Shown: one piece after another, positions 1 through 64,000 of the stretch | How the letters are laid out: each line of letters starts with the position of its first letter | Numbering within the stretch: the first letter of the stretch is position 1 | From: Chromatiales bacterium | Lineage (GTDB): Bacteria > Pseudomonadota > Gammaproteobacteria > Steroidobacterales > GCA-2729495 | Length of the DNA: 64,000 nucleotides | Direction of reading: 5' to 3' | Assembly (NCBI GenBank): GCA_024234935.1 | Contig: JACKNI010000007.1 | Location: 11,454 to 75,453 of the forward strand | Position numbers and translations under genes: made by a program | Notes under the pieces: model-generated | What the model was told of the DNA's origin: nothing | What the model saw: the letters and a program-made list of their open reading frames with translations, nothing else | The model's database searches: none

Positions 1-780
1 ACGGTCCGCGAGCCACGAGGCGGTGAGTGCCCCGACGGTGGCCACACCGGTGGAAATTCCCAGCGCGATGCCAACCCGCGGTGCTTCGATACCGGCCGAG
101 GTGCCGATCAGTTTGACAAAGGCCCAGATCGCGCCGAGGCCGGTACACCAGATCAGCATCACGGCCAGCGCAATGAATGCCGGCAGGGCAGAAGCATTTG
201 CGTCGCTGCCGCCGGCATGATGGCCGGTTGCCCCGGTGGGTTGCGGTATCCAGCCAACGGTGAACAGGGCAAGGAAGGCGAGTCCGGCCAGCGGCAACAG
301 CACGCCGCCGACGCCGGCATCTCTCGGCATCGGCAGCAGCAGGAAGCACAGCACGCCCAGCACGACCTGGGCCGCAATCAGGAAGGCAAAGTTGCGATCC
401 TTCTGTGTGGTGCTGCTGACGATGGCGATGGCGAGTGCAAAGGCCGTGCCTTCGCCGAAAAAGCCGACTGCAAATCGCAGCGCCGCCAGCGCAGCTGTCG
501 AGTCCAGATAGCTCGAGACCACGTTGCCGGCAATCACCACGAGGATCGCGACGATGGCCGCGGTACGCCACTTGACGCGCGGCATCCAGAAGGCCGCGGC
601 CACCGGTCCCAGCGCGGTACCCAGGGCTTCGGCGGCAAAGATCTGCCCGGCCACACCCGGCTCGATGCCGAGTCCGGCGACGAGGGCCTCGGTGATGATC
701 GGTCCGGCCATGATGGCCAATACACCGATGCAGCCCAGCAGCAGGGCCGCAACAAGAGCGGTTGGTTTATCGGCTGGCAT
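1..780 (-). CDS. MFS-type transporter, N-terminal 260 codons (gene continues past the left edge)
   Basis: Absent from the ORF track because no stop lies in the window. Hand translation of the minus strand from ATG at 780 (GGGGGAG on the coding strand at 790-796) is uninterrupted and very hydrophobic: MPADKPTALVAALLLGCIGVLAIMAGPIITEALVAGLG...GISTGVATVGALTASWLADR. It contains several TM-length segments. The + strand ORFs 217-831 and 236-511 look like Arg/Gly-rich shadows. Confidence 0.5.
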   Translation of the reverse strand, partial: MPADKPTALVAALLLGCIGVLAIMAGPIITEALVAGLGIEPGVAGQIFAAEALGTALGPVAAAFWMPRVKWRTAAIVAILVVIAGNVVSSYLDSTAALAALRFAVGFFGEGTAFALAIAIVSSTTQKDRNFAFLIAAQVVLGVLCFLLLPMPRDAGVGGVLLPLAGLAFLALFTVGWIPQPTGATGHHAGGSDANASALPAFIALAVMLIWCTGLGAIWAFVKLIGTSAGIEAPRVGIALGISTGVATVGALTASWLADR

Positions 781-856
781 GTCTCTGTTCTCCCCCAACG
801 CACGGCGGGCGCCGCGCGGCGGCTACTGTAACCCGGCAGACCTGTTCCGGCGACCG

Positions 857-2347
857 CTACGGCTGTGCCAGACGCATCGCCGTCCGTTCCGGCGCCTTGT
901 CAAGAACCGTATCGAGCGCCTGCACGAAGGCCGCAATGATCGGCTCGTTGTACCTGCCCACCGGCACGCCGTTGTAGATCACATGGGTACCATCGACGAC
1001 ATATTCACGGACGTAGGGCACCGTCCAGTCCGGATAATCCACCTGCTCGTAGCGGTCGTAGCCCGGTATGTCCTCGAAGTTGAACATCGCATGCGAGAAC
1101 AGCGTGTCGGTGTTTTCCGCGAAGAACTCGATGGGGATATTGATGACGTAGTCGAACTTGTCGCGGATGCCGTCCTTGAAGGCCTTGTTGGTGGACAGGT
1201 ACTTGCCGTCCGGGTTGTTGACCGGGTCCGCAAAATGATCCTGGCCGAGCACGATTTCCCGGCGGCTGAAATCATAGGTATCGAGCAGGGCCTTGAGGTC
1301 TTGCAGGGTGGTGTCCCGGTAGGCCGGTGCCAGCTGGATCCACGCTTCATTCGGTACCCGGTCCCAGGCCATGCCGTGTATCGACATGACGACCTTCACC
1401 GCAGACCCTCCCGGGAGCTGGTCGAGCCGGTCGCGCAACATGTTCACCCAGGTCTGGCGCAGCACGGGAAAATTGCCGAGCTGGGGCTGGATGATCACCT
1501 TGATCGGTTTGTGCCCGTGATCTTCCTGCCACTCATGGATGTAGTGCATGGCGTGGCGGATGCTGCCGTTGAATTCTTCGTGGTGCGAATAGATCGGTGC
1601 AGGGGCTGCAAGGATCACCGTGTCCACACCGGCATCGAGCAGCTCATGCATGGCCTGACGGGCCAGCCCGAAATTGTCGGCGGTTACCCAGCGCCACTCG
1701 ATGGGGCCGTAACGGGCCTGGATCTCCCGCATCGCCGGCTCGACGATCGCACGCATGCCGGCCTCGTGCGGGATCTTGTGTCCCTTGATGCCGATGCCGT
1801 GGTAGTAGGTGAGCGCCTTTGTTGCGAGCTTCGCCGACACCGTCGGCATGCCCTCCTGGCGCGTGGTCAGCAGGAAGTAGCCGTGATCGAGATGCAGACG
1901 GGGGTTGGGCGGCACCCATTCGATCTCGCCCGCATGCAGTTTGTCGACATAGGGGAGGCCGTCGAGATCGGTGTCGCGGCCCCAGGCATCGACCAGGCGT
2001 TCCGGTTTGAACTGCTCGAACTCGTAGGGTCGGGCCGGATCGAGCAGCAGTACGCCGCGGTCGGCGATCCACGGGATGCTGACCGGCCACGGGATGTATT
2101 GCCGGGCCTTCTGCGCCAGCAGGAAGTAATCCTCGATCCGGTAGTCCTCCGGCATGATCAGGCTGGAGATGAAGATTCCCGTCCGGCCTTCAGGCACCGT
2201 GTCCTGACTGAGGTAGTAGTCGTAGTAGTTCGGCGACACCAGCTGCGCCGGCGTGCGGTTCATGTACTTGTAGCTGGCATAGCCGCCGCCAGCCGTGAGA
2301 GCGGCAACGCCGGTCAGCCCGATCAGCAGTTTCTTCAGCAGGCGCAT
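857..2347 (-). CDS. membrane-anchored ferrochelatase-family-like protein (function unknown)
   Basis: ORF 857-2431. Start moved to ATG 2347 (MRLLKKLLIGLTGVAALTAGGGY, one N-terminal TM, G-rich SD just upstream). The body has blocks that line up with class II chelatase/ferrochelatase motifs as I remember them: APIYSHHEEFNGS (cf. PLYPQYSxxTTGS), VVMSIHGMAWD (cf. LLFSAHGLP), IPIEFFAENTDTLF (cf. PIxFxSDHxETLxE). Family assignment is tentative. Confidence 0.5.
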   Translation of the reverse strand: MRLLKKLLIGLTGVAALTAGGGYASYKYMNRTPAQLVSPNYYDYYLSQDTVPEGRTGIFISSLIMPEDYRIEDYFLLAQKARQYIPWPVSIPWIADRGVLLLDPARPYEFEQFKPERLVDAWGRDTDLDGLPYVDKLHAGEIEWVPPNPRLHLDHGYFLLTTRQEGMPTVSAKLATKALTYYHGIGIKGHKIPHEAGMRAIVEPAMREIQARYGPIEWRWVTADNFGLARQAMHELLDAGVDTVILAAPAPIYSHHEEFNGSIRHAMHYIHEWQEDHGHKPIKVIIQPQLGNFPVLRQTWVNMLRDRLDQLPGGSAVKVVMSIHGMAWDRVPNEAWIQLAPAYRDTTLQDLKALLDTYDFSRREIVLGQDHFADPVNNPDGKYLSTNKAFKDGIRDKFDYVINIPIEFFAENTDTLFSHAMFNFEDIPGYDRYEQVDYPDWTVPYVREYVVDGTHVIYNGVPVGRYNEPIIAAFVQALDTVLDKAPERTAMRLAQP

Positions 2348-2461
2348 GGATATCCCCCCGGCAGCGCTTGTGCTGATCCTACAGGAACGGCGTGATCCGT
2401 GAGCGCCGGCACAAGAATGAAGTGGATGCATATCGGCGTGTCGGTCGCGTCCGGTATTTGC

Positions 2462-3502
2462 TCAGGCGCGCTCGAATTTCGGCAGCACGTGCTCGGCGAC
2501 GATCTTCAGGCCGGCCATCGGCTCGTCGAACAGGCGGATCGACAGTTCGGTCAGACCGGCCTTCTCGAAGACGCGGAAACGTTCGATCTGCAGATCGATG
2601 TCGCCGAGATCGCCGGCCGAGGAGCAGGCAGCGATCAGGCGGTTGACGATCGATTCCGGTACGTCATCGATCTTGCCGGTACGGGTCCAGAAGGCCTTGG
2701 CGAAGTTCTGCCACTTGTCGATGACCAGCTGGCGCTCGTCTGGCGTCACGTAGGGCAGCATGTCGTACTTTGGCGGCAGCAACTCGCCACGGAAGACCAG
2801 CTCGCGACGCGCCTCGTACATGGATTTCTCGCGGTCAGCCTTGATATGCCAGGCCCAGAAATTGCCGATGCGGAAATCGGCGGCCGGCGTCTTGCGTGCG
2901 GCGAGGCCGGCGCGCAGGTGTTCCATGTGATGGTCGATCTTCTCCGGTGTGACGTCGCTCATCTGCGTGCCGTCGGCGATCTCGCCGGCCAGATGCAGCA
3001 TCTTTGGTCCGGTCGCGCAGGTGAAGATTCCCGGCCGTGCGGCCTTGGCCCAGCCGTTCTTGAGCGGCCGGCTGAGCTGGAACTCCTGGCCGGCATAGTT
3101 CATCACCAGTTTGCCCGAGGTTACGGCAGTGACGATATCCACCGCTTCGCGCACGCTTTGCAGCATGTGGTTGGCTTTCGGGTCCATCTTGCGGCCGATC
3201 GCGCCCATCACTGAGCCGCCGCCGCCAATCGCGACCACGGTGCGCCCGTTGCTGATCTCGTTCAGTGTCTGTGTCGCGTTGGCGATCTTCAGCGGGTGCA
3301 TCTCGTAGGGGCTGACTGCCAGCACGCCGAGGCGGATTTTCTTCGTCGCCAGTGCCGCTGGCACCAGGGCCACGAAGGCGTCCGGGTTCTGGTGATAGTT
3401 CGAGTGCCAGAGGGTGCGAAAACCGTGGTTCTCCGCGGCGACCGCCAGTTCGGCGACCTGTGCCGGGCTCAGATCCGGCTCAAGGATGATATCGATCTGC
3501 AT
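2462..3502 (-). CDS. luciferase-like (LLM) oxidoreductase, methylene-H4MPT reductase (Mer)-like clade, probably F420-dependent (paralog A)
   Basis: 346 aa: MQIDIILEPDLSPAQVAELAVAAENHGF...VSPYEMHPLKIANATQTLNEISNGRTVVAIGGGG. Collinear with the ORFs at 26249 and 29585 and has the typical LLM TIM-barrel N-terminus. Confidence 0.8.
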   Translation of the reverse strand: MQIDIILEPDLSPAQVAELAVAAENHGFRTLWHSNYHQNPDAFVALVPAALATKKIRLGVLAVSPYEMHPLKIANATQTLNEISNGRTVVAIGGGGSVMGAIGRKMDPKANHMLQSVREAVDIVTAVTSGKLVMNYAGQEFQLSRPLKNGWAKAARPGIFTCATGPKMLHLAGEIADGTQMSDVTPEKIDHHMEHLRAGLAARKTPAADFRIGNFWAWHIKADREKSMYEARRELVFRGELLPPKYDMLPYVTPDERQLVIDKWQNFAKAFWTRTGKIDDVPESIVNRLIAACSSAGDLGDIDLQIERFRVFEKAGLTELSIRLFDEPMAGLKIVAEHVLPKFERA

Positions 3503-3636
3503 GACAACGTCCGACCTGGTATTGCGGGGCGTGTAGGGTGCCCGCCGGCAGGCAATAACTCAACCGGTGCCGATTCGTGTTCGGTCAACAGGCGGATGAT
3601 CCGGACTGATGTTTGGCTATACTGTGGCCAGCACCA

Positions 3637-4284
3637 ATGAACCTTACCCTCTATTCCTCGCAAGGCTCCGGCAACTCCTACAAGGTGGAGCTGCTGCTGC
3701 GCCTGATGGGTCAGCCCTATCAGACGCGGCCGGTGGATCTGCGGCGCAATGAGCAGCTGGGCGTCGAGTTCCTGGCACGTAACCGTTTCGGGCAGGTGCC
3801 GGTGCTGGTCGATGGCGACATCGTGCTCACCGATTCGCACGCGATCATGCTGTATCTGGCCGGGCAGTACGGCGACCCTGTGCAGCACGACTGGGCGCCG
3901 CTTGACCCGCTGTCGCTGGCGCTGGTGATGCGCTGGCTGTCGGTGTCGGCAAATGAAATCCAGAATGGCCTGGCAATACCCCGCGCGGTAAAACTGCTCA
4001 ACTGGCCCTTCGATTACATGCAGGGTGTCAGGCTCGGTTACCGGACGCTGCGCATCATGGATGACCATCTGGCCGACCGCGAATGGCTGGCCCTGGAACA
4101 TGCCACCGTTGCCGATATCGCCTGCTATCCATATATCCTGCTGGCCGCAGAAGGCGGCGTGGACACGCGGCCCTTCGGCAATGTGCTGGCCTGGTGCAGG
4201 CGCATCGAAGCGCTGCCGCACTTCTGGCCGATGCCGCGCCTGCAGGGTATTCCGGCAGTGCCGCTGGTGCCGCTACCCATTTAA
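3637..4284 (+). CDS. glutathione S-transferase family protein
   Basis: ORF 3613-4284; ATG at 3637 preferred (MNLTLYSSQGSGNSYKVELLLRLMG...FGQVPVLVDGDIVLTDSHAIMLYLA). N-terminal thioredoxin-like GST motif plus C-terminal helical domain. Confidence 0.85.
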   Translation: MNLTLYSSQGSGNSYKVELLLRLMGQPYQTRPVDLRRNEQLGVEFLARNRFGQVPVLVDGDIVLTDSHAIMLYLAGQYGDPVQHDWAPLDPLSLALVMRWLSVSANEIQNGLAIPRAVKLLNWPFDYMQGVRLGYRTLRIMDDHLADREWLALEHATVADIACYPYILLAAEGGVDTRPFGNVLAWCRRIEALPHFWPMPRLQGIPAVPLVPLPI

Positions 4285-4343
4285 AAGGTGTCAGATTTAT
4301 TTTTCCGCGCTGGAAAACTGGAAAATAAATCTGACACCTTTTT
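4283..4343. terminator. bidirectional rho-independent terminator between convergent genes
   Basis: Near-perfect inverted repeat AAAAGGTGTCAGATTTATTTTTCC (4283-4306) / GGAAAATAAATCTGACACCTTTT (4320-4343). It is followed by three T5 runs (TTTTTACCCCTTTTTACCTTTTTATT) and is strikingly AT-rich for this genome. Confidence 0.75.
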
Positions 4344-4359
4344 ACCCCTTTTTACCTTT

Positions 4360-5373
4360 TTATTCGATCGTCGAGCACAGGTCTTCGGTGCGCGGATTGT
4401 CGTCCGACGGGCAGACGATATCTTCGCGAGCTACCCACAGCGGTGTACCCGCCACGATCCAGGTATTGACCGACTTGAAGCCCTTGATGCCGGCAATTCC
4501 CAGGTCCGGCAGGGGATTGAAGATCAGGTCAAACTTGCCGGCCTGGGTATCTTTCACGCAGCCGCTGAGGTCGTTCATGTATTTGGTCGAGACCTTGTGT
4601 TGCGGGAAAAACGCGCGCGCCGTCTGCGTGGCCAGCGGACCGGCGCAGATGCGCAGCCCCTCGCGCGCATAAAGGTCATCGATGCTGTTGATCTCGCTCG
4701 CAAGCGCCGAGTTTTCCGGGATATGCAGGTACTGGCTGATGGCGCTCATCGTGCAGGTGAAGCGTCGCGACGTACGCCGGCGCATGCCCTGGGTTTCGCC
4801 GCCCGTCGCGTTGAGCTGGCTGATGATATCCGCCCGGCCATCGACCAGCAGTGAGGTCGACGGCAGTGGCCCCGGGGGCATCACCACATTCTCGACCTTC
4901 AGGTCGACCTTGTAGTGGTTGCGCAACTCGACCAGCATCGCCTCGAACAGCGCATCGGTGGCCGCCGAGAAGTAGAACGAGGTGTCATTGGGCGTGTCGG
5001 TGGTCTTTTGCACGACCTGGCGGATCACGCCACGCTCGAGTATCTCTTTCAGCAGGCCGACCGGCCGGTCCGGAAACGGTGCCACCTCGGGAGAGGGCAG
5101 ACAGTCCGCCAGCGTGACCATGTAGCTGCTCGCCGCGCCCGGCTTCGAGGGCGGCATCGACTTGTAGATTTCGCGGTCCTTGCCGCTGGCGACGACGCGG
5201 ATCCAGGCGGCATCGAGGGCATCGACCAGCTGCTGCCGGCCTTTGGCGAGCTGCGGATCAACCACTGGCTGCTGCCTGGCAACCGGTGTGCTGGCGGGCT
5301 CGGTCGTGCTGCAACCGCTGATGACAGCGAGACCCAGCAATATCAGTGCGGTGATGCCCTGTTTGTGATCCAT
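4360..5373 (-). CDS. lipoprotein, periplasmic solute-binding (family 3)-like
   Basis: 337 aa. Signal peptide with lipobox LAVISGC|STTEP. The remainder is of two-lobe binding-protein length. Function not recognised with certainty. Confidence 0.55.
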   Translation of the reverse strand: MDHKQGITALILLGLAVISGCSTTEPASTPVARQQPVVDPQLAKGRQQLVDALDAAWIRVVASGKDREIYKSMPPSKPGAASSYMVTLADCLPSPEVAPFPDRPVGLLKEILERGVIRQVVQKTTDTPNDTSFYFSAATDALFEAMLVELRNHYKVDLKVENVVMPPGPLPSTSLLVDGRADIISQLNATGGETQGMRRRTSRRFTCTMSAISQYLHIPENSALASEINSIDDLYAREGLRICAGPLATQTARAFFPQHKVSTKYMNDLSGCVKDTQAGKFDLIFNPLPDLGIAGIKGFKSVNTWIVAGTPLWVAREDIVCPSDDNPRTEDLCSTIE

Positions 5374-5455
5374 GCGTGCCTGCTCCGCTTGATGGGGTGC
5401 CGGAGCGGTAATCGCTCCGGCGCCCCTGGTTGTGTGCGAACAAAGCTGCCCGGGC

Positions 5456-6334
5456 TCAGAGGGCCGGCGCCGGCTTTTGCTCGCGTGCGTAGTGCTCGAG
5501 GCTGGAATGGCTCGGGCCGTAGTCTTCGGTCGGCGCGTTCAGCATGTGCGGGCAGTTCTTTTCCGCATATTCGCGCACGTGCTTCGGCAGCTTGTCGGCG
5601 GAGTCGAAGCCGACCATGGTCGAGGCGTACATGCAGTGGCCGGGCGTCTGTCCCATCAGCATGAACGGCAGCCACGGGGAGACGCGGTGCCAGGTGCCCT
5701 GGTAGGGGACGGCAGTGAGTTTCGGGTTTTCCAGGTCCTTGATCGAGACAAAGTAACGCATCATCTCCGAGACCTGCGCCTTCGGCCCGGCGGACTCGCG
5801 CGGCCACTTGTCCGGCTGCAGCGGATTCGGATAGTTGAGGTGCATGTCGGTGGACAGCACCAGCGTCTCGTCGTTGAGCTTCTGCCAGGGGAAGATCAGC
5901 GGGATCTTCGGCAGCTTGCTGCGGTCGCCCGGGAAATCCTCCGGCGCGAGGATCAGCGTGTCGCTGATCGTGTAGTTGAACGGGTCGTTGATGGCATGCA
6001 CGACCTTGACGGTTTCATTGGTGTACGGATTCTTGTACTCCTCGATGATGTCGCCAGGCTGATTGAGCCGGTTGAGATTGGTATAGAAGATGACTTCCTT
6101 GTTCAGGCGGCGGATGTTGCCATCGGGCAGCGGTACCAGTCGCGTGGCAAGAAAGGTCTGGAAGCCAAGCAGCGGCTTGAGTGCTTCACCGGGCTTTACG
6201 CCAAGGATCACACCGCTGCAGTGGCTGAAGCGTTGCTTCTCGGAATCCAGGTCGCCCTGGATACGGGCCCAGCTGTCCCGGTTCCACCGGGGATTCATGA
6301 AATCGATTTTTGTCTCAAACGGAATGACGGCCAT
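5456..6334 (-). CDS. hypothetical protein (possibly DUF1838-like)
   Basis: 292-aa ORF with normal codon bias and no signal peptide: MAVIPFETKIDFMNPRWNRDSWARIQGDL... The DUF assignment is a weak memory-based guess. Confidence 0.45.
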   Translation of the reverse strand: MAVIPFETKIDFMNPRWNRDSWARIQGDLDSEKQRFSHCSGVILGVKPGEALKPLLGFQTFLATRLVPLPDGNIRRLNKEVIFYTNLNRLNQPGDIIEEYKNPYTNETVKVVHAINDPFNYTISDTLILAPEDFPGDRSKLPKIPLIFPWQKLNDETLVLSTDMHLNYPNPLQPDKWPRESAGPKAQVSEMMRYFVSIKDLENPKLTAVPYQGTWHRVSPWLPFMLMGQTPGHCMYASTMVGFDSADKLPKHVREYAEKNCPHMLNAPTEDYGPSHSSLEHYAREQKPAPAL

Positions 6335-6517
6335 GGTCTGGGCTCCTCGGGGAAAATGGACCGGGATGATTTGCTGCAGATTCGCTGTTGTGCGCGGTTT
6401 CCGCCAGCAGTCGATGCAGTTTAGCGGAACAGACCGGCGCAGTACGGCGTCCCCGAGTGGCCATTAGCCGGCAGTGACCGGTGTGCGGGCGACGTGCCGG
6501 GTTAAGATCCCGCTCCT

Positions 6518-7537
6518 ATGCAGCAGAAGAATCATCAGGTCGTACTCACCCGGCCATTGTCCGGCGTGCCGGTTGCCGACGATTTCCGTGTGCAGGAAGG
6601 GCCGGTTCCCGAGCCCGGCCCCGGTGAACTGCTGGTCAGGCACGTTTACCTCTCGCTGGATCCCTATCAACGCTCGGCGATCGCCGGTCGCCACCTGGGC
6701 AGCCGGCAACCGCTGGGTGCCGGAGGCATGCCGATGGCCGAGACTGTGGGCCAGGTATTGCGCTCGCGAAACCCCGCCTACCGCGAGGGCGACTATGTGC
6801 GGCATTTCGGTGGCTGGCAGGAGTACGCGCTGTCATCAGGCGAGCAGACGGAGGTGCTGGCGAAAAGCCGCGCACCCCTGTCGACCTGGCTCGGCGTCCT
6901 CGGCATGCCGGGACTCACGGCCTGGGCAAGCATGGTGGAGCTCGCAGACGTTCAACCCGGTCAGGTGGTACTGGTTTCAGCTGCGCTGGGTCCGGTGGGT
7001 TCGATGGTCGGACAGATCGCGATGCAGCGGGGGGCAGTCGCGGTCGGCATCGCCGGGTCTGATGAAAAATGCACCTTTGTACGCGAACTGGGTTTCAGCG
7101 CCTGTGTCAATTACCGGTCTGCGGATTTTCCGGGAGCGCTGGCCGCGGTACTGCCTGGCGGTGCTGATATCTACCACGACAATGTCGGTGGCCAGATGCT
7201 GGCTGATGCCTTCACGGTGCTGAAGAACTACGGCACGGTGATCCTCTGTGGCCTGATGGAGCGCTACAACGATCCATCCCGCTCAAAGCCGCTGGATCTT
7301 GCGCTGCCGATCGTCAGGCGCGCAGTGATGAAGGGTCTTGTGGTCACGGATTTTGAAGACCGTCGCACGCAGTTTGTCGATTTCGTTGCGCCGCGGATCG
7401 CGGACGGCCGGATACGTTATCGGGAGGATCGGGCCATCGGTATTGGCGCTACCGGCGTGCACTTTGCGCGCCTCATGCGCGGTGAGAATCTGGGCAAGTC
7501 CATCGTCGTGCTGGGCGATGAGGTCACGCAGCCCTGA
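6518..7537 (+). CDS. NADP-dependent oxidoreductase, medium-chain dehydrogenase/reductase family (YncB/CurA, LTB4 dehydrogenase-like)
   Basis: 339 aa: LSGVPVADDFRVQEGPVPEPGPGELLVRHVYLSLDPYQR..., with nucleotide-binding VLVSAALGPVGSMVGQIA. Confidence 0.85.
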   Translation: MQQKNHQVVLTRPLSGVPVADDFRVQEGPVPEPGPGELLVRHVYLSLDPYQRSAIAGRHLGSRQPLGAGGMPMAETVGQVLRSRNPAYREGDYVRHFGGWQEYALSSGEQTEVLAKSRAPLSTWLGVLGMPGLTAWASMVELADVQPGQVVLVSAALGPVGSMVGQIAMQRGAVAVGIAGSDEKCTFVRELGFSACVNYRSADFPGALAAVLPGGADIYHDNVGGQMLADAFTVLKNYGTVILCGLMERYNDPSRSKPLDLALPIVRRAVMKGLVVTDFEDRRTQFVDFVAPRIADGRIRYREDRAIGIGATGVHFARLMRGENLGKSIVVLGDEVTQP

Positions 7538-7582
7538 AACAGGCGATCGGCATCAGACCGCAATTTTTCGCTGCATGAAAAA

Positions 7583-7608
7583 GGGGCTGCGCATCCCTGC
7601 GCAGCCCC
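7583..7608. terminator. GC-rich hairpin terminator between convergent genes
   Basis: GGGGCTGCGCA-tccc-TGCGCAGCCCC, flanked by GAAAAA upstream and GCTTTCG downstream. It sits between the stop at 7537 (+) and the stop at 7631 (-). Confidence 0.6.
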
Positions 7609-7630
7609 GCTTTCGTGTGCCTTTCCGGTC

Positions 7631-8239
7631 CTAGAAACTGTAGGCCAGGTTGTAGTTGGTGTTTATCGCATAGGTGGTGGCAGTGGCGTTGCCCTGTATG
7701 GAGCCGCTGCTCGGGTTGCCATCGTCGCCGCGTGCTTCAAGAATCTGCACGACGTCGCCCGGCAGCGTACCGAACACGATTACATGCCCGCTCATGTTGT
7801 AGAGGTTCTGTTCGAAACCGATCAGGCCGCCAAAGGCGTGGGCAGGCTGCTGGTAACTTGCCGCAGTGGCATCGACGGGCCCCTTGAGAAAGCCGGCGCC
7901 GCGCAGGTGCTTCCAGATCAGGCGCGACTCGTTGGTATTGTTAGTGCTGTTCCAGTTGCCGGCGATGACGCCGTTGCCGTTGCCGTTGTCCGCAGCGCTC
8001 CAGGTGCCGGGAAAGCGGCTCGAGGCCGAGGGGTCGTCACCCGGCAGCACGCCGTAGCGGTCCTGATAGGCGAGGATGGCCGCGGTAATGCCCTTGTAGT
8101 CGTTCTCGACCTTGCTCACCTTGGCGTTGGTGATCATCTCCTGCCCTTTCAGCACACCGCCGATCAGCAAGCCGATAATGACGAGAACGATTGCGATCTC
8201 CACCAGGGTAAAACCCCGCTGACGGGAATGCCTGACCAT
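7631..8239 (-). CDS. major type IV pilin / pseudopilin (prepilin-type N-terminal cleavage/methylation domain)
   Basis: ORF 7631-8425. Start moved to ATG 8239 (AGGAG 8 nt upstream). MVRHSRQRG|FTLVEIAIVLVIIGLLIGGVLKGQ is a class III signal with Glu+5. The 202-aa protein contains no cysteine. Confidence 0.85.
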   Translation of the reverse strand: MVRHSRQRGFTLVEIAIVLVIIGLLIGGVLKGQEMITNAKVSKVENDYKGITAAILAYQDRYGVLPGDDPSASSRFPGTWSAADNGNGNGVIAGNWNSTNNTNESRLIWKHLRGAGFLKGPVDATAASYQQPAHAFGGLIGFEQNLYNMSGHVIVFGTLPGDVVQILEARGDDGNPSSGSIQGNATATTYAINTNYNLAYSF

Positions 8240-8367
8240 AGTCGACTCCTGGATATGCAACGAAGCCCGCGGCTCCGGGGTTAATTCACGAATTCCGGGT
8301 TGATTGTGCGCGACCGCTTCCGGTCGTTCTGTCAAACGGGTCACAGTTTCACTTAATTGCCGCGACC

Positions 8368-9162
8368 TCAGGGCAACCTGCCGGCGCTGACCATCTGGCC
8401 ATACAGGGTGCCGGGTGCGATCCACGTCACAAGATCGTCAAAACTGCTGCCTGTTGCGGTGCTCATGGTATGGCTGACGAATACCTCGTCGCTGGCGACA
8501 GGGTAGCTGCGGCCGGATGGCCCGCCGCCGAGAGTTGCGCCGACATTTTCCTGTTCGTCGGCAGAACCTGGCGTTGCAAAGTCCTTGCCCAGCGACAGCA
8601 GCACCGCCGGAGCAGTTGCCGTGATGATCGCACCGCTTGCGCAGGCGGTCGCGGACGATCCGGCTGCGGTGCTGCAGACATCCAGACTGGGTGCGAGATT
8701 CGCCAGTGTGACGTTGCGCATCTCGCCAGGCCGGACAAAGTCCCAGTTGCCGTCGCTGTCAGCATCGCTGTTGCTGACGGAGTAGCGGATCGGATCGCCC
8801 CATGCATCGAGCAGCAATTGATCGGCGTTTCGTGAGCCTGGCAGCCCCAGCGTCGCGGCCGGTACAAATCCATGCTGGCGCGTGCAACCGTTTGCCGTAG
8901 CTGATGCCTGTCCGTTGCTGGCCGGTGTGGCCGGACAGGGCAGGGCATCGTGAGCGAGCGCATAGCCTATCAGTGCCTCGCGGATATCTTCGAGCTGCTT
9001 CCTCGTGGTATCGATACGTTGCTGATCCATGCGTGCACTGAGCGGCATGATCAGTCCGCCGAGCAGCAATCCCACGATCAGCAGCACGATGGACAGTTCG
9101 AGCAAGCTGAAGCCCCGTTGCGGAGATGAGAGGGAAGCCTTGCAATGTGTGGGGTTCAGCAT
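8368..9162 (-). CDS. minor pilin / pseudopilin with prepilin-type N-terminus
   Basis: MLNPTHCKASLSSPQRG|FSLLELSIVLLIVGLLLGGLIMPL; four Cys in the globular part; overlaps the upstream gene by 7 nt. Confidence 0.8.
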   Translation of the reverse strand: MLNPTHCKASLSSPQRGFSLLELSIVLLIVGLLLGGLIMPLSARMDQQRIDTTRKQLEDIREALIGYALAHDALPCPATPASNGQASATANGCTRQHGFVPAATLGLPGSRNADQLLLDAWGDPIRYSVSNSDADSDGNWDFVRPGEMRNVTLANLAPSLDVCSTAAGSSATACASGAIITATAPAVLLSLGKDFATPGSADEQENVGATLGGGPSGRSYPVASDEVFVSHTMSTATGSSFDDLVTWIAPGTLYGQMVSAGRLP

Positions 9163-10595
9163 GAGGTGACACTCAGGGTGGCGTCGATACAGAACAGGAT
9201 GTCGTTGAAGCTGCTGTTGACGGCGCCGGACTGGTAGTTGCCGTTGCCGGCGACATTCGGGTGGTTGCTCGCGTTGCGACCTTCCAGATAGTTGCTGATA
9301 TCGCTGCGTGTGTCGGCATTCATCGGCGGCTCATCGCGAATCTGGTCAAGTGCCGCAAGCCGGCTGCCGGAAAACATCACGATGGCCGCATACGCGCCCG
9401 TACCGTTCACACGGAGGCAGGTCGTGCAGCTCGTGACCGGTGTGGCGTTTGGCTGGAAGTCCATCGCGACGGCGTAGAACAGGTGGTCTTTCCAGTGCTG
9501 CCAGAGCGCAGCCATCGTGGGCGTCCATTCGGGAACGGTGGCGGTATTGCAGGCGCTGAGGACACCGGTTGAACCATTGCCCGTGCGGCTGTTGGAATCG
9601 TTGACGATGTTGGCTACGCGGCCGCTCAGTTCTCCGACCGGCGTGTCGTTGTACTGCGGTGCGCTCCGGTATTCGGCCAGATCCACCGGTGCGGGCCAGG
9701 GCAGTCTGGGGTCGGCCGCGCCGCCCGGATTGCGCTTGCCGTAGTCGGCAATGCATCGGGCTGCCGCGCTGGTCAGCGCGGTGAGCTGCGCGGTCACGTC
9801 GGCGCGGCGCATGAGGCGATCCTCGATTTCGCCGCGCGTGATGAAGATCATCTGGTCGTTGACCGCAGTACCGCCCGGATCGGCAGCAATGAAATCGTCG
9901 ATGGCATCGGCAGCATTGCTCACAGTGCTGTTGTTGATGCCGGAGGCGGCATCATTGTCGAGATAACGTGACGCAACGTAACTGCCACCGCATTGCTCGA
10001 CGCCGCTGGCGATTGTGGCGCGGGTCTGTCCGGTGATCGGCGGCCCCGGCGCGATGATGACCGCAACCGGCCGCTCACCTGCGGTAACCCCGGCAATCAG
10101 TGTGCTGCCATCAGCGGCAAGCACGCGGAACTGGCCACTGGAGTCCGTGTTCAGCAGCTCGGGTTCATTCGCAGCGGCGGCTTTCCATGTGCCAGATACC
10201 GCATACCAGAGACATTCGCTGCCTTTGCCGCGACCGGGGTCGATGCCAATCGTCCGCCACGGAAAGCGGCCCAGCATGTTGCGATAGCGGGCGCCGCAGT
10301 TTGTTTCGTGGGCTTCACCTTCGGCGGTGCTGCCGGTGGCATCGATATCCGGACAGGGCAGAAAGCCGTATTTTCCGGGGTGAGTTGCATCGTGTGTGAC
10401 GACGTAGCCGAGCAGGGCTTCCTTGGCATCGGCGAGGGCGGCAGCGTTTTTCGCGGTGCGCGAGGCTGAAGCCAGCTGGCCACTGATGTTGCGCGAAAAA
10501 AGCACGACGGCGCCCAGTACCAGCAACAGCAGCATGAGCAGCAGGGCGGCACCCTGTTGCCGGTCACGTGCAGGAATGGCGGCGATGCTGCGCAC
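9156..10595 (-). CDS. large GspK/PilX-like minor pseudopilin (Cys-rich, no Glu+5)
   Basis: 479 aa. N-terminus RDRQQG|AALLLMLLLLVLGAVVLF resembles GspK-type pseudopilin leaders. Shares the motif EAL(I/L)GY..HD...LPCP with the 264-aa pilin. About a dozen Cys. Confidence 0.5.
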   Translation of the reverse strand: MRSIAAIPARDRQQGAALLLMLLLLVLGAVVLFSRNISGQLASASRTAKNAAALADAKEALLGYVVTHDATHPGKYGFLPCPDIDATGSTAEGEAHETNCGARYRNMLGRFPWRTIGIDPGRGKGSECLWYAVSGTWKAAAANEPELLNTDSSGQFRVLAADGSTLIAGVTAGERPVAVIIAPGPPITGQTRATIASGVEQCGGSYVASRYLDNDAASGINNSTVSNAADAIDDFIAADPGGTAVNDQMIFITRGEIEDRLMRRADVTAQLTALTSAAARCIADYGKRNPGGAADPRLPWPAPVDLAEYRSAPQYNDTPVGELSGRVANIVNDSNSRTGNGSTGVLSACNTATVPEWTPTMAALWQHWKDHLFYAVAMDFQPNATPVTSCTTCLRVNGTGAYAAIVMFSGSRLAALDQIRDEPPMNADTRSDISNYLEGRNASNHPNVAGNGNYQSGAVNSSFNDILFCIDATLSVTSC

Positions 10596-10604
10596 GGGCG
10601 TGCG

Positions 10605-11051
10605 TCAGGGGGTCCAGCTCTGGCCCGGTTTGAGCCTCACGCTGCGGCCGTCGGCAGTGTCCAGCAGCGTTACCGTATTCTGCGTGTCAGGCCCACGACG
10701 GACCTGCACCGGTGAGTCCTTGCTGGATGCGGCGCGGCCGTTTATCCAGACCATCGGCGGCCCGTCACTGCGTTTCAGTATGCCGTTCAGCACCACCCGG
10801 CCGCCAATCGGCGCACTGGCCGCTGCATCAGGATTGCCAGGATGAATCGACGGCCGCGCGGCATCCAGCGCACGTCGCTCTTCGTCGGTCATGAACAGGC
10901 GGCCCAGGCCGGGCGACATCTGCTGATCGAGTGCAACAGCCGGCTGGCTGCCAGCGAGCATGTTGCAGGCCACCAGGCCGAGCGCTGACAGGACTGGCAA
11001 CAGCGTGCGGTGGCGTGCGGAAATACAGGGGTAGCTGCTGCTCATCATCAC
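10605..11051 (-). CDS. PilP/MshK-like lipoprotein (pilus alignment subcomplex)
   Basis: 148 aa; lipobox ALGLVAC|N. The C-terminal part (VVLNGILKRSDGPPMVWINGRAA...VRLKPGQSW) resembles the PilP / GspC-HR beta-sandwich. Position in the operon fits. Confidence 0.4.
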   Translation of the reverse strand: MMMSSSYPCISARHRTLLPVLSALGLVACNMLAGSQPAVALDQQMSPGLGRLFMTDEERRALDAARPSIHPGNPDAAASAPIGGRVVLNGILKRSDGPPMVWINGRAASSKDSPVQVRRGPDTQNTVTLLDTADGRSVRLKPGQSWTP

Positions 11052-11674
11052 TCTCCGTGGTTGACAGCCGCGAGGCTGGTGCCGGACGGGATCGAAAACC
11101 AGACCAGCTCGCAGCTGCCGCTGAGATTGGCTTGATCGCTTTCCGGCGGAGCGTTGCGCTCCAGGCGCTCGATATTGCAGGAACGTACGTGGAACAGGCC
11201 CGGTGCGTCCCCGAGTTTGTCCAGCAGTCTCAGCAGATCCGCTTCATGGACGAGGCCGAGCTGCAGGTCCATCGGGGTGTCGAATACCGGGGCGCTGATG
11301 CCAGCCACGAGATACGGCGCTGCAAAAACTTCCTGCGGCCCGGTCGTGTAACGCAGGTAGGGCAAGCCAAGTGTCGCGGCGCTGTTGCGGAGTGCCTGCA
11401 CCCACTGCAGCCGCTGGTCGGGGCCAACGATGCCGTTCCCGGTCAGCTGGCGATAAATGGCTGAAAACTGCTCGCGCGCCTCGCGCCGGCTGATCAGTTC
11501 CCTGCGCTCCTGCTCGATGCTGGCCAGTTCCTGACGTTCCGCCTCCAGCGTGTTGTCCAGGCGCGTGCGATATACCGTGGTGGTGCCCCACAGCGCCGCT
11601 CCGGCCAGCAGGCAGAGTGCCGGCAGCAGCATGCCCTCACGCAGAAATCTCCAGTCAGGGTCAGGCCTTGTCAT
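11048..11674 (-). CDS. PilO/MshJ/GspM-like bitopic membrane protein
   Basis: 208 aa; one TM (MLLPALCLLAGAALWG), then a coiled coil (LEAERQELASIEQERRELISRREAREQ) and an alpha/beta domain; 4-nt overlap with the downstream gene. Confidence 0.45.
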   Translation of the reverse strand: MTRPDPDWRFLREGMLLPALCLLAGAALWGTTTVYRTRLDNTLEAERQELASIEQERRELISRREAREQFSAIYRQLTGNGIVGPDQRLQWVQALRNSAATLGLPYLRYTTGPQEVFAAPYLVAGISAPVFDTPMDLQLGLVHEADLLRLLDKLGDAPGLFHVRSCNIERLERNAPPESDQANLSGSCELVWFSIPSGTSLAAVNHGE

Positions 11675-13259
11675 TGCCGGTCCTCATGACGATATCGATG
11701 GCGAAAGTGGCTTCCCCGGCCTTGTCCTCACGGGAAACCTCACCGCTCAGCGTTGAGGTGGGCCGGATGTCCAGCGGCTGTTGCCGGGCGTTTACCGAGG
11801 TCACCCGCGGGTCTGCGCGCAGGCTGTTCATGAAGCTTTCAACTTCGGCAAAGGCCAGAGGGTAACTGCGGTCGAAGGGCTCGATACGTCCGCGCACCGT
11901 GATGCGGATCCGGCCCACAGCCGGCATGCCGGTGCCTGCATCGTCTCCGGATTCTGTCTCCGCGTCTGTTGGTGCTTCGCTGCCCTCGTCCGGGGCAGGA
12001 TTGAAGGCCGCGAGCGGCGACCAGCCTATGGCGTCGATCTGCAGTCGGGGCTGCCGATCTACCGCGCGGCTGACCAGTTCGAAGATCTCCCGCGGCTCGG
12101 TACGGTTGGCTACGAGCGCCTGCCAGGCGCTGACGACCTCGCGCATCTGCAGCGGATCCATACCGCTGTAAGCCTGATATTCGGAGTGGGTCTGCACGCC
12201 CGCAGTCACGGTGTCGAGCGAGTTGCTGACCTCGCGTGTTTCCATCCTGGTATCGAGGAGCGACAGGCCATTCCAGGTGCCGGCGAGGAGTGCCGTGGTG
12301 CCGAGCACCAGACAAGCCGCCTGCGCGTATTTCCGGACCTGCCCCAGATGGAAATATTGTCGTCCACCGGTGGGCAGGTAATTTGCGGCAGGCGCGTGGC
12401 GGCGCAGGGTTTCAATGAACAGCAGATCGGCCTGGCCGGGACGCAGCTCTGCCCCGATGCCGAGCTCGGCCGTTACGCTGTCCAGGCTTGCCGGATGCAG
12501 ATGAAAGCCTTCGTGCCCGCCGCCAGCTGCAGCTGCATTTTTTTGCGCCGCTGCCGGTTCACCGAGCAGAAACACATCGAGGGGGTTGGTTGCGCTGACG
12601 ATGAAGCTGGGGTCGAAGTAGCGCACGCTTTCATCGAGCTGGCGCAGCAGGTGGAGCATGTCACCCGGACGCGCCGACAGCGACTTTCGCAGCAGGCGGC
12701 TGCTGATCAGCTTGCGGTCGCGGAAAAAGGCCAGACGCAGGCGTCCTTCCTGATCGCGCGTGACCAGCAATGCAGCGGCTGTGCAGCCGGCGGTCTTTGT
12801 TTGCAGCTTTTCGAGGACGGTCAGACTCAGCAGGGCCGGGCTGCAGATCCCGGCGACCGGCAGCTTCGCAGCGGTCAGCTGTTCGATAAGCGTGCGGAGA
12901 TGGTCCGGTTTGGTCAGCGCGCTGAACAGGACATCCTGCCCCTGTGTGCTGTCGGTCGCTCGGCCCTGCACCGTTGCCGTGCTGAACTCGGTGCGTGGAA
13001 AAGCGCGCGCGAGTTTGCGTTCGAGCATGGCTTTCCGGTCGCGTCGGCCAAGCCTGGCAATCCGGTCCCGGCTGTACACCTCCTCGAGTACGTCGGCGAT
13101 GATGTAGATGGTTCCGCCATTCTGGCGCAGGAAGGCGAGCAGCCTGGAAGGCTCTCCGGAAACCGGTGAGTAGCTGGCAACCGGCATGTAGCTGTCACCA
13201 TGCCAGGTGTACAGCACACCGCTGTCGATGCCGAGATGAATGACGTGTTGTACGCGCAT
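11661..13259 (-). CDS. PilM-PilN fusion-like / MshI / GspL-like assembly protein
   Basis: ORF 11661-13304. ATG at 13259 preferred, 2 nt after the upstream stop. A cytoplasmic domain of about 330 aa, one TM (AACLVLGTTALLAGTW) and a periplasmic domain of about 180 aa match the topology of MshI/GspL. Confidence 0.45.
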   Translation of the reverse strand: MRVQHVIHLGIDSGVLYTWHGDSYMPVASYSPVSGEPSRLLAFLRQNGGTIYIIADVLEEVYSRDRIARLGRRDRKAMLERKLARAFPRTEFSTATVQGRATDSTQGQDVLFSALTKPDHLRTLIEQLTAAKLPVAGICSPALLSLTVLEKLQTKTAGCTAAALLVTRDQEGRLRLAFFRDRKLISSRLLRKSLSARPGDMLHLLRQLDESVRYFDPSFIVSATNPLDVFLLGEPAAAQKNAAAAGGGHEGFHLHPASLDSVTAELGIGAELRPGQADLLFIETLRRHAPAANYLPTGGRQYFHLGQVRKYAQAACLVLGTTALLAGTWNGLSLLDTRMETREVSNSLDTVTAGVQTHSEYQAYSGMDPLQMREVVSAWQALVANRTEPREIFELVSRAVDRQPRLQIDAIGWSPLAAFNPAPDEGSEAPTDAETESGDDAGTGMPAVGRIRITVRGRIEPFDRSYPLAFAEVESFMNSLRADPRVTSVNARQQPLDIRPTSTLSGEVSREDKAGEATFAIDIVMRTGNDKA

Positions 13260-13260
13260 G

Positions 13261-14469
13261 TCAGATGGTCCCGAGTTTGCCGATGGTGTCGTAGATGGGA
13301 CCAAGCACCGAGAGCATCACCCAGCCAAGGATGAGTCCGAGGATGACGGTCATGGCCGGTTCGATGAGTGTCTGCAGGCGGTTAACTGCCTCGTTGACTT
13401 CGCGGTTATAGAAGTAGGTGACGTTTTCCAGCGCTTCATCGAGTTTGCCGATGTCTTCGCCCATCTTCACCATGCGCAGGACGAGTGGTGGAAAGAGCCC
13501 GGCCTGGCCGATCGATCCGCTCAGCGAGTTGCCTTCATCGACATAGGCCGAGACCTCGTCAATCGCTTCGGCGATAACGACATTTCCTGCCAGTTCACGC
13601 GAGGTCTTCAGTGCATCGACGATGGTGATGCCGGACGCATACATGATCTGGAAGTAGGTGACGAAGCGGCTCATGATGATCTTGCTGAGGATGGGTCCGA
13701 AGACCCACACCTGCAGTTTCAGCCGGTCGAAGGCCCGCCGTGATCCGGCGTCGTGTCTGACCAGCCAGTTCCCCATGATCCCCAGCACGACCGGACCGCC
13801 AAGCAGCAGGTACCAGAACTCGACAACTACATCGGAGGTCGCGATCAACGCTCTGGTGTGCAGGGGCATGTCCTGGCCCATGGTTTTCAGGAATGCACCC
13901 ATTTGCGGCACGACATAGAGCATCAGGAAGAACACCACGGCAAACACCACGGTGCCGACAAAGGCCGGGTAGAGCATGAGCTTTTTTGTCTGTGCGATCA
14001 GCTCATCCTGCCATTTCAATGTCTCCGTCATCCGTGCCAGGACCTGGGACAGTTCACCGGAGCGTTCACCGGCACGCACCAGGGCGACAAAAACGTGGTC
14101 AAAGGTGGCGGGATAATCGCCCAGCGCTTCAGACAGGCTCTTTCCGCCTTCGACAGCCAGTGATATCGAGGCGAGTACGTTTCGAAACGAGGGGTTGGCT
14201 GTGCTGTCGCGCAGGTCGCGCAGTGCCTCGAGTATCGGCAGGCCGGCGCGATGGGCCTGCTCGAGATGGAAGCAGAAATTGATGAGTTCTCGCCGGTCGA
14301 CTTTCTTGCCGGCGGCGCCGATCTGGCGTCTGCTGAGTGGGCGGCAGGTGACCAGCTGCAGCCCGATCTGCAACAGGCGCGAGTCGAGCTCTGTTTCGCT
14401 GTTTGCCGCCAGCTCACCATGCAAGATGCGGCCGCTGGCATCGACGGCGCGATAGTTGAAGGCAGTCAC
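13261..14469 (-). CDS. type II secretion system F family platform protein (PilC/GspF/MshG-like)
   Basis: 402 aa with two T2SSF-type repeats (LEQAHRAGLPILEALRDL... / MYASGITIVDALKTS...) and three TM segments. Confidence 0.9.
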   Translation of the reverse strand: MTAFNYRAVDASGRILHGELAANSETELDSRLLQIGLQLVTCRPLSRRQIGAAGKKVDRRELINFCFHLEQAHRAGLPILEALRDLRDSTANPSFRNVLASISLAVEGGKSLSEALGDYPATFDHVFVALVRAGERSGELSQVLARMTETLKWQDELIAQTKKLMLYPAFVGTVVFAVVFFLMLYVVPQMGAFLKTMGQDMPLHTRALIATSDVVVEFWYLLLGGPVVLGIMGNWLVRHDAGSRRAFDRLKLQVWVFGPILSKIIMSRFVTYFQIMYASGITIVDALKTSRELAGNVVIAEAIDEVSAYVDEGNSLSGSIGQAGLFPPLVLRMVKMGEDIGKLDEALENVTYFYNREVNEAVNRLQTLIEPAMTVILGLILGWVMLSVLGPIYDTIGKLGTI

Positions 14470-16238
14470 CGTGTCGCTCCGAGTGCGCGCTCGGTCAGGT
14501 CGATGACGCGCGCAATTTCGTCGAGGCTCGTGTCGCCGCTCAGCACACGGCGGATGCCGTCGTCGGCCAGGGGCCGGAAGCCGCTGGCCACCGCAATGGC
14601 GCGCAGTTCACCCAGCGACTTGTTGCCTGCCAGTGCTTCGTCCAGTTCAGCGTCGAAGCGCACGATTTCCATGATGGACATGCGGCCGCGGTAACCGACC
14701 TGATTGCAGTGGCTGCAGCCCTTGCTGCGATAGATGGTCAGCTCGGCGGCCGCGTCAATTCCCATCAGCCGCCGTTCGATATCGCTGGCTTCGTAAGCCT
14801 CCTTGCACTCGGGGCACAATCGCCGGACCAGCCGTTGCGCGACGATGCCGATGATGTTGCCAGCCAGCACGCCAGGCTTCAGGCCGATGTCCAGCAGGCG
14901 TGGAATTGCCCCGAGCGCGGAGTTCGTATGCAGAGTGGAATACACCTGATGCCCGGTCATGGCGGCGCGAAAGGCCATTTCTGCCGTCGCTTCGTCGCGG
15001 ATTTCACCGACCAGAATGATGTCCGGATCCTGGCGCATCAGGGAACGGATGCCGGTGGCAAAGTCGAGCTTCACCGCGTCGGCCAGGGAAGTCTGGCGAA
15101 TCATCGGGAAGGGATATTCGACAGGGTCTTCGAGCGTCATGATGTTGACGGATTCGTCGTTGCGGTAGCCCAGAATCGAATACAGCGTGGTGGTCTTGCC
15201 GCTGCCGGTCGGGCCGGTGACCAGGATCACGCCTTCCGGCCGCGCCAGCAGCATCTTCAGCAGTGTCAGCTGATCCTCCGGCAGGCCAAGTCCGTCCAGC
15301 GGCACGATGCCCGCGCGCCGGTCGAGAATGCGCAGCACGATGTTTTCACCGTGGATGGTCGGCTGGGTAGCGACGCGGAAGTCCACCGTGCGGCCGCCGA
15401 TCGTCAATGCGATGTGGCCGTCCTGGGGCGCGCGCGTTTCGGTGATATCCATGCCGGCCATGACCTTGATGCGCACCACGATGGCGGCGAGGAATTTCCG
15501 GTGCACTGTCGAGACCTGGTGCAGCACACCGTCTACGCGATAGCGCACGCGGACAAAGCCGTCCTCGGGCTCGATATGCACATCCGATGCGCGCCGCCTG
15601 ACGGCGTCGCCGAGCAGCGCATCGATCAGGCGCACCATCGGCTGCGTGAGGTTGTCCGCACCGCGCGCAACAGCGCCCCGGTCCGTTGCGGGGGAATCGA
15701 TTTCCTGCAGGATCGCTGCCAGCGACAGCTCCTTGTCGTAGATGTTCTCGATTGCGCCCTGGATCTCTGCTTCGCTGGCCAGCAGTGTCCGGATCTCGAT
15801 CTGTCCGCCGAGCATTGCCGATACCTGGTCGCGTGCGACCACGTCGAAGGTATCTGCCATGGCCATGGTCAGGACACGGGTCACCGGGTTGAATGCAACA
15901 GGCAGCACGCGAAAGCGTCGCGCAACGTCCTCGGGCAACAGCGCGACTGCCGCGGCATCCGGCACGACCTTCGAAAGATCGATGCTTTCGACGCGGAGCA
16001 TTTCTGCGAGCATGTCGCGTACGACGGACTCGGGGACGAGCCCCAGCCTGGCGATGACCTTGCCTATGCGTTCGTTCGACTGTTTCTGTTCGGTGAGCGC
16101 GACACGCAGCTGGTCGCGGGTGATCAGCCCTTTCTCGACCAGGAATTCGCCAAGCTGCTTGCGTGGACCGCGGCGCTCACCGGCCTGTGTTTCGGCCGGC
16201 GCACTACGGGAACCGGGCTTGCTGTTGGGGGATGTCAT
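14466..16238 (-). CDS. GspE/PilB/MshE-family assembly ATPase
   Basis: 590 aa. N-terminal T2SSE_N-like LGEFLVEKGLITRDQLRVALTEQ; Walker A GPTGSGKTT; LMRQDPDIILVGEIRD; tetracysteine CPECKEAY...CSHCNQVGYRGR. Confidence 0.92.
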   Translation of the reverse strand: MTSPNSKPGSRSAPAETQAGERRGPRKQLGEFLVEKGLITRDQLRVALTEQKQSNERIGKVIARLGLVPESVVRDMLAEMLRVESIDLSKVVPDAAAVALLPEDVARRFRVLPVAFNPVTRVLTMAMADTFDVVARDQVSAMLGGQIEIRTLLASEAEIQGAIENIYDKELSLAAILQEIDSPATDRGAVARGADNLTQPMVRLIDALLGDAVRRRASDVHIEPEDGFVRVRYRVDGVLHQVSTVHRKFLAAIVVRIKVMAGMDITETRAPQDGHIALTIGGRTVDFRVATQPTIHGENIVLRILDRRAGIVPLDGLGLPEDQLTLLKMLLARPEGVILVTGPTGSGKTTTLYSILGYRNDESVNIMTLEDPVEYPFPMIRQTSLADAVKLDFATGIRSLMRQDPDIILVGEIRDEATAEMAFRAAMTGHQVYSTLHTNSALGAIPRLLDIGLKPGVLAGNIIGIVAQRLVRRLCPECKEAYEASDIERRLMGIDAAAELTIYRSKGCSHCNQVGYRGRMSIMEIVRFDAELDEALAGNKSLGELRAIAVASGFRPLADDGIRRVLSGDTSLDEIARVIDLTERALGATR

Positions 16239-16249
16239 GACGACGTGGC

Positions 16250-17506
16250 CTATCGGGCTGCCGCGCGCAGGCTGTCCAGCCGCTGCCGGGCCGCCGCAGC
16301 GTCAAACAACGCACTGCCGTTTGCGAGAGCCAGGGCGCGTTCGTAGTAGGCAGCAGCAGCCGTTCCCTGACCAAGCTGGTCCAGGCTCACCGCCAGGTTA
16401 TAGGCATAGTCGGCATTGACCGGTTCGTTGCGCACAGCCTCAAAGAAGGCCTGCTGGGCCTCCGGCCAGCGCCCGGCGCTGACATACTGCAGTCCGAGTG
16501 CGAAGTGCAGCTGGGCGGCGCCTGGCTGCTCGCGCAGCATGTTCTTCAGCCGGGTTTCATTGCCCGTATCGCCGTTGGCTGATGCGCCCGCTGGCAAGGT
16601 CGAGAGGGCGGCAACAGCGGCTGAATTCTTCGGATCAGCTTCGAGCACTGATTTGTAAAGTGACTGGGCTTCCTGCTCACGGTCACTACGCAAGGCGATC
16701 GCCGCCAGTCCAAGCAGCGCATCCACATTGTGCGCGTCAGCCGCCTGCACTTCGCGATAAAGGCTCTCGGCCTGCGCATAGTCGGCAGCCTGAAAAGCAC
16801 TCCACGCTTCGCTGAGTTTTGGAAACAGCGGATTCTCCGTGGTGCCCCGCGAGATCTTGATCTGCGTTGTGGTTTCCGGCGTTTCTACAGCTGGCGTGTC
16901 ATACCAGTCGGTGTCCTTGCCGACCATAGCAGCCGGCGGAGCGGTCGGCGGGTCGGCCACTTCCTTGCGCAGCGGGCGTACCACGGGCTGCGGTGTTGCC
17001 ACTTCGCTGACTTGCTGTTGCGCCGGCCTTGCCTGAAGCGCTTCTGGCGGGATGACCACCGACTGATCGTCCCCGCGGTTTGCCGTGTATTGCAGGAGTA
17101 TGGAAATGGCCGTCGTTACGGTCAGCAGGATCAGTACCAGGCTGCCGATCAGCAGTGAAGTGTTGCGGCGGACGCGTTGCCTGCGCTGGTTGACCGCAAA
17201 CGACTGGGACGCATCGGCTGCATTGTCCTGCGGATCACCGGGCACACCGCCAAAGGTGTCTGCTACCGTCCCGGCATCGTGATGTTGTTCAGCGGCCTGC
17301 GACGCCTGCTGCTGGCCGATGGTGAGTTCGGGCATGCTGTCATCTGCATCGCTCGCCACCAGCGCTTCTGCAGTGCCGCGATTATCCACGGCAAGATGCA
17401 GCTCAACGGTCTGCATATGACTCTCGGCTGATCTCTGCGCGACGATGGTCTCGTCAGCTGCAGGCTGTGCCGGCTTTTTCTGCAGGATGTCGAGCAGGGA
17501 GCTCAT
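16250..17506 (-). CDS. TPR-repeat membrane protein (MshN-like)
   Basis: 418 aa; central TM (LLIGSLVLILLTVTTAISILL) followed by TPR units (ADYAQAESLYREVQAADAHNVDALLGLAAIALR..., AQLHFALGLQYVSAGRWPEAQQAFFEAV...). Confidence 0.7.
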   Translation of the reverse strand: MSSLLDILQKKPAQPAADETIVAQRSAESHMQTVELHLAVDNRGTAEALVASDADDSMPELTIGQQQASQAAEQHHDAGTVADTFGGVPGDPQDNAADASQSFAVNQRRQRVRRNTSLLIGSLVLILLTVTTAISILLQYTANRGDDQSVVIPPEALQARPAQQQVSEVATPQPVVRPLRKEVADPPTAPPAAMVGKDTDWYDTPAVETPETTTQIKISRGTTENPLFPKLSEAWSAFQAADYAQAESLYREVQAADAHNVDALLGLAAIALRSDREQEAQSLYKSVLEADPKNSAAVAALSTLPAGASANGDTGNETRLKNMLREQPGAAQLHFALGLQYVSAGRWPEAQQAFFEAVRNEPVNADYAYNLAVSLDQLGQGTAAAAYYERALALANGSALFDAAAARQRLDSLRAAAR

Positions 17507-19146
17507 GGCGTCGCCCCCGGCTTCCCGGTAGTGCTGAGGGGTGCAGCGGCACTCGCCAGTGCTGGCTGACCGGCCCCGGCACCGCGAATCACGGTGGGAC
17601 GCAGGAACAGCACCAGTTCGCTTTTCTTGACTGCATCGTCGCGATAGCTGAACAGGTCGCCGACACCAGGCAGACGTGACAGCAATGGCACGCCATCACG
17701 CTTCTTTTGACTGGTGTCCTGCATCAGCCCGCCGATGACAACGGTCTGTCCGTCGGCCACCTCCAGCAATGATTCGATCTCGCTGACATGTATCTCCGGC
17801 ACGAGGTTGTCGAAATCCTGACCGAACTCGCTGAGGCGGGGAGCAGGGTCGACGACGTAACCGAGGATGCGCGTGATGGTCGGCCGCACATTCATGCTCA
17901 CGTTGCCGTTGTCGCTGATCTGCGGCGTCACGCTCATGATGAAGCCGACCGGAACGGTCTTGATTTCACTTGTAATGGTCGATCGTTCCGGACCATTGTC
18001 AGATGCTTCGACGATGTCCTGTGAAAGGCTGAAGTAGACGCGCTCATCGACCACCTTGAGCATGGCGGTCTGGTTATTGAGGGCCATGATGCGCGGCGTG
18101 GACAGGACCTTCGTGTCGCCGAACTGCGACAGCATCTTCACAGCGGCCGAGAAGCCACTGCCGTCAGCATCGAAATTGGCGTACTTCATGGTGTAGACAG
18201 GTGCAGTGGAAAGATTGCCGCCGGTCAGTGTGTTGATGAATGAAATGCCGTCCTGGCCGAGTCCGCCGTTTGCAGAGACCCGCGACCAGTCGACACCAGC
18301 CTGGTAGCTGTCGTTGAGTTCGACTTCCACGACCGTCACTTCGATCAGGACCTGGCGTTTTGAGCTGACCGTTACCTGATCGATAAAGGCCTGGACCTTC
18401 TGCTGCTGCACACTGTTGGCGTGGACGCTGATGACACCGGCGATCGAATTGACTGCCACCGGGTCAGGGCCAGCTGCCGCGTCGCTACCGGTTGCCTGAC
18501 CCGTGACGATCTGGCGCAGGTTGTTGCCGAGAACCTGCCAGTAGCTGTTATCGGAGGTGCTCTTGACCGTGGTTCGCGAAATATTCTGGTCATCGCTGTT
18601 CGTGCCGCCGCTGCTCTGCGAATCCTCACGGACGCTGCCACCGGTAGAGGCGACCTGGGTAGCAACAGTGACTTCACCTTCGCTGCCGCGCGCCAGGTTC
18701 ACGTAGTCCACCCGGTAGTTCCGCCAGTACGGTGCGTCCGGCATGACAACGAGCGTGCCGTTTTCGATGTTGTGACGGATGCTGACCTGCCGGCTGATGC
18801 GTTCGAGTATCTGTGGCAGCGTCTGGTTGACGGCGTTGAGCGTGACATTGCCTTCGATGTTGCCCGAGATGTCCACATTGATCGCCGCATCGCGGGCCAG
18901 TGCGAACAACACTTCGCGTACGGGTACGTCAGTCACCACCAGCGTGTAGGTTTCCTGGACTGGCTGCGCGACCGGTGCCGGTGGCGTGGGCAGCCGGGTG
19001 ACCGGTGCGGGAATGATCCTGTTCCCTTCGACCGATTTCAGATGTTCCGGTGCCGGGTCAAACGGCTGCACGGTGCCGCAGCCCGCAACGAGTGCGGCAA
19101 CACCGATGCTCAGGAATGCGCCACGGCGCCAAATGTTCTGTGTCAT
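17503..19146 (-). CDS. secretin lipoprotein (MshL/PilQ/GspD family)
   Basis: ORF 17503-19218. ATG at 19146 preferred (MTQNIWRRGAFLSIGVAALVAGC|G lipobox). C-terminal secretin block GVPLLSRLPGVGDLFSYRDDAVKKSELVLFLRPTVI. Confidence 0.9.
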   Translation of the reverse strand: MTQNIWRRGAFLSIGVAALVAGCGTVQPFDPAPEHLKSVEGNRIIPAPVTRLPTPPAPVAQPVQETYTLVVTDVPVREVLFALARDAAINVDISGNIEGNVTLNAVNQTLPQILERISRQVSIRHNIENGTLVVMPDAPYWRNYRVDYVNLARGSEGEVTVATQVASTGGSVREDSQSSGGTNSDDQNISRTTVKSTSDNSYWQVLGNNLRQIVTGQATGSDAAAGPDPVAVNSIAGVISVHANSVQQQKVQAFIDQVTVSSKRQVLIEVTVVEVELNDSYQAGVDWSRVSANGGLGQDGISFINTLTGGNLSTAPVYTMKYANFDADGSGFSAAVKMLSQFGDTKVLSTPRIMALNNQTAMLKVVDERVYFSLSQDIVEASDNGPERSTITSEIKTVPVGFIMSVTPQISDNGNVSMNVRPTITRILGYVVDPAPRLSEFGQDFDNLVPEIHVSEIESLLEVADGQTVVIGGLMQDTSQKKRDGVPLLSRLPGVGDLFSYRDDAVKKSELVLFLRPTVIRGAGAGQPALASAAAPLSTTGKPGATP

Positions 19147-19364
19147 GACCAATCGTCTCCGCGGATCAGCAACCGTTTCCCGCCGTGCGTTGCCACCGTC
19201 CGGGTAAATCTCCCGCACAGGGCAAAGGCACGGTATCCCCTTAAGTTAAGGCCGGGTCAGGATCCGTTTTTTATGTCTGATGCGGCGTGCGCCAGCTCAC
19301 AGTTGCCGGCTGGCGTGGTCGGGAAACGTGAACGGAGTCACGTGCAGGCAACGCGCACGGGGTA

Positions 19365-19391
19365 CAGGACGTACCCCGTGCCGCAATGGAC
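19365..19391 (-). terminator. perfect 11-bp hairpin just downstream of the OMP gene (no U-tract)
   Basis: GCACGGGGTAC-aggac-GTACCCCGTGC, 6 nt after the stop at 19397. It may insulate the OMP genes from the secretin operon. Confidence 0.4.
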
Positions 19392-19396
19392 AGGTA

Positions 19397-19954
19397 TCAG
19401 GGCTGGCCGAAGTGGTAGTTGACGCCGAGGCTGACGGCCCAGAAGTCGCCGTCGTCGAGGTCGAACCAGTCGCCCTCAAGGCGCAGGCTGACCTTGCTGG
19501 ACACGGCGATTTGTGTGCCGGCACCGAAGGTGAGTCCGTCGGCACCGCGGCTCCTGGAGCTGGTTTCGGTGTCGATATTCTGGTTCAGGTTGTAGAAACC
19601 TGCCTTGCCGTACAGCTGGAGGTCCTCCGTGGTGAAGGGGAGGTAGCCGATGGCATAGATGGTCGTTCCGTCAAGGTCTACATCCACCTTGCCGCCAGGA
19701 TTGGCCGGGTCTGTGTCTTCGCTGAAATTGCCGGATTCGAGCCATGAGCCCTCGATGCCGAAGTACTTGTTGAAACGGTACTGAACGCTCAGTTTGGCGC
19801 CGACGGCTTCGTCGTCAAAAACGCTGCCATCGATCTCATAGCTCGTGAGCATGCCGGAAATGCCGACCAGCCAGCCCGGATCGGCCGGGCCGGCCTGGGC
19901 AGACAGCGAACACAGGCCAAGCAGTGCAATTCCCGCTGTGCGTTTCATGAACAA
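19397..19954 (-). CDS. small outer-membrane beta-barrel protein (OmpA-N-like)
   Basis: 185 aa; signal peptide ...CSLSAQA|G; alternating beta-strand pattern ending LEGDWFDLDDGDFWAVSLGVNYHFG, homologous to the barrel of the next gene. Confidence 0.7.
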   Translation of the reverse strand: MFMKRTAGIALLGLCSLSAQAGPADPGWLVGISGMLTSYEIDGSVFDDEAVGAKLSVQYRFNKYFGIEGSWLESGNFSEDTDPANPGGKVDVDLDGTTIYAIGYLPFTTEDLQLYGKAGFYNLNQNIDTETSSRSRGADGLTFGAGTQIAVSSKVSLRLEGDWFDLDDGDFWAVSLGVNYHFGQP

Positions 19955-19960
19955 TGCTCC

Positions 19961-21052
19961 TTATTGACCAGCCTGCGTGGAAAACTCCAGGCTCACGCGG
20001 CGATTCAAGGCGCGGCCTTCTTCGGTCCCGTTGTCTGCAATCGGGTCCGCTTCACCAAAGCCGGCGGCCGTGAGCTGCGTTGCAGGTATGCCTCTTTCGA
20101 TCAGATAGTCACGCACCGCTTCAGCCCGCTGTTGCGAGAGCGTGAGGTTGTAGTCATCGGCACCATGGCTGTCGGTGTGTCCACGTACCTCAACATTGAA
20201 GTTCGGGCGCCTGGTCAGGGTGGTGGCTACCGAGTCCAGGATCGTCAGGCTGTCAGGTGTGAGCTTCGCCGAGTCGAAATCAAAGGTAACACCACGCAGG
20301 ATGAGCTGTTCCTCGCAACCGCGGGCATCAACCTTTGCGCCGGCCGGCGTATCCGGACACTCGTCGATATCATCTTTGACGCCATCGCCGTCGCTGTCCT
20401 TGACGACCGGAGCGGCAGCGACAGCTGCCGGCGGAGCCACGACGGCGACAGGTGCCGCGACGGCAACAGGTGCTGCTGCTTCAGGCGCACGTCCGAAACG
20501 ATACTCGGCACCGAGGTTGATGGCCCACAGGTCGCCGTCGTCGATATCAAACCACTCACCCTCTGCGCGGAAGGCGAACTGCTTGCTGATATTGACGATC
20601 AGGCCGGCGCCGAGCAGCAGTCCATCCGGTGAATTGCTGGCGGTGACGATGTTGTTGCGTTCGAGTTCCTGGTCGAAGTTGTAGTAACCGGCTTTTGCAT
20701 AGACGTCGACCTCATCGCTGTTGATCGGTGCGTAGAGGAGTACTGACCCGCTGTATCCATCCAGGCGCACATCAACCGAAGCAGCCGGCAACGGCGGCGC
20801 TTCGGAGAAGTCGCCGAAGCTGTGATAGGCGGCCTCGAGGCCAAACCACTTGTTGATGCGGTAGCCGCCGTAGAGTTTGAATCCGACGGTGCTGTCGTCG
20901 ACCGAGTTGTCGTCAAATTTGTAATCGGCAAAAGTTGCGGCGACGCCTGCGTTCCAGACGCTGTATTCGTTGGCGTCCAGCAGTGACGTGCCGGCCATCA
21001 GCGGTGTGCTGGCCAGGCCCAGGGCAAGAGGTATCAGGAAACGCTTCATCAC
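19961..21052 (-). CDS. OmpA family porin (beta-barrel, Ala/Pro/Val linker, TSP3 repeat, OmpA_C domain)
   Basis: 363 aa; barrel ending AEGEWFDIDDGDLWAINLGAEYRFG; linker APVAVAAPVAVVAPPAAVAAAPV; DSDGDGVKDDIDECPDTPAG; VRGHTDSHGADDYNLTLSQQRAEAVRDYL...NRRVSLEF. Confidence 0.92.
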   Translation of the reverse strand: MMKRFLIPLALGLASTPLMAGTSLLDANEYSVWNAGVAATFADYKFDDNSVDDSTVGFKLYGGYRINKWFGLEAAYHSFGDFSEAPPLPAASVDVRLDGYSGSVLLYAPINSDEVDVYAKAGYYNFDQELERNNIVTASNSPDGLLLGAGLIVNISKQFAFRAEGEWFDIDDGDLWAINLGAEYRFGRAPEAAAPVAVAAPVAVVAPPAAVAAAPVVKDSDGDGVKDDIDECPDTPAGAKVDARGCEEQLILRGVTFDFDSAKLTPDSLTILDSVATTLTRRPNFNVEVRGHTDSHGADDYNLTLSQQRAEAVRDYLIERGIPATQLTAAGFGEADPIADNGTEEGRALNRRVSLEFSTQAGQ

Positions 21053-21226
21053 GCAGGCTCCTAAGCAGTGTTCTTGATTAATGTGAGGCTAACAGGCGGG
21101 AGACACTTGCGCCGGGCAACCCGGTGTTCACATTGTGGTCTCCGGCCAGTATACGGCCGGTCAAACAGGCGTCAACATGCGCCTGGCTACTATACTGGCG
21201 ACCTCTGCACAGATGCATCAGTCCTG

Positions 21227-21862
21227 ATGACACAACAATCGCAGTCCGATCCGGAGCGTTTTGATCCAGTCGCGGGATTTTTTCTTGCCCAGGCAGACCG
21301 GCCGGCCAATCTTGAATCCATCATTGCGGCTGAACTGACGCCGCTGCAACGGGCCCTGCTGGTGATCGATGGCACGGTTACCACTTTTCTGGAGGCATGG
21401 GCGCTGGAGCCGGTGGCGGTGACCTGCCTGTGGCAGCGTCCGCAGAAGCTCGCTGTCGCTGATGGCTGGCTTGATCTGCCGGCTGGCGCGACGGTCACCG
21501 AGCGGGCCGTATTGCTGAGCGGGGCGCGCAGTCGCGGCTTTTTCGCCTATGCCGAGTCGAGGATCAATGCGGATGGGCTGCCGGTGACGATGCGCGGGGC
21601 GCTGGAGGCGGGCGTTGCCGGACTGGGCCAGATCCTGCTTGCCAGCGGACTCGACAGCCGACGCGAAGGACTCTGGTACGGTCGCGAACAGATGAAGTCG
21701 CTGCCGGAGCAGGTAGCCGCCGTGACCGACGGTGATTTCCTGACGCGCAGCTACCGGGTGACTGCACGGGGTCGGCCGCTGATGATGATTACCGAGCGCT
21801 TTGCCTGGCGGCCGATCGCGGTTCCGGTGCCGGCGCTCGGCGCCAGGCTGCCATCCGACTGA
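21227..21862 (+). CDS. chorismate lyase-like (UbiC/DUF98 fold) protein
   Basis: ORF 21068-21862; ATG at 21227 preferred. LQRALLVIDGTVTTFLEAW (cf. DGSMTxxLE) and C-terminal RSYRVTARGRPLMMITERF resemble the chorismate-lyase family. Confidence 0.5.
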   Translation: MTQQSQSDPERFDPVAGFFLAQADRPANLESIIAAELTPLQRALLVIDGTVTTFLEAWALEPVAVTCLWQRPQKLAVADGWLDLPAGATVTERAVLLSGARSRGFFAYAESRINADGLPVTMRGALEAGVAGLGQILLASGLDSRREGLWYGREQMKSLPEQVAAVTDGDFLTRSYRVTARGRPLMMITERFAWRPIAVPVPALGARLPSD

Positions 21863-21893
21863 ATACGATTTGTTACGCAGGGGACTGTTAAAG

Positions 21894-23846
21894 ATGTACA
21901 AGCGCACGCCGGTTTTCATTGCCTTGTTCCTGCACCTCGCTGCAGCCGGAGCCGAAGGCTGGGCGTACTACGGTGGCGACGAGGGTGGAAGCCGCTACTC
22001 GGCACTTGCGCAGATCAACCGGGACAATGTCGGCAAACTGGAACTGGTCTGGCAATACCGGACCGGTGCCGTAACCGCCAACCCGGCGTTGAAATCCATG
22101 ATCGACTTCCAGGCCACACCGACGCTGCTGCCAGCGGCGGCCGGCGGGCATCTGCTGGTCTGTGATCCATTCGGCAAGGTGATCGCACTCGATCCGGCCA
22201 GTGGCGCAGAACGCTGGGCCATGGATCCGAAGGTCGACAAGACGCCGTACGCCGGCCGCTTCAAGTGCAGGGGTGTCGCGTACTGGGCGGATACTGCAGC
22301 GCCGGTGGACGCCGCCTGTGCCCACCGCCTGTTTCTTGCCACGGCTGACAAGCGCCTGATCGCCATGGATGCCCGGGACGGCAAGCTGTGCAGCAGTTTC
22401 GGCGTACAGGGACAGGTGAATGTGGATGTACTGATCAGATCCCTGGTGCCCGCCGATGGCACGCAGCTCACCCAGCTCGTCTCGCCGCCGACTGTGGTGC
22501 GGGATGTGGTGGCCGTGTCTTCGTTCTCCAACAAGTTCAAGACTTCGTCGTCAGTGAATGGCGCCATACGCGGCTTCGATGCGCGTACCGGTGCGCTGCT
22601 CTGGAGTTTCGATCCGCTGGTGCGCGATGCGTCCACCGGGCTGACGCCGACGCCACAGCAGGTCGGTGGTGCGAACACCTGGGTACCGATGTCGGCGGAC
22701 AGTCCGCGCGATCTCCTGTTCGTGCCGACGGCATCTCCTGCGCCCAACTACTGGGGCGTGCACCGGCCGGGCAATAACGAGTACGCGAATTCGATCATCG
22801 CCTTGCGTGGATCGACCGGCGAGGTGGTCTGGCACTTTCAGACCCTGCACCATGATGTCTGGGACCGCGATGCCGGTTCAACGCCGATCCTCACCTCAAT
22901 AGACCGCGACGGCCGCAAGATTCCGGCCGTCATCCAGCTGGTCAAGACCGGCATGGTGTTTGCGTTCAATCGCGAGACCGGTGAGCCGCTGTTCCCGATC
23001 GAGGAGCGACCGGTGCCGACTGACACCGATATCGAGGGCGAGCAACTGTCGCCGACCCAGCCCTTTCCGGTCAGGCCGCCGGTGCTGGTGCGCAATACCA
23101 TCTCGCCCGATGATGCCTGGGGCTTTACGATCTTCGACAGGAACGCCTGTCGCAGGAAGATCGAGTCGATGCGCCATGGCAGTCAGTACGAGCCGATCAT
23201 GAGCACCGGTACGGTCCTCTATCCGCAACCCGGTGGTGGGCCCAACTGGGGTGGCGGGGCATACGATCCGCAGCGCAACCTGCTGATCACGCCGGTGTCG
23301 CAGATTCCCTACTACGTGAAGCTGATCCCCAGGGCAGAGGTTGATCCCGGGTATGCACGGCGGCCGGAGGCCGGTGCACCGATGCAGGGTCCGGGTTATC
23401 TCGGTGACACACCTTACGGTGTCAAGCAGGGTCCGTTGATGTCGCCATCCTTTACCCCGTGTACGGCACCACCGTGGAACATGCTGGTGGCCATCGATAT
23501 GGTCAGCGGCGAGATCCGCTGGAAGATCCCCTTTGGCCGGCTCGACAAGCTGATGCCGTTTCCGATCCCGCTGAATCTCGGCGGACCCTCGGCCGGTGGC
23601 CCCATCGTAACCGGAAGCGGACTGGTCTTCATCGGCGCCACTTCCGATAACCGCGTGCATGCCTACGATATAGAGACCGGCGAGGAGCTGTGGGAAATGC
23701 GGGCACCGACCTCGGCGATGGCCACGCCGATGACCTATGAGGTCGATGGCCGGCAGTACGTGGTGTTCGCAGCCGGCGGGCACTCCTGGTATGACGCCAA
23801 GGGTGTCGATGATTATGTGCTCGCCTACGCGCTGCCCGTGAAGTAG
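21894..23846 (+). CDS. soluble (signal-peptide) PQQ-dependent dehydrogenase, glucose/quinate dehydrogenase-like (paralog 1)
   Basis: ORF 21801-23846; ATG at 21894 (MYKRTPVFIALFLHLAAAGAEG). WAYYGGDEGGSRYSALAQINRDNVGKLELVW matches the start of the Gcd-type beta-propeller. No N-terminal 5-TM anchor. Confidence 0.85.
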   Translation: MYKRTPVFIALFLHLAAAGAEGWAYYGGDEGGSRYSALAQINRDNVGKLELVWQYRTGAVTANPALKSMIDFQATPTLLPAAAGGHLLVCDPFGKVIALDPASGAERWAMDPKVDKTPYAGRFKCRGVAYWADTAAPVDAACAHRLFLATADKRLIAMDARDGKLCSSFGVQGQVNVDVLIRSLVPADGTQLTQLVSPPTVVRDVVAVSSFSNKFKTSSSVNGAIRGFDARTGALLWSFDPLVRDASTGLTPTPQQVGGANTWVPMSADSPRDLLFVPTASPAPNYWGVHRPGNNEYANSIIALRGSTGEVVWHFQTLHHDVWDRDAGSTPILTSIDRDGRKIPAVIQLVKTGMVFAFNRETGEPLFPIEERPVPTDTDIEGEQLSPTQPFPVRPPVLVRNTISPDDAWGFTIFDRNACRRKIESMRHGSQYEPIMSTGTVLYPQPGGGPNWGGGAYDPQRNLLITPVSQIPYYVKLIPRAEVDPGYARRPEAGAPMQGPGYLGDTPYGVKQGPLMSPSFTPCTAPPWNMLVAIDMVSGEIRWKIPFGRLDKLMPFPIPLNLGGPSAGGPIVTGSGLVFIGATSDNRVHAYDIETGEELWEMRAPTSAMATPMTYEVDGRQYVVFAAGGHSWYDAKGVDDYVLAYALPVK

Positions 23847-23927
23847 CTTCCGTTTCCGGCGCATGCCGCGACGTTGTGAGAACTGGTGCATGGCCGCGAC
23901 CGGCAACCAGCGGCTACTCTCCGGCCT

Positions 23928-24503
23928 ATGTTGGACTGGACCCTCATCAGCCTCGGCCTGCTGGCAGCGCTTGCCACCAGCCTGGTGCTGGCCATTGCCG
24001 TCAAGGTCTGGCAGGCGGGCCGTCGCTCAGGCGGTACGGTCGATACCCTCCATCACAGGATTCGCGGCCTCGAAGCCGATCTCCGCGTTGCGCAGCGCAC
24101 TGCGGATGACGCTGTCAATGAACGTCAGGCGCTTGCCGGACAACTCGAGAGCATGACCGTTGAGCTGGCTGCTCTGCGGGACGAGACAGCGCGTCAACAG
24201 GACCTGGTGCGCAAGCTCACAGCCGAAATGCAGCACGAATGCCGGAAGACTGCGGAGCTGCGCAAGGAACTTGCCGATCGTGCCGAAGAAATGGTGCGTA
24301 CCCATGTACAGCTGCGTGATGTGAAGACCGAGCTGGACGTGTCGCAGGTCGGGTCGGATGTCGTCATCGACCAGATCGAACGACTCACCCGCGAGCGCGA
24401 CGATCTGAATACCATGGTGGAAGCCCTGCGGCGCGAGCTCGACATGAAGTCCCGGGATCCGGAGCGTTCCGGACTGCGGCGTGATCAGCTGGTTGACCAC
24501 TGA
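23928..24503 (+). CDS. bitopic coiled-coil membrane protein (paralog 1)
   Basis: ORF 23886-24503 (GTG); ATG at 23928 gives MLDWTLISLGLLAALATSLVLAIAV, followed by a long heptad-like region (...QLRDVKTELDV...LTRERDDL...). Confidence 0.6.
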   Translation: MLDWTLISLGLLAALATSLVLAIAVKVWQAGRRSGGTVDTLHHRIRGLEADLRVAQRTADDAVNERQALAGQLESMTVELAALRDETARQQDLVRKLTAEMQHECRKTAELRKELADRAEEMVRTHVQLRDVKTELDVSQVGSDVVIDQIERLTRERDDLNTMVEALRRELDMKSRDPERSGLRRDQLVDH

Positions 24504-25096
24504 TGGCCTACCTCGGTCTTATCGGTATCGGTCTGCTGTTCGGCCTGGTGCTGAGCGGAATTGCCATCGCCTTCATCATCATGCGGTCGGGCGAGGGGCC
24601 TCTCAAGGAAAGCCTGTTTGGCAACGATTCACGTGCGCCGGCATTTCCTGGTACAAACAAGCCGCCTGAAGTTGCTCCGGAAACCGACAAGAAGATACAG
24701 ACATTGCTCGAAGAACTGCGTGTTACGCAGCGGCTCGTCGACCAGGGCCGGGTCGAGCGCGAGCAGTTCCTGAACGCCGCGAAGGCCGGCAAGGCCGAGA
24801 TCGATGCGCTGCGCGGGCGGGTCACAGAGCGCGAAGCGCAGATCGAAGCCCTGCAGTCTGAACTCAAGGCAGCGGCAGTCCGCCAGGAAGCGCTGCTTGC
24901 CGATCTCGATGTACGTACCGAAGAGCTGTCGCGTATCAGCCTGGAACTTCGCGATGCGCGTACTGAACTCGAAGTCGTGGAGTCCGGCACCACGCTGACC
25001 ACCACCCAGATGGTTGATCTCCAGCGCGAACGCGACGAGCTGGCCCGCCTCCTCGACCAATACCAGTCTGCTGGCCGCGACCGCCAGCGGGCCTGA
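24503..25096 (+). CDS. bitopic coiled-coil membrane protein (paralog 2)
   Basis: 197 aa; its ATG overlaps the previous stop (TGATG). [25 protein letters not shown], then a coiled coil (...[11 protein letters not shown]...LQRERDEL...). Confidence 0.6.
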
Positions 25097-25143
25097 ATCT
25101 CCGCCTATACTGCTCCGGGGAGCGGTACTCGCGGAGAATCATC

Positions 25144-26196
25144 ATGCGTCTGGGTCTGGTGGCCGGCTATTCACCGGCAGCGTTGAGCGTCCCGATGGAC
25201 GAGATCCTTGAAGCCGAGCGGCTGGGTTACGACTCGGTCTGGACTTCCGAAGCCTATGGCAGCGATGCTGTTTCAGTGGCGAGCTGGATCCTGGCGCGCA
25301 CCACGCGCATCCGTGTCGGTACCGCGATCATGCAGATGCCGGCACGCACGCCGACCTGTACCGCGATGACGGCGATGACCCTGAACGCCCTGTCCGGCGG
25401 ACGCTTCCTGCTTGGCCTCGGGCCTTCCGGTCCGCGCGTGGTCGAAGGCTGGTATGGTGTGCCCTACGGCCGGCCGATGACCCGTACCCGCGAATACATC
25501 GACATCGTCCGCCAGATTGCCAGCCGTCGCGCCCCGCTGCGTCACGATGGCTATCACTACCAGATTCCTTATAAAGGTACCGGTGCCACCGGGCTCGGCC
25601 GGCCGATGCAGAGCATCCTGCACGCCGACGGGCAGCTGCGCATCTACACGGCGGCGGTCACGCCGACGGGACTTGCCACCGCCGCCGAGATTGCCGACGG
25701 CGTGTTCCCGATCTGGATGGACCCGGAACGCTTCGATCTCATCGGCCCGCATCTGGCAGCAGGTTTTGCCAAAGGCAGCGAGGAATCGGGACGGAAACGC
25801 ACACTGGCTGATTTCGATGTCGCACCCTTCGTGCCCGTCGCACTGGGTGACGACCTCGATGCCTGCCGGGCGCCGGTTCGTTCACATCTCGCTCTATATA
25901 TAGGCGGCATGGGCCCGCGCCAGAAAAATTTCTATACGGACTATGTACGGCGCATGGGCTATACAGACGAAGCGGAGCAGATCCAGACGCTGTATCTGGC
26001 CGGCCGCAAGGATGAAGCCGCGGCGGCGGTGCCCGACCGTCTGGTCGATGCCATCGCACTGGTCGGGCCGGCGGCGCGCATCCGTGAACGCCTCGCCGTC
26101 TGGAAAGCGGCCGGTGCGCGCGGCGAGATCGGTTCGATGCTGCTGGCGCGTGCATCCGTCGACGCGCTGCGTCTGGTTGCTGAGGAGCTGCTCTGA
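25144..26196 (+). CDS. LLM class F420-dependent oxidoreductase
   Basis: 350 aa: [65 protein letters not shown]...[19 protein letters not shown] recognise this pattern from actinobacterial F420-dependent LLM families. Confidence 0.8.
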
Positions 26197-26248
26197 GTGC
26201 TGCCGTGAGCAGCAGGCCGCCAGACAATAGGACAGGGAGTCGCTAACC

Positions 26249-27259
26249 GTGCAGATCGATGTGATCCTCGATGCGCGTGCCAGGGCGCAGGAACTGGCCG
26301 AGCTCGGCCAGCTCGCCGAAAACTGTGGCATCAACGGCGTGTGGGTATCGAGTCTGCTCGATTCACGCGATCCCTTCGCCAACATGGCGCTGCTCGCGCA
26401 GGCCACTTCGCGTATCCGCCTCGGTCCCATCGCGGTGAATCCCTTTGATACACATCCGGTGAAGATCGCTTCGGCGCTGCTGACCTTGAATGAAATGGCT
26501 GCCGGTCGTGCGCGCATTGTCATCGGCGGCGGTGGCGAGGCGCTGCAGGCGCTGGATATTCAGGCCGCGCGCCGTGTGCGCGCGGTGCGCGAGTGCGTAG
26601 AGATCATCCGTGCTGCCGCCAGTGGTGAGCGCATCAGCTACGCCGGCGAACTGTTTCGCGTTCGCAATCTGCAGCTGCGCTGGCTGGAGTCCGTGGCGCC
26701 GGCCATCCATGTCGGCGCAAGCCAGCAGCAGATGCTGCGCATGGCCGCACGCTGTGCCGACGGCATCATGATGAGCGACATGCCGCCGGGTCCGGCATCA
26801 CAGGCCATCGCCACACTCGATGCGGCGCTGGCAGAAATTGGCCGCCAGCGACCCGCATTTGCCACCAATGTCTTCACTGCCTGGCATGTGTACCGGGATC
26901 TCCAGCAGGCGCGGCAGGAAGCGCGCCGCTGGCTGCTGTTGCGGGGCATCTTCCGCCCCTGGCTGCTGGCTGGATTTCTCGATCCGGCGGATGTCGATCT
27001 CGTCATGGCCAGCGAGGCGGCTTTTGCCCGGGCCTTCGCGACCGGCAGTCACCAGGTCGACGGTGTACCGGACCGGCTGCTCGACAAACTGGTCGACAAG
27101 CTCACGGTTTCCGGTTCACCCGACGATCTGGAGCCCGTGATCGGCAAATTGCGCAAGCTGCGCGATGCGGGGCTCGGCAGCGTCGCGCTGCGCCTGTATG
27201 CAGACCCGGCCGCTTCGATCCGCCTGATCGGGGAGCGGGTGGTGCCGGAGCTCGGCTGA
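26249..27259 (+). CDS. LLM oxidoreductase, Mer-like clade (paralog B)
   Basis: 336 aa; GTG start with GGGAG 9 nt upstream. MQIDVILDARARAQELAELGQLAENCGINGVWVSS...VNPFDTHPVKIASALLTLNEMAAGRARIVIGGGG. Confidence 0.8.
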   Translation: MQIDVILDARARAQELAELGQLAENCGINGVWVSSLLDSRDPFANMALLAQATSRIRLGPIAVNPFDTHPVKIASALLTLNEMAAGRARIVIGGGGEALQALDIQAARRVRAVRECVEIIRAAASGERISYAGELFRVRNLQLRWLESVAPAIHVGASQQQMLRMAARCADGIMMSDMPPGPASQAIATLDAALAEIGRQRPAFATNVFTAWHVYRDLQQARQEARRWLLLRGIFRPWLLAGFLDPADVDLVMASEAAFARAFATGSHQVDGVPDRLLDKLVDKLTVSGSPDDLEPVIGKLRKLRDAGLGSVALRLYADPAASIRLIGERVVPELG

Positions 27260-27309
27260 ACATTCCGCCGTTTCATCCTGAAACACCGATATGGCGGCAT
27301 ACTTGCCCG

Positions 27310-28068
27310 ATGCGCTTCCTGCTTTTTCTCAGCTGTCTCGTTTTCTCGCTGACCGCCAGCGCCCGGGACAGCGATGCCGTTCTCCGCGGCAAAGTTATGC
27401 GCGTTACGGATGGTGATACCGCTCAGCTGAAGCTCCAGAGCGGGGCGATCACCGTCCGCTTTTACGGTATCGACGCGCCGGAGAAGAATCAGCCTTACGG
27501 GATGGAAGCCGCATCGGCGCTGCGGCAATTGATCGGCGGCAAGGTGGTCGACCTGATACCGGTAGAGCAGGACAAATACGACCGTCTGGTCGCTGTCGTC
27601 ATGCTGGGCGAGCGCAACGTCAATCTGGAGATGGTTGCGAGGGGCAACGCCTGGGCCTTCCGCCAGTATCTCGGCGAGTTCAGGGACGACCCGCTTTACT
27701 GTGAGTGGGAGGCGAAGGCCCGCGACCAGCAGCTGGGGTTGTGGCGATCAACCGGCAGGAAACGGCATGCGCCCTGGGAGTGGCGTCACCGGGATAGCGG
27801 TGGCCCATACACCGACTACGAGGGCAGCACGATGGCAGATTGTGTGGCCGCAATCCGCGCTGCACCGGCAAGCGCGCCGGTGCCTGCAGGCCGGAAGTCC
27901 GGTGACTGCCTGATCAAGGGCAACATCGGCTCCGGCGGGAAACGCATTTATCATGTGCCCGGCAGCGCATCCTATGCGAACACCAGGATCGACGAGTCGA
28001 AGGGCGAACGCTGGTTCTGCTCCGAGGCGGAGGCACGGGCGGCGGGCTTTCGGGCACCGCGGAATTGA
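27310..28068 (+). CDS. secreted thermonuclease (SNase fold) with C-terminal sunset-type domain
   Basis: Signal peptide MRFLLFLSCLVFSLTASA. SNase block VMRVTDGDTAQLKLQSGAITVRFYGIDAPEKNQPYG...YDRLVAVV...LEMVARGNAWAF. C-terminus CLIKGNIGSGGKRIYHVPGSASYANTRIDESKGERWFCSEAEARAAGFRAP. Confidence 0.85.
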   Translation: MRFLLFLSCLVFSLTASARDSDAVLRGKVMRVTDGDTAQLKLQSGAITVRFYGIDAPEKNQPYGMEAASALRQLIGGKVVDLIPVEQDKYDRLVAVVMLGERNVNLEMVARGNAWAFRQYLGEFRDDPLYCEWEAKARDQQLGLWRSTGRKRHAPWEWRHRDSGGPYTDYEGSTMADCVAAIRAAPASAPVPAGRKSGDCLIKGNIGSGGKRIYHVPGSASYANTRIDESKGERWFCSEAEARAAGFRAPRN

Positions 28069-28196
28069 TCCGGCAGACTGAAATGGCGCAACGGCAGCAA
28101 GAATGATTGCCGGCAGTCGAAGTTTTTTCCTCGGCTTTCGCGATCTGCCCAGGACTCATTCGACCTCGGCAGGGTCAGGCTGGCACAGGAAGGTAC

Positions 28197-28295
28197 ATGG
28201 CGTGGTCAGTTCCGGTTCTCGCCGGGCTATTCGAAATGGGATGGGCTATCGGATTGAGGTATACGGGGGCTTTACCCGCTGAGTATCACCGGTAA
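28197..28295 (+). pseudogene. sugE: 5' remnant of an SMR-family guanidinium/QAC exporter gene (sugE/gdx-like)
   Basis: With AGGAAGG 5 nt upstream, ATG 28197 reads MAWSVPVLAGLFEMGWAIGLRYT (cf. SugE [23 protein letters not shown]). Similarity is then lost and a stop follows after 32 codons, versus about 105 in intact genes. Confidence 0.5.
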
Positions 28296-28356
28296 TCGGC
28301 AGCTCCAGACTTCTGACTGATCGAGAATTCGAGGGATTATCCAGGGAGCGCAGAGA

Positions 28357-29550
28357 ATGAATGACAGTGATATGCCGTCCATGGGTCGGCGCCATTTTGT
28401 CCGGGGTGTCGGTGCCGCTTTGTCATTGGCTCCGTTAATTGGCCGGAGCAATTCGGCTGACGGGTTGCCGGCCGGTATCGTTGACGTCGGCGCACATGAG
28501 AACCCGAAGCGAAATGATGCTTTTCTGAAAGCCTGCCGCGGTGAAAAAGTCGATTACACGCCCATCTGGATGATGCGCCAGGCGGGCCGATACCTGCCCC
28601 AGTACCAGAAGCTGCTGGCCAATAGCGATTTCCTGACCAGCGTGCGCACGCCGGAGATTGCCGCCGAACTCACGATTCAGCCAGTCGACGCTCTGGGTGT
28701 TGATGCGGCGATCTTCTATTCGGATATCACCACCGCAGTCGTGCCCATGGGCATGCAGCTGAGTTATTCAGACAAGACCGGGCCGGTCTTCGGGAACCCG
28801 GTTCGCAGCAAGGCCGACGCGGATCGGCTGATCGTGCCGGAGGACCCGGCCGATGGCTTGGGATTTGTCTACGAAGCCCAGAAAATCTGTGCCCGTGCGC
28901 TGGCCAACCGGGTGCCGCTGATTGGTTTTGCGGCTGCACCCTTCACCATGTCAGCTTATATGGTCGAAGGCGGTTCAAGTACGGCCTTCTCGCTTTTCCG
29001 CCGTTTTGTTTTTGAAGAGCCCGCAGGCTATGCCATCCTGATGGACAAGGTTGCACAGCACACGGCCGGATACCTGAAGGCCCAGGCTGCTGCCGGAGCC
29101 GACGCCCTGATGCTGTTCGATTCCAATGCGGGGCTCTTCGGGCCTCAGGACTACGAAAGCGTGAATCTGCCCTACGTCAAAAGGATCATTGCCGCACTGA
29201 AACCGACCGGGGTTCCGATTATTTACTTTGGCCTCGGCGCACACGGCTCACTGGATATGATCAAAGACTGCGGCGCGGATGTCATCGGCATCGACTATGG
29301 CATGCGACTCGACAACGCAGTGGCACAACTTGGACCCAATGTTTCGGTGCAGGGCAATATCGAGCCACACGTACTCTACCAGTCACCCGAGGAAATCCGC
29401 CGTCGGGTCGCCGAGACGCTCAATGCTGGCAAGGCCGCGCGGGGTCATGTGTTTAACCTGGGGCACGGCGTCCCGCGCTACTCACCTGTGGATCATGTCA
29501 AAGCCATGGTCGACAGCGTGCACGAACTGAGTCAGGCGAGGATGGCCTGA
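28357..29550 (+). CDS. hemE: uroporphyrinogen decarboxylase (HemE family) with an N-terminal twin-arginine signal peptide
   Basis: 397 aa. From about aa 53 it is collinear with HemE (NDAFLKACRGEKVDYTPIWMMRQAGRYLPQY, FYSDIT, YMVEGGSS, HVFNLGHGV). The first ~36 aa (MNDSDMPSMGRRHFVRGVGAALSLAPLIGRSNSA|DG) fit a Tat signal. GGGAG lies 9 nt upstream of ATG 28357. Confidence 0.8.
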   Translation: MNDSDMPSMGRRHFVRGVGAALSLAPLIGRSNSADGLPAGIVDVGAHENPKRNDAFLKACRGEKVDYTPIWMMRQAGRYLPQYQKLLANSDFLTSVRTPEIAAELTIQPVDALGVDAAIFYSDITTAVVPMGMQLSYSDKTGPVFGNPVRSKADADRLIVPEDPADGLGFVYEAQKICARALANRVPLIGFAAAPFTMSAYMVEGGSSTAFSLFRRFVFEEPAGYAILMDKVAQHTAGYLKAQAAAGADALMLFDSNAGLFGPQDYESVNLPYVKRIIAALKPTGVPIIYFGLGAHGSLDMIKDCGADVIGIDYGMRLDNAVAQLGPNVSVQGNIEPHVLYQSPEEIRRRVAETLNAGKAARGHVFNLGHGVPRYSPVDHVKAMVDSVHELSQARMA

Positions 29551-29584
29551 AGTTGCAGTCGGCCCGTAATGTGGCACAACCGAT

Positions 29585-30598
29585 ATGCGTATTGACCTCA
29601 TACTGGAATCAAGCGAGTCCCCGGAACGGATTGCAGAGCTGAGCAAGCTGGCCGAAGACAACGGACTGGGTGGGGTCTGGGTCTCGAACACGCTGAGTGG
29701 TCGGGATCCTTTTCTGGGTTTTCTGGCTGCGGCTCAGGCGACCGACCGCATCCATATGGGACCTATTGCAGTTTCACCTTACGAACTGCATCCGCTGAAA
29801 ATGGCAACATCGCTGCTGTCGCTGAATGAGGCATCCAACGGTCGTGCCCGGATCGTGGTCGGTGGCGGTGGCGTGATTGCGACGAGGGCCATGAATCTGC
29901 GGCCCGAGCGTCGGGTACGGGGTGTTCGCGAATGCATCGAGATCATCAAGCAGGCGGCAACAGGCCTGGAGATGCAATATGAAGGAGAGTTGTTCACCGC
30001 CAAAGGCTGCAAGGCAGCCTGGGTAACGAAGGCACCGCCCGTCATCTATGCTGCTGCCAACAAGCCACAGATGCTGCGCATGGCTGCTCGCTGTGCTGAC
30101 GGCGTGATGCTGACCGACAAGATAGTGGAGCAGATTGGCGGCGTGCGGGAAATCATCGATCCGGCGCTGAAGAGAGCCGGCCGGGATCTAGCCGCATTTC
30201 AGCTCAGCAACTTCTGGGCGTGGCACGTCAAGAAGACACGGGCTGAAGCGGAAACCGAGGCACGCGTGAACCTGACGGTGCGCGATGTGCTGTCACGTGA
30301 AAAGAATTCACACTTCATGAGTGAGGCAGACATGCGCCTTGTCGAAAAGATGCGTCCTTCGTTCCTGGCAGCCTTGCGGAAGCGGTCCCCTGTCTACGAG
30401 GGAGTCCCGGAACGAATCATCAGGTCCCTTGTTGATAACGTCACGTCATGTGCAGGCATCGATGAATTGGACAAGGAAATCGCGCGTTTGCAGGCATTCG
30501 AGTCAGCCGGGTTGACCGGGATTGCCTTGCGTATCTACGAAAAGCCCGAGGAGGCGATTCGACTGCTCGGGAAAAGAGTCGTTCCGGTCTTTGCCTAG
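29585..30598 (+). CDS. LLM oxidoreductase, Mer-like clade (paralog C)
   Basis: 337 aa: MRIDLILESSESPERIAELSKLAEDNGLGGVWVSN...VSPYELHPLKMATSLLSLNEASNGRARIVVGGGG. Starts 34 nt after the hemE-like stop. Visibly lower third-position G+C than its neighbours. Confidence 0.8.
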   Translation: MRIDLILESSESPERIAELSKLAEDNGLGGVWVSNTLSGRDPFLGFLAAAQATDRIHMGPIAVSPYELHPLKMATSLLSLNEASNGRARIVVGGGGVIATRAMNLRPERRVRGVRECIEIIKQAATGLEMQYEGELFTAKGCKAAWVTKAPPVIYAAANKPQMLRMAARCADGVMLTDKIVEQIGGVREIIDPALKRAGRDLAAFQLSNFWAWHVKKTRAEAETEARVNLTVRDVLSREKNSHFMSEADMRLVEKMRPSFLAALRKRSPVYEGVPERIIRSLVDNVTSCAGIDELDKEIARLQAFESAGLTGIALRIYEKPEEAIRLLGKRVVPVFA

Positions 30599-30687
30599 CG
30601 CACTGCTCAATACATTGGCTCCCGCCGTAGAGTCACCTTAAGATCGCTAAGATAACGGTGGTGGTCGGGTAGAGGGAGGAACACGTC

Positions 30688-32676
30688 ATGGCAAATGACA
30701 CGAGACGAGCGACGCGGCCTTTCCCTGCATGGGCAGGACTGGTGGCGCTGCTGGTGGTGTCGGCTGCCATGGCGGGTGATCGCGATGACTGGCAGCACTA
30801 TGGCGGTGGGCCCGGCGGGTCGCATTATTCCTCGCTAGCGCAGATCAATCGCGACAACGTCGGCTCGCTCGCCCTGGCCTGGAGCTACCGCACTGGCGAC
30901 ATCGAGCGGCATCCGGAACACCGGCCGCTCGCCGCACTGAACGTGACGCCCATCCTGCTGCCGAAGGCGGCGGGCGAGTCGCTGGTGTTCTGCTCGGCGA
31001 TGAATCGCGTGATCGCGCTGGATCCGGCGAGCGGCAAGGAGCGCTGGGTCCACGATCCGCAGATCCGCATCGGGCCCGTCGGCAGCAAGTTCCTGTGCCG
31101 GGGTGTGGCCTATTGGGAGGACAGCGATGCAGTTGCTGGTGCCAGCTGCAGGCACCGCATCTTCACCGCGACCAATGACTTGCGACTGATCGGTATCGAT
31201 GCGCTGAGCGGCAAGCCCTGCGGGGACTTCGGCACCGCCGGGGTGGTGGACGTGCAGCCGGATATCCACGACGACGCCCCGGATCTCAAGGAAGGCGATG
31301 TGCAGTTCTCGGCGCCGCCGGTGACCATCGCTGATCTCGTCGTGATCGGGTCTTCCGACAACAGCAAGTTCTGGCGCGCCGACAGCCCGCGGGGCGAGGT
31401 GCGGGCCTACGACGCGCGTACGGGTGCGTTGCGCTGGAAGTTCGACCCGATTCCGCACGAGGCGGAAAATGCTGAAGCCCTGGGCTGGACCCGTGAGGGA
31501 CTGGAGCACACGGGCGGCGCGAACGTCTGGAGCATGATGTCGTCTGACCCGGCGCGCGGGCTGCTTTTCCTGCCCACCGCGACGGCCGCGCCAAACAACT
31601 TCGGCGGCAATCGGCCCGGCGACAACCGTTATGCCAACTCGGTTGTGGCACTGCGCGCAGCCGACGGCACTGTCGTCTGGCACTTCCAGATCGTGCACCA
31701 CGATGTCTGGGACCTCGACCTTCCGGCGCAGCCGATCCTCGTCGACCTGAAGCGCAACGGGAAACTGCTGCCGGTGGTCATCCAGCTGACCAAGCAGGGG
31801 CTGATCTTCGTCTTGAACCGGGAAACGGGCGAGCCGGTGTTTCCGGTGGAGGAGCGGCCGGTGCCGACTGACGGCGTGCCTGGTGAGGTGCTCTCGCCGA
31901 CACAGCCGTTTCCGGTTCGTCCTGCACCGCTCGGCGTAGCGAGGTATACGCCGGAGCAGGCCTGGGGCTTCACGCTGTTCGATCGCTCGGCCTGTCGCAG
32001 GAAGCTCGCGTCCTTCGGTCGTTCAGGACTCTATGAACCACCGGGCTTCGAAGGCACGCTGATGGCCTCATCGGCCAACAACTGGGGCGGTGCGGCTTTC
32101 GATCCCGAGCGTTCACTGCTCGTGTTGCCGGTCTCGCAGGTCCCCATCTACACGCGGCTCAAGCGCACGGCCGACGTGACGCCCGAAGAACTCGATCAGC
32201 CACGGATGGGGCCGATCGGGCCGCCGACGGCGATGGCGGGTACACCTTATTCGTTTCAGTTCGCGCCGGTGCTCTCGCCGCTGTTCTCGCCCTGCACCCC
32301 GCCGCCCTGGGGCGAGTTGATGGCGCTGGATCTGTCCGGCGATACCGGCACGAAGTGGCGCTTCACGCTCGGTACGCTCGAAAAGCTGATGCCTGTGCCG
32401 ATACCATTGCCCTTCGGTACGCCGCTGGCCGGTGGCCCGACTGTCACCGCCGGTGGACTGGTCTTCATCGGCGCGAGTGCGGACGAGAAGTTCCGCGCCT
32501 TCGACATCGACAGCGGCAAGAAACTCTGGGAGGTGAGCACGCCGGCGTCGGCGATGGCGACACCGATGACCTACTCGGTGGGCGGCCGTCAGTTCGTGGT
32601 GGTGGCGGCCGGTGGACACATCGTGGCCGGCTTCCGCAACGTCTCGGATTACCTCGTGGCCTATGCGCTGCCCTGA
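30688..32676 (+). CDS. soluble PQQ-dependent dehydrogenase (paralog 2)
   Basis: 662 aa; GGGAGGAA SD; signal/anchor WAGLVALLVVSAAMAG. WQHYGGGPGGSHYSSLAQINRDNVGSLALAW. Collinear with the 21894 gene along its whole length. Confidence 0.85.
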   Translation: MANDTRRATRPFPAWAGLVALLVVSAAMAGDRDDWQHYGGGPGGSHYSSLAQINRDNVGSLALAWSYRTGDIERHPEHRPLAALNVTPILLPKAAGESLVFCSAMNRVIALDPASGKERWVHDPQIRIGPVGSKFLCRGVAYWEDSDAVAGASCRHRIFTATNDLRLIGIDALSGKPCGDFGTAGVVDVQPDIHDDAPDLKEGDVQFSAPPVTIADLVVIGSSDNSKFWRADSPRGEVRAYDARTGALRWKFDPIPHEAENAEALGWTREGLEHTGGANVWSMMSSDPARGLLFLPTATAAPNNFGGNRPGDNRYANSVVALRAADGTVVWHFQIVHHDVWDLDLPAQPILVDLKRNGKLLPVVIQLTKQGLIFVLNRETGEPVFPVEERPVPTDGVPGEVLSPTQPFPVRPAPLGVARYTPEQAWGFTLFDRSACRRKLASFGRSGLYEPPGFEGTLMASSANNWGGAAFDPERSLLVLPVSQVPIYTRLKRTADVTPEELDQPRMGPIGPPTAMAGTPYSFQFAPVLSPLFSPCTPPPWGELMALDLSGDTGTKWRFTLGTLEKLMPVPIPLPFGTPLAGGPTVTAGGLVFIGASADEKFRAFDIDSGKKLWEVSTPASAMATPMTYSVGGRQFVVVAAGGHIVAGFRNVSDYLVAYALP

Positions 32677-32690
32677 GAGGTAGCCGCCAC

Positions 32691-33113
32691 TCAGTCCACC
32701 GGCTTTCTGCGCAGCGACTTCGTTGCGCCGCGCTGCTTCTTGCCTTCGAGTCGTCGCAGCTTGGCGCCTTTGCTTGGCCGGGTTGCGATGCGCCTGCGTT
32801 GTACCACGGTGACCGTGTTGACCAGTTCGTTGAGCCGGTCCAGTGCGTCGTCGCGGTTCATCTCCTGGGTGCGATGACGCTGTGCCTTGAGCACGATGAT
32901 GCCGTCCTGCGTGATGCGCTGGTCGCGCAGTGCGAGCAGCCTTTCCTGTATCCCGGGCGGCAGCGACGAGGCGCGGATGTCGAAGCGCAGGTGGATGGCG
33001 CTCGCCACCTTGTTGACGTTCTGGCCGCCGGCGCCCTGCGCGCGGACTGCGGTGAGTTCGACCTCCTCGACTGGCACGCTGATGCGTGTGCGGCTGGCGG
33101 AGGGGTCCGGCAT
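32691..33113 (-). CDS. arfB: alternative ribosome-rescue factor ArfB (peptidyl-tRNA hydrolase, GGQ)
   Basis: 140 aa; RAQGAGGQNVNKVASAIHLRFD followed by a basic C-terminal tail (RPSKGAKLRRLEGKKQRGATKSLRRK). Confidence 0.88.
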   Translation of the reverse strand: MPDPSASRTRISVPVEEVELTAVRAQGAGGQNVNKVASAIHLRFDIRASSLPPGIQERLLALRDQRITQDGIIVLKAQRHRTQEMNRDDALDRLNELVNTVTVVQRRRIATRPSKGAKLRRLEGKKQRGATKSLRRKPVD

Positions 33114-33119
33114 CGTCGC

Positions 33120-33482
33120 TCAGGCCGGGTTCTGCAGCAGGTTCTGCATGGCCGCGATGAACCCGGCGGTATTGCGCTCGGTCACGGGGCAGCTCTGCAG
33201 TTCATCCCAGTCGATACCGGCGGTTGCCTGCTCGAGTACCAGGCGGCCTTCCTTGCCGTTCCACACCAGGCGTTGCTTCGCGTCGTCGCGGCGGAAACGG
33301 ATCAGCCAGCTGCCGTAGGCGCCCGCAGCGGCCACATAGTCCTGCACGCTGCAGCCGGCATCGGCGCAGGCGCTGGTGACCGCATCGGCAAATTCTTCGG
33401 TCGTTGCCGGGTATTCGATGGTGGGCAGCGCCGCCGGGCGGCGGCCGATCCACATGACTTCATGTTCTGCCACGGTTTGCAA
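33120..33482 (-). CDS. hypothetical protein
   Basis: 120-aa ORF, 6 nt upstream of arfB on the same strand. No recognisable motif. Confidence 0.45.
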   Translation of the reverse strand: MQTVAEHEVMWIGRRPAALPTIEYPATTEEFADAVTSACADAGCSVQDYVAAAGAYGSWLIRFRRDDAKQRLVWNGKEGRLVLEQATAGIDWDELQSCPVTERNTAGFIAAMQNLLQNPA

Positions 33483-33620
33483 TCCTCAGGAAAAGACGAA
33501 CGCCGACCAGCCTGGCCGATGAGTGGATGTTACCTGTCACAAGCCCCGGGCTGAAGCCATCGGCATCAGGCCTCGATCTGCTACGCTCGATGTCACAAGG
33601 GGCGTGGAGAGGGGATTCAT

Positions 33621-34379
33621 ATGCGGCGGGTTCAACGCTTGTTGCTCATCCTGGCCGGATGTTTCTGCGCGGGACTGGCGATGGCAGCACCCGTAGCCGG
33701 TGCACAGGACGGCGTGACCACACGGGAATTGCTGCACTTCCTGCACATCTTCCTGTTCGTTTTCTGGCTGGGCCCCGATGTGGCCACCTGGATCTGGAGC
33801 CGCAAGGCAGTAGACGCTGGCACACCACCGGAAATGCAGGCGGTGTCGCGGCAGATGATGGTGCGGGTGGAGATGATCTCGCGCGCCTCGATGAGCCTGA
33901 TGCTGACGGTCGGCGGCCTGCTCTCGCATTACATCGGCATGGAGCACCCGTGGTGGCAGATGGCCGGCATCGTACTGCTGGGACCTGTCTGGCTGCTGCT
34001 CACACTCGTCGGGTTTTTCCGCGACGGCACGGCCTTCGGGACGACGGCAGTGCGTCTGGAAACAGCACTCCGCTGGGTAGTGATCGCGGCGGTACCGCTG
34101 TCGGTGATCTGGTCGACGCTGAGCGGGCGCCTCGATGTCGCACCCTATGTCGGTGCCAAACTGCTGCTGTTTGCCGCAGTCCTGCTGTGCTGGCAGCTGC
34201 TGCGCACCGGCGTACCGCGCAGCCGCCTGTATCCGGCGACAGTCTGGGTGGGCCTGCTGGCTGCGGCGCTGCTGGGGGTTATGAAGCCCGGTGTGCCGCA
34301 GGCCGATGGCTTGCAGGTCGGCCAAAAAGAAGCCCCGCACATGGCGGGGCTCCCGAGCCTCCAGGTCCAGGCTGATTAA
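33621..34379 (+). CDS. integral membrane protein (unknown function)
   Basis: 252 aa; signal-like N-terminus plus at least 5 hydrophobic segments (HIFLFVFWLGPDVATWIW, MAGIVLLGPVWLLLTLVGFF, ...). Confidence 0.55.
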   Translation: MRRVQRLLLILAGCFCAGLAMAAPVAGAQDGVTTRELLHFLHIFLFVFWLGPDVATWIWSRKAVDAGTPPEMQAVSRQMMVRVEMISRASMSLMLTVGGLLSHYIGMEHPWWQMAGIVLLGPVWLLLTLVGFFRDGTAFGTTAVRLETALRWVVIAAVPLSVIWSTLSGRLDVAPYVGAKLLLFAAVLLCWQLLRTGVPRSRLYPATVWVGLLAAALLGVMKPGVPQADGLQVGQKEAPHMAGLPSLQVQAD

Positions 34380-34939
34380 CTTGCGATCCGTCGCCGCAGA
34401 CCCAGCAAGCCCACCATCCCTGAACCAAACAGCCAGGCGGCTGCCGGCACGGGAACCACGGTGTGCGAATAGGTCCAGTTGCCGAAGTTGCTTTCGACAC
34501 CATAGAGAACCGAGTTGGTTCCATTCGAGCCTGGACCAGCCACGACAACCGGCCCCGGGTAACAGCTGCCGGCGGAATTCGCCAGGCTGAACGTGCCTGA
34601 CGTGGACGGCACCGAATTCGCGGTGATCTGGAAGCCGGTGATCAGCGTACCGGCACAGGCGGTCCAGCTCGGCGCATTGTTGGTCAGTACGGAGCCGAGG
34701 TTGATGGTCGCACCGTTGTTCCAGCTGTAGGTGAGCGCTGTCAGTGCACTTACGGGGATGGCGCTGAAGTTGCTGGCATCCGTGATACCCGGGCTCGAGA
34801 AGGTCATGCTTCCGCTGCCGCCTGAACCGCCACTCGGCGTCCAGCTATAGACCACCGTCATGGCCGAGGCCGGCAGCGCGAGGCAAAGCGTGAGCGCGGC
34901 TGCAGAAATCCGCGCAGTCAGAATGGAACCGGTCGTCAT
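34376..34939 (-). CDS. PEP-CTERM-type sorting-domain secreted protein
   Basis: ORF 34376-34993; ATG at 34939 (GGGGGAGAAG SD). Signal ...CLALPASA|M. C-terminus VPVPAAAWLFGSGMVGLLGLRRRIAS has the motif, TM and Arg cluster typical of exosortase substrates. Confidence 0.75.
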   Translation of the reverse strand: MTTGSILTARISAAALTLCLALPASAMTVVYSWTPSGGSGGSGSMTFSSPGITDASNFSAIPVSALTALTYSWNNGATINLGSVLTNNAPSWTACAGTLITGFQITANSVPSTSGTFSLANSAGSCYPGPVVVAGPGSNGTNSVLYGVESNFGNWTYSHTVVPVPAAAWLFGSGMVGLLGLRRRIAS

Positions 34940-35086
34940 TGGTCTTCTCCCCCAGGCGCGGTGTTGTGCACCGCAGCTATCGTTGTATGGCATTGAGGAT
35001 GATCTTCCTGAAACCGTCTGCGCCCGTCGTCACCCGCCCGGATGATTTTCCGGAACCGTTTATGAAAGCTGTTTTACAGAACGCTT

Positions 35087-36679
35087 CTATCGGGTGACCA
35101 GATCCACCAGCGCGTCCGGGTCAAGCGGCAGCGAGGTGTCCACCTGCACCGCGTGTGCGTTCTCGTCCGCGGTCAGCGGTTCCCAGGTGTCGAGCTGGTG
35201 TTCGAGGACGGCAAGGTCCGCATCGGACGCGCCCCGCGCCCGACTCACGATGCGCTCGCGCAGCAGGGCAGGCGGCGCGGTAGCCTCGATGATTGTGCAA
35301 CTGATATTGCGCGCCGCGGCCATCGCCCGGAACGGCGCCCGCTGCGAGACATCGAGAAAGGCCGCATCGACGATGACCAAAAAACCGGCGTCGAGCACCT
35401 GGCCCGCCAGGTCCAGCAACCTCGCATAGGTCCGGCGACTTCCCGCGGAGTCGTAGATGCCCTGGCCCACCGCCGCGCGTGCGTCGGCCTCGGGCGGCAC
35501 GCCGGCCAGCCGCTTGCGCTCGACGTCGGAGCGAATGCGGATGGCGCCATGCTTCTCGACCAGAACGCCGGACAGCGTTGTCTTGCCGGATGCGGAAACG
35601 CCGCGAGTCAGGATCAGCCGGGGGCGTCCGGACCGCGCGTAGCATTGCGCCAGTGCCAGATAGCGGCGGGCTTCCGCCTCGGCCAGGGTCTTCTCGTGAT
35701 CATCGATGCCGGCCTGACGCGCCCGGATGCCATCAACCTTCGCCCGGACCAGCGCCCGGTACACCAGGTAAAAGGGCAGGACGGCCAGCCCGGCGTAGTC
35801 GCCCGTGCGTTCGAGGTACAGGTTGAGAAAACGCGCGGCGAGCGCCGGCTGCTGACGCGCCTCAAGGTCCATCACGAGAAAGGCCACTTCGTTCAGTACG
35901 TCAATCCAGCGCAGGTCCGGGTTGAATTCGAGGCAGTCGAACACCAGCGGGCCGTCGTTGACCCAGGCCAGGTTGCGCAGGTGCAGGTCGCCATGGCATT
36001 CGCGCACGAAGCCATCGCGCTTGCGCTGCTGGAAAATTTCCCGCAATCGCGCGAATGTCCTGATGGTCCACTGCTCCAGTTCGGCGATGCCTTGCGCTGA
36101 AATTGCATCCGGCAGTCCTCGGCGCAATTCGGGGAAGTTCTCCATCGCGGGTGCGATGATCTGCTCCGGCCCGCCGTACTTCACGCTGGCCCCGGCAATG
36201 GACACCCGCTGGTGGAAATCAGCGATGAGCCTCGCGAAGGCATCCAGGTGATGGCCTTTGAGTTCCCCGTGGTCGAGCAGCCGGTCGAGTTGCGCCGACG
36301 GCGGGAACTGCCGCATCTGTACCGCGTACTCGATCGCGGCACCGTCACCGCCGAGGTGCGGTGCGTCGGGGCTTCCCGTCACTGGTATCACGCCGAGATA
36401 GAACGCCGGCGCGAGGCGCCGGTTGAGACGGACTTCCTCTGTGCAGTAGTGATGCCGTTTGGCCAGTGTGGAGAAATCCAGGAAGCCGAGATCGACGGGC
36501 TTCTTGATCTTGTAAGCGTAGGTGCCGGTGAGGATGACCCATGAGATATGGGTTTCGATCAGTTCGAGGGAGCCGACGGGGTGGCCGCAGGCCCCGGGCT
36601 TCAGCAAGCCGGCGACAAGTGCTGAGGACGCTGCTGTTTCGCCTGCCTGATGGCGCGGGCTGACACCGGTCTGGTCCAA
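35087..36679 (-). CDS. bifunctional phosphotransferase (APH/ChoK-like kinase fold) / P-loop AAA-kinase protein
   Basis: 530 aa. N-terminal half has the kinase-like HGDLHLRNLAW...FDCLEF; C-terminal half has Walker A RGVSASGKTT. Confidence 0.7.
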   Translation of the reverse strand: MDQTGVSPRHQAGETAASSALVAGLLKPGACGHPVGSLELIETHISWVILTGTYAYKIKKPVDLGFLDFSTLAKRHHYCTEEVRLNRRLAPAFYLGVIPVTGSPDAPHLGGDGAAIEYAVQMRQFPPSAQLDRLLDHGELKGHHLDAFARLIADFHQRVSIAGASVKYGGPEQIIAPAMENFPELRRGLPDAISAQGIAELEQWTIRTFARLREIFQQRKRDGFVRECHGDLHLRNLAWVNDGPLVFDCLEFNPDLRWIDVLNEVAFLVMDLEARQQPALAARFLNLYLERTGDYAGLAVLPFYLVYRALVRAKVDGIRARQAGIDDHEKTLAEAEARRYLALAQCYARSGRPRLILTRGVSASGKTTLSGVLVEKHGAIRIRSDVERKRLAGVPPEADARAAVGQGIYDSAGSRRTYARLLDLAGQVLDAGFLVIVDAAFLDVSQRAPFRAMAAARNISCTIIEATAPPALLRERIVSRARGASDADLAVLEHQLDTWEPLTADENAHAVQVDTSLPLDPDALVDLVTR

Positions 36680-36793
36680 GATCTGCTCCCGGCTGTGTCT
36701 TCGGTTCCGGTCGTCCGGTCATGGCCGCCTCGGCAGATTGCCCTGGGGCCGCACCGGCCAGTCTACGCCGTGCACTGCGCAGAAACGTCAGGC

Positions 36794-36821
36794 AAAAAAA
36801 TGCCCCGGACTGGCCGGGGCA
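36794..36821 (-). terminator. rho-independent terminator of cspA
   Basis: On the minus strand: GCCCCGG-ccagt-CCGGGGC followed by ATTTTTTTGCC. Lies about 80 nt downstream of the cspA stop. Confidence 0.75.
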
Positions 36822-36903
36822 CTATTGCATCCGATGATGCCTGTTCAGGTCGCAGCCGACAGTTGCCTCAGCAGAGGCCCGTCAGAGCGCAGAACCGGTT
36901 ATA

Positions 36904-37107
36904 TCAGGACGCCCGCAGGTTGGCAGCTGCTGGCTTGCCACGCTCGTTGGTGATGTCGAAAGAGATGCTCTGACCTTCGTTCAGGGTCGCCATGCCGGCG
37001 GCCTGCACTGCAGTCACATGAACGAACACGTCCTTCGAGCCGTCGGACGGCTGGATGAACCCGAAGCCCTTTTGGGCGTTAAACCACTTGACAGTTCCGG
37101 TAGCCAT
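36904..37107 (-). CDS. cspA: cold-shock protein, CspA family
   Basis: 67 aa: [34 protein letters not shown] (RNP1/RNP2 motifs). Confidence 0.95.
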
Positions 37108-37260
37108 TAACGTAAGTATTCCTTATGGCGTTAAAAAAAACAGGACACTTGGGAATAACGCCGACCCCGCGTGACCTTTAACAATTATGGAGTTTGAGGG
37201 AAGCACTCGTCTTGAAATCCCGGACGGGATATTTAGTCGAAGGCTGGCCAAAAACGCCAT
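37108..37260 (-). promoter_or_regulatory. AT-rich upstream region, probable long cspA 5' UTR/promoter
   Basis: Unusually AT-rich stretch (TTAAAAAAAACAGGACACTTGGGAATAACG...) immediately upstream of cspA. Long structured 5' UTRs are typical of cold-shock genes. No cold-box consensus verified. Confidence 0.3.
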
Positions 37261-37380
37261 TTGCGTGAGTCACGGTATGCGATCTCACAGGGCGGGTCAA
37301 TACTCCGGTCGATTCTGCTGTGTGACAATCCGGATCCGGTCCCCGTTTGGGGTCCCGGTTGGCAGGCAGGGAGCAGAGCT

Positions 37381-37590
37381 GTGAATGATGGGCTGCGCCT
37401 TGAGGCGCTGGAATTCAAGTGTGCGTATCTGGAGCGGGCGATACAGGAATTGAGTGACGTGCTTTACCAGCAGTCGCAGCGGCTGGACGAGGCGGTGCTG
37501 CGCAACCAGCAACTCAAGCAGCAACTCGAGCTGATCGAGAGCCGGGTCGGCGAGCCGGCAGCTGAGGCGGAGATCCCTCCCCATTACTGA
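37381..37590 (+). CDS. slyX: SlyX family protein
   Basis: ORF 37261-37590; GTG at 37381 gives 69 aa: VNDGLRLEALEFKCAYLERAIQELSDVLYQQ...EIPPHY, with the characteristic coiled coil and PPHY C-terminus. Confidence 0.75.
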   Translation: MNDGLRLEALEFKCAYLERAIQELSDVLYQQSQRLDEAVLRNQQLKQQLELIESRVGEPAAEAEIPPHY

Positions 37591-37642
37591 TCCGGAGTTC
37601 ATTGCGCCGCCAAAGGAACGGGCCACGACCCGCCTGTATGTC

Positions 37643-38314
37643 GTGCCGGTCTGGCTGCGGGTTCTGGCTGGTCTGCTGGCTTTGGCGGCCCTGTTTGCGG
37701 CGGTATCGCTGGTCAGCAGTGCCCGCGCGCACGGTGTCGCCGATTTGCCGGCCCTGCTGATGAGCGGTGCACAGGTCATCTTCGATGTCTGCATGGGCGG
37801 GTTGTTCGCGTACGTCGCCGTGACGGGCCTCGCGCCCACCCACCTGATGCGCAGTGCCGGCGATTCGTGGACGGGCGGCGTGCCGCGCTTCCGGCTTGAG
37901 CCGGATATGCAGCGTTATCTGCAGCAGATGAATGCCGGGCAGCCGCAGATCATCGAATGCTGGATCCTCGGTCGCGTTGTAAAGCGCCGTCGCGGTGACC
38001 AGTTCCCTGCGCAATGGTGGCTGCTGGTTTTTGGACCGGCTGCACTGGCAGAGAAGCTGCGCACCGACTGGAATATGCGTCGACGCGATGTGCGCCTGTT
38101 TGTGGTCGATGCCGACACGGACTCGGTCAGTGCTGCCTGGGGGCGACCGTATGACGGTGTCCTCGCTGACTGGTGCTGGGAATTCATCACGGACGAAGTT
38201 GCGCGCTTTGTTCCGCCGGCTGATGCCGGCGAGCAGAAGCAGCTTGTCGATGACGGGGATGCGCAGCGCGACGCCGCTCAGTTTGCCGAGCGCTTGTGGA
38301 GCAGGAACCCGTAG
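37643..38314 (+). CDS. hypothetical membrane protein
   Basis: 223 aa (GTG start); two N-terminal TM segments (LRVLAGLLALAALFAAVSLV, VIFDVCMGGLFAYVAVTGL) and then a soluble domain. Confidence 0.5.
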   Translation: MPVWLRVLAGLLALAALFAAVSLVSSARAHGVADLPALLMSGAQVIFDVCMGGLFAYVAVTGLAPTHLMRSAGDSWTGGVPRFRLEPDMQRYLQQMNAGQPQIIECWILGRVVKRRRGDQFPAQWWLLVFGPAALAEKLRTDWNMRRRDVRLFVVDADTDSVSAAWGRPYDGVLADWCWEFITDEVARFVPPADAGEQKQLVDDGDAQRDAAQFAERLWSRNP

Positions 38315-38407
38315 GCGCGCCTTCAGGCGCTCCAGAGAGTCTGTGGGACCGCAAGCCGCTGCCGAGGCCGCTATACTCGCCCGCCCCAAGCTGTGGATCC
38401 GTGACCC

Positions 38408-39322
38408 GTGTTGTTCAAGAACCTGATTCTCTACCGCCTGCCTGAAAACTGGTCCGTGCCGGCCGCAGAACTCGAAGAAGCCCTTGGGCGCCGGCCGCTG
38501 CAGCCCTGCAGTGGTTTCGACATGCAGACCCGCGGCTTCGTGGCCACAGGCTACGAAGAGCGGCTGCTCCATACGCAGGGCAGGCATCATCTGCTCGCGC
38601 TCGGTGTCGACCGCAAGTTGCTGCCAGCCTCGGTCATCAACCAGCAGGCCAAAGAACGGGCAGTGGAGCTTGCCGCACAACAGGGCTATCCCGTGGGTCG
38701 TCGCCAGATGCGCGAACTCAAGGCCCGGGTTACAGACGAGTTGCGCTCGCGGGCGCTCACCAGTCGTCGCACGACGCATGCCTGGCTCAACCTGCCGCAG
38801 CGCTGGCTGGCGGTGAATACCAGCAGCGCGCCACGCGCCGAGGAGCTGGTGGAAACGCTGCGCGAGACGCTCGGCAGCTTCGCCGTACAGCCGGTCGCCA
38901 GCCTGAACTCACCGGCCGGCGCGATGGCCACCTGGCTGACGCAGGGGCGGGTGCCGGGACGCTTCAGCATCGACCAGGATCTGGAGTTGCAGGCTGTCGA
39001 TGGTGGCGGCGCAACCATCCGTTACGTGAATCATCCGCTCGACAGTGCCGAGATCCGCGGCCATCTCGGCGCCGGCAAGACGCCGACCCGGCTCGGACTG
39101 GTGTGGAACGAACGCATCGCTTTCATGCTGCAGCAGAACCTGTACATCAAGCGTGTCCGGTTCCTGGACGTCTACAAGGATGACAACGCGCAGGGCGAGA
39201 ATCCGCAGGAACAATTCGATATCGACTTTGCCCTGATGACCGGTGAGCTGTCGCAGCTGCTGGAAGAGTTGCTGGCCGGACTCGGTGGCGAAGAAACCGC
39301 ACCGGTCCGTCAGGCCGCCTGA
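38408..39322 (+). CDS. rdgC: recombination-associated protein RdgC
   Basis: 304 aa: (M)LFKNLILYRLPENWSVPAAELEEAL...PCSGFDMQTRGFV, collinear with E. coli RdgC as I remember it. Confidence 0.85.
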   Translation: MLFKNLILYRLPENWSVPAAELEEALGRRPLQPCSGFDMQTRGFVATGYEERLLHTQGRHHLLALGVDRKLLPASVINQQAKERAVELAAQQGYPVGRRQMRELKARVTDELRSRALTSRRTTHAWLNLPQRWLAVNTSSAPRAEELVETLRETLGSFAVQPVASLNSPAGAMATWLTQGRVPGRFSIDQDLELQAVDGGGATIRYVNHPLDSAEIRGHLGAGKTPTRLGLVWNERIAFMLQQNLYIKRVRFLDVYKDDNAQGENPQEQFDIDFALMTGELSQLLEELLAGLGGEETAPVRQAA

Positions 39323-39348
39323 AAAATCCGCGTCTGACCGCTATTTTG

Positions 39349-41739
39349 TCAGTGACCGGCGCGATATTCCTTTGCGCTGCGGAACTGCAGCGCTTCAAGC
39401 GGTGTAGCCTGATACGACTGCGCGATGCGTTCGGCCGGCGGTGTGCCATACAGTGTCGTGCGCTGTACCGGGCGACGGCCGATGCTTTCGATCAGCGCAT
39501 CCATGCGCTCCGGTGACAATTCCTGCCCGAAGGCTGCACCTGCTGCACGAGAGATGCTTTCGTTCATCAGTGTGCCGCCCAGGTCGTTGGCACCGGCGTT
39601 GAGGATGCGCGCCGCACCTTCTTCGCCGAGTTTTGCCCAGCTCACCTGGATGTTGTGCAGCACCGGACCGAGCACGAGCCGGGCGATGCCATGCATCAGC
39701 ATGGTTTCACGCCAGGTCGGGCCGGGGCGCGCCAGGCCGCGACGGTAAACCGGCGCTTCCATATGCACGAAGGGCAGCGGCACGAATTCGGTGAAACCAC
39801 CGGTTTCGACCTGCAGGTCGCGCAGGCCGAGCAGGTGTCGCGCCCAGTGTCGTGTCGTTTCGAGGTGGCCGAACATGATCGTGGAAGTCGTGCGCAGGCC
39901 GAGTGCGTGCGCTGTGCGCATCACACCAAACCAGGCGGCGGTATTCACCTTGTCCGGGCAGATATAGCGTCGCACCTCGTCGTCTAGAATCTCGGCGGCC
40001 GTGCCGGGCAGCGTGCCGAGGCCGGCCGCCTTGAGCTGCCGTAAAAAGGTGTCGAGCGGAATCCCCAGCGTCTTGGCACCCTGCGTGACTTCGAGCGGCG
40101 AGAAAGCATGCACGTGTATGTCTGGTGCGGCCTCCTTTACGGCATGCAGCACGTCGAGGTAGGTCTGCCCGGTGAAGGCCGGATGGATGCCACCCTGCAG
40201 GCATACTTCCGTTGCACCGCGTTGCCAGGCTTCTTCAGTGCGTCGCGCGACCTCGCTCATGTCGAGTACATAGGGTGCGCCGCGCAGGTCTTCGTGGGTC
40301 TTGCCCTTGGAGAAGGCGCAGAAGCTGCACTTGTAGGTACAGAGGTTGGTGTAGTTGATGTTGCGGTTGACCACGTAGCTGATCGTGTCGCCGCAGCTTT
40401 CCGCGCGGGCCTCGTCGGCGAGCTGCAGCAGATGCTCGCAGTCGGACCCGCGCAGTGAAAACAGATGCGTGACCTCGTCTTCGCTGAGGCGCTCGCCCTG
40501 GCGTGCGCGCTCCATCAGCTGCACTGCCGGCGAGTCCGGTCGCCGGAGGGTGGTACCCGATGCAGCAACTGGCGGTGGCGCCAGTCCCGCGCCGGGTGAC
40601 CAGTCATCGGTACGGGCGAGGCCGCTTGCATCGGCGTGTTTCAGGACGCTGGCGACAAGTCCCGGGTGCAGCCACTCCTTGCGCTGTTCAATGTAGTGCG
40701 GATAGATCGTGAGCCGCGGCACGAGCGTCTTGCCGGTCGCACGGGTCTGCTCCGCAAGGCTGTCCAGATGTGGCCAGGGGGATTCAGGGTTCACGTGATC
40801 CGGCGTGACCGGCGAAACGCCACCCCAGTCGTTGCAGCCGGCCGCGATGATCGCAGCGAGCCGGCCAGCGTTGAGGTTGGGTGGTGTCTGCAGGCTCATT
40901 GCAGCACCGAAGACATGCCGTGCCATGGCGATGGTCCACAGCAGTTCCTCAACGGGCGGTGCCGGCGCCTTTGCCATCTTCGTGCCCGGCTTCGGCACGA
41001 AGTTCTGCAGGATCAGTTCCTGCAGATGACCGTGCTCGGCATGCAGGTCGCGCAGTGCGAGCAGGCTCAGCAGGCGCTCCTCGCGTGTTTCACCGATGCC
41101 GATCAGCAGGCCAGAGGTGAGCGGTACGCGAGCCTGGCCCGCAGCGCGTATCGACAGCAGCCGGACGGTGGGCGCCTTGTCCGGAGAGCCGAAGTGCGGT
41201 CCGCCACGCTGCGTGAGGCGCGATGCCGCCGATTCCAGCATGATGCCCATCGACGGAGCCACTTCGCGCAGGCTGCGGAATTCCTCGTATGACATTACGC
41301 CGGCATTCAGGTGCGGCAGCAGCCCGGTTTCCCGGCGTACCAGTTCCGCCATCGCCCGCAGATAGTCGAGCGTGGACGCAAACCCCAGCGTGGCGAGGGC
41401 CTCGCGGGCTGCGCGATAACGCAGTTCCGGTTTGTCGCCGAGCGTGAAGAGCGCTTCATGACAGCCCGCGGCCTGTCCGGCACGGGCGATGGCAAGTACC
41501 TCTTCCGCTGTCAGGTAGACGTTCGTCAGTCGCCGCGGCGTTTTGGCGTAGGTGCAGTAGTGACAGACATCGCGGCACAGTTCTGTCAGCGGGATGAAGA
41601 CCTTCCGCGAGCAGGTGACGATATCGCCGTGCCCCGCATCGCGCAGCGCAGCTGCTGACGCCATCAGTTCAGGCAGCGGTGACTCGCCGAGCTTCAGCAG
41701 CTCCGGCAGTTCGGGATGCGCAGCGGCCGGTGTTTTCAA
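39349..41739 (-). CDS. fbiC: FO synthase FbiC (fused CofG + CofH radical-SAM domains)
   Basis: 796 aa with two radical-SAM cysteine triads, CRDVCHYC and CTYKCSFC. TTG start overlaps the cofC stop (TTGA). Confidence 0.9.
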   Translation of the reverse strand: MKTPAAAHPELPELLKLGESPLPELMASAAALRDAGHGDIVTCSRKVFIPLTELCRDVCHYCTYAKTPRRLTNVYLTAEEVLAIARAGQAAGCHEALFTLGDKPELRYRAAREALATLGFASTLDYLRAMAELVRRETGLLPHLNAGVMSYEEFRSLREVAPSMGIMLESAASRLTQRGGPHFGSPDKAPTVRLLSIRAAGQARVPLTSGLLIGIGETREERLLSLLALRDLHAEHGHLQELILQNFVPKPGTKMAKAPAPPVEELLWTIAMARHVFGAAMSLQTPPNLNAGRLAAIIAAGCNDWGGVSPVTPDHVNPESPWPHLDSLAEQTRATGKTLVPRLTIYPHYIEQRKEWLHPGLVASVLKHADASGLARTDDWSPGAGLAPPPVAASGTTLRRPDSPAVQLMERARQGERLSEDEVTHLFSLRGSDCEHLLQLADEARAESCGDTISYVVNRNINYTNLCTYKCSFCAFSKGKTHEDLRGAPYVLDMSEVARRTEEAWQRGATEVCLQGGIHPAFTGQTYLDVLHAVKEAAPDIHVHAFSPLEVTQGAKTLGIPLDTFLRQLKAAGLGTLPGTAAEILDDEVRRYICPDKVNTAAWFGVMRTAHALGLRTTSTIMFGHLETTRHWARHLLGLRDLQVETGGFTEFVPLPFVHMEAPVYRRGLARPGPTWRETMLMHGIARLVLGPVLHNIQVSWAKLGEEGAARILNAGANDLGGTLMNESISRAAGAAFGQELSPERMDALIESIGRRPVQRTTLYGTPPAERIAQSYQATPLEALQFRSAKEYRAGH

Positions 41740-42410
41740 GAATCTGTCGCCCTTTGTTGTCGTCTGAGGCGGTCGCGGATGCCGCTGGACTTCAGCCAGG
41801 CCAGCGTGGCACAGGCAATGCGCTGTTCCAGCAGCCAGTGAACATCATCCGGCGTGTCGATGTCACGTGCAAATCCGGCCAGTTCAGTATGCCGTGCCGG
41901 TATCCCCCTGGCGCGGGCGGCTTCCAGATGCCGCTTTGCGCTATCGGGTCCATACAGAAAGGGAATGGCCGTTGGCGGACTGAGCAACAGCGCATTGGTG
42001 CCGCCGTCCCGGGCGGCGGGGCACAGGCTGATGCCTTCCGTGTGACTTTCCAGCAGCCGGGTGACATCAGCGGCAGAGAGCGTGGGCAGGTCGGCGGGCA
42101 GCACCAGCAGATGACGCACGCCCTTTGCGGCCAGTCCGGCAGCAGCATCGCCGAGTGCCTTCCGGTAGTCATCGCCGGGCGGTTCGGGCAGCAGCTGTGC
42201 GCCACTGCCCGCGCTGAGCGCAGCGAGCTGCGGCTCGTTGCCGAGCAGGCTGATGCCGCTGATCAGGGGTGTGGCACCGAGGGCGCGCAGCACATCGAGC
42301 AGCATCTGCGCGGCAAGCTTTGCGCATTCCTCGCGGGTGAGCAAGCCATCAAGCCGCGTCTTGGCACGGGCGAAAGGCTTGACCGGTACCAGTGCCCAGG
42401 CGCCCGTCAT
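41736..42410 (-). CDS. cofC: 2-phospho-L-lactate / PEP guanylyltransferase (CofC/FbiD)
   Basis: 224 aa: WALVPVKPFARAKTRL...LLVLPADLPTLSAADV...DGGTNALLL (MobA-like nucleotidyltransferase fold). Confidence 0.8.
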   Translation of the reverse strand: MTGAWALVPVKPFARAKTRLDGLLTREECAKLAAQMLLDVLRALGATPLISGISLLGNEPQLAALSAGSGAQLLPEPPGDDYRKALGDAAAGLAAKGVRHLLVLPADLPTLSAADVTRLLESHTEGISLCPAARDGGTNALLLSPPTAIPFLYGPDSAKRHLEAARARGIPARHTELAGFARDIDTPDDVHWLLEQRIACATLAWLKSSGIRDRLRRQQRATDS

Positions 42411-42413
42411 GAT

Positions 42414-43376
42414 TCAGAGTGTGGCCGCAAAGCCGAGCGCGAAGCTGGCAAGTTTCAGCCGGTCGTCCAGCGTGTGCATGACGGTCTGTGTCGCGGCCAC
42501 CGCGATGCCGGCATCGATGATCGCTGCTGCTTCGCCGGCGTCGGTCTGGTCGAGGATGAAGCCGCCGAGCAGGTCGCGATAGTGATGCGCCACCGCCTGC
42601 GCCGAGGGCCGGAGGCCGAGTTCCGTCATGATCTTCGCGGTCGGCCCCTTCAGTGCCTGGCCACCGACGATCGGTGACACGGCGACGACCGGCGCGTGTG
42701 CCGAGCGTACCGCGGCGCGGATTGACGGAATGGCGAGTATCGGGTCGATGCTGAGCCAGGGGTTTGAGGGGGCGATGAAGATCGCTGCAAGATCGGGATC
42801 TGTCAGCGTTGCGGCGAGCGCGGCAGCGGGCGGGGCCGCGCTGGCACCCTGATAATGAATCGCTTTCACGCGTGGTTCGGCACGCTGGCGCACGAAGTAG
42901 TCCTGGAAGCCAAGGGTGGCGGGGCCGGCGTTGGTTTCGCAGTCGAGCACGGTGCGCACCGGCAGGTCGGACATCGGCAGGATCCGGGTTCTGACGCCGA
43001 GCTGCGCACACAGGTGTTGTGTGACATCGCTCAGGCTCCGGCCGGCAGCCAGCAGCCGCGTGCGTTCCAGGTGCGTGGCGAGGTCGCGGTCGCCGAGCCG
43101 GAACCAGGTCTCCGCGCCGAGCGCCTCGAGTCCTTCCATGCACGACCAGCTTTCATCGCGGAGGCCCCAGCCGGTGGTCTCGTTGACGACACCGGCTAGC
43201 GTGTACATCAGCGTGTCCAGATCCGGCGAAATCGCGAGACCGAGATGGCTGAAGTCGTCGCCGGTGTTGGCGATGATGGTCAGCTGATCCGCATCGAGCG
43301 TGCGCACCAGTCCAAGTGCCAGCTTGGCACCGCCGACGCCGCCGGCAAGCAGTACATAACGGGACTTTGCGCTCAC
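42414..43376 (-). CDS. cofD: 2-phospho-L-lactate transferase (CofD/FbiA)
   Basis: 320 aa: YVLLAGGVGGAKLALGL...IIANTGDDFSHLGLAISPDLDTLMYTLAG...IAPSNPWLSIDPIL. Confidence 0.9.
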   Translation of the reverse strand: MSAKSRYVLLAGGVGGAKLALGLVRTLDADQLTIIANTGDDFSHLGLAISPDLDTLMYTLAGVVNETTGWGLRDESWSCMEGLEALGAETWFRLGDRDLATHLERTRLLAAGRSLSDVTQHLCAQLGVRTRILPMSDLPVRTVLDCETNAGPATLGFQDYFVRQRAEPRVKAIHYQGASAAPPAAALAATLTDPDLAAIFIAPSNPWLSIDPILAIPSIRAAVRSAHAPVVAVSPIVGGQALKGPTAKIMTELGLRPSAQAVAHHYRDLLGGFILDQTDAGEAAAIIDAGIAVAATQTVMHTLDDRLKLASFALGFAATL

Positions 43377-44134
43377 CGGAACAGGTCTTCGTCGGCAGGC
43401 CGCAGTGCGTCGCGCGCGGTTTGTCCCGATTCGGTACAGGCTCCCGCGCCGCGGACCAGAACCAGCGGTGTGCCTTCGGCCGCTTCGCCCATCACCAGCA
43501 CGGCCGTCGCCGCGATGCTGTCGGCCACTGCCACTTCGCTCACCTGCAGCGTTCTGCCGAACATGTCGGGCTGGCCGCGCAGATCGTTGAGCGCCTTGAT
43601 GCCGGCGCAGCCGATCGCGATACCCACGGTGCCGAGCCGCCAGGCGCGGCCGATGCTGTCGGTGATGATCAGTCCGAGCGCGACGCCGAATTCCTTCTGC
43701 AGTGCTGCGCGCAGACCTGCCGCCGAAGCGTCGGGATCTTCGGGCAGCAACAGCGCGGTCTCGTCGCTGTCTTCGAGGTTGGACCGGTCGATGCCGGCGT
43801 TGGCCAGCACGACGCCGGTGCGGTGTTCGACGATGATCACCCCGGGCGAGACGCGGATCACCGAGCGCGATTCGCGCAGGATCAGCTCGACGACGCGCGG
43901 ATCCTTGTTGGCGCGTGAGGCGATGTCCTCCGCTTCGGCCGAAGGCCTTACCGTATCGAGCCGCACGCTGCGGCCCTCGGCCTTGGACACGATCTTCTGT
44001 GCGACGGCGATGAGGTCGCCGGCCAGCGGCTTTACGCCGCCTGCGCGCAGTGCGGCACTGATCAGCGCGGCCAGATCGTCACCGGGCTGTACCAGCGGTA
44101 CGCCCGGAATGCGCATGAAGCTGAGCCCGTTCAC
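43373..44134 (-). CDS. cofE: coenzyme F420-0:L-glutamate ligase (CofE, single-domain form)
   Basis: 253 aa: GDLIAVAQKIVSKAEGR...LANAGIDRSN...IITDSIGRAWRLGTVGIAIG. No C-terminal nitroreductase-like extension. 4-nt overlap with cofD. Confidence 0.85.
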   Translation of the reverse strand: MNGLSFMRIPGVPLVQPGDDLAALISAALRAGGVKPLAGDLIAVAQKIVSKAEGRSVRLDTVRPSAEAEDIASRANKDPRVVELILRESRSVIRVSPGVIIVEHRTGVVLANAGIDRSNLEDSDETALLLPEDPDASAAGLRAALQKEFGVALGLIITDSIGRAWRLGTVGIAIGCAGIKALNDLRGQPDMFGRTLQVSEVAVADSIAATAVLVMGEAAEGTPLVLVRGAGACTESGQTARDALRPADEDLFR

Positions 44135-44140
44135 GGACGC

Positions 44141-44821
44141 TCAGCTGGCGTCGTCAGCGATGCCGGTAATGCGTATGCCCGTATGCAGTCCGCCATAGCG
44201 CTTGTTCATGAAGATCAGCACCGACGTGAGCGCTTCGGCCGCCGCCGCATTCTCCAGTGAACCCGCATGCCAGGCGCGCAGCCCGGCAGCCCTGGCGAGG
44301 CCCACCACGACTTCGCGGGCCTCCGCCTTGTTGCCGGTGACCAGCACGTCGCAATCAAGAGCGTCATCGCTCTGCATCGAGTCAGCCGAGACATTATGAA
44401 AGGCTGCGACGACAGTCGTTTGTTCGCCGACCAGTTGCTGGGCGATGAGCGCGGCGCAGCCTTCAGGCGGCAGCTGCACGCGGGCGACCCGGGGTGGAAC
44501 CAGCGGTACCGTGGTATCGACGAGTATCTTGCCCGGCAGCGCAGCGCGGATTTCTCCCAGCGTCGGTCGCTGGTGGCTGAAAGGTACGGTGAGGACAACC
44601 ACGTTGCCCTCGCGGGCAGCTTCGAGATTGGACAGGCCGCGGACATTGGCACCGGGAAAGGCCTTGCGCAGCTCGCCAGCCGCCGCTTCGGCCTTGACCG
44701 CATCCCGCGAACCGATGATCACCGGAATGCCGGCCTGGGCCCAGCGACGGGCCAGCCCGCCGCCCAGCGCGCCGGTGCCGCCCACGATGGTGATTACGCC
44801 GAAGCGGCTGTCATTGACCAT
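44141..44821 (-). CDS. fno: NADPH-dependent F420 reductase (Fno/NpdG)
   Basis: ORF 44141-44899; ATG at 44821 gives [40 protein letters not shown] (Rossmann GxGxxG) ...[14 protein letters not shown]... Confidence 0.78.
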
Positions 44822-45023
44822 TGACTTGAACTCGTTGCTGCAACCCGGGGGCAGGCATGGTACCGAGCCGCTGCAGAGGGCACAAATGGCGGCTGGCATG
44901 GTCGCGGCTGGCAGGGCAAAATGGCGCCCTCAGGCTGCCCGGCCACCGGTCCCAGGCTCGCTGCGTATAACTGAAACCGAACATCCGCGGGCAAACCGGC
45001 CGCGACTACAAATAAAGAGAGCT

Positions 45024-45398
45024 ATGGAGATCTTCAAGGAGTTTATCTTCGAGGCGGCGCACCGCCTGCCCAACGTGCCTGCCGGCCACAAGTGCAGCCG
45101 GCTGCACGGCCATTCGTGGCGCGGGGCGATCTATGTCGAGGGGCCGGTCGATCCGCATGCCGGCTGGGTGATGGACTTCGGTGAAATCAAGCAGAAGTTT
45201 TCGCCCGTCTACGACATCCTCGACCATCATTATCTGAACGATGTGCCGGGTCTTGAGAATCCGACCAGCGAGGTGGTCGCACGCTGGATCTGGCAGCAAC
45301 TGAAACCGGTACTGCCCCTGTTGTCGAAGGTCATCGTGCATGAGACCTGTACGAGCGGTGCGATCTATCGGGGTGAGGACTGCGAGGCCGGTGGCTGA
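45024..45398 (+). CDS. queD: 6-carboxy-5,6,7,8-tetrahydropterin synthase QueD
   Basis: The last 124 aa of ORF 44445-45398 ([32 protein letters not shown]...[18 protein letters not shown]...[13 protein letters not shown]) are very close to E. coli QueD, including the CxxxHGH and zinc-binding His residues. Confidence 0.9.
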
Positions 45399-45837
45399 CG
45401 AGACGCTGATGCGCGCGGCGCTCGCGCTGGCGCGTCGCGGGCTGCTTGCCGGTGAAGCGCCGGTCGGTGCCTGCATCGCGCAGGACGGGCGGGTGATTGC
45501 CAGCGCGCACAGCGCCGTGGCCGGTGGTCCCGACGCAAGCGCGCATGCCGAGATTCTCGCCATCCGTGCCGCGTGCCGCAGTCTGCGCAGCGCGGCGCTT
45601 GCCGGCTGCGAGTTGTATGTCAGCGTTGAACCCTGTGCCATGTGTCTTGCCGCCTGTCACTACGCCGGGATTGACCAGGTGTTTTTTGCTGCCAGTTTGC
45701 AGGACATGCAGGCGGTCACCGGCCACGAACTGGGTGCGCCGGTACCTCTGTCGATCCGGTTGCACGGCGGTGTGCTCGGTGATGAAGCGCGCGCCATGCT
45801 GGCCGAGTGGGCAGCACAGCGGCAGGTGCGGGTGTAG
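45391..45837 (+). CDS. CMP/dCMP-type zinc deaminase (TadA / guanine deaminase-like)
   Basis: ORF 45340-45837. The likely start is GTG 45391 (overlaps the queD stop) or ATG 45409. HAE...PCAMC zinc signature ([10 protein letters not shown]...[13 protein letters not shown]). Confidence 0.72.
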
Positions 45838-46607
45838 CTGTGGCCGCTGTCTACGACGCCTTCGCCCGCGACTATCAGCGCAGCAAGGCCTCACCGCTGC
45901 GCGCGGCCATCGAAAGCTGGACCATCGATCGCCTGCTCGGTGATATCCGGGGATCCGCGATCTTCGATGCAGGCTGCGGCGACGGCTTTCATGCCCGGCG
46001 ACTGATGGCAAGGGGCGCAGGCCGCATAGCCGGCGTGGACGTTTCGGCGGCGATGATCCGGCTCGCACGCGAGGAGGAGAGCCGGGAGCCGCTGGGCATC
46101 CTGTACCAGTGCTGTGCGGTCGAGGACTTGCCGGAGCTGCCCTGTGCCGGTTACGGAGCAAGCGGTTTCGACATCGTGCTGGCTGCCTATCTGCTGCACT
46201 ACGCGCCATCGGTCGAGGTGCTCGCCCGCATGTGCCAGCGGCTTGCGAACGTACTGAAGCCCGGCGGTCGTCTCGTCGCCCTCGTCGAGAATCCGGACCA
46301 GACGGTGGCCGACTACGCCGGCTATGCGCCCTACGGCTTTGACAAGGTCGCGGCGGAGCCGCGTGCCGAAGCCAGCCGGATCCGCTACTCGCTGGTAGCC
46401 GGGCGGCAGATGATCCGCTTTGATACCTGGTACTACTCGCGCGACAGCTACGAGCGTGTGCTGCGCGACGCCGGCTTCAGCGCGATCGCATGGCACCCGC
46501 TGGAACTCGACCCTGATGCCGGGTCTGCCGGCTACTACGCTGACTATCTGCGTAACCCGCCGGTACTGGGCCTGACAGCCGATTTCCCCGGGATGCGGCG
46601 ATCATGA
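45807..46607 (+). CDS. class I SAM-dependent methyltransferase
   Basis: 266 aa (start uncertain: ATG 45807 or GTG 45843). Motif I IFDAGCGDGFHARRL; post-I RIAGVDVS; LKPGGRLVAL. Its stop overlaps the NRPS start (ATGA at 46604-46607). Confidence 0.75.
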   Translation: MGSTAAGAGVAVAAVYDAFARDYQRSKASPLRAAIESWTIDRLLGDIRGSAIFDAGCGDGFHARRLMARGAGRIAGVDVSAAMIRLAREEESREPLGILYQCCAVEDLPELPCAGYGASGFDIVLAAYLLHYAPSVEVLARMCQRLANVLKPGGRLVALVENPDQTVADYAGYAPYGFDKVAAEPRAEASRIRYSLVAGRQMIRFDTWYYSRDSYERVLRDAGFSAIAWHPLELDPDAGSAGYYADYLRNPPVLGLTADFPGMRRS

Positions 46608-49585
46608 GTACGCTGTTGCGCACACCGCTGCCGCAGTCCGATGCGCCGGATGCATGCCTGTCGCTCAGCCTGCTGGAACGCCTCGCCGCCCACGTGCAGC
46701 TGCGGCCCGACGCGCCGGCAATCGTCTGTGGCGAACAACAGCTGGCTTATGCAGCGCTTGATGCTGCGGCCAACCGGCTTGCGCATCGCCTGCAGGATCT
46801 CGGCGTTGCCCGCGATGTGCCAGTCGGCATCTGTCTCGAGCCCGGAACCGAGCTGCTGGTTGCGATGCTCGCCGTGCTGAAGGCCGGTGGCGCTTACTTG
46901 CCGCTGGATCCGGCCTGGCCTCGCGAACGCCTGCAGCAGATGCTGGGTGTCGTGAATCCGGCGGTGCTGATCAGCTGTGCCCGCCTGCGCGAGCGTTGCC
47001 CGGCCGGCATGCATGAGCTGCTTGATCTCGATCAGGAGCACGCGCGGATTGCGGCATGCAGTGCTGCGGATCCGGCAGTGGAGATCGTTCCGGAGCAGCT
47101 CTGCTACCTGATGTTCACTTCCGGTTCCGGCGGCGCGCCCAAGTGCGTGATGGTCACGCATGGCAATCTCGCCGGGCTGTTTCCGCCGCTCTGCGCGGCG
47201 CTCGAGTTCGGTTCCGATGATGTCTGGAGCTGGTTTCATTCCGCTTCCTTCGGCTTCTCGGTCTGGGAGATCCACGGTGCGCTGCTGCACGGTGGCTGCC
47301 TGCAGGTGGTGCCCGAAGTGGTCCGCAATGCACCCGCTGCACTCGGTGCCTGGATTGCCGAGCGGGGTGTGACGGTCTTCAGCCAGACGCCGTCAGCCCT
47401 GCGCCGGCTGCTCGGCGTGGCACCTTTTCATCAGGCGATCGCCGGCAGCCGGTTGCGTTATCTCGCGCTCAGTGGCGAGGCGCTGCGGCCGGAAGACATC
47501 GCCACCTGGCATCACTACCAGGATGCAGAACGACAACCCTCTGCGCCACGACTGCTCAGCACCTACGCGCTGACCGAGACCGCTGGCCAGGTAACCTTGC
47601 GCATTTACGGCGCAGCTGATTCCGGCAGCGAAGCAGTGCGCAATATCGGCCAGCCCCTCGGCGGTCGTCACGTGCTGGTACTGGATGCTGCCGGCCGGCC
47701 CGTCGCTCCGGGCGAAGCGGGCGAACTGTGGGTGGCCGGTACCTGTGTCGCGGCGGGCTATTTCGGCGACGCATCGCTCACCGCACAGCGCTTCACCACG
47801 CATGTCGTGGCCGGGCAGGGATTGCTGCGCGGTTACCGGACCGGTGACCAGGTGCGGCTGCGCGCTGATGGCGCACTCGAGTATCTGGGCCGTGCCGATA
47901 TGCAGCTCAAGTATCGGGGCTACCGTATCGAGCCTGCGGAAATCGAAGCCGCATTGCGTGGCCACCCGGGCGTACGCGATGCAGCCGTGGCACTGCAGAG
48001 CGATGTGGCCGGCAATCCGCGCCTCACGGCGCACATCGTCAGCGCGGAAACAAAGGCGGATGCAACCGGACTGGAGTTCTGGCCTTCGCTGGGCGCGTAT
48101 GAGGTATACGACGAGTTCCTGTACGGACTGATGAACGCCGAACCGGTGCGGCTGAACGCTTATCGCGCGGCTTTCGCCGGCAGCGTGCCTGGCAAGGCTG
48201 TACTCGATATAGGTACCGGCAGCGATGCTGTGCTGGCGCGCCTGTGTATCGAAGCCGGTGCCCGTCACGTGTATGCGGTTGAAATACTCGAGGCGGCAGC
48301 ACGGCAGGCAGCTGAACTGGTGCGCACGCTGGGGCTCGAAGATCGCATCACCGTTTTGCACGGTGATATTGCAGCCATGGTGCTGCCGGAGCCGGTCGAA
48401 GTGTGTACCCAGGGCATCATCGGCAATATCGGCAGTGCCGATGGCATCGTGGCGGTCTGGAATGCCGCACGCCGCAATTTTGCTGCGGGCTGCGTGCCGG
48501 TCCCGTCCCGTTGCGTCACCCGGCTTGCGCTGATGGAGTTGCCTGCCGCAGCGCGCGAGCGGCCACGTTTTTCGCCGCTTGCCGCCGACTACGTGCGGCG
48601 CATGTTCATGCTGACCGGAAAACCCTTCGATGTGCGTCTCTGCGTGCGCAACGTCAAAGCTGCGGACCTGCTGACCGCAGGTACCGATTTCGAAGTGCTG
48701 GAGTTCCACGGGCCGTTGCCGCCCGGCCACATCGGCAGTGCCGAACTCGAAGTGCGACGTGACGGATACCTGGATGGCTGCCTGCTGTGGACCGTGGTGT
48801 CTGCCGATGCCGTACACACGGTGGACTATCTGCAGGAGCAGCGTGCCTGGCTGCCGGTGTTCGTGCCGATGGCAGAAACCGGCATCACCGTGCATCGTGG
48901 CGATGTCGTGCGCATCAGCTGGCGGGCTTTCAACGAGTCAGATCCGCGCCATCCGGATTACGAGTTGTGCGTGTCCCTGGGCGCGGAGGGCGACAGGCCG
49001 GCGCGCGAGTTCAGGCAGGTGACGCGCCATTCAGGCACCGAGGCGGGTGCGATGCGACTGCATCGCGAACTGCTGGCGGATGTCGGTAGCGAGGATCAGG
49101 TGGTGTCGGTCGACGCCCTGCGAGCCTGGCTCGGCGATCGCGTACCCGAATACATGGTGCCGCAGAGCTGGCTGTTCCTGCCGGAGCTGCCGCTGACGCC
49201 GGGCGGAAAACTCGACCGCGAGGCGCTGCCCGCACCGGGCCGATATCGGCCGCGGCTTGCTGCTGCAGCCATCGCCCCGCGCAATGCCGTGGAGAATGCT
49301 GTTGCCGGACTCTGGGCGCGGGCGCTGGGCCTGGAAGCGATTGGCGTCGAGGACAACTTTTTTGATCTGGGTGGTGACTCGATCACCGCGGTGCAACTCA
49401 CCACGACGACCCAGCGCTGGCTGGATGCGCCGGTACCGCTCGCAGCCCTGTTCGATGCGCCTACGGTGGCCGCGATGTGCCGCCATCTCGAAGCGGCATA
49501 TGCAGCACCGCTTGCGGCCGCACTCGGGCGCGGTGGGGCTCATATGCAGCAAGGCTCGATGGATCGCGAGCACGGCGAGCTATGA
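46604..49585 (+). CDS. NRPS loading protein: interrupted adenylation domain A(MT) + carrier domain
   Basis: 993 aa. A3 FTSGSGGAPK; A4 SFGFSVWE (47249-47269); A7 YRTGD; A8 GRADMQLKYRGYRIEPAEIE. An insert of about 340 aa follows, then A9/A10 VPEYMVP...PLTPGGKLDRE. T domain FFDLGGDSITAVQL (Ser codon 49379-49381). Confidence 0.9.
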   Translation: MSTLLRTPLPQSDAPDACLSLSLLERLAAHVQLRPDAPAIVCGEQQLAYAALDAAANRLAHRLQDLGVARDVPVGICLEPGTELLVAMLAVLKAGGAYLPLDPAWPRERLQQMLGVVNPAVLISCARLRERCPAGMHELLDLDQEHARIAACSAADPAVEIVPEQLCYLMFTSGSGGAPKCVMVTHGNLAGLFPPLCAALEFGSDDVWSWFHSASFGFSVWEIHGALLHGGCLQVVPEVVRNAPAALGAWIAERGVTVFSQTPSALRRLLGVAPFHQAIAGSRLRYLALSGEALRPEDIATWHHYQDAERQPSAPRLLSTYALTETAGQVTLRIYGAADSGSEAVRNIGQPLGGRHVLVLDAAGRPVAPGEAGELWVAGTCVAAGYFGDASLTAQRFTTHVVAGQGLLRGYRTGDQVRLRADGALEYLGRADMQLKYRGYRIEPAEIEAALRGHPGVRDAAVALQSDVAGNPRLTAHIVSAETKADATGLEFWPSLGAYEVYDEFLYGLMNAEPVRLNAYRAAFAGSVPGKAVLDIGTGSDAVLARLCIEAGARHVYAVEILEAAARQAAELVRTLGLEDRITVLHGDIAAMVLPEPVEVCTQGIIGNIGSADGIVAVWNAARRNFAAGCVPVPSRCVTRLALMELPAAARERPRFSPLAADYVRRMFMLTGKPFDVRLCVRNVKAADLLTAGTDFEVLEFHGPLPPGHIGSAELEVRRDGYLDGCLLWTVVSADAVHTVDYLQEQRAWLPVFVPMAETGITVHRGDVVRISWRAFNESDPRHPDYELCVSLGAEGDRPAREFRQVTRHSGTEAGAMRLHRELLADVGSEDQVVSVDALRAWLGDRVPEYMVPQSWLFLPELPLTPGGKLDREALPAPGRYRPRLAAAAIAPRNAVENAVAGLWARALGLEAIGVEDNFFDLGGDSITAVQLTTTTQRWLDAPVPLAALFDAPTVAAMCRHLEAAYAAPLAAALGRGGAHMQQGSMDREHGEL
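48065..49093 (+). other. PRMT-fold SAM methyltransferase domain inserted between A8 and A9 of the loading A domain
   Basis: aa ~488-830: YDEFLYGLMNAEPVRLNAYRAAFAGSVPGKAVLDIGTGSDAVLARLCIEAGARHVYAVEILEAAARQAAELVRTLGLEDRITVLHGDIAAMVLPEPVEV. This parallels the type I PRMT N-terminal helix, motif I and post-I. It is followed by a C-terminal portion of beta-barrel length. Confidence 0.6.
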
Positions 49586-49746
49586 CCATCGCGGAGCTGC
49601 TCGCGGCAACGCGCGCGGCGGGAATCACGCTGCGGGTCGAGCGCGGGCGTCTGCTCTTTGACGCGCCGGCTGGCGCGCTGACCCCGGAACTGCGTCAGGC
49701 CCTCAGCGAACGCAAGCCGGAGCTGCTGGACTATTTCCACAACGGG
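49582..49746 (+). other. TubC-N-like N-terminal docking domain
   Basis: MTIAELLAATRAAGITLRVERGRLLFDAPAGALTPELRQALSERKPELLDYF fits the pattern of TubC-type docking domains (LLxxLxxxGVxLxxxGxxLxxxAPxGxLTxELxxxLxxxKxELL). Confidence 0.6.
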
Positions 49747-52700
49747 AACCCGGCGCCACTCGGCTTTGCACAGCAGAGCCTCTGGTTCCTGCATGAACTC
49801 TATCCGCAGGACACCGGCGCCAGCGAGCAGTTTGCGATCCGTATCGATGGTCCGCTCGATCCGACGCTGCTCGCGCGGGCCTGGCATGCCCTGCTTGCGC
49901 GTCATTCGATACTGCGTACGACTTTCAGTGAAAAGGACGGCCAGGTCTGGCAGGTACCGGCAGCACCGCAGCTGAATGGTCCGCCGCTGTTGCAGGTCAA
50001 TGTCGGTACGGTGCAGTCCGGTCTGCTGGAAATCGCTGCCACAGCGTTGCGTGAGCCCTTCGACCTGCGGCGTGGTCCGCTGCTGAAGCCGCAACTCTGC
50101 CGTATGGCCGACGAGCAGCACGTACTGCTGGTCACGGCACATCACATCATCGCTGACGGGCTGTCGGTTCCGGTCATTCGCGCGGAGCTGGTTGCGCTCT
50201 ATCAGGCACTGCTCGCGGGGAAGCCATCACCGCTGCCACCGCTGCAGCTCGAGTATGCGGACGTGGCGCGTGCGCAGCTGCAGACCGATGCGCAGCATGA
50301 AACCGGCGTGCTGCAGCGCTGGCAGGAGATACTCGCATCGCCGCCGCCTGCGGCCCTGCATGCGCTGGTGCGTCCGCGGCGGGGCACCAAAATCTCCCGG
50401 CGCTCTGCCTTTAGCCTGGAGGCGTCGCTGGCCGACAGGCTGCGTCGACTCGCACGTGACAGCGGCACCACTCCGTATGTCGTGCTGCTGGCCGCGTTTC
50501 GTGTACTGCTGGTCCGTCTGACCGGGCAGCACGATCTGGTGATCGGTACGCCGATGACCCTGCGGGATACGCCCGAGCAGCGCGAGATGATCGGCTGCCT
50601 GGTGAACCCGGTTGCCTTGCGGACGCCGGTCGAACTGCAGGATTCATTTCGCAGTCACCTGTTGCGTGAGCGGGCAATGGTGCTCGAGGCCATGCAGTAC
50701 CGGAATGTGCCTTTTTCGCGGGTAGTGGCTGCCGTCAGCCCGGAGCGAAAACTGGATGAGCATCCGCTGTTCCAGATCCTGTTTTCATGGGAGACCGGTA
50801 TACAGCCGGAACCGGTGGTCATCGCCCCGGCTGATGCTGCGCCTGAGGTGCGCTTTTGCCTCCTGTCCCTGCCGGCCGAACGCGCTTCGTACTTTGACCT
50901 CGAGTGTCTGCTGCGCGATGCGGGTGAAGGGCAGCCGATGGACGGCTATTTCGCCTGGTCGACGGCTGTGCTTGAGGACCTGGTCGGCGCACAACTGGCG
51001 CAGATATACGCAGTGCTGCTTGCTGCAATCATCGACCGTCCGGATGCGCCGATGGCCGGGCTCAGCCTGCTGTCCGAAGTCGCACGCCGGAAGATCCTTC
51101 ATGACTGGAACGATACGGCTGCGCCGTACCCGGAGCGGACATCGTTGCATGACGCCTTTCTTGAGCAGGCCCGTCGCGTGCCGGAGGCGCCGGCGCTGCA
51201 CACCACCACAGGGCTCTGGAGCTACGCCCGGCTTGAGGAGCGCAGCGCAGAGCTGGCGGCCGACCTGACCGCCTGTGGTCTGCAGCCCGGCATGCCGGTG
51301 GGCCTGTGCATGCCGCGCTCGGCCGAAGCTGTCGTTGCGCTGCTCGGTATCCTGCGTGCGGGCGGCGTGATCGTCCCGCTGGATCCGGCCTGGCCGCTGG
51401 CACGTCTGCAGTTTGTCGCCGCCGATGCGGGCGTGCAGATCGTGCTTCGCGACCTGCATCCCTTCCGGCCGGATGCGCCGCTGAAGCCGGCCGTACCGGC
51501 GCCAGCCGACGCTGCAGTGATCCTCTATACCTCGGGCTCCACGGGCATGCCGAAAGGCGCGTTGACCACGCATGCTTCGGCGGTCAATCGTTGCCACTGG
51601 ATGTGGCAGGGCTACGGCTTCGGTGCGGAGGACGTGTTTGCGCTGCGCACCAGTTTCGGGTTTATCGATTCGCTGTGGGAGATCTTCGGCGCGCTCGGTC
51701 ACGGTATCCCGCTGGTGATCGTGCCGGACGATATTGCCGGCGATGCGCTGCGCCTGCCGGACTTCCTGCGCGCTCATGCGGTCACGCACCTGGTGCTCGT
51801 GCCCTCGCTGCTGCGCGCACTGCTCGATGCAATGCCGGCGGGAGGGCTGCCCGCGCTCAGCAGTTGCATCAGCAGCGGCGAGCCGCTGGATCCGGCGCTC
51901 GCGCGGCGTTTCCGCTCGGCTTTTCCCGGCGCGCGGCTGCTGAACACCTATGGCACCTCGGAGATCTGGGATGCCACCTGTCATGAAGTGACCGGGTTGT
52001 CCGCGGCGACGGAGCGTGTGCCGATCGGCCGGCCGGTTGCCAATGCGAGCGTCCATGTACTCGATGCCAACGCCGAGCTGCTGCCGCCGGGCATTCCCGG
52101 CGAGCTGTACGTTGGCGGCATCGGGGTCGGACCCGGCTACTGGCAGCGGCCGGAACTGACAGCGGAGAAGTTCATCACGCTCCGTCTCGCCACGGATGGC
52201 GAGCCGCTACGTCTGTATCGCAGTGGCGATCGCGCGCGCTGGCTTGCTGACGGCCAGATTGAGTGTCTGGGCCGGCTCGATGCCCAGTTCAAGCTGCGCG
52301 GGCTGCGCATCGAGCCGGGCGAGATCGAGAGTGCGCTCACTGCCCATCCGGCCGTCGCCGGCGCCATCGTCACAATCTGCGGAGAGGGCGAGGCCGCGCG
52401 CCTCGTCGCCGGCGTGGTGCGCGCTGCACAGGCGGATACCGGGTCCGATGCAGAACTGTGGTCAGGATTGCGCACACATCTGCGCCGCTTGTTGCCGGCG
52501 CACATGCTGCCGGCCGGCTGGCAATGCCTCGATCAGTTGCCGCTGACGCCGAGCGGAAAGCTGGACCGGCGTGCGTTTGCGGCGCTGTACGGCAACGGGA
52601 GCCGTGTCGAAGTACCGGCCGCCGGTGCAGGGCCGCGTACCGACACCGAGCGCGAGCTTGCAGCGATGTGGTCGGAGGTGTTCGGTGGCAGACACATCGG

Positions 52701-55700
52701 CGTCGATGAGAACTTCTTCGATGCAGGTGGCCACTCGTTGCTCGCCACGCGCATCGTCAGCCGGATCCGCACCCGCCATGCGCAAGACTTCACGCTGCGC
52801 GAGATGTTTGCGGCACCGACGATCGCAGCGCTGGCGGCGGCGCTCGACAGCCGGCGGCAGTCGCAAGCCGCCGCGGGCCTGGTCGCGGCAGCACATGACG
52901 ATGTCGTGCCGCTGTCCTTTGCCCAGGAGCGGCTCTGGTTCCTGGACCAGCTTGATCCCGGCAGTCCGGCTTACAACATCGCCTGGACGGTGTGTCTGTC
53001 CGGAGCGCTGGACCGCGGTGCGCTACGCGCCGCACTCGACTTTCTCATCGCGCGCCACGAAGCCTTGCGCAGCCGCTTTCCGGCTGTGGCTGGCCGACCG
53101 CAGCTGTGCATCGATGAGCCCGGGTCGCTCGGCCTGGTCGAGCTCGATATCGCCGGGGAAACGGAATTGCAGGCAGCGCTATTGCGCCATGCGCGGGCGC
53201 CTTTCGTGCTGGCTACCGGCCCGCTGCTGCGCGCGGTACTCGTGCATCGCTCGGCGGATGAACACCTGCTGATGCTCGCCATGCAGCACATCATCACGGA
53301 TGCCACCTCCAACCATGTGCTTTTTGAAGAGCTGGTGACGAGCTATGCGGCATTCGCCGCTGGCAGGGAGCCGGCACTGCCGCCGCCGGCGATCAGGTAT
53401 GCGGACTATGCGCTCTGGCAGCGGCGGCGACCGCCTGATGCGGGGCTGGCCGCGGACCTCGCCTGGTGGCGCGCACAACTGGCGGGCATGCCGGCGGCAC
53501 TCGAGTTGCCGACTGATTATCCGCGGCCCGCCGAGCAGCAGTTCCGCGGTGCCTGGGTACGCCGCACCTTGCCGTCCGGACTGGTGCGGGCGTTGCGGGC
53601 ACTGGCCCGCGAGCAGCAGGGCACCTTATATATGGTGTTGCTTGCTGCCTTCGACGTGCTGCTGTCCCGCTACAGCGGCAGCGAGGACATTGTCGTCGGT
53701 ACGCCGGTAGAGGGGCGGACCGAGCGTTCCCTGGAGCAGCTGGTCGGACTTTTCATCAACACGCTGGTGATGCGCACGGATCTCAGTGGTGACCCAACCT
53801 TTACGGAGTTGCTGCAGCGTGTGCGCACGGTGACGCTCGAGGCCCAGGCGCACCAGGATCTGCCCTTCGAGAAACTCGTCGAAGCGCTGCGTCCCGCGCG
53901 CAGTCTGAGCCGTGCGCCGCTGTTCCAGGTCATGTTCAACCTGATCCGTATGCCGGAAGAGCAACAACAGGTGGCGGGGCTGACGTTCCGTCTCGACCGG
54001 CTGGTAGACCAGGGCGTGTCGAGTTTCGATCTCACGCTGACGGCGAGTGAGCAGGGCGAGCAGGTCGGGCTGATCTTCGAATACGCGACCGATCTGTTCG
54101 CAGTCCGGACCGTCGAGCAGCTTGCCGATTCCTGTCTGTGTCTGCTCCAGGGGATCGTCGAGTGCCCGGCACAGGCCATATCGCGATTGCCGTTGCTCGA
54201 TGAAGCCGGCCGGCAGCACCTGCTCGACGACTTCAATCCGCCGGTCCTTGCGGCGGGCTTTGTGCCGGTGCATCAGACCGTGGCCGGCAATGCGCTGCGC
54301 TGGCCGGATGCGCCGGCGGTTTCGCTGGGTGGAATATCCCTGCGCTATGGCGAACTCGAAGCGCGTGCCAACCGGCTTGCACACTTCCTGCTCGCGCGGG
54401 GTTTGCCAGCCGGCGCGCGGATTGGCATCTGCCTGTCGCGCGAGCCGTCCTTGCTGGTCGCGGTGCTGGCGGTGCTGAAAGCCGGTGCAGCCTATGTGCC
54501 GCTGGATCCCGCTTACCCGCCCGCACGACTGGCGGCGATGGCAGACGACGCCGATCTCGCTCTGCTGCTCGTCGATATGAAAACCCGTGCCTGCTTTGCG
54601 GTCGACGATGCGCGCCTGCTGCAGCCTGATGCGTTGCAGGCAGAAACAGACCGCTGTGCCGCGAGTCCACCGGTGCTCCGCGTGAGTGCCGATGACCTGG
54701 CCTACCTGCTCTACACCTCCGGCTCTACCGGCCGGCCGAAGGCCGTGATGGTCACGCATGGCAATCTTGCCAGCGCACTGTCGGCATGGCTTGAGCTCTA
54801 TACCCTGCAGCCGGGCGAATCCCATCTGCAAATGGCGAGCGTGGCATTCGATGTCTTCAGCGGCGACTGGGTCCGTGCGCTGGGTTCGGGTGGCCGCCTG
54901 GTGCTGTGTCCGCGCGAGACGCTGCTCGAGCCGTCGGCGCTGCTGGCCGTGCTGACCCACGAGAAAATTGCAGTTGCCGAGTTCGTGCCGGCGGTGATCC
55001 GGCTGCTGCTTGCGCATGCAGACGCACAGGACCTGCAGTTGCCGCCGCTGCGTCTGCTGATCGTCGGTTCTGACCTGTGGTTTGCTGCCGAGGCCGCTGC
55101 GCTGCGCGCCCGCTGCACGTCTGGCACCCGCGTGTTCAATTCCTACGGCGTCGCCGAGGCAACGATCGACAGCGCCTGCCTGGAAGTCGGTGAGGATATG
55201 CCTGCCGCCGGCGCAGTGCCGGTTGGCAGGCCGCTAGCGAATGCGCGGCTCTACGTGGTCGACGCGCGCGGCGATATTGTCCCGGCCGGCGTGCCCGGTG
55301 AGCTGTGCATCGGTGGTGCCGGTGTGGCGCAAGGGTACTTCGGTCAGCCGGAACTCAGCGCGGAGAAATTCATTGCCGATCCTTTTGCCGGTGTGCCGGG
55401 TGCGCGTCTGTACCGTAGCGGCGACCGCGCACGCTGGCGCCACGATGGCAATCTGGAGTTGCTTGGCCGCGCCGACTTCCAGTTCAAGCTGCGCGGCTTT
55501 CGCATCGAACCGGCTGAAGTCGAGGCACGCCTGACAGAACATCCGGCCATCCGCCACGCTGTCGTCGGCCGACGCGAAACAGCGGCTGGCGATGCATGCC
55601 TGGTGGCCTGGATCGTGCCCGGCGATGCGGCTGTGCCGGTGCCAGACCTGCGGCTGGCCTTGCAGTCCAGTTTGCCTGAGCATCTCATACCCAACATTTT

Positions 55701-57768
55701 CGTGACGCTGCCGGCGCTACCGCTGGGTCCCAACGGGAAGATCGACCGGGCGGCCTTGCCAGAGCCGCAGTGGGACGCACCCGCTTCCGGGCCGATGCCG
55801 GTGAGCGCCCGAACGCCGGTCGAAGAAGTGGTCTGCGCGCTGTTTGCCGAGGTGCTCGGTCACTGTGCCTTCGGTGTACACGATGATTTTTTCGCCTGTG
55901 GTGGCCACTCGCTGCTGGCTACCAGGCTCGTGGCCCGCATCCGCGATGCGCTGCAGAGGGAACTGCCGCTGCGGGTGATCTTCACGATGCCGACGCCGGC
56001 CGGGATCGCCGCGGCACTCGATGACGCGCGGGGCAGCGGACGCGTGCGTACCCCGGAAATGTCGCGCTATCGCCAGCGTCCCGATTCACGGCAGGCCGAC
56101 AGGCCGGCGCCGCTTTCAGCGATGCAGCAGCGGCTGTGGTTTCTCGACCGTCTGCAGCCGGACAGCCGGGCCTGGCACCTGCCCTGGGCGGTGCGTCTGC
56201 GCGGCCGGCTCGATCGCGATGCGCTGCAAGTTGCCGTCGATGCGCTCGTCGCGAGGCATGCCGTGCTGCGCACCCGCTTCGTCGAAGACGATGGTATAGC
56301 CACGCAGCAGGTGCTGAAGCCCGTGGATATCCCGGCTGGCTGGATCAGTGCGGCGTTCCTTGCGCTGAATGGCCGTGACCCGCAACTGGCTGCCGCAGAC
56401 TATCTGCAGGGACTGCACTTTGATCTGGCTTGCGGTCCGTTGTGGCAGCTCCGCGTGCTGGAAATCGCGCCTGATGATCAGCTGCTGGTGCTGGTCATGC
56501 ACCACATCATCGCCGACGGCTGGTCGCTGTCGGTACTGAACCGCGAGCTTGCGATTGCCTATCAGGCGGCGTTGTCCGGCAGCGCGCCCGACTGGAATCC
56601 CTTGCCGCTGCAGTACGCGGACTATGCGCGCTGGCAGGCTGACTGGCTGGCCAGCGGTGAACTGGCACGACAGCTCGATTTCTGGCGCGAGGCCTTGCAG
56701 GGCGCGCCCGCACTGCTGTCGCTGCCCGCCGACCAGCCGCGCGAATCCGCCGACACGGCAACCGGTGCCTGGCATCATTGTCTGCTGCCGTCGCGCAGTT
56801 GCGCCGGTCTCCACGAACTGGCGCGCGCACAGGGCTGCACGCTGTTCATGGTCCTGCTCGCGGCATTCGATGTGCTGCTCGGCCACCATGCCGGCAGCGA
56901 GGATGTGCTGGTCGGCACGCCGCTGGCTGGCCGACCGCACACCGAGCTCGAGGGACTGATCGGCTTCTTCCTCAACACGCTGGTGCTGCGCACGGATTTG
57001 CGCGGCGATCCGGCTTTCAGCGAGCTGCTGGTGCGCGTCCGGCGCGTCGCGCTCGATGCATACGCACATGCCGATGTGCCCTTTGAAAAGCTGGTCGAGG
57101 TGCTGGCACCGCAGCGCTCGCTGAGCCACAGCCCGATCGTGCAGGTGCTGTTCACCTTGCACAACCAGCCGCGCGTGCCGCTGGTGCTGTCCGGGCTCGA
57201 GAGCGAGCCCGTGCCGATCAGCGTCGAGGCTGCGAAGTTTGATCTCAGCGTCCATGTGGCCGAAGACGCGCGCGGACTCGATATCGCATTTGCCTGGCGG
57301 AGTACGCTTTATTCAAGGAAGCGGATCGAGTCACTCGCTGCAGATTTTCTCGTTCTGCTGGAATCCGTCGCCCGGGCGCCGGAAGCACGGCTCTCCAGCC
57401 TGCGGCCGCAGCTGGGTGTGCCGCTGCGCGCTTCTGAAGTGCCGGAAGCAGCCGTGCCCGCCGCATCTGATAATAGCTTGGTACCGCTTGGCGAACTGGA
57501 AGTGCAGCTGGCCGAAATCTGGCAAAGCCTGCTGCCGGTGGCGTCCATCGCGCCGGATGATGATTTCTTCGCCATCGGCGGCCACTCGCTGCTGGCAACG
57601 CGGATGATCGCGCGGATCGCCGCCCGGCTGGGCGTGGAGCTGCCGCTGATCAGCGTCTTTGAAGCGCCGACCATCCGCGGGCTGGCCATGCGCGTGGCGG
57701 CAGCTGAACAGCGCAAGCCGGTCGCGCCGGATGTGATTCCGCGACTGGAGCGTCGGGCAGAAGCATGA
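49582..57768 (+). CDS. NRPS: docking-C-A-T-C-A-T-C-T (2728 aa)
   Basis: ORF 49477-57768; ATG at 49582 overlaps the upstream stop (ATGA). C motifs HHIIADG (50140-50160), QHIITDA (53284-53304), HHIIADG (56500-56520). A3 motifs at 51517-51558 and 54700-54741. Carrier Ser codons at 52735, 55909 and 57586. Confidence 0.92.
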   Translation: MTIAELLAATRAAGITLRVERGRLLFDAPAGALTPELRQALSERKPELLDYFHNGNPAPLGFAQQSLWFLHELYPQDTGASEQFAIRIDGPLDPTLLARAWHALLARHSILRTTFSEKDGQVWQVPAAPQLNGPPLLQVNVGTVQSGLLEIAATALREPFDLRRGPLLKPQLCRMADEQHVLLVTAHHIIADGLSVPVIRAELVALYQALLAGKPSPLPPLQLEYADVARAQLQTDAQHETGVLQRWQEILASPPPAALHALVRPRRGTKISRRSAFSLEASLADRLRRLARDSGTTPYVVLLAAFRVLLVRLTGQHDLVIGTPMTLRDTPEQREMIGCLVNPVALRTPVELQDSFRSHLLRERAMVLEAMQYRNVPFSRVVAAVSPERKLDEHPLFQILFSWETGIQPEPVVIAPADAAPEVRFCLLSLPAERASYFDLECLLRDAGEGQPMDGYFAWSTAVLEDLVGAQLAQIYAVLLAAIIDRPDAPMAGLSLLSEVARRKILHDWNDTAAPYPERTSLHDAFLEQARRVPEAPALHTTTGLWSYARLEERSAELAADLTACGLQPGMPVGLCMPRSAEAVVALLGILRAGGVIVPLDPAWPLARLQFVAADAGVQIVLRDLHPFRPDAPLKPAVPAPADAAVILYTSGSTGMPKGALTTHASAVNRCHWMWQGYGFGAEDVFALRTSFGFIDSLWEIFGALGHGIPLVIVPDDIAGDALRLPDFLRAHAVTHLVLVPSLLRALLDAMPAGGLPALSSCISSGEPLDPALARRFRSAFPGARLLNTYGTSEIWDATCHEVTGLSAATERVPIGRPVANASVHVLDANAELLPPGIPGELYVGGIGVGPGYWQRPELTAEKFITLRLATDGEPLRLYRSGDRARWLADGQIECLGRLDAQFKLRGLRIEPGEIESALTAHPAVAGAIVTICGEGEAARLVAGVVRAAQADTGSDAELWSGLRTHLRRLLPAHMLPAGWQCLDQLPLTPSGKLDRRAFAALYGNGSRVEVPAAGAGPRTDTERELAAMWSEVFGGRHIGVDENFFDAGGHSLLATRIVSRIRTRHAQDFTLREMFAAPTIAALAAALDSRRQSQAAAGLVAAAHDDVVPLSFAQERLWFLDQLDPGSPAYNIAWTVCLSGALDRGALRAALDFLIARHEALRSRFPAVAGRPQLCIDEPGSLGLVELDIAGETELQAALLRHARAPFVLATGPLLRAVLVHRSADEHLLMLAMQHIITDATSNHVLFEELVTSYAAFAAGREPALPPPAIRYADYALWQRRRPPDAGLAADLAWWRAQLAGMPAALELPTDYPRPAEQQFRGAWVRRTLPSGLVRALRALAREQQGTLYMVLLAAFDVLLSRYSGSEDIVVGTPVEGRTERSLEQLVGLFINTLVMRTDLSGDPTFTELLQRVRTVTLEAQAHQDLPFEKLVEALRPARSLSRAPLFQVMFNLIRMPEEQQQVAGLTFRLDRLVDQGVSSFDLTLTASEQGEQVGLIFEYATDLFAVRTVEQLADSCLCLLQGIVECPAQAISRLPLLDEAGRQHLLDDFNPPVLAAGFVPVHQTVAGNALRWPDAPAVSLGGISLRYGELEARANRLAHFLLARGLPAGARIGICLSREPSLLVAVLAVLKAGAAYVPLDPAYPPARLAAMADDADLALLLVDMKTRACFAVDDARLLQPDALQAETDRCAASPPVLRVSADDLAYLLYTSGSTGRPKAVMVTHGNLASALSAWLELYTLQPGESHLQMASVAFDVFSGDWVRALGSGGRLVLCPRETLLEPSALLAVLTHEKIAVAEFVPAVIRLLLAHADAQDLQLPPLRLLIVGSDLWFAAEAAALRARCTSGTRVFNSYGVAEATIDSACLEVGEDMPAAGAVPVGRPLANARLYVVDARGDIVPAGVPGELCIGGAGVAQGYFGQPELSAEKFIADPFAGVPGARLYRSGDRARWRHDGNLELLGRADFQFKLRGFRIEPAEVEARLTEHPAIRHAVVGRRETAAGDACLVAWIVPGDAAVPVPDLRLALQSSLPEHLIPNIFVTLPALPLGPNGKIDRAALPEPQWDAPASGPMPVSARTPVEEVVCALFAEVLGHCAFGVHDDFFACGGHSLLATRLVARIRDALQRELPLRVIFTMPTPAGIAAALDDARGSGRVRTPEMSRYRQRPDSRQADRPAPLSAMQQRLWFLDRLQPDSRAWHLPWAVRLRGRLDRDALQVAVDALVARHAVLRTRFVEDDGIATQQVLKPVDIPAGWISAAFLALNGRDPQLAAADYLQGLHFDLACGPLWQLRVLEIAPDDQLLVLVMHHIIADGWSLSVLNRELAIAYQAALSGSAPDWNPLPLQYADYARWQADWLASGELARQLDFWREALQGAPALLSLPADQPRESADTATGAWHHCLLPSRSCAGLHELARAQGCTLFMVLLAAFDVLLGHHAGSEDVLVGTPLAGRPHTELEGLIGFFLNTLVLRTDLRGDPAFSELLVRVRRVALDAYAHADVPFEKLVEVLAPQRSLSHSPIVQVLFTLHNQPRVPLVLSGLESEPVPISVEAAKFDLSVHVAEDARGLDIAFAWRSTLYSRKRIESLAADFLVLLESVARAPEARLSSLRPQLGVPLRASEVPEAAVPAASDNSLVPLGELEVQLAEIWQSLLPVASIAPDDDFFAIGGHSLLATRMIARIAARLGVELPLISVFEAPTIRGLAMRVAAAEQRKPVAPDVIPRLERRAEA

Positions 57769-60700
57769 GTACCGCGCACTACGTCTTTCCGGCTTCGTTC
57801 GCCCAGCAGCGGCTGTGGTTTCTGGACCAGCTCGAAGGTGCGAGCGCGGTCTACAACCTGAAGATGGCACTGCGACTCTCCGGTCGGCTGGATCACGACA
57901 GCCTGCAGCGCGCCGTCGATGCGGTCGTGGCGAGACATGAATCCTTGCGCACCAGCTTTGCAACGCGCGGCGTCGATGCCGTGCAGCGGGTCGCGAGCCA
58001 GCTTGAAGTACTGGTGCAGACGGCTGAACTGCATGGTGCCAGCGATACCGTGCTGGCGGCAAAGCTGAATGAGCTGGGATCAACGAGTTTTGATCTGCAG
58101 CGCGGGCCCTTGCTGCGTGTACACCTGCTGCGTCTCGATGCAGAGGCCACTGAACATGTGTTGCTGCTGGTGATGCACCATATCGTATCGGATGCCTGGT
58201 CAGCTGGCGTGCTGTACCGGGATCTTGCCGCGTATTACAGCGCTTTCAGTCGCGGCCTTGTTGCACAGCTGCCGGAACTCCCGGTGCAGTACGCCGACTT
58301 CGCGGTCTGGCAGCGCGACTGGCTTGCCGGTGCCGAACTCGAGCGGCAGATGGCTTTCTGGCGCGAGCATCTCGAGGGCGCGCCGCCGCTGCTCGAGCTG
58401 CCGACTGACCGGCCGCGTCCGGTGCTGCAGACCTACCGCGGCAACCGGTTCAGCCGCGCTGTACCCGCGGCGCTCAGCGCCCGGCTGCAGGCGCTCGCTG
58501 CAGAGGAGGGCGTGACGCTCTACATGTTGCTGTTTGCCGCATTCAACCTGCTGCTTGCGCGCTGGTCGGGTCAGTCGGACCTCGTGATCGGTACGCCGAT
58601 TGCGGGACGACGGCGCAGTGAACTCGAGGCGCTGATCGGCTGCTTTGCCAATACGCTTGCCATCCGCACCCGGCTGGAGGGCGCTGAAAGATTCAGCGAG
58701 CTGCTCGCGCGTGTACGCACTGCCACGCTCGGCGCCTTTTCACACCAGGAGCTGCCATTCGAAAAGCTGGTCGAGGTCCTGAAGCCGCCGCGCAATCTTT
58801 CGCACTCGCCGCTGTTCCAGGTGATGTTCATCCTGCAGAACACGCCCTGGGAAGCCGTGGAGTTCGGCGCGCTGGCAGTAAGGCCCGCGGAGATGGATGC
58901 GGCGGATACCGCAAAGTTTGAGCTCACCGTGTCGGTCTCGGAGTTCGAGTCGCAACTCTGGCTGGCGCTCGAGTACAACAGCGATATCTTCGACCGGGGC
59001 ACCATCGAGGGTCTTGCTGCGGGCTACGAGACGCTGCTGTCTGCGATCGTGGCCGATCCGTCTGCATCCCTGTCTGTGCTGCCGGTGCAGGCCGAAGCGG
59101 ACCGGCGACAGCTGCTCGACACGTGGAATGACTACGCTGCGCCCTATGACAGAAACTGCGGCGTCTGGTCGCTGTTTGCTGCCCGGGCGGCGCGCAGTCC
59201 CGGGTCTGTCGCCGCCGAAGCCGATGGTGTGGCGCTGACTTATGCGCAACTGCTCGACCGTGCGGAACAGCTGGCTGCGGCCCTGTACGCCCGCGGCGTG
59301 CGGCCCGGTCAGGCTGTGGCGATCTGCCTGGAGCGCGGCATCGACATGCTGGCGAGTGTGCTCGCGGTGTTGCGCATCGGCGCCCACTATGTGCCCCTGG
59401 ACACGGCGCATCCGTCCGCGCGGCTGGCGTTCATCCTCGAGGATTCCGGCGCCAGCATGCTGGTTGCCGCGCCTGCCCTGGCCGGGAGACTGGCGGATTT
59501 TCGCGGCACCGTGTTCGATCCCGGTACAGCCAGGTCCGGTTCGGTCAGCAGCATTCCGGCGTTCGCGCCGCTGTCCGGCGATGCCCTCGCTTACCTGATC
59601 TATACCTCCGGCTCGACTGGCCAGCCGAAAGGTGTGGCAGTCCCGCAGCAGGCGGTGCTGAATTTCCTGCACAGCATGGCGCGCACGCCGGGCCTCGCGA
59701 CGGATGACCGGCTGCTGGCAGTGACCACGCTGGCCTTCGATATCGCCGTGCTGGAACTCCTGCTGCCGCTTGCCGTCGGTGCAACGACGGTGATTGCCAT
59801 GCGCGATGAACTGGCCGATCCACAGTTGCTGATCCATCGTCTGGCGGGGTCGCGTATCTCCATGATGCAGGCGACGCCGGCACTGTGGCGCAACCTGGTC
59901 GCTGCCGGCTGGACCGGCCAGCCGGATCTGCGCATGCTCTGCGGCGGTGAGTCGCTGGATGCGGACCTGGCCTCTGCGCTGCTCGCACGCGGCGCTGACC
60001 TCTGGAACATGTATGGGCCAACCGAAACCACGGTCTGGTCCTGCTGCGCGCGGATCACGGCGGTTTCCTCAGCGCCGGTACCGGTGGGCCGGCCGATCGC
60101 CAACACGCGCTGCTATGTGCTGGACGCGCAGCGAGAGCCGGTGCCGCGAGGTGTACGCGGCGAGCTGTGGATCGGTGGCGATGGCGTGGCTTGCGGTTAT
60201 CACGCGCGGCCGGAACTCACGGCCGAGCGCTTCCTTGCCGATCCCTTTGCCGGTGTCCCTGCGCGCATGTACCGGACCGGTGACCGTGCACGCTGGCGCA
60301 GCGATGGCGGTCTGGAAATCCTTGGCCGCAGCGATTTCCAGCTCAAGCTGCGCGGCTTTCGCATCGAGCCGGGTGAAATCGAGGCGGCGCTACTTGCGCA
60401 TCCGGCCGTCAGCGCGGCGGTCGTGGTGCTGCGCGATTTTGCCGGCGATCCGCGGCTGGTTGCTTTCATGGTGCCGGCTGGCGCTGACGTCTCGGCCGGG
60501 TTGCTCGTGCGCCATCTGCGCGGCCGTCTGCCCGAATACATGGTGCCGTCTGAATTCGTCTGGCTGCCCGAACTGCCGCTGAACCCGAACGGCAAACTCG
60601 ACCGGGCTTCCTTGCCGGCCGTGTTGCCAACTGGTACCAGGGCAGACAGTGCTGATGCGCCGCTCTCGCCCCTTGAAGTCATGCTGTGCGAGCTGTTTGC

Positions 60701-63700
60701 CACCGTGCTGGGCCGCGACCGTGTCGGCGCAAACGAGGATTTCTTTGCCCTGGGCGGGCACTCGCTGCTCGCCACACAGCTGATTGCGCGGATCCGCGAT
60801 GCCCTGCAGATCGAGCTGCCGCTGAAGGCCCTGTTCATGACGCCGACCGCATCCGGTATTGCCGCCGGCCTGCCGACAGCGCATATCACATCGCCGCCGG
60901 CGCTGCCTGCACCGTCTGCAGTGCACAGGCTGGCGCCGCTTTCACCGGTACAACAGCGGCTGTGGTTTCTGGACCGGTTGCAGCCAGGCAGCCCGGTCTA
61001 CAACCTCGCGTGGACCTTCCGCCTGCGGGGTGTGCTGGATCCAGAGGCCCTGCAGCTCGCCGTAGACGCGCTCGTCGCACGTCATGCGGTGCTGCGTACC
61101 CGCTTTGTGGAAGCCGATGGCGAGCCGCGGCAGCTCATCGACGAGACGCTCGCCGTGCCGGTGAATGTACTGAGCGCGGACCCACCCGCCAATGTAGGCG
61201 ATACCGGGGAGGCCCGACTGAAGACCTGCTTGCAGCTGGTGCGTTTCGACCTCGCGCATGGTCCTCTGCTGCGGGTGTTCGTGCTGCCGGCAGCGAAGGA
61301 CGACCAGGTGCTGGCGATCGTCGTACACCATATCGTCGCCGATGGCTGGTCGCTGGGAATATTGAGTCGCGAGCTGTCGGCGCTCTACAACGCGGCGCTG
61401 GCCGGCCAGTCACCGCATCTGGCAGCATTGCCGCTGCAGTATGCCGATTATGCGATCCGCCAACGTACAGCGCTCGAAGACGGCGAACTCGCACGCCAGC
61501 TGGACTTCTGGCAGACGCAGCTGAAAGATGCGCCGCCGTATCTCGATCTGCCCACCGACCGGCCGCGTCCGGCGCTGAGTACACATCGCGGTGCGCGCTG
61601 CTTCCGCCTGCTCGAGCCGGGGCTGCAATCGGCGCTCAAGTCGCTGGCGCAGGCTGAAGGCTGCACGCTGTTCATGGTCTTGCTTGCTGCTTTCGATGTG
61701 CTGCTCGCGCGTCATGCCGGCAGCGAAGACGTGGTGGTCGGTACCCCGGTAGCGGGCAGGCCGCGTACCGAACTGGAAGGCCTTGTCGGTTTTTTCGTCA
61801 ACACGCTGGTGCTGCGTACAGAGCTGCGCGGCAATCCACGCTTCCGCGAACTGCTGCAGCGGGTAAAAGACGGCACGCTGGCTGCCTGGGCACATGCGGA
61901 CGTGCCCTTTGAACAACTTGTCGAAGTGCTCAAACCACCGCGCAGTACCGGTCGGTCGCCGGTCTTCCAGGTGCTTTTCAACCTGCACAACGAACCGGCC
62001 GGTCGGCTGGAACTGTCTGGTATTGAGGCGACGCCACTGGCGATCGATCGCGGTACCGCGAAGTTCGAGCTGAGCGTGTCGCTCAGCGAGACCACGGCAG
62101 GACTTGCCGTGAGTTTCGAGTACAGCACCGATCTGTTCAACGCTGCATCGATGCAGCGCATGCTGGATGATTTCGCCGCGCTGCTGGCGGCTGTGGTCTC
62201 CAGACCGGATGCGCCGCTGGCCAGTCTGTGTGTTGCTGCACCGCCTGTCGCACGCAGCCTGCCGGAGATTGCGCTCCTGCGTCAGGCGGGTGAGGGCACG
62301 CTTGCAGCAGCGTTTGCTGCGCAACTGCAACAGCGCGCGGCGGCAACGGCAGTTGCCGCATCGGCTGTTGCCGGCAGCAGCGGTGTGGAGTGGAGCTACG
62401 CCGGACTCGATCAGCGGGCCCGGGCAGTGGCGGCGGCACTCATGCAGCGCGGTGTCACACGCGGTACGCACGTCGGCCTGTGGTTCAACCAGGGAGCGGG
62501 GCAGGTGGCGGCGATGCTCGGCGTGCTGCAGGCCGGGGCTGCCTATGTGCCGCTCGACCCGCTCGCACCGGCGGCACGACTTGATGTCGTCGTTCGCGAT
62601 GCCGGTCTGCGCATCGCAGTCAGCGAACGCGCGGCACTCGACAGTCCGACTGGTGCCTGGCTGAGAGAAAGTGCGCTGCAACTGATCGTGCTCGACGAAT
62701 TGCCGGCTTCGCCGCCCGCGGCGCTCACCCTGCTGCCCGGCAGTCCGGACGATGCGGCCTATCTGCTCTACACTTCGGGCACCACCGGTACACCGAAACG
62801 TGTGGCGCAGACCCAGCGCAACGTCCTGCACTACGTGCGCAGCTGGGCGGAAAACCTCGGCCTGGGTCCGGCCGATCGGCTGAGTCTGGTCTCGACCTAC
62901 GGCTACGATGCAGCCGTGCAGGATATCTTTGGCGCACTGCTGAGCGGTGCAGCTGTATATCCGCTCGACATCCGGCGACTCGATCGCGAGACGCTGCTTG
63001 ACCGCATCGCCGACGCAGGTCTCAGCGTCCTGCACGCCACACCCACCGTGTACCGCTATCTGTTCGGCAGTCACGTCGCGTGCCGCCAGGACCTGTCGCG
63101 CGTGCGGCTCGTTGTACTCGGCGGTGAGACAGCGCGTCGTGCCGACTTCGAGCTGTTCAGGTCGCGCTTTCGCAGGGGTGCGCAGTTCGTCAACGGCTAT
63201 GGCCTGACCGAAGCGACGGCAGTGCTGCAGTGTTTTTCGACGCATGACACCCAGCCTTACGGCAATGTGCTGTCGCTGGGCTGGCCGGTCGGTGACCAGC
63301 GCGTGCTGCTGCTCGACGAGCAGGATCAGCCGGCTGGCATCAGCGGCGAAGTGGTTATCGAGAGCCGCTATGTACCCGCCGGACGTCTGCACACCGGGGA
63401 TCTGGCGCGCTGGCTGCCGGATGGCAGTCTGGCCTGGCTGGGCCGGCGCGACGATCAGCTGAAGCTCGGCGGTATTCGTATCGAGCCCGGGGAAGTTGAG
63501 GCCGCGCTGCGCACGCATCCGGCCCTGGCCGCTGTTGCCGTGGTCCTGCATGCCGAGCCCGCCAGCGAGCCGATGCTGGTTGCGTACTGCAGTCTGCGCA
63601 GGGCGGCGACCCTGCCGACACCAGCCGAACTGCGCGCTCATCTCAAACCGCTCTTGCCGGATCCGCTGCTGCCGGCTCACTATGTTGCCGTCGACAGCCT

Positions 63701-64000
63701 GCCGCAGCTGCCGAACGGCAAGCTGGATCGCCGTGCGCTGGCCGGCCGGCCGTTGTCGCGACCGGCAGCAACCGGCAGGGCGGCGATCGCCGAGGGCGAT
63801 GTCGAAGCCACGCTGACCGAGCTCTGGCAGACGCTGCTGAAACGGGAGGATATCGGCCCGGAAGACGATTTTTTTGCGCTCGGCGGACATTCGCTGCTGG
63901 CCACCCGCCTGATCGCCAGGCTCCGCGACCGGTTTGGTGTCGAGCTGCCGCTGATCAGTATCTTCGAGACGCCGACCATCCGCGGGCTGGCAGTCGTCGT
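57765..64000 (+). CDS. NRPS: C-A-T-C-A-T-... (partial, continues past the right edge)
   Basis: Not in the ORF track because no stop lies in the window. ATG 57765 overlaps the upstream stop (ATGA). MSTAHYVFPASFAQQRLWFLDQ... C motifs HHIVSDA (58176-) and HHIVADG (61326-). A3 LIYTSGSTGQPKG (~59590) and LLYTSGTTGTPKR (~62760). Carrier Ser codons at 60762 and 63891. Confidence 0.9.
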   Translation, partial: MSTAHYVFPASFAQQRLWFLDQLEGASAVYNLKMALRLSGRLDHDSLQRAVDAVVARHESLRTSFATRGVDAVQRVASQLEVLVQTAELHGASDTVLAAKLNELGSTSFDLQRGPLLRVHLLRLDAEATEHVLLLVMHHIVSDAWSAGVLYRDLAAYYSAFSRGLVAQLPELPVQYADFAVWQRDWLAGAELERQMAFWREHLEGAPPLLELPTDRPRPVLQTYRGNRFSRAVPAALSARLQALAAEEGVTLYMLLFAAFNLLLARWSGQSDLVIGTPIAGRRRSELEALIGCFANTLAIRTRLEGAERFSELLARVRTATLGAFSHQELPFEKLVEVLKPPRNLSHSPLFQVMFILQNTPWEAVEFGALAVRPAEMDAADTAKFELTVSVSEFESQLWLALEYNSDIFDRGTIEGLAAGYETLLSAIVADPSASLSVLPVQAEADRRQLLDTWNDYAAPYDRNCGVWSLFAARAARSPGSVAAEADGVALTYAQLLDRAEQLAAALYARGVRPGQAVAICLERGIDMLASVLAVLRIGAHYVPLDTAHPSARLAFILEDSGASMLVAAPALAGRLADFRGTVFDPGTARSGSVSSIPAFAPLSGDALAYLIYTSGSTGQPKGVAVPQQAVLNFLHSMARTPGLATDDRLLAVTTLAFDIAVLELLLPLAVGATTVIAMRDELADPQLLIHRLAGSRISMMQATPALWRNLVAAGWTGQPDLRMLCGGESLDADLASALLARGADLWNMYGPTETTVWSCCARITAVSSAPVPVGRPIANTRCYVLDAQREPVPRGVRGELWIGGDGVACGYHARPELTAERFLADPFAGVPARMYRTGDRARWRSDGGLEILGRSDFQLKLRGFRIEPGEIEAALLAHPAVSAAVVVLRDFAGDPRLVAFMVPAGADVSAGLLVRHLRGRLPEYMVPSEFVWLPELPLNPNGKLDRASLPAVLPTGTRADSADAPLSPLEVMLCELFATVLGRDRVGANEDFFALGGHSLLATQLIARIRDALQIELPLKALFMTPTASGIAAGLPTAHITSPPALPAPSAVHRLAPLSPVQQRLWFLDRLQPGSPVYNLAWTFRLRGVLDPEALQLAVDALVARHAVLRTRFVEADGEPRQLIDETLAVPVNVLSADPPANVGDTGEARLKTCLQLVRFDLAHGPLLRVFVLPAAKDDQVLAIVVHHIVADGWSLGILSRELSALYNAALAGQSPHLAALPLQYADYAIRQRTALEDGELARQLDFWQTQLKDAPPYLDLPTDRPRPALSTHRGARCFRLLEPGLQSALKSLAQAEGCTLFMVLLAAFDVLLARHAGSEDVVVGTPVAGRPRTELEGLVGFFVNTLVLRTELRGNPRFRELLQRVKDGTLAAWAHADVPFEQLVEVLKPPRSTGRSPVFQVLFNLHNEPAGRLELSGIEATPLAIDRGTAKFELSVSLSETTAGLAVSFEYSTDLFNAASMQRMLDDFAALLAAVVSRPDAPLASLCVAAPPVARSLPEIALLRQAGEGTLAAAFAAQLQQRAAATAVAASAVAGSSGVEWSYAGLDQRARAVAAALMQRGVTRGTHVGLWFNQGAGQVAAMLGVLQAGAAYVPLDPLAPAARLDVVVRDAGLRIAVSERAALDSPTGAWLRESALQLIVLDELPASPPAALTLLPGSPDDAAYLLYTSGTTGTPKRVAQTQRNVLHYVRSWAENLGLGPADRLSLVSTYGYDAAVQDIFGALLSGAAVYPLDIRRLDRETLLDRIADAGLSVLHATPTVYRYLFGSHVACRQDLSRVRLVVLGGETARRADFELFRSRFRRGAQFVNGYGLTEATAVLQCFSTHDTQPYGNVLSLGWPVGDQRVLLLDEQDQPAGISGEVVIESRYVPAGRLHTGDLARWLPDGSLAWLGRRDDQLKLGGIRIEPGEVEAALRTHPALAAVAVVLHAEPASEPMLVAYCSLRRAATLPTPAELRAHLKPLLPDPLLPAHYVAVDSLPQLPNGKLDRRALAGRPLSRPAATGRAAIAEGDVEATLTELWQTLLKREDIGPEDDFFALGGHSLLATRLIARLRDRFGVELPLISIFETPTIRGLAVV

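Follow-up and report, generated by a model that had tools for sequence, protein, structure and literature searches.

Gene locus and local context

The window, by which we mean the whole 64-kb stretch of DNA that was analyzed, carries a complete coding sequence for a HemE paralog with a predicted twin-arginine (Tat) signal (28357..29550, + strand; 397 aa plus stop), here referred to as Tat-HemE. Its ATG at 28357 is the first start codon past the upstream in-frame stop at 28318-28320 and lies 8 nt behind a Shine-Dalgarno-like GGGAG (28344..28348, +). Residues 1, 6, and 9 are all encoded by ATG, each 5' of the codons for R11-R12 (28387-28392). Three in-frame TTG codons follow past the RR motif (28420, 28426, and 28465), none of which is conserved in relatives or furnished with a well-placed Shine-Dalgarno sequence. 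The DNA homology with the relative L093 was also seen to start at this GGGAG.

Upstream of the gene, a remnant of sugE (SMR transporter) of 32 codons is located at 28198..28295 (+), identified by a match to positions 1-24 of 104 of the SugE model NF008512 (E 5.8e-5) and by tblastn with a probe sequence. It represents a separate ORF ending at 28295, 61 nt upstream of hemE and outside of its frame. Together with Tat-hemE and a gene for a Mer-like luciferase-like oxidoreductase, LLM3, it lies in a low-GC patch of about 2.6 kb (28100..30650, no strand assigned) with a GC content of 0.55-0.60 versus 0.64-0.69 in the flanks, and this patch was likely acquired or rearranged as a block. A search for flanking repeats yielded short chance matches only, and no insertion scars or attC-like sites were recognized around it. 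LLM3 (29585..30598, +) starts 34 nt downstream of hemE, and the gap between the two contains no terminator-like site, so that co-transcription is conceivable. Downstream of LLM3 follows a soluble PQQ dehydrogenase (30688-32676). A promoter and terminator scan of 27900-30800 revealed nothing above expectation.

A preliminary description, made from the sequence alone, had read this locus as a HemE-type enzyme with a twin-arginine signal, and both this headline and the ORF at 28357-29550 held. The same is true for the GGGAG ahead of the ATG (with a spacing of 8 instead of 9 nt), for the truncated sugE just upstream, and for the neighbors, a Mer-like LLM 34 nt downstream and then the PQQ dehydrogenase. 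A single in-frame TTG near 28466 had been noted, which held in part, since three such codons are present. The implied link to the LLM and the PQQ dehydrogenase was not supported as a conserved association, being lineage-specific and common only to the near-identical contigs L001 and L002. A Mer-like LLM with 37% identity recurs near two loci of the HemD-like/receptor type described below.

The HemE core

Residues 53-397 (28513..29547, +) form a HemE/UROD catalytic TIM-barrel domain, as evidenced by profiles, structure, and a dN/dS of 0.09-0.16. The Pfam URO-D model (PF01208) matches residues 52-390 with 397.4 bits against a cutoff of 23.9 (E 6.5e-119), and TIGR01464 (hemE) reaches 354.7 bits against a curated equivalog cutoff of 302.95. 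The core motifs MMRQAGRYLPQY, YSDIT, YMVEGGSS, and NLGHG are all present, confirming the preliminary reading of a typical HemE with conserved catalytic landmarks from about residue 53. RQAGR (from residue 74), SDI (122), YMVEGG (201), FDS (254), and NLGHG (367) align with the solved HemE structures. Their catalytic and substrate-binding residues, both arginines of RQAGR and the Asp, Tyr, Ser, and His of SDI, YMVEGG, FDS, and NLGHG, respectively, correspond to human R37, R41, D86, Y164, S219, and H339. Among solved structures, HemE/UROD enzymes match best, with the alignment beginning only at residue 49-52 and the catalytic motifs kept. In the AlphaFold model, the core has a pLDDT mostly above 85 and residues 1-49 fall below 50. 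Foldseek superimposes the model on human UROD and Shigella HemE with a TM score of 0.92-0.95 and an rmsd of 1.7-1.9 Å, and the identity to proven UROD/HemE enzymes amounts to 39-41%.

By profile, motifs, and fold, residues 53-397 are thus a bona fide HemE. That the protein carries out HemE-type decarboxylation is likely, though inferred without an enzyme assay. Four substitutions are specific to the Tat-HemE clade, namely C96V, N257, Y341, and R374, of which N257 directly follows FDS and R374 follows NLGHGVP, placing both beside catalytic motifs. The Cys at position 96 is retained in 107/107 non-Tat homologs and lost in the Tat-HemE clade, which is compatible with life in an oxidizing compartment.

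The N-terminal signal and its conservation

The predicted Tat signal peptide comprises residues 1-33 (28357..28455, +) and is supported by conservation, a rule test, dN/dS, and a pLDDT below 50. In the N-terminal sequence, MNDSDMPSMGRRHFVRGVGAALSLAPLIGRSNSADG, an n-region, R11-R12, and F14 can be discerned, GVGAALSLAPLIG makes up the h-region, and RSNS is the c-region; the small-x-small site is SNS|A or NSA|D. The Tat motif reads G-R-R-H-F-V-R at residues 10-16, resembling the (S/T)-R-R-x-F-L-K-like consensus. The h-region of 13 aa is uncharged and Gly/Ala-rich, with a mean Kyte-Doolittle hydropathy of 1.68, and is followed by R-S-N-S-A. The RRxF core, the Gly/Ala-rich h-region, and the AxA-like cleavage site described at first are upheld as Tat-signal features. 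Between signal and core, a variable linker spans residues 34-52 (28456..28512, +) and is marked by in-frame indels and a dN/dS of 0.5-1.5. Signal and linker together form an extension of about 50 residues without counterpart in solved HemE structures.

Our Tat test is a rule set of our own and not TATFIND. Of the window's 211 six-frame ORFs with a length of 100 aa or more, only ORF 28357-29550 passes it; all 14 clade members pass (14/14) and none of the other HemE homologs does (0/106). When the protein's own N-terminal residues are shuffled, the pass rate is 0.9%. With curated Tat HMMs, the N-termini match only Tat-signal families, every score being below the cutoff: TIGR01409 gives 10-15.8 bits in relatives against 16.7, and PF10518 up to 17.7 against 22.7. 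The window's own N-terminus has no match in the TIGR01409 search, its sole match being TIGR02811 at 13.3 bits, which is likewise sub-threshold. We consider such matches supportive, not decisive.

Thirteen further proteins, 69-94% identical, carry the pattern RRxF(V/I/M)xGxGA..L.L.PL. Across 13 aligned sequences R11, R12, F14, A20, P26, and L27 are invariant, and the length of the linker varies by in-frame indels with the reading frame maintained throughout. The canonical start Met of the short homologs is gone in most clade members and replaced by Arg (R52 in the window). With dN/dS values of 0.11-0.57 for the signal, next to those given above for linker and core, the signal is under purifying selection. 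The refutation tests set out in the preliminary description did not overturn it: the 13 further homologs keep the extension, purifying selection acts on it, and most members have lost the canonical start Met. Export of the protein by the Tat system is very likely in our view, but remains an inference, as neither export nor cleavage is backed by an experiment or a dedicated predictor.

In a neighbor-joining tree, the 14 Tat forms and P0015 form one clade, in which the window sequence clusters together with P0001 and P0002. P0009 is annotated short, yet MDRRHFVQGVGA is found in frame upstream; gene callers picked internal starts for this protein and perhaps also for P0015. The signal would have been gained once, in the ancestor of the Tat-HemE clade. 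This clade is small and found in uncultured bacteria, and the few members with source names are labelled Gammaproteobacteria. In a scan of genome contigs with the Tat-HemE alignment, which was saturated by generic HemE motifs, a Chloroflexota sequence of 61% identity matched best.

Receptor and HemD-like partners in relatives

An orthologous TonB-dependent receptor adjoins Tat-HemE in seven of the ten lineages with known context (L003, L007, L008/L009, L010, L011, L012, and L095). These receptors have a length of about 800 aa and are 61-85% identical between loci. None reaches the cutoff of a curated heme, siderophore, or B12 receptor, and both NCBIfam and solved structures returned generic matches only; the ligand can therefore not be inferred.

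In five lineages (L003, L007, L008, L012, and L095), a HemD-fold protein with a Sec signal of about 30 aa adjoins Tat-HemE, and such a protein is also found beside HemE fragments in L104 and L132, where the HemE N-termini lie off the contig. Its model has uroporphyrinogen III synthases as top Foldseek matches. In sequence, it is far from characterized synthases (62-90 bits against cutoffs of at least 246 bits), and a sequence search among solved structures gave no match. Of the 84 members of the HemD-like family, nearly all in the 45 closest clusters carry a signal, except for a few with truncated start calls, and the distant short forms have none. P0013 and P0016, the closest HemEs that lack a Tat signal, adjoin HemD-like orthologs of 274 aa without any signal. 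Since these cytoplasmic sister HemEs are paired with a signal-less HemD-like protein, HemE and its HemD-like partner appear to have been relocated together.

Further genes recur at these loci, among them those for exported redox partners. In L011, a fusion of a signal peptide, CxxCH, and a PNPOx-like domain lies beside Tat-HemE, and L099, L100, and L106 have such a fusion beside the HemD-like protein with a signal. In L095, the gene after the HemD-like one encodes a small cytochrome c. Many loci with a signal-bearing HemD-like protein and receptor contain no HemE (L099-L103), from which it follows that HemE is an accessory component. The cytoplasmic sister clusters harbor two to three HemE paralogs, FAD reductases of the geranylgeranyl-reductase family, a YfhL-type ferredoxin, and PPOX-class proteins, with an OppA-type importer next to HemE and a MatE efflux gene also included. 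We had considered the FAD amine-oxidase neighbors in L010, L011, and L098 as protoporphyrinogen oxidases and dropped this assignment, the similarity being confined to the dinucleotide-binding end. A Fur gene adjoins the module in L008/L009. No Fur box better than shuffled sequence was found upstream of the receptor operons, the hemE operons, or the window gene.

Both the co-occurrence of Tat-HemE with the receptor and exported partner proteins and the joint presence or absence of the HemE and HemD-like signals are thus observed directly. The TonB-receptor-linked periplasmic HemE/HemD-like module is defined in the present analysis and is not a published family. Within the 64-kb window itself, no receptor, HemD-like protein, or cytochrome c-PNPOx partner was detected; relative to the partner module, the window gene is an orphan within 64 kb. 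L093, the closest relative with other flanks, shows 88% DNA identity over the gene alone, the homology reaching only 13 nt upstream; its flanks are unrelated and carry toxin-antitoxin and Mrr genes, which leaves the pathway context in this sub-lineage unknown.

Proposed role and alternative explanations

The reading that we favor as a whole is that of a decarboxylase in the periplasm whose substrates are tetrapyrroles of the uroporphyrinogen type brought in by the receptor. We would give it about as much chance of being right as of being wrong, with export and substrate both inferred. It takes up the periplasmic tetrapyrrole-modifying or salvage enzyme that had been listed at first as one of three options, on the grounds that relatives have a TonB-dependent receptor and a HemD-fold protein with a Sec signal as neighbors. 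According to this model, a catalytically intact HemE paralog would be made with a cleavable twin-arginine signal peptide and exported already folded by the Tat system, so that its work site would be the periplasm. The ancestral module would have comprised the TonB-dependent receptor, the Sec-exported HemD-fold protein, and often an exported fusion of cytochrome c and a PNPOx-like split barrel. The receptor may import an exogenous, acetate-bearing tetrapyrrole of the uroporphyrin(ogen) type, from which Tat-HemE would remove the acetate carboxyl groups in the periplasm, leaving a less charged coproporphyrinogen-type product that could pass on into the cell and feed the salvage of heme or tetrapyrroles. 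The window gene is presumed to have moved away from its partners into the low-GC patch, still intact and under purifying selection.

The salvage role as such, on an imported tetrapyrrole, we hold to be doubtful by a small margin; substrate and direction of flux are inferred, and a second, housekeeping hemE has not been established. A precedent for the salvage of porphyrin intermediates is Porphyromonas gingivalis, which lacks HemE and grows on coproporphyrin III, not on uroporphyrin III (PMC6173696). Against salvage stands that no inner-membrane importer was identified in the periplasmic-type loci. HemE requires reduced porphyrinogens, which are readily oxidized, and no periplasmic reductase has been demonstrated here. 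Hydroxymethylbilane is unstable, and an action of the HemD-like protein on an imported substrate is chemically hard to place.

Several other explanations have to be weighed against this reading. The module could serve the periplasmic maturation of a secreted porphyrin-type metallophore, following the logic of pyoverdine maturation: a precursor would be exported, converted by the HemD-like protein and HemE to coproporphyrin(ogen), secreted for metal (Cu, Zn), and re-imported via the TonB-dependent receptor. Biosynthetic-type enzymes beside such a receptor are the usual layout of a metallophore locus, periplasmic enzymes mature pyoverdine (PMC9305348), a possible chalkophore role has been suggested for coproporphyrin III (PMC7558416), and the Fur gene in L008/L009 would fit. 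We nevertheless consider it unlikely, as no precursor exporter was seen in the periplasmic-type loci, the export of hydroxymethylbilane or uroporphyrinogen is not known to occur, the Fur box search was negative, and the cytoplasmic sister clusters have an OppA-type importer rather than an exporter beside HemE, even if the MatE efflux gene is also there. Similarly improbable is an exported enzyme acting on another acetate-bearing macrocycle or pyrrole (a corrinoid or siroheme-type precursor, uroporphyrinogen I, or an unknown natural product), with the module as a catabolic or remodelling system. The four clade-specific substitutions, with N257 and R374 beside catalytic motifs, speak for it, as do the sister-cluster gene set, which resembles a multi-step transformation pathway, and the distance of the HemD-like partner from characterized synthases; however, the curated hemE equivalog cutoff is still passed, every catalytic motif is kept, and the protein combines 39-41% identity with a fold near-identical to proven UROD/HemE. 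The window gene might also be a stranded relic, transferred without its partners and with no pathway role here, or else its product could serve as an ordinary HemE in the cytoplasm, either ahead of export or in place of it. The absence of partner genes from the 64 kb, the location next to a truncated sugE within the low-GC patch, and the gene-sized mobility suggested by the L093 homology are in line with this, but the ORF is intact, the core dN/dS versus L093 is 0.15, the signal residues are conserved in the sub-lineage that comprises P0001, P0002, and the window sequence, and partners could be elsewhere in the genome; we do not expect this explanation to be correct.

The two remaining options of the preliminary description failed. 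For a mis-called start or non-functional leader, with initiation downstream, e.g., at TTG 28465, giving an ordinary cytoplasmic HemE, one can point to the three in-frame TTG codons, to the internal starts called for P0009 and perhaps P0015, and to the curated Tat HMMs below threshold. This is very unlikely on the conservation evidence: 14 sequences share invariant RR, F, and PL residues and stay in frame across the indels, the dN/dS of the signal is below 1, the canonical Met is lost, the TTG codons are neither conserved nor well placed behind a Shine-Dalgarno sequence, and the HemD-like partner gains a signal in parallel. A local chimera, in which the rearrangement that truncated sugE fused an unrelated leader to hemE, is all but ruled out. 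The sugE remnant does lie 61 nt upstream in a compositionally odd region, but it is a separate ORF with the stop at 28318-28320 intervening, and the identical leader type occurs in relatives with other contexts (L003, L007, L008, L010-L012, and L093-L095). As the signal is present in these unrelated contexts, it predates the local rearrangement.

Returning to the favored reading of a periplasmic decarboxylase on imported tetrapyrroles, a bolder version is possible, though we rate it as rather less likely than not, in which the module represents an unrecognized periplasmic tetrapyrrole branch in environmental Gammaproteobacteria. The receptor would import probably oxidized uroporphyrin-type compounds, the cytochrome c-split-barrel protein would reduce them, and the exported HemD-like protein and HemE would convert them to coproporphyrinogen before uptake, the window gene being a dispersed member. 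Two heme-pathway enzymes regarded as cytoplasmic would then have crossed the inner membrane jointly, giving rise to a porphyrin-scavenging route. What makes the case attractive is that two enzymes of one pathway appear to have been relocated together, one via Tat and the other via Sec. If the favored reading is true, some tetrapyrrole chemistry can take place in the periplasm, and uroporphyrins and other early intermediates of the heme pathway may be traded and scavenged in natural communities, which would matter for auxotrophy for heme and tetrapyrroles and for cross-feeding among uncultured bacteria.

Comparison with known systems

In the literature searched, we found nothing relevant on a periplasmic or Tat-exported HemE, an exported HemD, or receptor-linked HemE paralogs. 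Known bacterial HemE enzymes are cytoplasmic, and the plant HemE is a plastid enzyme. With the housekeeping HemE/UROD (TIGR01464, PF01208; Shigella/E. coli HemE, 3cyv; human UROD, 1uro and 1r3y), Tat-HemE has the fold and the catalytic motifs in common. In comparison, it adds the extension of about 50 residues and the substitutions C96V, N257, Y341, and R374, and its relatives are linked to a TonB-dependent receptor and not to heme-biosynthesis genes.

A HemE enzyme with an N-terminal targeting extension is also found in plants. The plastid-targeted UROD (tobacco, 1j93) has an extension that is removed after transport. The chloroplast transit peptide, however, leads to the normal site of tetrapyrrole synthesis, whereas the Tat signal would take HemE out of the compartment of its pathway.

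The DyP-type EfeB/YcdB offers another parallel, being a folded enzyme of an uptake system with a porphyrin as its extracytoplasmic substrate (PMC3577903). EfeB is exported by Tat. It differs in having an unrelated fold and containing heme, in acting on the heme iron and not on side-chain carboxyls, and in lacking a TonB-receptor/HemD-like module. An outer-membrane receptor route for exogenous tetrapyrroles, including heme-pathway intermediates, is shared with HusA/HusB of P. gingivalis and with HmuR, PhuR, and ShuA (PMC6173696). These systems import heme, protoporphyrin, or coproporphyrin for processing in the cytoplasm, and none of them comes with periplasmic HemE/HemD homologs.

In pyoverdine maturation, biosynthetic-type periplasmic enzymes (PvdN, PvdP, PvdO, and PvdQ) are likewise encoded with a TonB-dependent receptor (PMC9305348). 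Some pyoverdine maturation enzymes are Tat-dependent. There, the product is a peptide siderophore, chemistry and substrate are different, and the precursor exporter is known.

HemE core and reading frame

The preliminary description had placed a HemE-type gene at 28357-29550 on the forward strand. This position was confirmed exactly (397 codons), and all four HemE motifs it had listed were found in the ORF. The Pfam URO-D domain matches residues 52-390 (E 6.5e-119), and the protein passes the NCBI curated hemE equivalog cutoff (354.7 bits versus 302.95), with far lower scores for the superfamily's methyltransferase relatives than for the hemE profile. Among all solved structures, the top sequence matches were bacterial and human uroporphyrinogen decarboxylases; these alignments start at residue 49-52 and keep RQAGR, SDI, YMVEGG, FDS, and NLGHG. 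An AlphaFold model, for which 13 aligned sequences served as input, is confident in the core but not at residues 1-49, and the modelled core resembles human UROD and Shigella HemE with a TM of 0.92-0.95 and an rmsd of 1.7-1.9 Å. By score, residues, and fold, the protein belongs to the HemE family, its enzyme activity being inferred.

The reading frame begins behind a TGA stop codon ending at 28320, and the first start codon thereafter is ATG 28357, with a GGGAG located 8 nt before it. No regulatory signals were found in a promoter and terminator scan of 27900-30800, nor were Fur boxes upstream of the window gene and the receptor/hemE operons.

The Tat-type leader

A search of 5.8 billion proteins uncovered the same leader on 13 further HemE homologs, which are 69-94% identical. 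The homolog P0009 is annotated from an internal Met, and its contig carries MDRRHFVQGVGA in frame upstream. R11, R12, F14, A20, P26, and L27 are invariant in the leader alignment, while the linker (residues 34-52) varies freely in sequence and, through in-frame indels, in length. Estimated pairwise by the Nei-Gojobori method for each region, dN/dS was 0.11-0.57 for the signal, 0.5-1.5 for the linker, and 0.09-0.16 for the core, the pattern expected of a functional signal peptide and spacer, as inferred from sequence alone.

Our own Tat rule has three demands: a hydrophobic residue after RR, a run of 12 or more uncharged residues of moderate hydropathy, and a small-x-small site. It was passed by all 14 members of the clade (the window protein included) and by none of 106 other HemE homologs; 28357-29550 was the sole passing ORF among the 211 six-frame ORFs of the window, and shuffles of the protein's own N-terminal residues passed in 0.9% of cases. 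Compared with 18,950 NCBIfam and 24,736 Pfam models, the N-termini alone matched Tat-signal models only (TIGR01409, TIGR02811, the FtsP/SufI, CopA, and Csp1 leaders, and PF10518), all below the curated cutoffs, which is supportive, not decisive. The extension is thus very likely a translated and selected Tat-type signal, with export and cleavage inferred and no dedicated signal predictor run. A neighbor-joining tree built on the core domain places all 14 Tat forms in one clade, an indication that the signal was gained once; the sole extra member, P0015, begins at an internal Met and is possibly mis-annotated.

As a separate observation, the first 52 codons (28357-28512) display a dS of 0.07-0.10 against the relative L093, much below the 0.43 in the rest of the gene, though the counts are tiny. 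Constraint at the mRNA level near the start or a recombination boundary could be involved.

Genomic setting and mobility

The neighbors named in the preliminary description are all real. A remnant of a sugE/SMR transporter gene (28198-28295, forward strand, 32 codons) lies 5' of hemE, directly preceded by a secreted-type staphylococcal-nuclease homolog with a C-terminal 'sunset' domain (NF051437; 27310-28068, forward strand). LLM3, a Mer-like luciferase-like oxidoreductase (29585-30598), begins 34 nt 3' of hemE and is followed by a soluble PQQ dehydrogenase (30688-32676, forward strand). The latter has a paralog at 21801-23846 (forward strand, 50% identical); both are soluble, of the glucose/quinate type, and without a membrane anchor, and are located on either side of the LLM, nuclease, and hemE region. 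The other F420-type LLM-class oxidoreductases lie at 2474-3502, 25144-26196, and 26249-27259; one of the four exceeds the TIGR03559 cutoff, and three are Mer-like and fall below it. Together with an FbiC-like fused F0 synthase for coenzyme F420 biosynthesis (Radical_SAM and CofH_C, 795 aa; 39349-41739, reverse strand), these window genes point to an F420 metabolism that is unusual for a probable gammaproteobacterium. An MSHA/type IV pilus-type secretion block (T2SSF platform protein, MshE-type ATPase, TPR protein, and secretin) occupies 13261-19218 on the reverse strand.

The sugE remnant is the start of a 2.6-kb patch (28100-30650) which further comprises Tat-hemE and LLM3 and has a G+C content of 0.55-0.60 versus 0.64-0.69 in the flanks; its third-position GC is also lower. 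Neither flanking repeats nor insertion scars were found around the patch, and the remainder of sugE is not in the window. Two public contigs (L001 and L002) are 99.96% identical to the window region. In L093, the next closest relative (protein P0002), DNA homology of 88% is limited to 28344-29550 (L093 1427-2633), that is, the ribosome-binding site and the gene, ending at the stop codon, and the L093 flanks hold toxin-antitoxin and Mrr genes. In this sub-lineage, Tat-hemE has therefore travelled as one unit, and a cassette-like, single-gene movement is likely.

A local chimera created with the sugE rearrangement, one option of the preliminary description, was rejected because the leader is older than the rearrangement and the hemE frame is cut off from the remnant by an in-frame stop. 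The adjacency of LLM3 is real, but the partnership is not conserved. Two relatives (L100 733-1746 and L106 3356-4354) have a Mer-like LLM with 37% identity to LLM3 about 1.6 kb 5' of a signal-bearing HemD-like gene; possibly the LLM beside hemE is not pure coincidence, and this echo remains unexplained.

Partner genes in relatives

Contig context was recovered for ten distinct lineages. In seven of them (L003, L007, L008/L009, L010, L011, L012, and L095), an orthologous TonB-dependent receptor of about 800 aa directly adjoins Tat-hemE, with 61-85% identity among the receptors; in an eighth (L094), the receptor found two genes from Tat-hemE is unrelated. Profile and solved-structure searches with the receptor gave only generic receptor matches below every curated cutoff, so the ligand cannot be inferred from its sequence. 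The next gene encodes a HEM4/HemD-family protein in five of the ten lineages. These HemD-like partners begin with a classical Sec-type signal peptide about 30 residues long and are distant in sequence from characterized HemD; the structures that their model (pLDDT 90.7, N-terminal helix at residues 2-25) resembles most are uroporphyrinogen III synthases.

A further partner type joins a signal peptide, a CxxCH heme-c motif (CAECH), and a PNPOx-like split barrel. This predicted exported fusion is recurrent and encoded beside HemD-like and Tat-HemE genes: it lies 3' of Tat-hemE in L011 (6391-6951) and 5' of a signal-bearing HemD-like gene in L099, L100 (2408-3259), and L106 (5030-5878), and is also found in L098 (1724-2530), L107, L112, and L125. 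Its only sequence match among solved structures is a weak one to general stress protein 26. In L095, the gene after the HemD-like one encodes a small cytochrome c. Signal-bearing HemD-like/receptor pairs without HemE (L099-L103) emerged when metagenomes were scanned with the HemD-like family as seed, which makes HemE an accessory to a wider periplasmic module.

Distant members of the HemD-like family (about 40% identical; P0195, P0196, P0203, and P0204) occur in cyanobacteria (Nostoc, Oscillatoriales) and green algae (Coccomyxa, Trebouxia).

Signal-less relatives and joint relocation

The nearest signal-less HemE relatives, P0013 and P0016 (74-77% identical), also reside in specialized clusters, with two to three HemE paralogs, a HemD-like ortholog (274 aa, without signal), PNPOx-like proteins, FAD reductases, a ferredoxin, a TonB-dependent receptor, and an OppA-type ABC importer. 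Clusters of related uncultured bacteria (L096 10001-12139; L097 4507-6645 and 11554-12585; L098) encode two or three HemE paralogs, all above the hemE cutoff, besides a signal-less HemD-like protein, PPOX-class proteins, geranylgeranyl-reductase-family FAD reductases, YfhL ferredoxin, ApbE, an OppA-type ABC importer, and a TonB-dependent receptor; taken together, they resemble an uncharacterized tetrapyrrole-transforming pathway.

Among 84 known HemD-like family members, nearly all of the 45 closest clusters bear the signal, barring a few truncated start calls, and none of the more distant short forms does. The matched presence and absence on both proteins means that HemE and HemD-like gained export signals together, one Tat-type and one Sec-type. 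Such a joint gain is hard to explain unless both are truly exported; for HemE, export by Tat is inferred and very likely.

Proposed function and alternatives

Shown here are a HemE with a conserved Tat-type leader, its association in relatives with a receptor and with HemD-fold and cytochrome proteins, and the joint relocation of HemE and HemD-like, with export inferred from the signals. The favored reading, at about even odds, is that the protein is a periplasmic decarboxylase acting on a receptor-imported uroporphyrinogen-type tetrapyrrole for salvage; export, cleavage, activity, and substrate are all inferred. Tat-HemE would fold and dimerize in the cytoplasm, be exported in folded form by Tat, and be cleaved near residue 33-34. 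The TonB-dependent receptor would import the tetrapyrrole, whose acetate side chains periplasmic Tat-HemE would decarboxylate, and the product, with four fewer negative charges, would be taken up for heme/tetrapyrrole salvage. The cytochrome c-split-barrel protein is a speculative candidate for the reductant turning imported oxidized porphyrin into the porphyrinogen needed by HemE. There is a physiological precedent: Porphyromonas gingivalis, which is without HemE, grows on coproporphyrin III and not on uroporphyrin III, and acquires porphyrin via a TonB-dependent receptor (PMC6173696). Compared with 107 non-Tat homologs, the Tat clade reveals the specific substitutions C96V, W/F/H257N, F/L341Y, and P/Q/A374R. 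The cysteine at position 96 is kept in 107/107 non-Tat homologs, and its loss fits an oxidizing compartment.

Several other explanations must be weighed against periplasmic salvage. The enzyme might mature a secreted porphyrin metallophore in the periplasm, following the logic of pyoverdine, which we consider improbable; in its favor, it has been proposed that coproporphyrin III may serve as a chalkophore (PMC7558416). It is equally doubtful that the exported enzyme acts on a different acetate-bearing substrate, though N257 and R374 adjoin catalytic motifs and perhaps leave room for an altered one. That the copy is stranded here and plays no part in a pathway also seems unlikely. In favor of this, the receptor, HemD-like, and cytochrome c-PNPOx partners are absent throughout the 64 kb window; against it, the gene is intact, with a core dN/dS of 0.15 versus L093. 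The least credible of these is a mis-called start. The additional ATGs at residues 6 and 9 both lie upstream of R11-R12, and the Met that starts short homologs (MNDTFLKACRGE...) is replaced by Arg in most clade members, which leaves no canonical start there.

Comparison with known systems

Full-text searches across about 8.3 million papers turned up neither a HemE described as periplasmic or Tat-dependent nor an exported HemD, and by its predicted export signal Tat-HemE differs from every described bacterial HemE. The TonB-dependent heme/porphyrin uptake systems are among the nearest analogies, but none is known to include HemE or HemD homologs in the periplasm. Tat-HemE stands a realistic chance, though no better, of marking a new periplasmic tetrapyrrole-processing pathway. 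Plant UROD, a further analogy, carries a plastid transit peptide, a targeting logic different from that of Tat-HemE; EfeB, a Tat-exported enzyme working on heme outside the cytoplasm, offers another analogous case.

Follow-up and report, generated by a model that had tools for sequence, protein, structure and literature searches.

What primes the assembly line encoded at one end of a 64,000-nucleotide stretch of DNA from a Chromatiales bacterium, an uncultured gammaproteobacterium (contig JACKNI010000007.1; the whole stretch is referred to as the window), and what kind of peptide is built by it, are the questions that this locus raises. The operon is tightly packed on the + strand in the order queD-like gene, CDA-fold deaminase, SAM methyltransferase and three nonribosomal peptide synthetase (NRPS) genes, NRPS1, NRPS2 and NRPS3, whose frames, uninterrupted by stops, run for 993, 2728 and at least 2078 codons. 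ATGA stop/start overlaps, read from the sequence at 46604-46607, 49582-49585 and 57765-57768, join the methyltransferase to NRPS1, NRPS1 to NRPS2 and NRPS2 to NRPS3. Pfam and motif mapping gave the domain order A(MT)-T / dock-C-A-T-C-A-T-C-T / C-A-T-C-A-T, with five A, five C and six T domains; the loading carrier bears GGDSI, whereas the remaining five of the six PP-binding domains bear GGHSL. All five A domains exhibit the A3, A5, A7, A8 and A10 motifs or conservative variants, plus the A10 lysine (Lys517), and four of the five C domains have canonical or near-canonical motifs (HHIIADG twice, HHIVSDA and HHIVADG), the second C domain of NRPS2 reading QHIITDA. The A motifs, GGxS carriers and HHxxxDG condensation domains of a multimodular NRPS are present, and module 4, which consists of C-T only, is the one elongation module without a complete C-A-T. 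No MbtH, type II TE or reductase motif was found in any frame of the window or of three related loci (L002, L005 and L087), and no E domain was detected by Pfam in the NRPS proteins. The first-pass annotation, made from the letters of the DNA, had proposed a translationally coupled NRPS assembly line with these overlaps, domain counts and carrier variants and had noticed neither epimerase, thioesterase, reductase nor MbtH; its overall reading was supported in every detail that was checked. A functional, colinear assembly line of the given architecture is almost certain.

NRPS2 (2728 aa; 49582..57768, +; Pfam TubC_N, three Condensation, two AMP-binding and three PP-binding domains, and motifs) opens with a TubC_N dock at 49588-49740 (PF18563, residues 3-53, 55.2 bits against a cut-off of 26), as had been suspected from the translation, followed by C1 (49747-51081), A1 (51139-52581), T1 (52633-52860), C2 with QHIITDA (52894-54231), A2 (54289-55767), T2 (55804-56031), and C3 (56104-57426) and T3 (57487-57714), which make up the A-less module 4. 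On the side of its upstream partner, NRPS1 ends in ...REHGEL, and ...GEL-COOH is found in 20 of 24 NRPS1 family members, with the close variants GEV, GEI and GDL in four of the remaining members; in L092, a fusion of NRPS1 and NRPS2 that has no dock confirms the order from NRPS1 to NRPS2. The motifs of C1 look LCL-like by eye, and C1 as a lipo-initiation starter C domain was rejected, its best PDB matches being the elongation C domains of Txo1 and Txo2. The specificity code of A1, IDWVIST(W)DK, we take to be beta-alanine-like by comparison with a reference code, and that of A2, DVGEIGSIDK, is given as an ornithine signature in PMC3992020. A siderophore was considered and rejected, as the ornithine code is present but no hydroxylase, acyl- or formyltransferase or TonB-dependent receptor gene occurs in the searched regions. 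The expectation of a product unlike a textbook lipopeptide or siderophore is in accord with these results; no characterised close homologue was found, and the nearest proteins of cultured organisms are 37-45% identical. Where the window has the A-less module 4, the L087 relative has a full C-A-T, whose A domain carries the code DAQHVGGMGK, near that of the last A domain of the window (DAQHVGGAVK), and a degenerate A3 motif, PQG for PKG. This decaying A domain is a visible intermediate state for the A-less module. Within the window, the closest counterparts of C3 and T3 are the last C domain (56%) and the last T domain (67%), respectively. T3 may be charged in trans by the last A domain (NRPS3 A2), a prediction for which the chances appear evenly balanced.

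NRPS3 (57765..64000, +; translation and Pfam, with two Condensation, two AMP-binding and two PP-binding domains) has 2078 visible residues, against about 2109 in orthologues, and contains C1 (57777-59129), A1 (59172-60620), T1 (60663-60890), C2 (60927-62264), A2 (62352-63749) and T2 (63792-63998). Its A1 code, DILQ(L)GMVWK, is presumably glycine-like, going by a reference code, and A2, with DAQHVGGAVK, is shortened by a deletion of about 27 residues between A6 and A7; a literature search for beta-Ala, Gly and DAQHVG specificity codes returned no match. The 12 orthologues of NRPS3 (78-91% identity, 2109-2127 aa) end after the sixth T domain with a 31-residue tail (...AAIGRQARRPLP), and judging from their lengths NRPS3 overshoots the window by only about 31 codons. 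The line had been described as running off the window, and the end of the cluster does lie outside; the further modules that this implied are not expected, and NRPS3 is predicted to be nearly complete within the window, with no module following. No TE, R or E domain was found at the NRPS3 end in the 12 orthologues, and the orthologous loci continue with folE, a cytochrome c subunit gene and an EamA transporter gene, again with no TE. A beta-lactamase-fold gene lies near folE in L002, L005 and L096, with Lsa45, NylB and ClbP as its best PDB matches; it was rejected as a SurE-type (PBP-type) offloading cyclase, no SurE match being obtained at E < 0.001 and no E domain or D-residue logic being present.

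The peculiarities described so far could be read as scars of an assembly line that is decaying or partly inactive, giving a truncated product or none, since the A domain of module 4 has been lost in comparison with L087, C2 of NRPS2 has QHIITDA instead of HHxxxDG, the last A domain is short between A6 and A7 and a TE is absent. However, neither stops nor frameshifts occur in 5.8 kaa of frame, the three oddities are all conserved in the orthologues at 78-91% identity, and C2 retains its second, catalytic His and the carriers their Ser. The dN/dS values, calculated against two orthologues, are 0.07-0.31 for each domain (0.09-0.31 across NRPS2 and 0.07-0.29 across NRPS3), and the shortened A2, at 0.12-0.13, is among the lowest. 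Purifying selection acts on all NRPS domains, including C2 with its QH motif, C3-T3 and the shortened last A domain, and decay is considered highly improbable.

The loading protein NRPS1 (993 aa; 46604..49585, +; Pfam AMP-binding, PP-binding and weak methyltransferase matches, and motifs) is organised as A(MT)-T, with the A core at 46688-48013, a PRMT-fold insert at 48020-49099 (motifs, phmmer and Foldseek), A9/A10 at 49106-49219 and the GGDSI carrier at 49298-49489. A profile scan of the genome collection for this family was dominated by the generic carrier motif D[ND]FF[DA]LGGD, with L006 and L007 as its only true members. A metagenome scan with a 96-residue fragment of the L087 NRPS3 matched mostly generic C domains, and L092, L096 and L131 were found by a local tblastn screen. 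Asp235 of A domains binds the alpha-amino group of the substrate; in the loading A domain it is absent, the specificity code being GFWSASTAQK with Gly at position 235, and this Gly is invariant in the 24 family members. The code is unlike the fungal pterin code DVMVLLMITK, which counts against a pterin starter. The insert, at residues 473-832, separates A8 from A9 and is flanked by GRADMQLKYRGYRIEPAEIE and LPEYMVP; it has the SAM motif VLDIGTG, its acidic Rossmann residues are conserved and its catalytic residues are invariant over the 24 family members. In a phmmer comparison it matched PRMT6 (E = 7e-15), and its AlphaFold2 model (pLDDT 89.4) gave Foldseek TM values of 0.63-0.78 among the top 50 matches, with a best E of 1.4e-23 over about 335 columns and with PRMT6, Hmt1 and CARM1 among the matches. 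By this model the embedded methyltransferase is a PRMT-fold domain, composed of a Rossmann SAM domain and a beta-barrel. As judged by eye from the alignment, the double-E loop of PRMTs, SEWMGY...E, is replaced in the insert by TQGIIGNIGSADG, of which Q603 and D613 are invariant in the NRPS1 family. A PRMT-fold insert is also found in L007, in an elongation A domain that retains Asp235, and the LynB3 O-MT of lyngbyapeptin B, a methyltransferase of an interrupted A domain, has been described as resembling arginine methyltransferases (PMC10127204). Given the insert in L007 and the O-MT role proposed for LynB3, the insert is therefore not pterin-specific, and the PRMT fold as a sign of a guanidine-like (pterin) methyl acceptor is weakened.

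What is most informative about the cluster is not the NRPS as such but the queD-deaminase-methyltransferase cassette. Its first gene, also the first of the NRPS operon (45024..45398, +), encodes a 6-carboxy-tetrahydropterin synthase-like protein that passes the NCBIfam QueD equivalog TIGR03367 (104 bits against a cut-off of 89) and has the Cx3HGH motif (CSRLHGH); it is followed by a CDA-fold zinc deaminase (45373..45837, +; Pfam dCMP_cyt_deam_1, by the gene call in L001) with intact zinc motifs HAE and PCAMC, and by a stand-alone class I SAM methyltransferase (45840..46607, +; Pfam Methyltransf_25, _11 and _31), whose start, according to the gene call in L001, is most likely at 45840 and not at the GTG at 45807. 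The junctions of the cassette all overlap or nearly abut. The queD-like gene adjoins the loading NRPS in L006, L086, L087 and L090, the arrangement queD, deaminase, MT, A(MT)-T is shared by L006, L087 and L090, where NRPS1 is 46-58% identical, and lineages with no more than 46-62% identity in the loading protein show the cluster layout again. In P0082, beside a PTPS-family (queD-like) gene, A(MT)-T, deaminase and MT form a single polypeptide in that order, which suggests that tailoring takes place on the carrier. The gene that immediately follows NRPS3 in L002, L005, L092 and L096, at a position that lies beyond the edge of the window itself, is folE, a GTP cyclohydrolase I gene that passes the equivalog TIGR00063; operons closed by folE are represented by four loci, which belong to at least three lineages. 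The rings acted upon by CDA-fold deaminases are of the amino-pyrimidine type. The starter is probably a methylated 6-carboxy-pterin or lumazine-type acid, an assignment predicted from gene context, and the architecture and a pterin-type starter, taken jointly, also seem rather likely.

On the other strand, a divergent F420 biosynthesis operon, with FO synthase, CofC, CofD and CofE all detected by Pfam, lies upstream of the NRPS operon. It comprises npdG/fno, for the NADPH-dependent F420 reductase (44141..44821, -; NCBIfam TIGR01915, 196 bits against a cut-off of 150); cofE, for the F420-0:gamma-glutamyl ligase (43373..44134, -; Pfam F420_ligase, E = 1.1e-75); cofD, for the 2-phospho-L-lactate transferase (42414..43376, -; Pfam CofD, E = 5.5e-40); cofC, for the guanylyltransferase (41736..42410, -; Pfam CofC, E = 6.9e-21); and, as the distal gene, fbiC, for the bifunctional FO synthase CofGH (39349..41739, -; NCBIfam NF006687, 1105 bits against a cut-off of 1018; Pfam Radical_SAM and CofH_C). 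In the intergenic region between the divergent operons (44700-45200), a search for promoters and terminators found nothing. The F420 operon stands divergently beside the cassette in four lineages and fbiC is syntenic with the NRPS in L006, L087 and L090; no F420 genes were found within 10 kb in L086. The window contains four scattered LLM genes, with Mer as the best match, below its cut-off, and these genes could use F420 for unrelated chemistry.

Two other readings of the starter have to be weighed against this gene context. QueD and FolE are also enzymes of queuosine and folate metabolism, of which housekeeping copies are possible, and the starter might be an unrelated non-amino acid (aryl, keto, hydroxy or fatty), queD, folE and the deaminase being mere cofactor or queuosine neighbours and the F420 genes serving LLM enzymes of primary or catabolic metabolism. 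From the missing Asp235 one can conclude only that the substrate lacks an alpha-amino group, QueD passes a queuosine equivalog model, PRMT-fold inserts occur with ordinary amino-acid A domains and the LLM genes are scattered across the window, all of which would suit such a starter. It is nevertheless unlikely: the order queD, deaminase, MT, A(MT)-T persists over 46-62% identity with overlapping or nearly abutting junctions, P0082 has the deaminase and MT in covalent fusion behind the carrier, the operon ends with folE in loci of several lineages, and it is not obvious what a CDA-fold deaminase would do to a fatty or aryl acid. FolE and QueD are, moreover, the first two enzymes of the 7-deazapurine pathway, and both pass their equivalog cut-offs; the starter could accordingly be 7-carboxy-7-deazaguanine (CDG) or another 7-deazapurine acid, if FolE and QueD led to CPH4, a housekeeping QueE converted it to CDG, the NRPS1 A domain activated CDG, and the deaminase and methyltransferases tailored the deazaguanine ring. 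CDG is a carboxylic acid with an amino-pyrimidinone ring and would suit both a CDA-fold deaminase and an A domain without Asp235. But no QueE- or QueC-like gene is present in the operon of the window or in L002, L005, L006, L086, L087, L090 and L092, the one radical SAM gene in the vicinity encodes a genuine FO synthase, and the pathway would depend on a distant housekeeping QueE, which makes this origin distinctly improbable.

With a pterin-type starter, which is the preferred reading, a pathway can be proposed in which FolE would convert GTP to dihydroneopterin triphosphate and the QueD homologue would convert this to 6-carboxy-tetrahydropterin, a QueD shunt diverting the GTP-derived acid into the NRPS loading module. 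The A domain of NRPS1, lacking Asp235, would adenylate the heteroaryl 6-carboxylate, or an oxidised or deaminated form of it, and load it onto the GGDSI carrier, where the deaminase, the stand-alone MT and the PRMT-fold domain would turn the carrier-bound pterin into a methylated lumazine-type cap. The TubC_N of NRPS2 would then dock onto the conserved ...GEL tail of NRPS1, and extension would proceed with a beta-alanine-like residue (IDWVIST-DK), ornithine (DVGEIGSIDK) and a residue X on the A-less T3, charged in trans by the last A domain, followed on NRPS3 by a glycine-like residue (DILQLGMVWK) and X again (DAQHVGGAVK); release would be brought about by a factor not encoded as an NRPS domain. 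The redox state of the pterin ring may depend on the F420 operon and on Mer-like, F420-dependent LLM oxidoreductases, an involvement of F420 that is regarded as doubtful. The joint reading, i.e., a first family of bacterial nonribosomal peptides with a pteridine acid as primer, with a QueD shunt, on-carrier tailoring and a redox state set by a co-inherited F420 operon and the Mer-like oxidoreductases, widespread in uncultured Gammaproteobacteria with several downstream assembly-line variants, is put forward as a tentative one, falling somewhat short of probable.

To our knowledge, a pterin- or lumazine-type acid has so far been shown as a building block only in a fungal pathway, and a literature search for a bacterial QueD/PTPS-NRPS system found nothing. 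If the starter is such an acid, the locus would offer another way of making pteridine-capped peptides, the second overall and the first in bacteria, which would have evolved independently and be shorter, QueD replacing the fungal aldolase and oxidase steps; if it is something else, the locus is one more orphan NRPS cluster. The combination of queD, deaminase, MT and A(PRMT)-T with Gly235 and a ...GEL tail provides a mining handle for the family in uncultured Gammaproteobacteria, and the locus raises questions of enzymology, namely on-carrier deamination and methylation, release without a TE and the recharging of an A-less module by a paralogous A domain. A conserved link to F420 would widen the role of this cofactor in proteobacterial secondary metabolism.

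Among known systems, the pepteridines of Photorhabdus, from a hybrid NRPS-like/pteridine synthase cluster, are likened to the present cluster by their published description (PMC5384830); both are bacterial and combine pteridine genes with NRPS-type adenylation and thiolation, a single NRPS-like enzyme there standing against a multimodular line here. With LynB3 the loading module shares a SAM methyltransferase inserted between A8 and A9, TioS and ColG being further interrupted A domains cited in PMC10127204; unlike in the LynB3 type, the host A domain is here a loading domain without Asp235, and the PRMT double-E loop has become an invariant Q...D. TubC-type docking (PF18563) has in common with the window an N-terminal TubC_N, here on NRPS2, and a short conserved tail on the upstream partner; the candidate partner motif here, ...(R/E)xxGEL, is defined by conservation, and some relatives do without a dock, the two proteins being fused. 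The penilumamide (plm) cluster of Aspergillus flavipes is the nearest analogue; it directs the synthesis of a lumazine-capped NRPS tripeptide, and its A domain activating pterin-6-carboxylate is found together with GTP cyclohydrolase I, a deaminase and two methyltransferases (PMC10549243). Both clusters have a GTP cyclohydrolase I copy (here folE in the orthologous loci), a deaminase and two methyltransferase activities, which in the penilumamide type serve the 1,3-dimethyl-lumazine, and a dedicated loading A-T, here a predicted one, for a heteroaryl 6-carboxylate; both lack a TE, and each has one module off simple colinearity. They differ in that plm reaches the 6-carboxylate by dihydroneopterin aldolase, oxidoreductases and an aldehyde dehydrogenase, none of whose genes was found in the operon of the window, whereas here a single QueD homologue would suffice. 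The loading codes of PlmA (DVMVLLMITK) and NRPS1 (GFWSASTAQK) are unrelated, one methyltransferase is here embedded in the A domain, the host is bacterial and F420 genes are linked, and the cap would be followed by five residues, as predicted from the modules, against two in plm.

Three tightly packed genes precede the NRPS genes, according to gene calls taken from a contig with an identical protein 1 (GCA_020442885.1): a PTPS-family, queD-like gene (45024–45398), which scores 104 bits against the QueD equivalog cut-off of 89 and has a Cx3HGH motif; a CDA-fold deaminase gene (45373–45837), in which the HAE and PCAMC zinc motifs are intact; and a class I SAM methyltransferase gene (45840–46607). 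The family of protein 1, the loading module A(MT)-T, comes, with few exceptions, from metagenomes and from MAGs that bear the labels Gammaproteobacteria, Chromatiales or Porticoccaceae, and the closest proteins from cultured organisms are just 37–45% identical. Among the loci compared with the window, the layout queD-deaminase-MT-A(MT)T with an adjoining divergent F420 operon is found at L090, L006 and L087, where protein 1 is 58%, 47% and 46% identical, respectively, and L087 also has a Mer-like LLM gene (7030–8070, minus strand) between npdG and queD. The locus L092 (insert 62% identical) has folE directly after protein 3, and its proteins 1 and 2 are fused without the dock; at L096, folE follows the final NRPS gene and is adjoined by a beta-lactamase-fold gene. 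At L086, the 1476-residue relative P0082 (10001–14431) unites A(PRMT-MT)-T-deaminase-methyltransferase in a single protein, and its neighbours are two C-A-T-TE synthetases and a queD-like gene of the PTPS family; here the same pathway takes a shorter form and has thioesterases of the conventional kind. The recurrence of the cassette across the loci therefore defines the core of the system as queD, the deaminase, the methyltransferase and the loading module, plus folE at the opposite end, and a starter unrelated to the queD-deaminase-MT cassette is hard to reconcile with the P0082 fusion protein and the conserved gene order.

In the loading A domain every catalytic motif is present as a variant (FTSGSGGAPK, STYALTE, YRTGD and PGGKLDR), and these variants are invariant in 24 family members. 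Its code is GFWSASTAQK, with an invariant Gly, in the same 24 members, at position 235, where an Asp binds the alpha-amino group in amino-acid-activating A domains. A 360-residue insert sits between A8 and A9 and matches PRMT6 by sequence (E = 7e-15). The model of the insert, built from a 50-sequence alignment (pLDDT 89.4), can be superposed with PRMT6, Hmt1 and CARM1 along about 335 columns, the beta-barrel included, with TM scores of 0.63–0.78 over the best 50 structure matches and a best E of 1.4e-23. In place of the double-E loop that binds arginine, the family has an invariant Q...D. A related PRMT-fold insert (38% identity) was observed in an Ignavibacteriaceae NRPS (L007, 178–7803), where the host A domain belongs to an elongation module and retains Asp235, so this type of insert is not confined to the family of loading modules. 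It is not new either, as LynB3 has, within its interrupted A domain, an O-methyltransferase domain that has been described as arginine-methyltransferase-like (PMC10127204). On these two precedents, the insert therefore marks side-chain methylation of a tethered substrate and no particular substrate.

The ATGA stop/start overlaps that the first-pass annotation had placed at 46604–46607, 49582–49585 and 57765–57768 were read in the sequence, and each is followed by an uninterrupted plus-strand frame, of 993, 2728 and at least 2078 codons, respectively; the G+C content of the DNA is about 66%. Pfam assigned AMP-binding, PP-binding and weak methyltransferase matches to protein 1; TubC_N, three Condensation, two AMP-binding and three PP-binding domains to protein 2; and two domains each of Condensation, AMP-binding and PP-binding to protein 3. 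Motif mapping reproduced exactly the annotated order of A(MT)-T / dock-C-A-T-C-A-T-C-T / C-A-T-C-A-T, with GGDSI in the loading T and GGHSL in the other five carriers, and, in agreement with the same annotation, motifs of MbtH, type II thioesterase and reductase were absent from all frames of the window. The claim that the line runs off the window holds insofar as the third gene is cut at the edge; the 12 orthologues of protein 3 (78–91% identity) have lengths of 2109–2127 residues and terminate in the sixth carrier domain and a short conserved tail, ...AAIGRQARRPLP, and therefore just about 31 codons of this gene lie outside. The complete line comprises six carriers, against five A domains. 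Protein 2 would dock onto the conserved ...GEL tail of protein 1, thereby setting the protein order, and the fused variants show the same order of proteins 1 and 2. Known features are the NRPS assembly line as such, the interrupted A domain, docking of the TubC type and the A-less module.

The codes of the elongation A domains were obtained by alignment to the GrsA-PheA pocket positions, using a reference sequence whose numbering reproduces DAWTIAAICK. The first A domain of NRPS2 has the code IDWVIST(W)DK, with the Asp shifted to position 236, and resembles the beta-alanine signature VDWVISLADK, for which the literature search gave no confirmation; the first A domain of NRPS3, DILQ(L)GMVWK, is close to the glycine signature DILQLGLIWK; and for the second, DAQHVGGAVK, we know of no match. 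The code of the second A domain of NRPS2, DVGEIGSIDK, has been quoted as an ornithine signature (PMC3992020). All five C domains have C1 motifs that are LCL-like by eye, and the best PDB matches of the NRPS2 C1 domain are ordinary elongation domains. The second C domain of NRPS2 (C2) has the motif QHIITDA, which keeps the catalytic second His and is conserved in the close clade, while L087 has the canonical HHIVTDG.

Module 4 of the window, in NRPS2, is represented by C3-T3 without an A domain, whose closest counterparts in the window are the C (56% identity) and the T (67%) of the last module; L090 likewise has a C-T module. In L087 the second synthetase (3239 residues) contains a complete C-A-T at module 4 (19528–22644), the A domain of which, with a code (DAQHVGGMGK) that almost matches that of the window's last A domain, has a weak Pfam score of 189 bits and PQG in place of PKG in the A3 motif, and resembles a halfway state in the loss of an A domain. 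The simplest reading of these similarities is a common substrate for modules 4 and 6, in which case both carriers could be charged by the last A domain; the A domain of module 4, being redundant, would have decayed and then been deleted in the window's clade. Alternatively, module 4 could be charged by a stand-alone A domain encoded at another site of the genome. Decay of the assembly line itself is contradicted by the Nei–Gojobori dN/dS values of the window against the related assemblies L002 and L005, which are 0.07–0.31 in every domain, including 0.20–0.25 in C2, 0.11–0.25 in C3-T3 and 0.12–0.13 in the shortened last A domain. The 27-residue A6–A7 deletion of this last domain is identical in at least six close orthologues (P0121–P0126), and the line is maintained by selection.

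The genes downstream of NRPS3 were read in L002 (protein 3 91% identical) and L005 (80%), where the first gene is folE, which passes the NCBIfam equivalog cut-off. Between folE and a gene for an EamA transporter, both assemblies encode a 327-residue multihaem cytochrome c subunit (L002 17002–17985; L005 17029–18012; PDB 8hdd_B, E = 1.6e-32) that is like the cytochrome subunits of membrane-bound sugar/alcohol dehydrogenases. Thioesterase, reductase, epimerase and MbtH genes were not found after NRPS3 in L002 and L005. A beta-lactamase-fold serine hydrolase gene is located on the minus strand in L002 (18916–20067), L005 (18945–20096) and L096 (4079–5284); in both of the gene arrangements that these loci represent, it is close to folE where the NRPS operon ends. 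In the PDB, the hydrolase is best matched by Lsa45, NylB and ClbP, no similarity to SurE-type cyclases was found, and it could have a role in release, maturation or resistance.

The F420 biosynthesis operon, composed of fbiC, cofC, cofD, cofE and npdG (39349–44821), lies on the minus strand of this gammaproteobacterial genome, divergent from the NRPS operon. The complete operon occupies this position in four lineages (window, L006, L087 and L090) with loading proteins 46–100% identical, and no F420 genes were found within 10 kb in L086; the F420 genes are therefore frequent, not universal, companions. Four LLM-class oxidoreductase genes were observed in the window, at 2462–3502 (minus), 25144–26196 (plus), 26249–27259 (plus) and 29585–30598 (plus); the first has a Pfam LLM match only, and of the other three, one passes the F420-dependent TIGR03559 and two best match Mer, below the NCBIfam cut-off. 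A 67%-identical copy of the gene at 26249–27259 stands beside fbiC in L006. Further upstream of the F420 operon are rdgC, a PQQ dehydrogenase gene and hemE, as well as a gene for a 530-residue protein with APH phosphotransferase and AAA_33 kinase domains (35087–36679, minus). A type II secretion/MSHA-type pilus set (11661–19218, minus; secretin, TPR protein, T2SSE ATPase with MshEN, and T2SSF) and an OmpA-family gene (19961–21052) do not appear related to the NRPS, and two long ORFs of 421 (37514–38779, minus) and 399 residues (32355–33554, plus), with no Pfam or NCBIfam matches, may be spurious in this G+C-rich DNA.

FolE produces dihydroneopterin triphosphate, from which QueD makes 6-carboxy-5,6,7,8-tetrahydropterin, a carboxylic acid, and CDA-fold deaminases act on amino-pyrimidine-type rings. 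The proposed starter is 6-carboxy-pterin, which would be deaminated and methylated on the carrier to give a lumazine-type cap, and this cap would be extended to cap-(beta-Ala-like)-Orn-X-Gly-X. A 7-deazapurine acid (CDG) as the starter would require QueE, and queE is absent from all loci examined. Mer is the F420-dependent methylene-tetrahydromethanopterin reductase and has a pterin substrate; the ring of the proposed pterin starter may be a target of the F420 operon and of Mer-like LLM enzymes, as is only suggested by synteny. No description was found in the literature of a bacterial NRPS family in which the loading module goes together with queD, folE, methyltransferases and a CDA-fold deaminase and to which an F420 operon is linked. 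A set comparable to the cassette plus folE exists in the fungal plm cluster, whose A domain for pterin-6-carboxylate occurs along with a deaminase, two methyltransferases and GTP cyclohydrolase I (PMC10549243). The missing Asp235, the strict synteny of the cassette with the loading module, the P0082 fusion and this analogy with plm together argue for a 6-carboxy-pterin starter with carrier-bound tailoring as a well-supported hypothesis.

What the first reader, a model, noticed from the sequence alone, without database searches (positions are those of the whole stretch)
48065..49093. Adenylation domain interrupted by a PRMT-fold methyltransferase
The loading NRPS (46604-49585) reads A1-A8, then an insert of about 340 aa, then A9-A10, then T. 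The insert sits at the a8/a9 site where known interrupted A domains carry class I N-, O- or S-methyltransferases.

Its sequence instead resembles type I protein arginine methyltransferases. It has an N-terminal helix (YDEFLYGLMNAEPVRLNAYRAA, cf. HEEMLKDxVRTxxYRxA) and motif I/post-I (VLDIGTGSDAVLARLCIEAGARHVYAVE, cf. VLDVGxGTGILSxFAAxAGAxxVYAxE). It also has a spacer to ITVLHGD..LPEPVEV and a long C-terminal portion of about the length of the PRMT beta-barrel.

The PRMT double-E loop looks replaced (TQGIIGNIGSADG instead of SExMGxxLxxE), so the methyl acceptor may not be a guanidino group. I do not recall a PRMT-type insertion in an NRPS A domain being described.
Basis: partly seen in the sequence, partly recalled or inferred. 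Interest (0 to 1): 0.75.

Follow-up and report, generated by a model that had tools for sequence, protein, structure and literature searches.

The report
PRMT-fold methyltransferase inside NRPS loader
The inserted domain does have the protein-arginine-methyltransferase fold, but it belongs to an already catalogued class of NRPS-embedded methyltransferases; what looks new is that this copy sits in a starter module that probably loads and methylates a pterin-type acid rather than tyrosine.

Summary
ORF 46604-49585 is A(core)-insert-A(sub)-T, with a 343-aa insert between motifs a8 and a9. The PRMT reading also holds: the best PDB sequence hits are PRMTs, and a confident AlphaFold model (pLDDT 90) matches PRMT6/CARM1/Hmt1 over its full length, beta-barrel included. 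Both Glu of the double-E loop are replaced.

The novelty claim fails. The insert is 42% identical to the first M domain of didemnin DidJ and 35% to the M domain of the cryptophycin-locus NRPS. It carries the GxGxxA motif of the published "type III M domain" (family 2b interrupted A domains, linked to Tyr O-methylation). Resemblance of such a domain to arginine methyltransferases was noted in 2023 for LynB3.

What does appear undescribed is the subclade. About 50 loaders, all from metagenomes, have Gly in place of Asp235 (pocket GFWSASTGQK). Their catalytic loop is re-specified (QG...N...D). Most sit beside a QueD/PTPS, deaminase and methyltransferase cassette, and in one relative the deaminase and methyltransferase are fused into the loading module. 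My best inference is a carrier-bound 6-carboxypterin/lumazine starter that is methylated on the assembly line. No biochemistry supports this yet.

The parts
45024..45398 (+). QueD (6-carboxy-5,6,7,8-tetrahydropterin synthase), first gene of the cassette
   Evidence: Pfam PTPS 2.8e-37. NCBIfam QueD equivalog TIGR03367 scores 104.3 bits against a cutoff of 89.25. Translation verified.
45340..45837 (+). CDA-fold zinc deaminase of the TadA/guanine-deaminase group; overlaps the QueD 3' end
   Evidence: Pfam dCMP_cyt_deam_1 2.2e-22. Nearest PDB sequences are TadA (7.5e-24) and B. subtilis guanine deaminase (4.7e-20). A homologous domain is fused into the loading module of P0041.
45807..46607 (+). 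Free-standing class I SAM methyltransferase (second methyltransferase of the cassette); its stop overlaps the loader start
   Evidence: Pfam Methyltransf_25/11/12/23. Syntenic in L004, L005, L011, L014, L016, L019 and L020.
46604..49585 (+). Loading NRPS, A(core)-M-A(sub)-T, 993 aa, with no C domain
46604..48064 (+). Adenylation core plus the first part of A-sub (a1-a8); specificity pocket GFWSASTGQ(K) with Gly at position 235
   Evidence: Code read from a MAFFT alignment to GrsA-PheA. a4 FGFSVWE begins at nt 47249 and a8 at nt 47888.
48065..49093 (+). PRMT-fold SAM methyltransferase insert (type III M domain, Gly235-loader subclade)
48200..48229 (+). SAM motif I, VLDIGTGSDA (GxGxxA form)
   Evidence: Asp48, Gly50 and Gly52 are 100% conserved in the clade. 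This matches the type III description.
48401..48448 (+). Double-E-loop equivalent, VCTQGIIGNIGSADGI. The first Glu is replaced by Gly (preceded by Gln) and the second by Asp.
   Evidence: Alignments to PRMT6. Clade conservation: Q116 70%, G117 73%, N121 100%, D126 100%. Asp235 hosts instead show S116 94%, E117 85%, E126 94%.
48836..48862 (+). THW-loop equivalent, EQRAWLPVF. The Trp is retained; the Thr and His are not.
   Evidence: The profile alignment places ...saWlpv... on PRMT6 ...THWKQ.... W262 is 96% and Q259 96% conserved in the clade.
49094..49243 (+). Remainder of A-sub, with a9 (VPEYMVP) and a10 (PGGKLDR)
   Evidence: AMP-binding_C aa 835-869; motif positions.
49298..49489 (+). Thiolation (carrier) domain with the GGDS phosphopantetheine site
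   Evidence: PP-binding aa 899-962, 4.8e-16; FFDLGGDS at aa 919.
49582..57768 (+). Second NRPS (TubC-type docking domain, C-A-T-C-A-T-C-T). Its likely ATG at 49582 overlaps the loader's TGA as ATGA.
   Evidence: Pfam; junction sequence.
57765..64000 (+). Third NRPS (C-A-T-C-A-T...), which runs off the window
39349..44899 (-). Divergent F420 set: FbiC (39349-41739), CofC (41739-42413), CofD (42414-43376), CofE (43373-44134), NADPH-dependent F420 reductase NpdG (44141-44899). It is a conserved neighbour of this cassette in relatives; its role is unknown.
   Evidence: The same arrangement occurs in L014, L019 and L020.

Best explanation
Shown by computation: the insert is a SAM-binding methyltransferase with the PRMT fold, and it belongs to the known 'type III' class of M domains inserted between a8 and a9 of NRPS adenylation domains. 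Its characterised relatives sit in Tyr-activating modules of pathways that produce O-methyl-tyrosine (DidJ; the cryptophycin-locus NRPS). Those relatives still carry the PRMT double-E loop. The window's copy belongs to a distinct subclade of the family. That subclade occurs only in first (loading) modules. Its A domains have lost Asp235, the residue that anchors an alpha-amino group, and share a conserved pocket G[FY]WS[AV]STG[QR]. Its catalytic loop has been re-specified to (T)QG..GN..S(A/S)DG. Inferred: the loader activates a non-amino heteroaromatic carboxylic acid, most likely the 6-carboxy(tetrahydro)pterin made by the adjacent QueD, and loads it on its own carrier domain. While the acid is tethered, the embedded M domain methylates the distal pyrimidine end of the ring. 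The co-transcribed deaminase converts the 2-amino group to an oxo group (pterin to lumazine), and the second methyltransferase adds another methyl. The result would be a (di)methyl-lumazine/pterin-6-carbonyl cap, which the downstream NRPSs extend. My rough confidence by layer: PRMT fold and type III membership about 0.95; starter is not an alpha-amino acid and the M domain has a changed acceptor about 0.8; starter is pterin/lumazine-6-carboxylate about 0.55; ring N-methylation rather than O-methylation about 0.35.
For: Fold and family. PDB phmmer hits are almost all PRMTs. The AF2 model has pLDDT 90.4 and pTM 0.90. The Foldseek top 50 are all type I PRMTs, at E of 1e-24 to 1e-22, TM about 0.7, over 330-350 aligned columns. 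The insert is 42% identical to the first M domain of the Tistrella pTM3 C-A(M,M)-T-TE protein, which has the DidJ architecture, and 35% identical to the M domain of the Nostoc ATCC 53789 NRPS lying between a PKS and a KR-containing NRPS. It has the GxGxxA motif of type III M domains. The family is large: 521 cluster representatives at E<=1e-30.
Subclade. Among 127 host A domains, all with Gly235 have the M domain starting at aa 431-637, i.e. in the first module, and carry the QG/N/D loop. Asp235 hosts, including Tyr codes DASTxAAVC, keep S-E...E. SAM-contact positions remain 86-100% conserved, and the new loop residues N121 and D126 are 100% conserved, which argues for a working active site. 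The core of the clade separates on clustering.
Substrate. QueD passes its equivalog cutoff, and its product is a carboxylic acid. The genes from QueD through NRPS2 overlap at every junction. PTPS/QueD lies directly upstream of the loader in 6 of 8 independent Gly235-clade loci with upstream DNA: the window, L012 (which also has a FolE2-like GTP cyclohydrolase), L014, L016, L017 and L020. The M domains in these loci are down to about 40-47% identical to the window's. GTP cyclohydrolase I is present in L014 and L020. The deaminase is present in 7 of 10 loci, and in P0041 the deaminase and a methyltransferase are fused directly after the loader's T domain: A-M-T-deaminase-MT-C....
Precedent. The fungal penilumamide cluster has an A domain shown to activate pterin-6-carboxylate, together with a deaminase and two methyltransferases, and makes a 1,3-dimethyllumazine-6-carbonyl cap (PMC10549243).
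Against: There is no biochemistry for any member of the subclade, and all named members come from MAGs. L018 (Planctomycetales) has no PTPS, deaminase or methyltransferase within 8 kb, and L019 lacks PTPS. QueD is also a housekeeping queuosine gene, so adjacency alone is weak evidence; the argument rests on recurrence and on the fusion. The pocket is unrelated to the one characterised pterin-activating A domain (DVMVLLMITK). The deaminase is no closer to guanine deaminases than to TadA. The family's only known chemistry is O-methylation inferred from product structures, so N- versus O-methylation and the site are guesses. The argument that the far end of a 6-carbonyl-pterin lies about as far from the thioester as the Tyr hydroxyl comes from my own estimate using standard bond lengths, not from a computation. 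The redox state of the pterin is unknown, as is the role of the conserved F420 genes.
Confidence: 0.55

Rival explanations
1. This is an ordinary type III function on a phenolic starter. The loader activates a Tyr-like acid that lacks the amino group (for example 4-hydroxyphenylpyruvate, 4-hydroxyphenyllactate or 4-hydroxybenzoate), and the M domain O-methylates the phenol as in DidJ and the cryptophycin NRPS. The QueD, deaminase and methyltransferase genes would be unrelated neighbours.
For: The only chemistry linked to this M-domain family is Tyr O-methylation. Loss of Asp235 fits any non-amino acid. L018 has the loader without the cassette.
Against: The pocket GFWSASTGQ shares nothing with the Tyr codes DASTxAAVC found in the same family. 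Tyr-type members keep the double-E loop, while this clade replaces it with a different, fully conserved set of residues. The cassette recurs across relatives only 40-64% identical, and the deaminase plus methyltransferase are fused into the loading module in P0041. A deaminase has no role on a phenolic acid.
Confidence: 0.12
2. The starter is a different GTP-derived heterocyclic acid, chiefly 7-carboxy-7-deazaguanine (made from CPH4 by the housekeeping QueE). Like pterin, it has a carboxylate and a 2-amino-4-oxopyrimidine ring that can be deaminated and methylated.
For: QueD is the queuosine-pathway enzyme. The deaminase resembles guanine and guanosine deaminases. The logic of carboxylate plus deaminase plus two methyltransferases fits equally well.
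Against: No QueE (radical SAM) or QueC gene appears in any of the sampled cassettes. The dedicated genes are only GTP cyclohydrolase and QueD/PTPS. To my knowledge, known deazapurine clusters carry their own QueE.
Confidence: 0.12
3. The inserted domain is catalytically silent in this clade, either as a structural or dimerisation module or as a SAM sensor. The free-standing methyltransferase does all the methylation.
For: Both catalytic Glu residues of the PRMT/type III loop are lost. Methyltransferase-like inserts with non-methyltransferase roles exist in NRPSs; the PchE epimerase insert is one example, according to the title and abstract of PMC8807600 listed.
Against: SAM-contact positions are 86-100% conserved (Arg29, Asp48, Gly50/52, Glu73, Asp101). 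The replaced loop has its own invariant residues (N121 and D126 at 100%, Q259 at 96%). That pattern points to selection on a pocket rather than decay. L017 keeps the M domain although it has no second methyltransferase.
Confidence: 0.08
4. This is true PRMT-like chemistry: the loader activates an open-chain guanidino acid (for example guanidinoacetate or 4-guanidinobutyrate), and the M domain N-methylates its guanidino group.
For: The fold and its closest solved relatives are arginine methyltransferases. A guanidino acid lacking an alpha-amine would also explain Gly235.
Against: The two Glu residues that grip the guanidinium in PRMTs are precisely the ones lost, whereas relatives in other hosts keep them. 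Neither QueD nor the deaminase has a role in such a pathway. The pocket is rich in aromatic and hydroxyl residues rather than acidic ones.
Confidence: 0.04

Closest known systems
Type III M domains of family 2b/5b interrupted A domains (ThxA2 module 6, DidJ, VatN; also the cryptophycin-locus NRPS and LynB3/LynB5)
   Same: Same insertion site (a8-a9), same GxGxxA SAM motif and the same homologous ~340-aa domain: 42% identity to the DidJ-architecture protein and 35% to the Nostoc protein. The PRMT-like character is shared: the Nostoc copy passes Pfam's PRMT5 threshold, and the LynB3 resemblance is stated in PMC10127204.
   Different: Known members sit in elongation modules with Tyr pockets (DASTxAAVC) and keep the S-E...E loop. 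This one sits in a C-less loading module with a Gly235 pocket (GFWSASTGQK) and a QG...N...D loop, and it is linked to pterin-forming genes.
Type I protein arginine methyltransferases (PRMT6, CARM1, PRMT1/Hmt1)
   Same: N-terminal helix with the conserved Arg, motif I, the post-I Glu, a beta-barrel with a helical insertion at the position of the dimerisation arm, and the Trp of the THW loop. Foldseek TM is about 0.7 over the full length.
   Different: Both Glu of the double-E loop and the Thr and His of the THW loop are replaced. The domain is embedded in an adenylation domain and presumably acts on a phosphopantetheine-tethered small molecule, not on protein arginine.
Penilumamide (plm) pathway of Aspergillus flavipes: the pterin-6-carboxylate-activating A domain PlmA, the deaminase PlmD, and the methyltransferases PlmH and PlmI
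   Same: Same gene logic: pterin-forming enzymes, a deaminase, two methyltransferases, and an NRPS starter A domain for a heteroaryl acid. The product there carries a 1,3-dimethyllumazine-6-carbonyl cap.
   Different: It is fungal. The PlmA pocket DVMVLLMITK is unrelated and keeps Asp. No methyltransferase is embedded in the A domain. The pterin acid is made by a folate-type route rather than by QueD.
Type I M domain of TioS(A4), the only interrupted A domain family that the 2020 catalogue says has a representative structure
   Same: It is also a class I methyltransferase inserted between a8 and a9, and it acts on the carrier-bound substrate.
   Different: It performs backbone N-methylation, is about 390 aa, and has different motifs. 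It does not appear among the 60 listed sequence matches of the insert against PDB, which are nearly all PRMTs.
Pepteridine NRPS-like/pteridine hybrid cluster of Photorhabdus (PMC5384830)
   Same: It is a bacterial cluster that joins pteridine biosynthesis genes with NRPS-type enzymes (listed; I read only the abstract).
   Different: From the abstract it is an NRPS-like enzyme, not a multimodular assembly line with an interrupted A-domain loader. I did not compare sequences.

Membership tests
Type III M domain / family 2b interrupted A domain (Lundy, Mori and Garneau-Tsodikova 2020) | M domain inserted between A-domain motifs a8 and a9 | tested here: met
   a8 is at aa 429, the insert spans about aa 488-830, and a9 is at aa 847.
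Type III M domain / family 2b interrupted A domain (Lundy, Mori and Garneau-Tsodikova 2020) | SAM motif with only GxG and a conserved Ala two residues later (GxGxxA) | tested here: met
   GTGSDA at insert residues 50-55; the Ala is 90% conserved in the clade.
Type III M domain / family 2b interrupted A domain (Lundy, Mori and Garneau-Tsodikova 2020) | Sequence homology to reference members (DidJ first M domain; ThxA2; VatN) | tested here: met
   tblastn against Tistrella pTM3 gives 42% identity over 95% of the query, E=7e-67. The hit lies in the first M domain of a C-A(M,M)-T-TE protein, and phmmer gives 2e-73.
Type III M domain / family 2b interrupted A domain (Lundy, Mori and Garneau-Tsodikova 2020) | A/M boundary motif L(V/A/I)(A/G)(Y/F)xxx | tested here: inconclusive
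   The boundary strand reads LTAHIVS. The Leu and Ala fit; Thr and His depart from the published consensus.
Type III M domain / family 2b interrupted A domain (Lundy, Mori and Garneau-Tsodikova 2020) | Host A domain selects L-Tyr or an analogue, and the domain O-methylates the phenol | tested here: not met
   The pocket is GFWSASTGQK, with Gly235 and no resemblance to DASTxAAVC. The chemistry itself cannot be tested here.
Type I PRMT | Rossmann SAM-binding half with motif I, a post-I acidic residue, and an N-terminal helix Arg | tested here: met
   VLDIGTG, VYAVE and VRLNAYR all align to PRMT6 and are 86-100% conserved.
Type I PRMT | C-terminal beta-barrel with an inserted helical arm | tested here: met
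   Tested on a predicted model only. pLDDT is 90.4. Strands run from residue 139 to 320, with helices at 161-184. Foldseek aligns 330-350 columns to PRMT6, CARM1 and Hmt1 with TM about 0.7.
Type I PRMT | Double-E loop (two Glu nine residues apart that bind the guanidinium) | tested here: not met
   SE is replaced by QG and the second Glu by Asp. The Asp235-host relatives and the free-standing homologues do keep both Glu.
Type I PRMT | THW loop | tested here: inconclusive
   Only the Trp is retained: RAWLPV against THWKQ.
Type I PRMT | Methylates arginine residues of proteins; functions as a head-to-tail dimer | not testable with these tools
   Needs enzymology and structural work.
Pterin-activating NRPS starter module (PlmA type) | The A domain adenylates pterin-6-carboxylic acid | not testable with these tools
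   Requires an in vitro adenylation or loading assay.
Pterin-activating NRPS starter module (PlmA type) | Specificity code resembling PlmA (DVMVLLMITK) | tested here: not met
   GFWSASTGQK. If the function is shared, it arose independently.
Pterin-activating NRPS starter module (PlmA type) | The cluster encodes pterin-forming enzymes, a deaminase and two methyltransferases | tested here: met
   QueD, a deaminase, a free-standing methyltransferase and the embedded M domain. GTP cyclohydrolase is present in relatives L012, L014 and L020.

The most novel reading that the evidence does not exclude
A widespread but wholly uncharacterised family of bacterial NRPS loading modules uses QueD-derived 6-carboxy(tetrahydro)pterin as a starter unit and tailors it while it is bound to the carrier. 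An A-domain-embedded PRMT-fold methyltransferase has had its guanidinium-binding double-E loop rebuilt to methylate the guanidine-like pyrimidine end of a pteridine. A deaminase and a second methyltransferase act alongside it, as separate proteins or fused into the module. If true, this would be the first bacterial pterin/lumazine-capped nonribosomal peptides, the first bacterial pterin-activating A domain, a secondary-metabolic use of the queuosine enzyme QueD, and a PRMT-fold enzyme acting on a heterocycle. F420 may be a dedicated cofactor of the pathway.
Probability: 0.4. Interest if true: 0.75.

Novelty: new variant of a known kind. Interest (0 to 1): 0.5.

Why it matters
As stated, the finding is not new. 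A PRMT-type methyltransferase inserted in an A domain is a catalogued domain type, present in the didemnin, cryptophycin, vatiamide, thaxteramide and lyngbyapeptin pathways. Three points still have value.

First, the full-length PRMT fold, and the retention of the double-E loop in the Tyr-type members, give a structural template for a domain class whose 2020 catalogue reported no structure and no matches to known O-methyltransferase motifs.

Second, this family is hosted by far more kinds of A domain than the literature's "Tyr O-MT" label implies.

Third, the window exemplifies a large, metagenome-only subclade of loading modules whose pocket, rebuilt catalytic loop and conserved or fused partner enzymes point to a pteridine starter unit. 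That gives natural-product chemists a concrete, testable prediction: fluorescent lumazine/pterin-capped peptides from Chromatiales-type gammaproteobacteria. It also gives enzymologists a natural example of how a PRMT active site is retargeted.

Tried and rejected
- Pfam and NCBIfam scans of the insert gave only sub-threshold generic methyltransferase hits on motif I (Methyltransf_25/18, PrmA, PrmC). They could not discriminate between families. The PDB sequence search and the fold comparison were what decided it.
- The first homologue search, which is limited by a word index, suggested the family was rare, with only 24 hits. The exhaustive search overturned that: 3992 hits, 521 of them at E<=1e-30.
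- I looked for the supplementary alignments of the 2020 catalogue so that I could compare motifs directly. None are held, and one term search was rejected on syntax. I substituted a tblastn against plasmids that reaches the didemnin megaplasmid.
- The genome-contig scan with the whole loader returned only two near-identical orthologues, plus loci (L006-L010) that share just the A domain and have no insert. They were not useful for context.
- A neighbour-joining tree script timed out. I replaced it with average-linkage clustering and between-class identities. That supports a core Gly235 clade, but it is not a proper phylogeny: six divergent Gly235 members clustered with the Asp235 hosts.
- A regex-based extraction of the downstream A-domain codes produced only two codes, both doubtful, so I make no prediction for the peptide.
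- I considered that the F420 genes might explain the starter unit, for example a deazaflavin acid. I found no support for this and left it as an unexplained conserved neighbour.
- I considered a 7-deazaguanine starter. I rate it lower because no QueE or QueC gene is in any cassette.
- The profile search with alignment A1 is inflated by genuinely PRMT-like free-standing sequences in the profile. I used it only to map loops, not as evidence of relationship.

Full report

Yes. ORF 46604..49585 (+) encodes 993 aa. Profile searches place an AMP-binding core at aa 29-387 and the full adenylation-domain model TIGR01733 at 49-462. The C-terminal piece of AMP-binding_C is at 835-869, and a carrier domain is at 899-962.

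Motif a8 (GRADMQLKYRGYRIE) is at aa 429 and the last A-sub strand (LTAHIVS) at 474. Motif a9 (VPEYMVP) is at 847, a10 (PGGKLDR) at 866 and the GGDS carrier site at 919.

**2. Is the insert PRMT-like?**

Curated profile libraries could not tell. Only sub-threshold generic methyltransferase hits cover motif I. A direct sequence search of the PDB was clearer. Nearly all of the best matches are protein arginine methyltransferases: PRMT6 at 6.5e-15, AtPRMT10 at 1e-10, then CARM1, PRMT7, PRMT1 and PRMT3. These alignments cover only the first 115-175 residues.

An AlphaFold2 model built on 22 homologues is confident (mean pLDDT 90.4, pTM 0.90). It shows a Rossmann half followed by a beta-rich half (strands from residue 139 to 320) with a helical insertion at 161-184.

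Foldseek against the PDB returns only type I PRMTs in the top 50 (PRMT6, CARM1, yeast Hmt1). E-values run from 1.5e-24 to about 5e-22, TM-scores are about 0.7 on both normalisations, and 330-350 columns are aligned, i.e. the whole protein including the beta-barrel. This rests on a predicted model, but a very confident one.

A profile alignment maps the loops, and I use it for that purpose only, because the profile contains PRMT-like sequences. PRMT6 IVSE aligns with CTQG, HES with ADG, and THWKQ with RAWLPV.

**3. Is it a new kind of insertion?**

No. An exhaustive HMMER search of 1.84 billion cluster representatives finds 3992 relatives, 521 of them at E<=1e-30. Nearly all lie inside NRPS-sized proteins, and many at internal module positions.

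A tblastn against plasmids hits the Tistrella mobilis pTM3 megaplasmid at 42% identity over 95% of the insert (E=7e-67). It also hits an NRPS on plasmid pNsp_c of Nostoc sp. ATCC 53789 at 35% identity (E=3e-59).

The Tistrella protein is C-A(M,M)-T-TE, and the hit is the first of the two inserted M domains. This is the published architecture of didemnin DidJ, which makes N,O-dimethyl-Tyr. The Nostoc protein lies between a type I PKS and a KR-containing NRPS. That is the position of the module that builds the O-methyl-chlorotyrosine unit of cryptophycin; this locus assignment is from my own knowledge of the pathway. Its M domain passes Pfam's PRMT5 cutoff, 32.9 bits against 22.9.

The 2020 catalogue of interrupted A domains (PMC8341866) defines "type III M domains" (families 2b and 5b; ThxA2, DidJ, VatN). 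They are a8-a9 inserts whose SAM motif lacks the third Gly and reads GxGxxA, and they are assigned to Tyr O-methylation from product structures. Our insert reads GTGSDA.

That paper never mentions PRMTs. [quoted passage not shown] So the architecture is annotated in characterised clusters, and the PRMT resemblance has been noted in print, if only in passing.

**4. What is particular about this copy?**

I extracted the Stachelhaus pockets of 127 A domains that host this M-domain type, using a MAFFT alignment to GrsA-PheA whose sequence I supplied from memory. The control code DAWTIAAIC was recovered correctly. Two groups emerge.

- **Asp235 hosts.** These include the Tyr codes DASTxAAVC of DidJ and the Nostoc protein, and many other codes. 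Their M domains read VCVSE-IVG-IGG-EGA, so the PRMT double-E is retained (S116 94%, E117 85%, E126 94%).
- **Gly235 hosts.** About 50 proteins have Gly at position 235 and a tightly conserved pocket G[FY]WS[AV]STG[QR]. The window's is GFWSASTGQ(K). In every one, the M domain starts at residue 431-637, i.e. in the first module. The loop reads (T)QG-I(I/V)GN-IGS(A/S)DG (Q116 70%, G117 73%, N121 100%, D126 100%), with Q259 (96%) next to the retained Trp.

SAM-contact positions (Arg29, Asp48, Gly50/52, Glu73, Asp101) are 86-100% conserved in both groups. The Gly235 clade therefore looks like a working methyltransferase with a rebuilt acceptor pocket, not a relic.

Clustering separates a core Gly235 clade from the rest. 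Mean identity is 39% to Tyr-type members against 45% within the clade, and the free-standing bacterial homologues lie outside all embedded forms.

Asp235 anchors the alpha-amino group of amino-acid substrates; this is established knowledge of A domains. Its loss in a C-less loader therefore points to a carboxylic acid starter that is not an alpha-amino acid.

**5. Which acid?**

The three genes immediately upstream overlap one another and the loader. QueD runs 45024-45398, the deaminase 45340-45837 and the methyltransferase 45807-46607, and the loader starts at 46604. The loader's TGA overlaps the next NRPS's ATG as ATGA at 49582-49585. This looks like a single translationally coupled operon.

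The first gene passes NCBIfam's QueD equivalog cutoff (104.3 bits against 89.25). QueD makes 6-carboxy-5,6,7,8-tetrahydropterin, which is a carboxylic acid. The second is a CDA-fold deaminase about as close to B. subtilis guanine deaminase (4.7e-20) as to TadA (7.5e-24). The third is a generic class I methyltransferase.

I then sampled Gly235-clade loci from metagenomes.

| Locus | Genes next to the loader |
|---|---|
| Window, L004, L005 (orthologues) | QueD, deaminase, MT; F420 genes divergent upstream |
| L014 | PTPS, deaminase, MT; GTP cyclohydrolase I downstream; F420 genes upstream |
| L016 | PTPS, deaminase, MT |
| L020 | PTPS, deaminase, MT; GTP cyclohydrolase I downstream; F420 genes upstream |
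| L012 | PTPS, a FolE2-like GTP cyclohydrolase (LCPCSKEISDYGAHNQRGH; recognised from memory), a different MT |
| L017 | PTPS only |
| L019 | deaminase, MT, no PTPS; F420 genes upstream |
| L011 | deaminase, MT; contig is cut upstream |
| L013 (P0041) | deaminase and MT fused into the loading module; contig is cut upstream |
| L018 (Planctomycetales) | none of the three within 8 kb |

PTPS/QueD is therefore adjacent in 6 of 8 independent loci with upstream DNA, and a deaminase is present in 7 of 10.

The strongest single item is P0041. Its loading module reads A, M (498-831), T (905-968), deaminase (994-1144), MT (1197-1356), then C and onward. This fusion shows that the deaminase and the second methyltransferase belong to the loading module, and presumably act on the tethered starter.

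No QueE or QueC gene appears in any cassette.

There is one precedent. The fungal penilumamide cluster has an A domain shown to activate pterin-6-carboxylate, together with a deaminase and two methyltransferases. It makes a 1,3-dimethyllumazine-6-carbonyl cap (PMC10549243). Its A-domain code is unrelated, so any shared function would be convergent.

I found no paper linking QueD or carboxypterin with NRPSs in bacteria. All named members of the clade come from MAGs: Chromatiaceae/Chromatiales, other Gammaproteobacteria and Planctomycetales.

**6. Proposed mechanism**

Shown by computation:
- the domain order of the loader;
- the PRMT fold of the insert;
- its family membership;
- the loss of Asp235 and of both loop Glu residues;
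- conservation of the SAM site;
- recurrence of the gene cassette, and its fusion in P0041.

Inferred:
- GTP cyclohydrolase and QueD supply 6-carboxytetrahydropterin, or an oxidised form of it.
- The Gly235 A domain adenylates its 6-carboxylate and loads it on the carrier.
- The embedded PRMT-fold domain then methylates the distal pyrimidine end of the ring. By my own estimate from standard bond lengths, N1, N2 and N3 of a 6-carbonyl-pteridine lie about as far from the thioester as the phenolic oxygen of tethered Tyr. That would explain why a Tyr-type M domain was recruited.
- The deaminase converts the 2-amino group to an oxo group, turning pterin into lumazine.
- The second methyltransferase adds a further methyl.
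- The TubC-docked NRPSs then extend the cap.

The order of these steps is unknown. So are the ring's redox state, whether methylation is on N or O, and the peptide sequence.

**7. Rivals**

| Rival | Main evidence against | My estimate |
|---|---|---|
| Phenolic starter O-methylated in the usual type III way | The different pocket, the rebuilt loop, and the fused deaminase | ~0.12 |
| 7-carboxy-7-deazaguanine starter | Fits the chemistry, but no dedicated QueE in any cassette | ~0.12 |
| Silent or structural domain | The conserved SAM site and the invariant new loop residues | ~0.08 |
| Open-chain guanidino acid with true PRMT chemistry | Loss of exactly the guanidinium-binding Glu residues | ~0.04 |

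**8. Verdict**

The PRMT-fold interpretation is confirmed on a predicted model. The claim that this is an undescribed type of insertion is refuted. What remains is a new variant of a known kind: a loader-specific subclade of type III M domains with a retargeted active site, very probably working on a QueD-derived pteridine starter.

My interest score is moderate (0.5). The headline claim is already known, but the subclade gives a specific and testable prediction of bacterial pteridine-capped nonribosomal peptides, and a natural case of PRMT active-site retargeting.

Noticed in passing
window 39349-44899 (- strand); also L014 5648-8068, L019 937-6414, L020 2188-6179: A complete F420 biosynthesis set (FbiC, CofC, CofD, CofE) plus the NADPH-dependent F420 reductase NpdG lies divergently next to the QueD cassette. 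The same juxtaposition recurs in relatives whose M domains are only 46-64% identical. F420 is therefore probably part of this cluster type, but I did not identify any F420-using tailoring enzyme.
   Followed up: partly
Proteins P0057, P0071, P0134 (pocket DAWQFGLID); P0080, P0092, P0121, P0127 (DVENxGAIT); P0083, P0088, P0105 (DVxDTGMIT); P0104, P0108, P0143 (DIFHFGLII): Type III (PRMT-fold) M domains are hosted by many A domains whose pockets are not Tyr-like. Some have a Gln-type code, where the first loop Glu becomes Asn (VSN...SEG); others have pockets rich in acidic residues. The literature treats this domain type as a Tyr O-methyltransferase only, so other side-chain methylations (amide or basic side chains?) may be hidden in the family.
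   Followed up: partly
DidJ-architecture protein L001 3106-9597; Nostoc NRPS L002 9073-14904; about 77 Asp235-host M domains: The Tyr-type embedded M domains keep the PRMT double-E loop with canonical spacing (VSE-x8-EG; E117 85%, E126 94%). This suggests the two Glu residues were re-used for phenol binding or deprotonation. I did not find this noted in the papers I read.
   Followed up: partly
L003 7914-9017 (Streptomyces sp. F2 plasmid pFRL4, WP_024126772.1) and hits H2, H4-H7, H9: Free-standing full-length homologues (~35% identity) occur on Streptomyces linear plasmids. The free-standing metagenomic homologues P0009, P0011, P0012 and P0015 have an intact double-E loop; I did not check the loop in the Streptomyces proteins. 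In L003 the gene lies close to an arginine-deiminase-family gene and next to a nitroreductase, which hints at a small-molecule guanidino substrate.
   Followed up: no
L017 9748-13821; L018 8001-15896; L013 344-8659: Some Gly235-type loaders carry extra domains: a sulfotransferase domain after the carrier (L017, L018) and a nitroreductase-type oxidase domain later in the same protein (L013/P0041, L018). L013's next NRPS gene contains a second type III M domain in an elongation module.
   Followed up: no
window 49582-57768: The second NRPS has three condensation, two adenylation and three carrier domains, so its last module appears to be C-T with no A domain. Its N-terminus has a TubC-type docking domain.
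   Followed up: no
window 21801-23843, 30688-32673, 25144-26193, 26249-27256: Two PQQ-dependent alcohol/glucose-type dehydrogenases and two luciferase-like monooxygenases lie 13-23 kb upstream of the F420 genes. To my knowledge the luciferase-like family includes many F420-dependent enzymes. They may be the ordinary users of F420 in this organism.
   Followed up: no
insert residues 161-184 (window ~48545-48616): The model has a helical insertion in the beta-rich half, at the position of the PRMT dimerisation arm. If it works as it does in PRMTs, interrupted A domains of this type might dimerise through their M domains.
   Followed up: no
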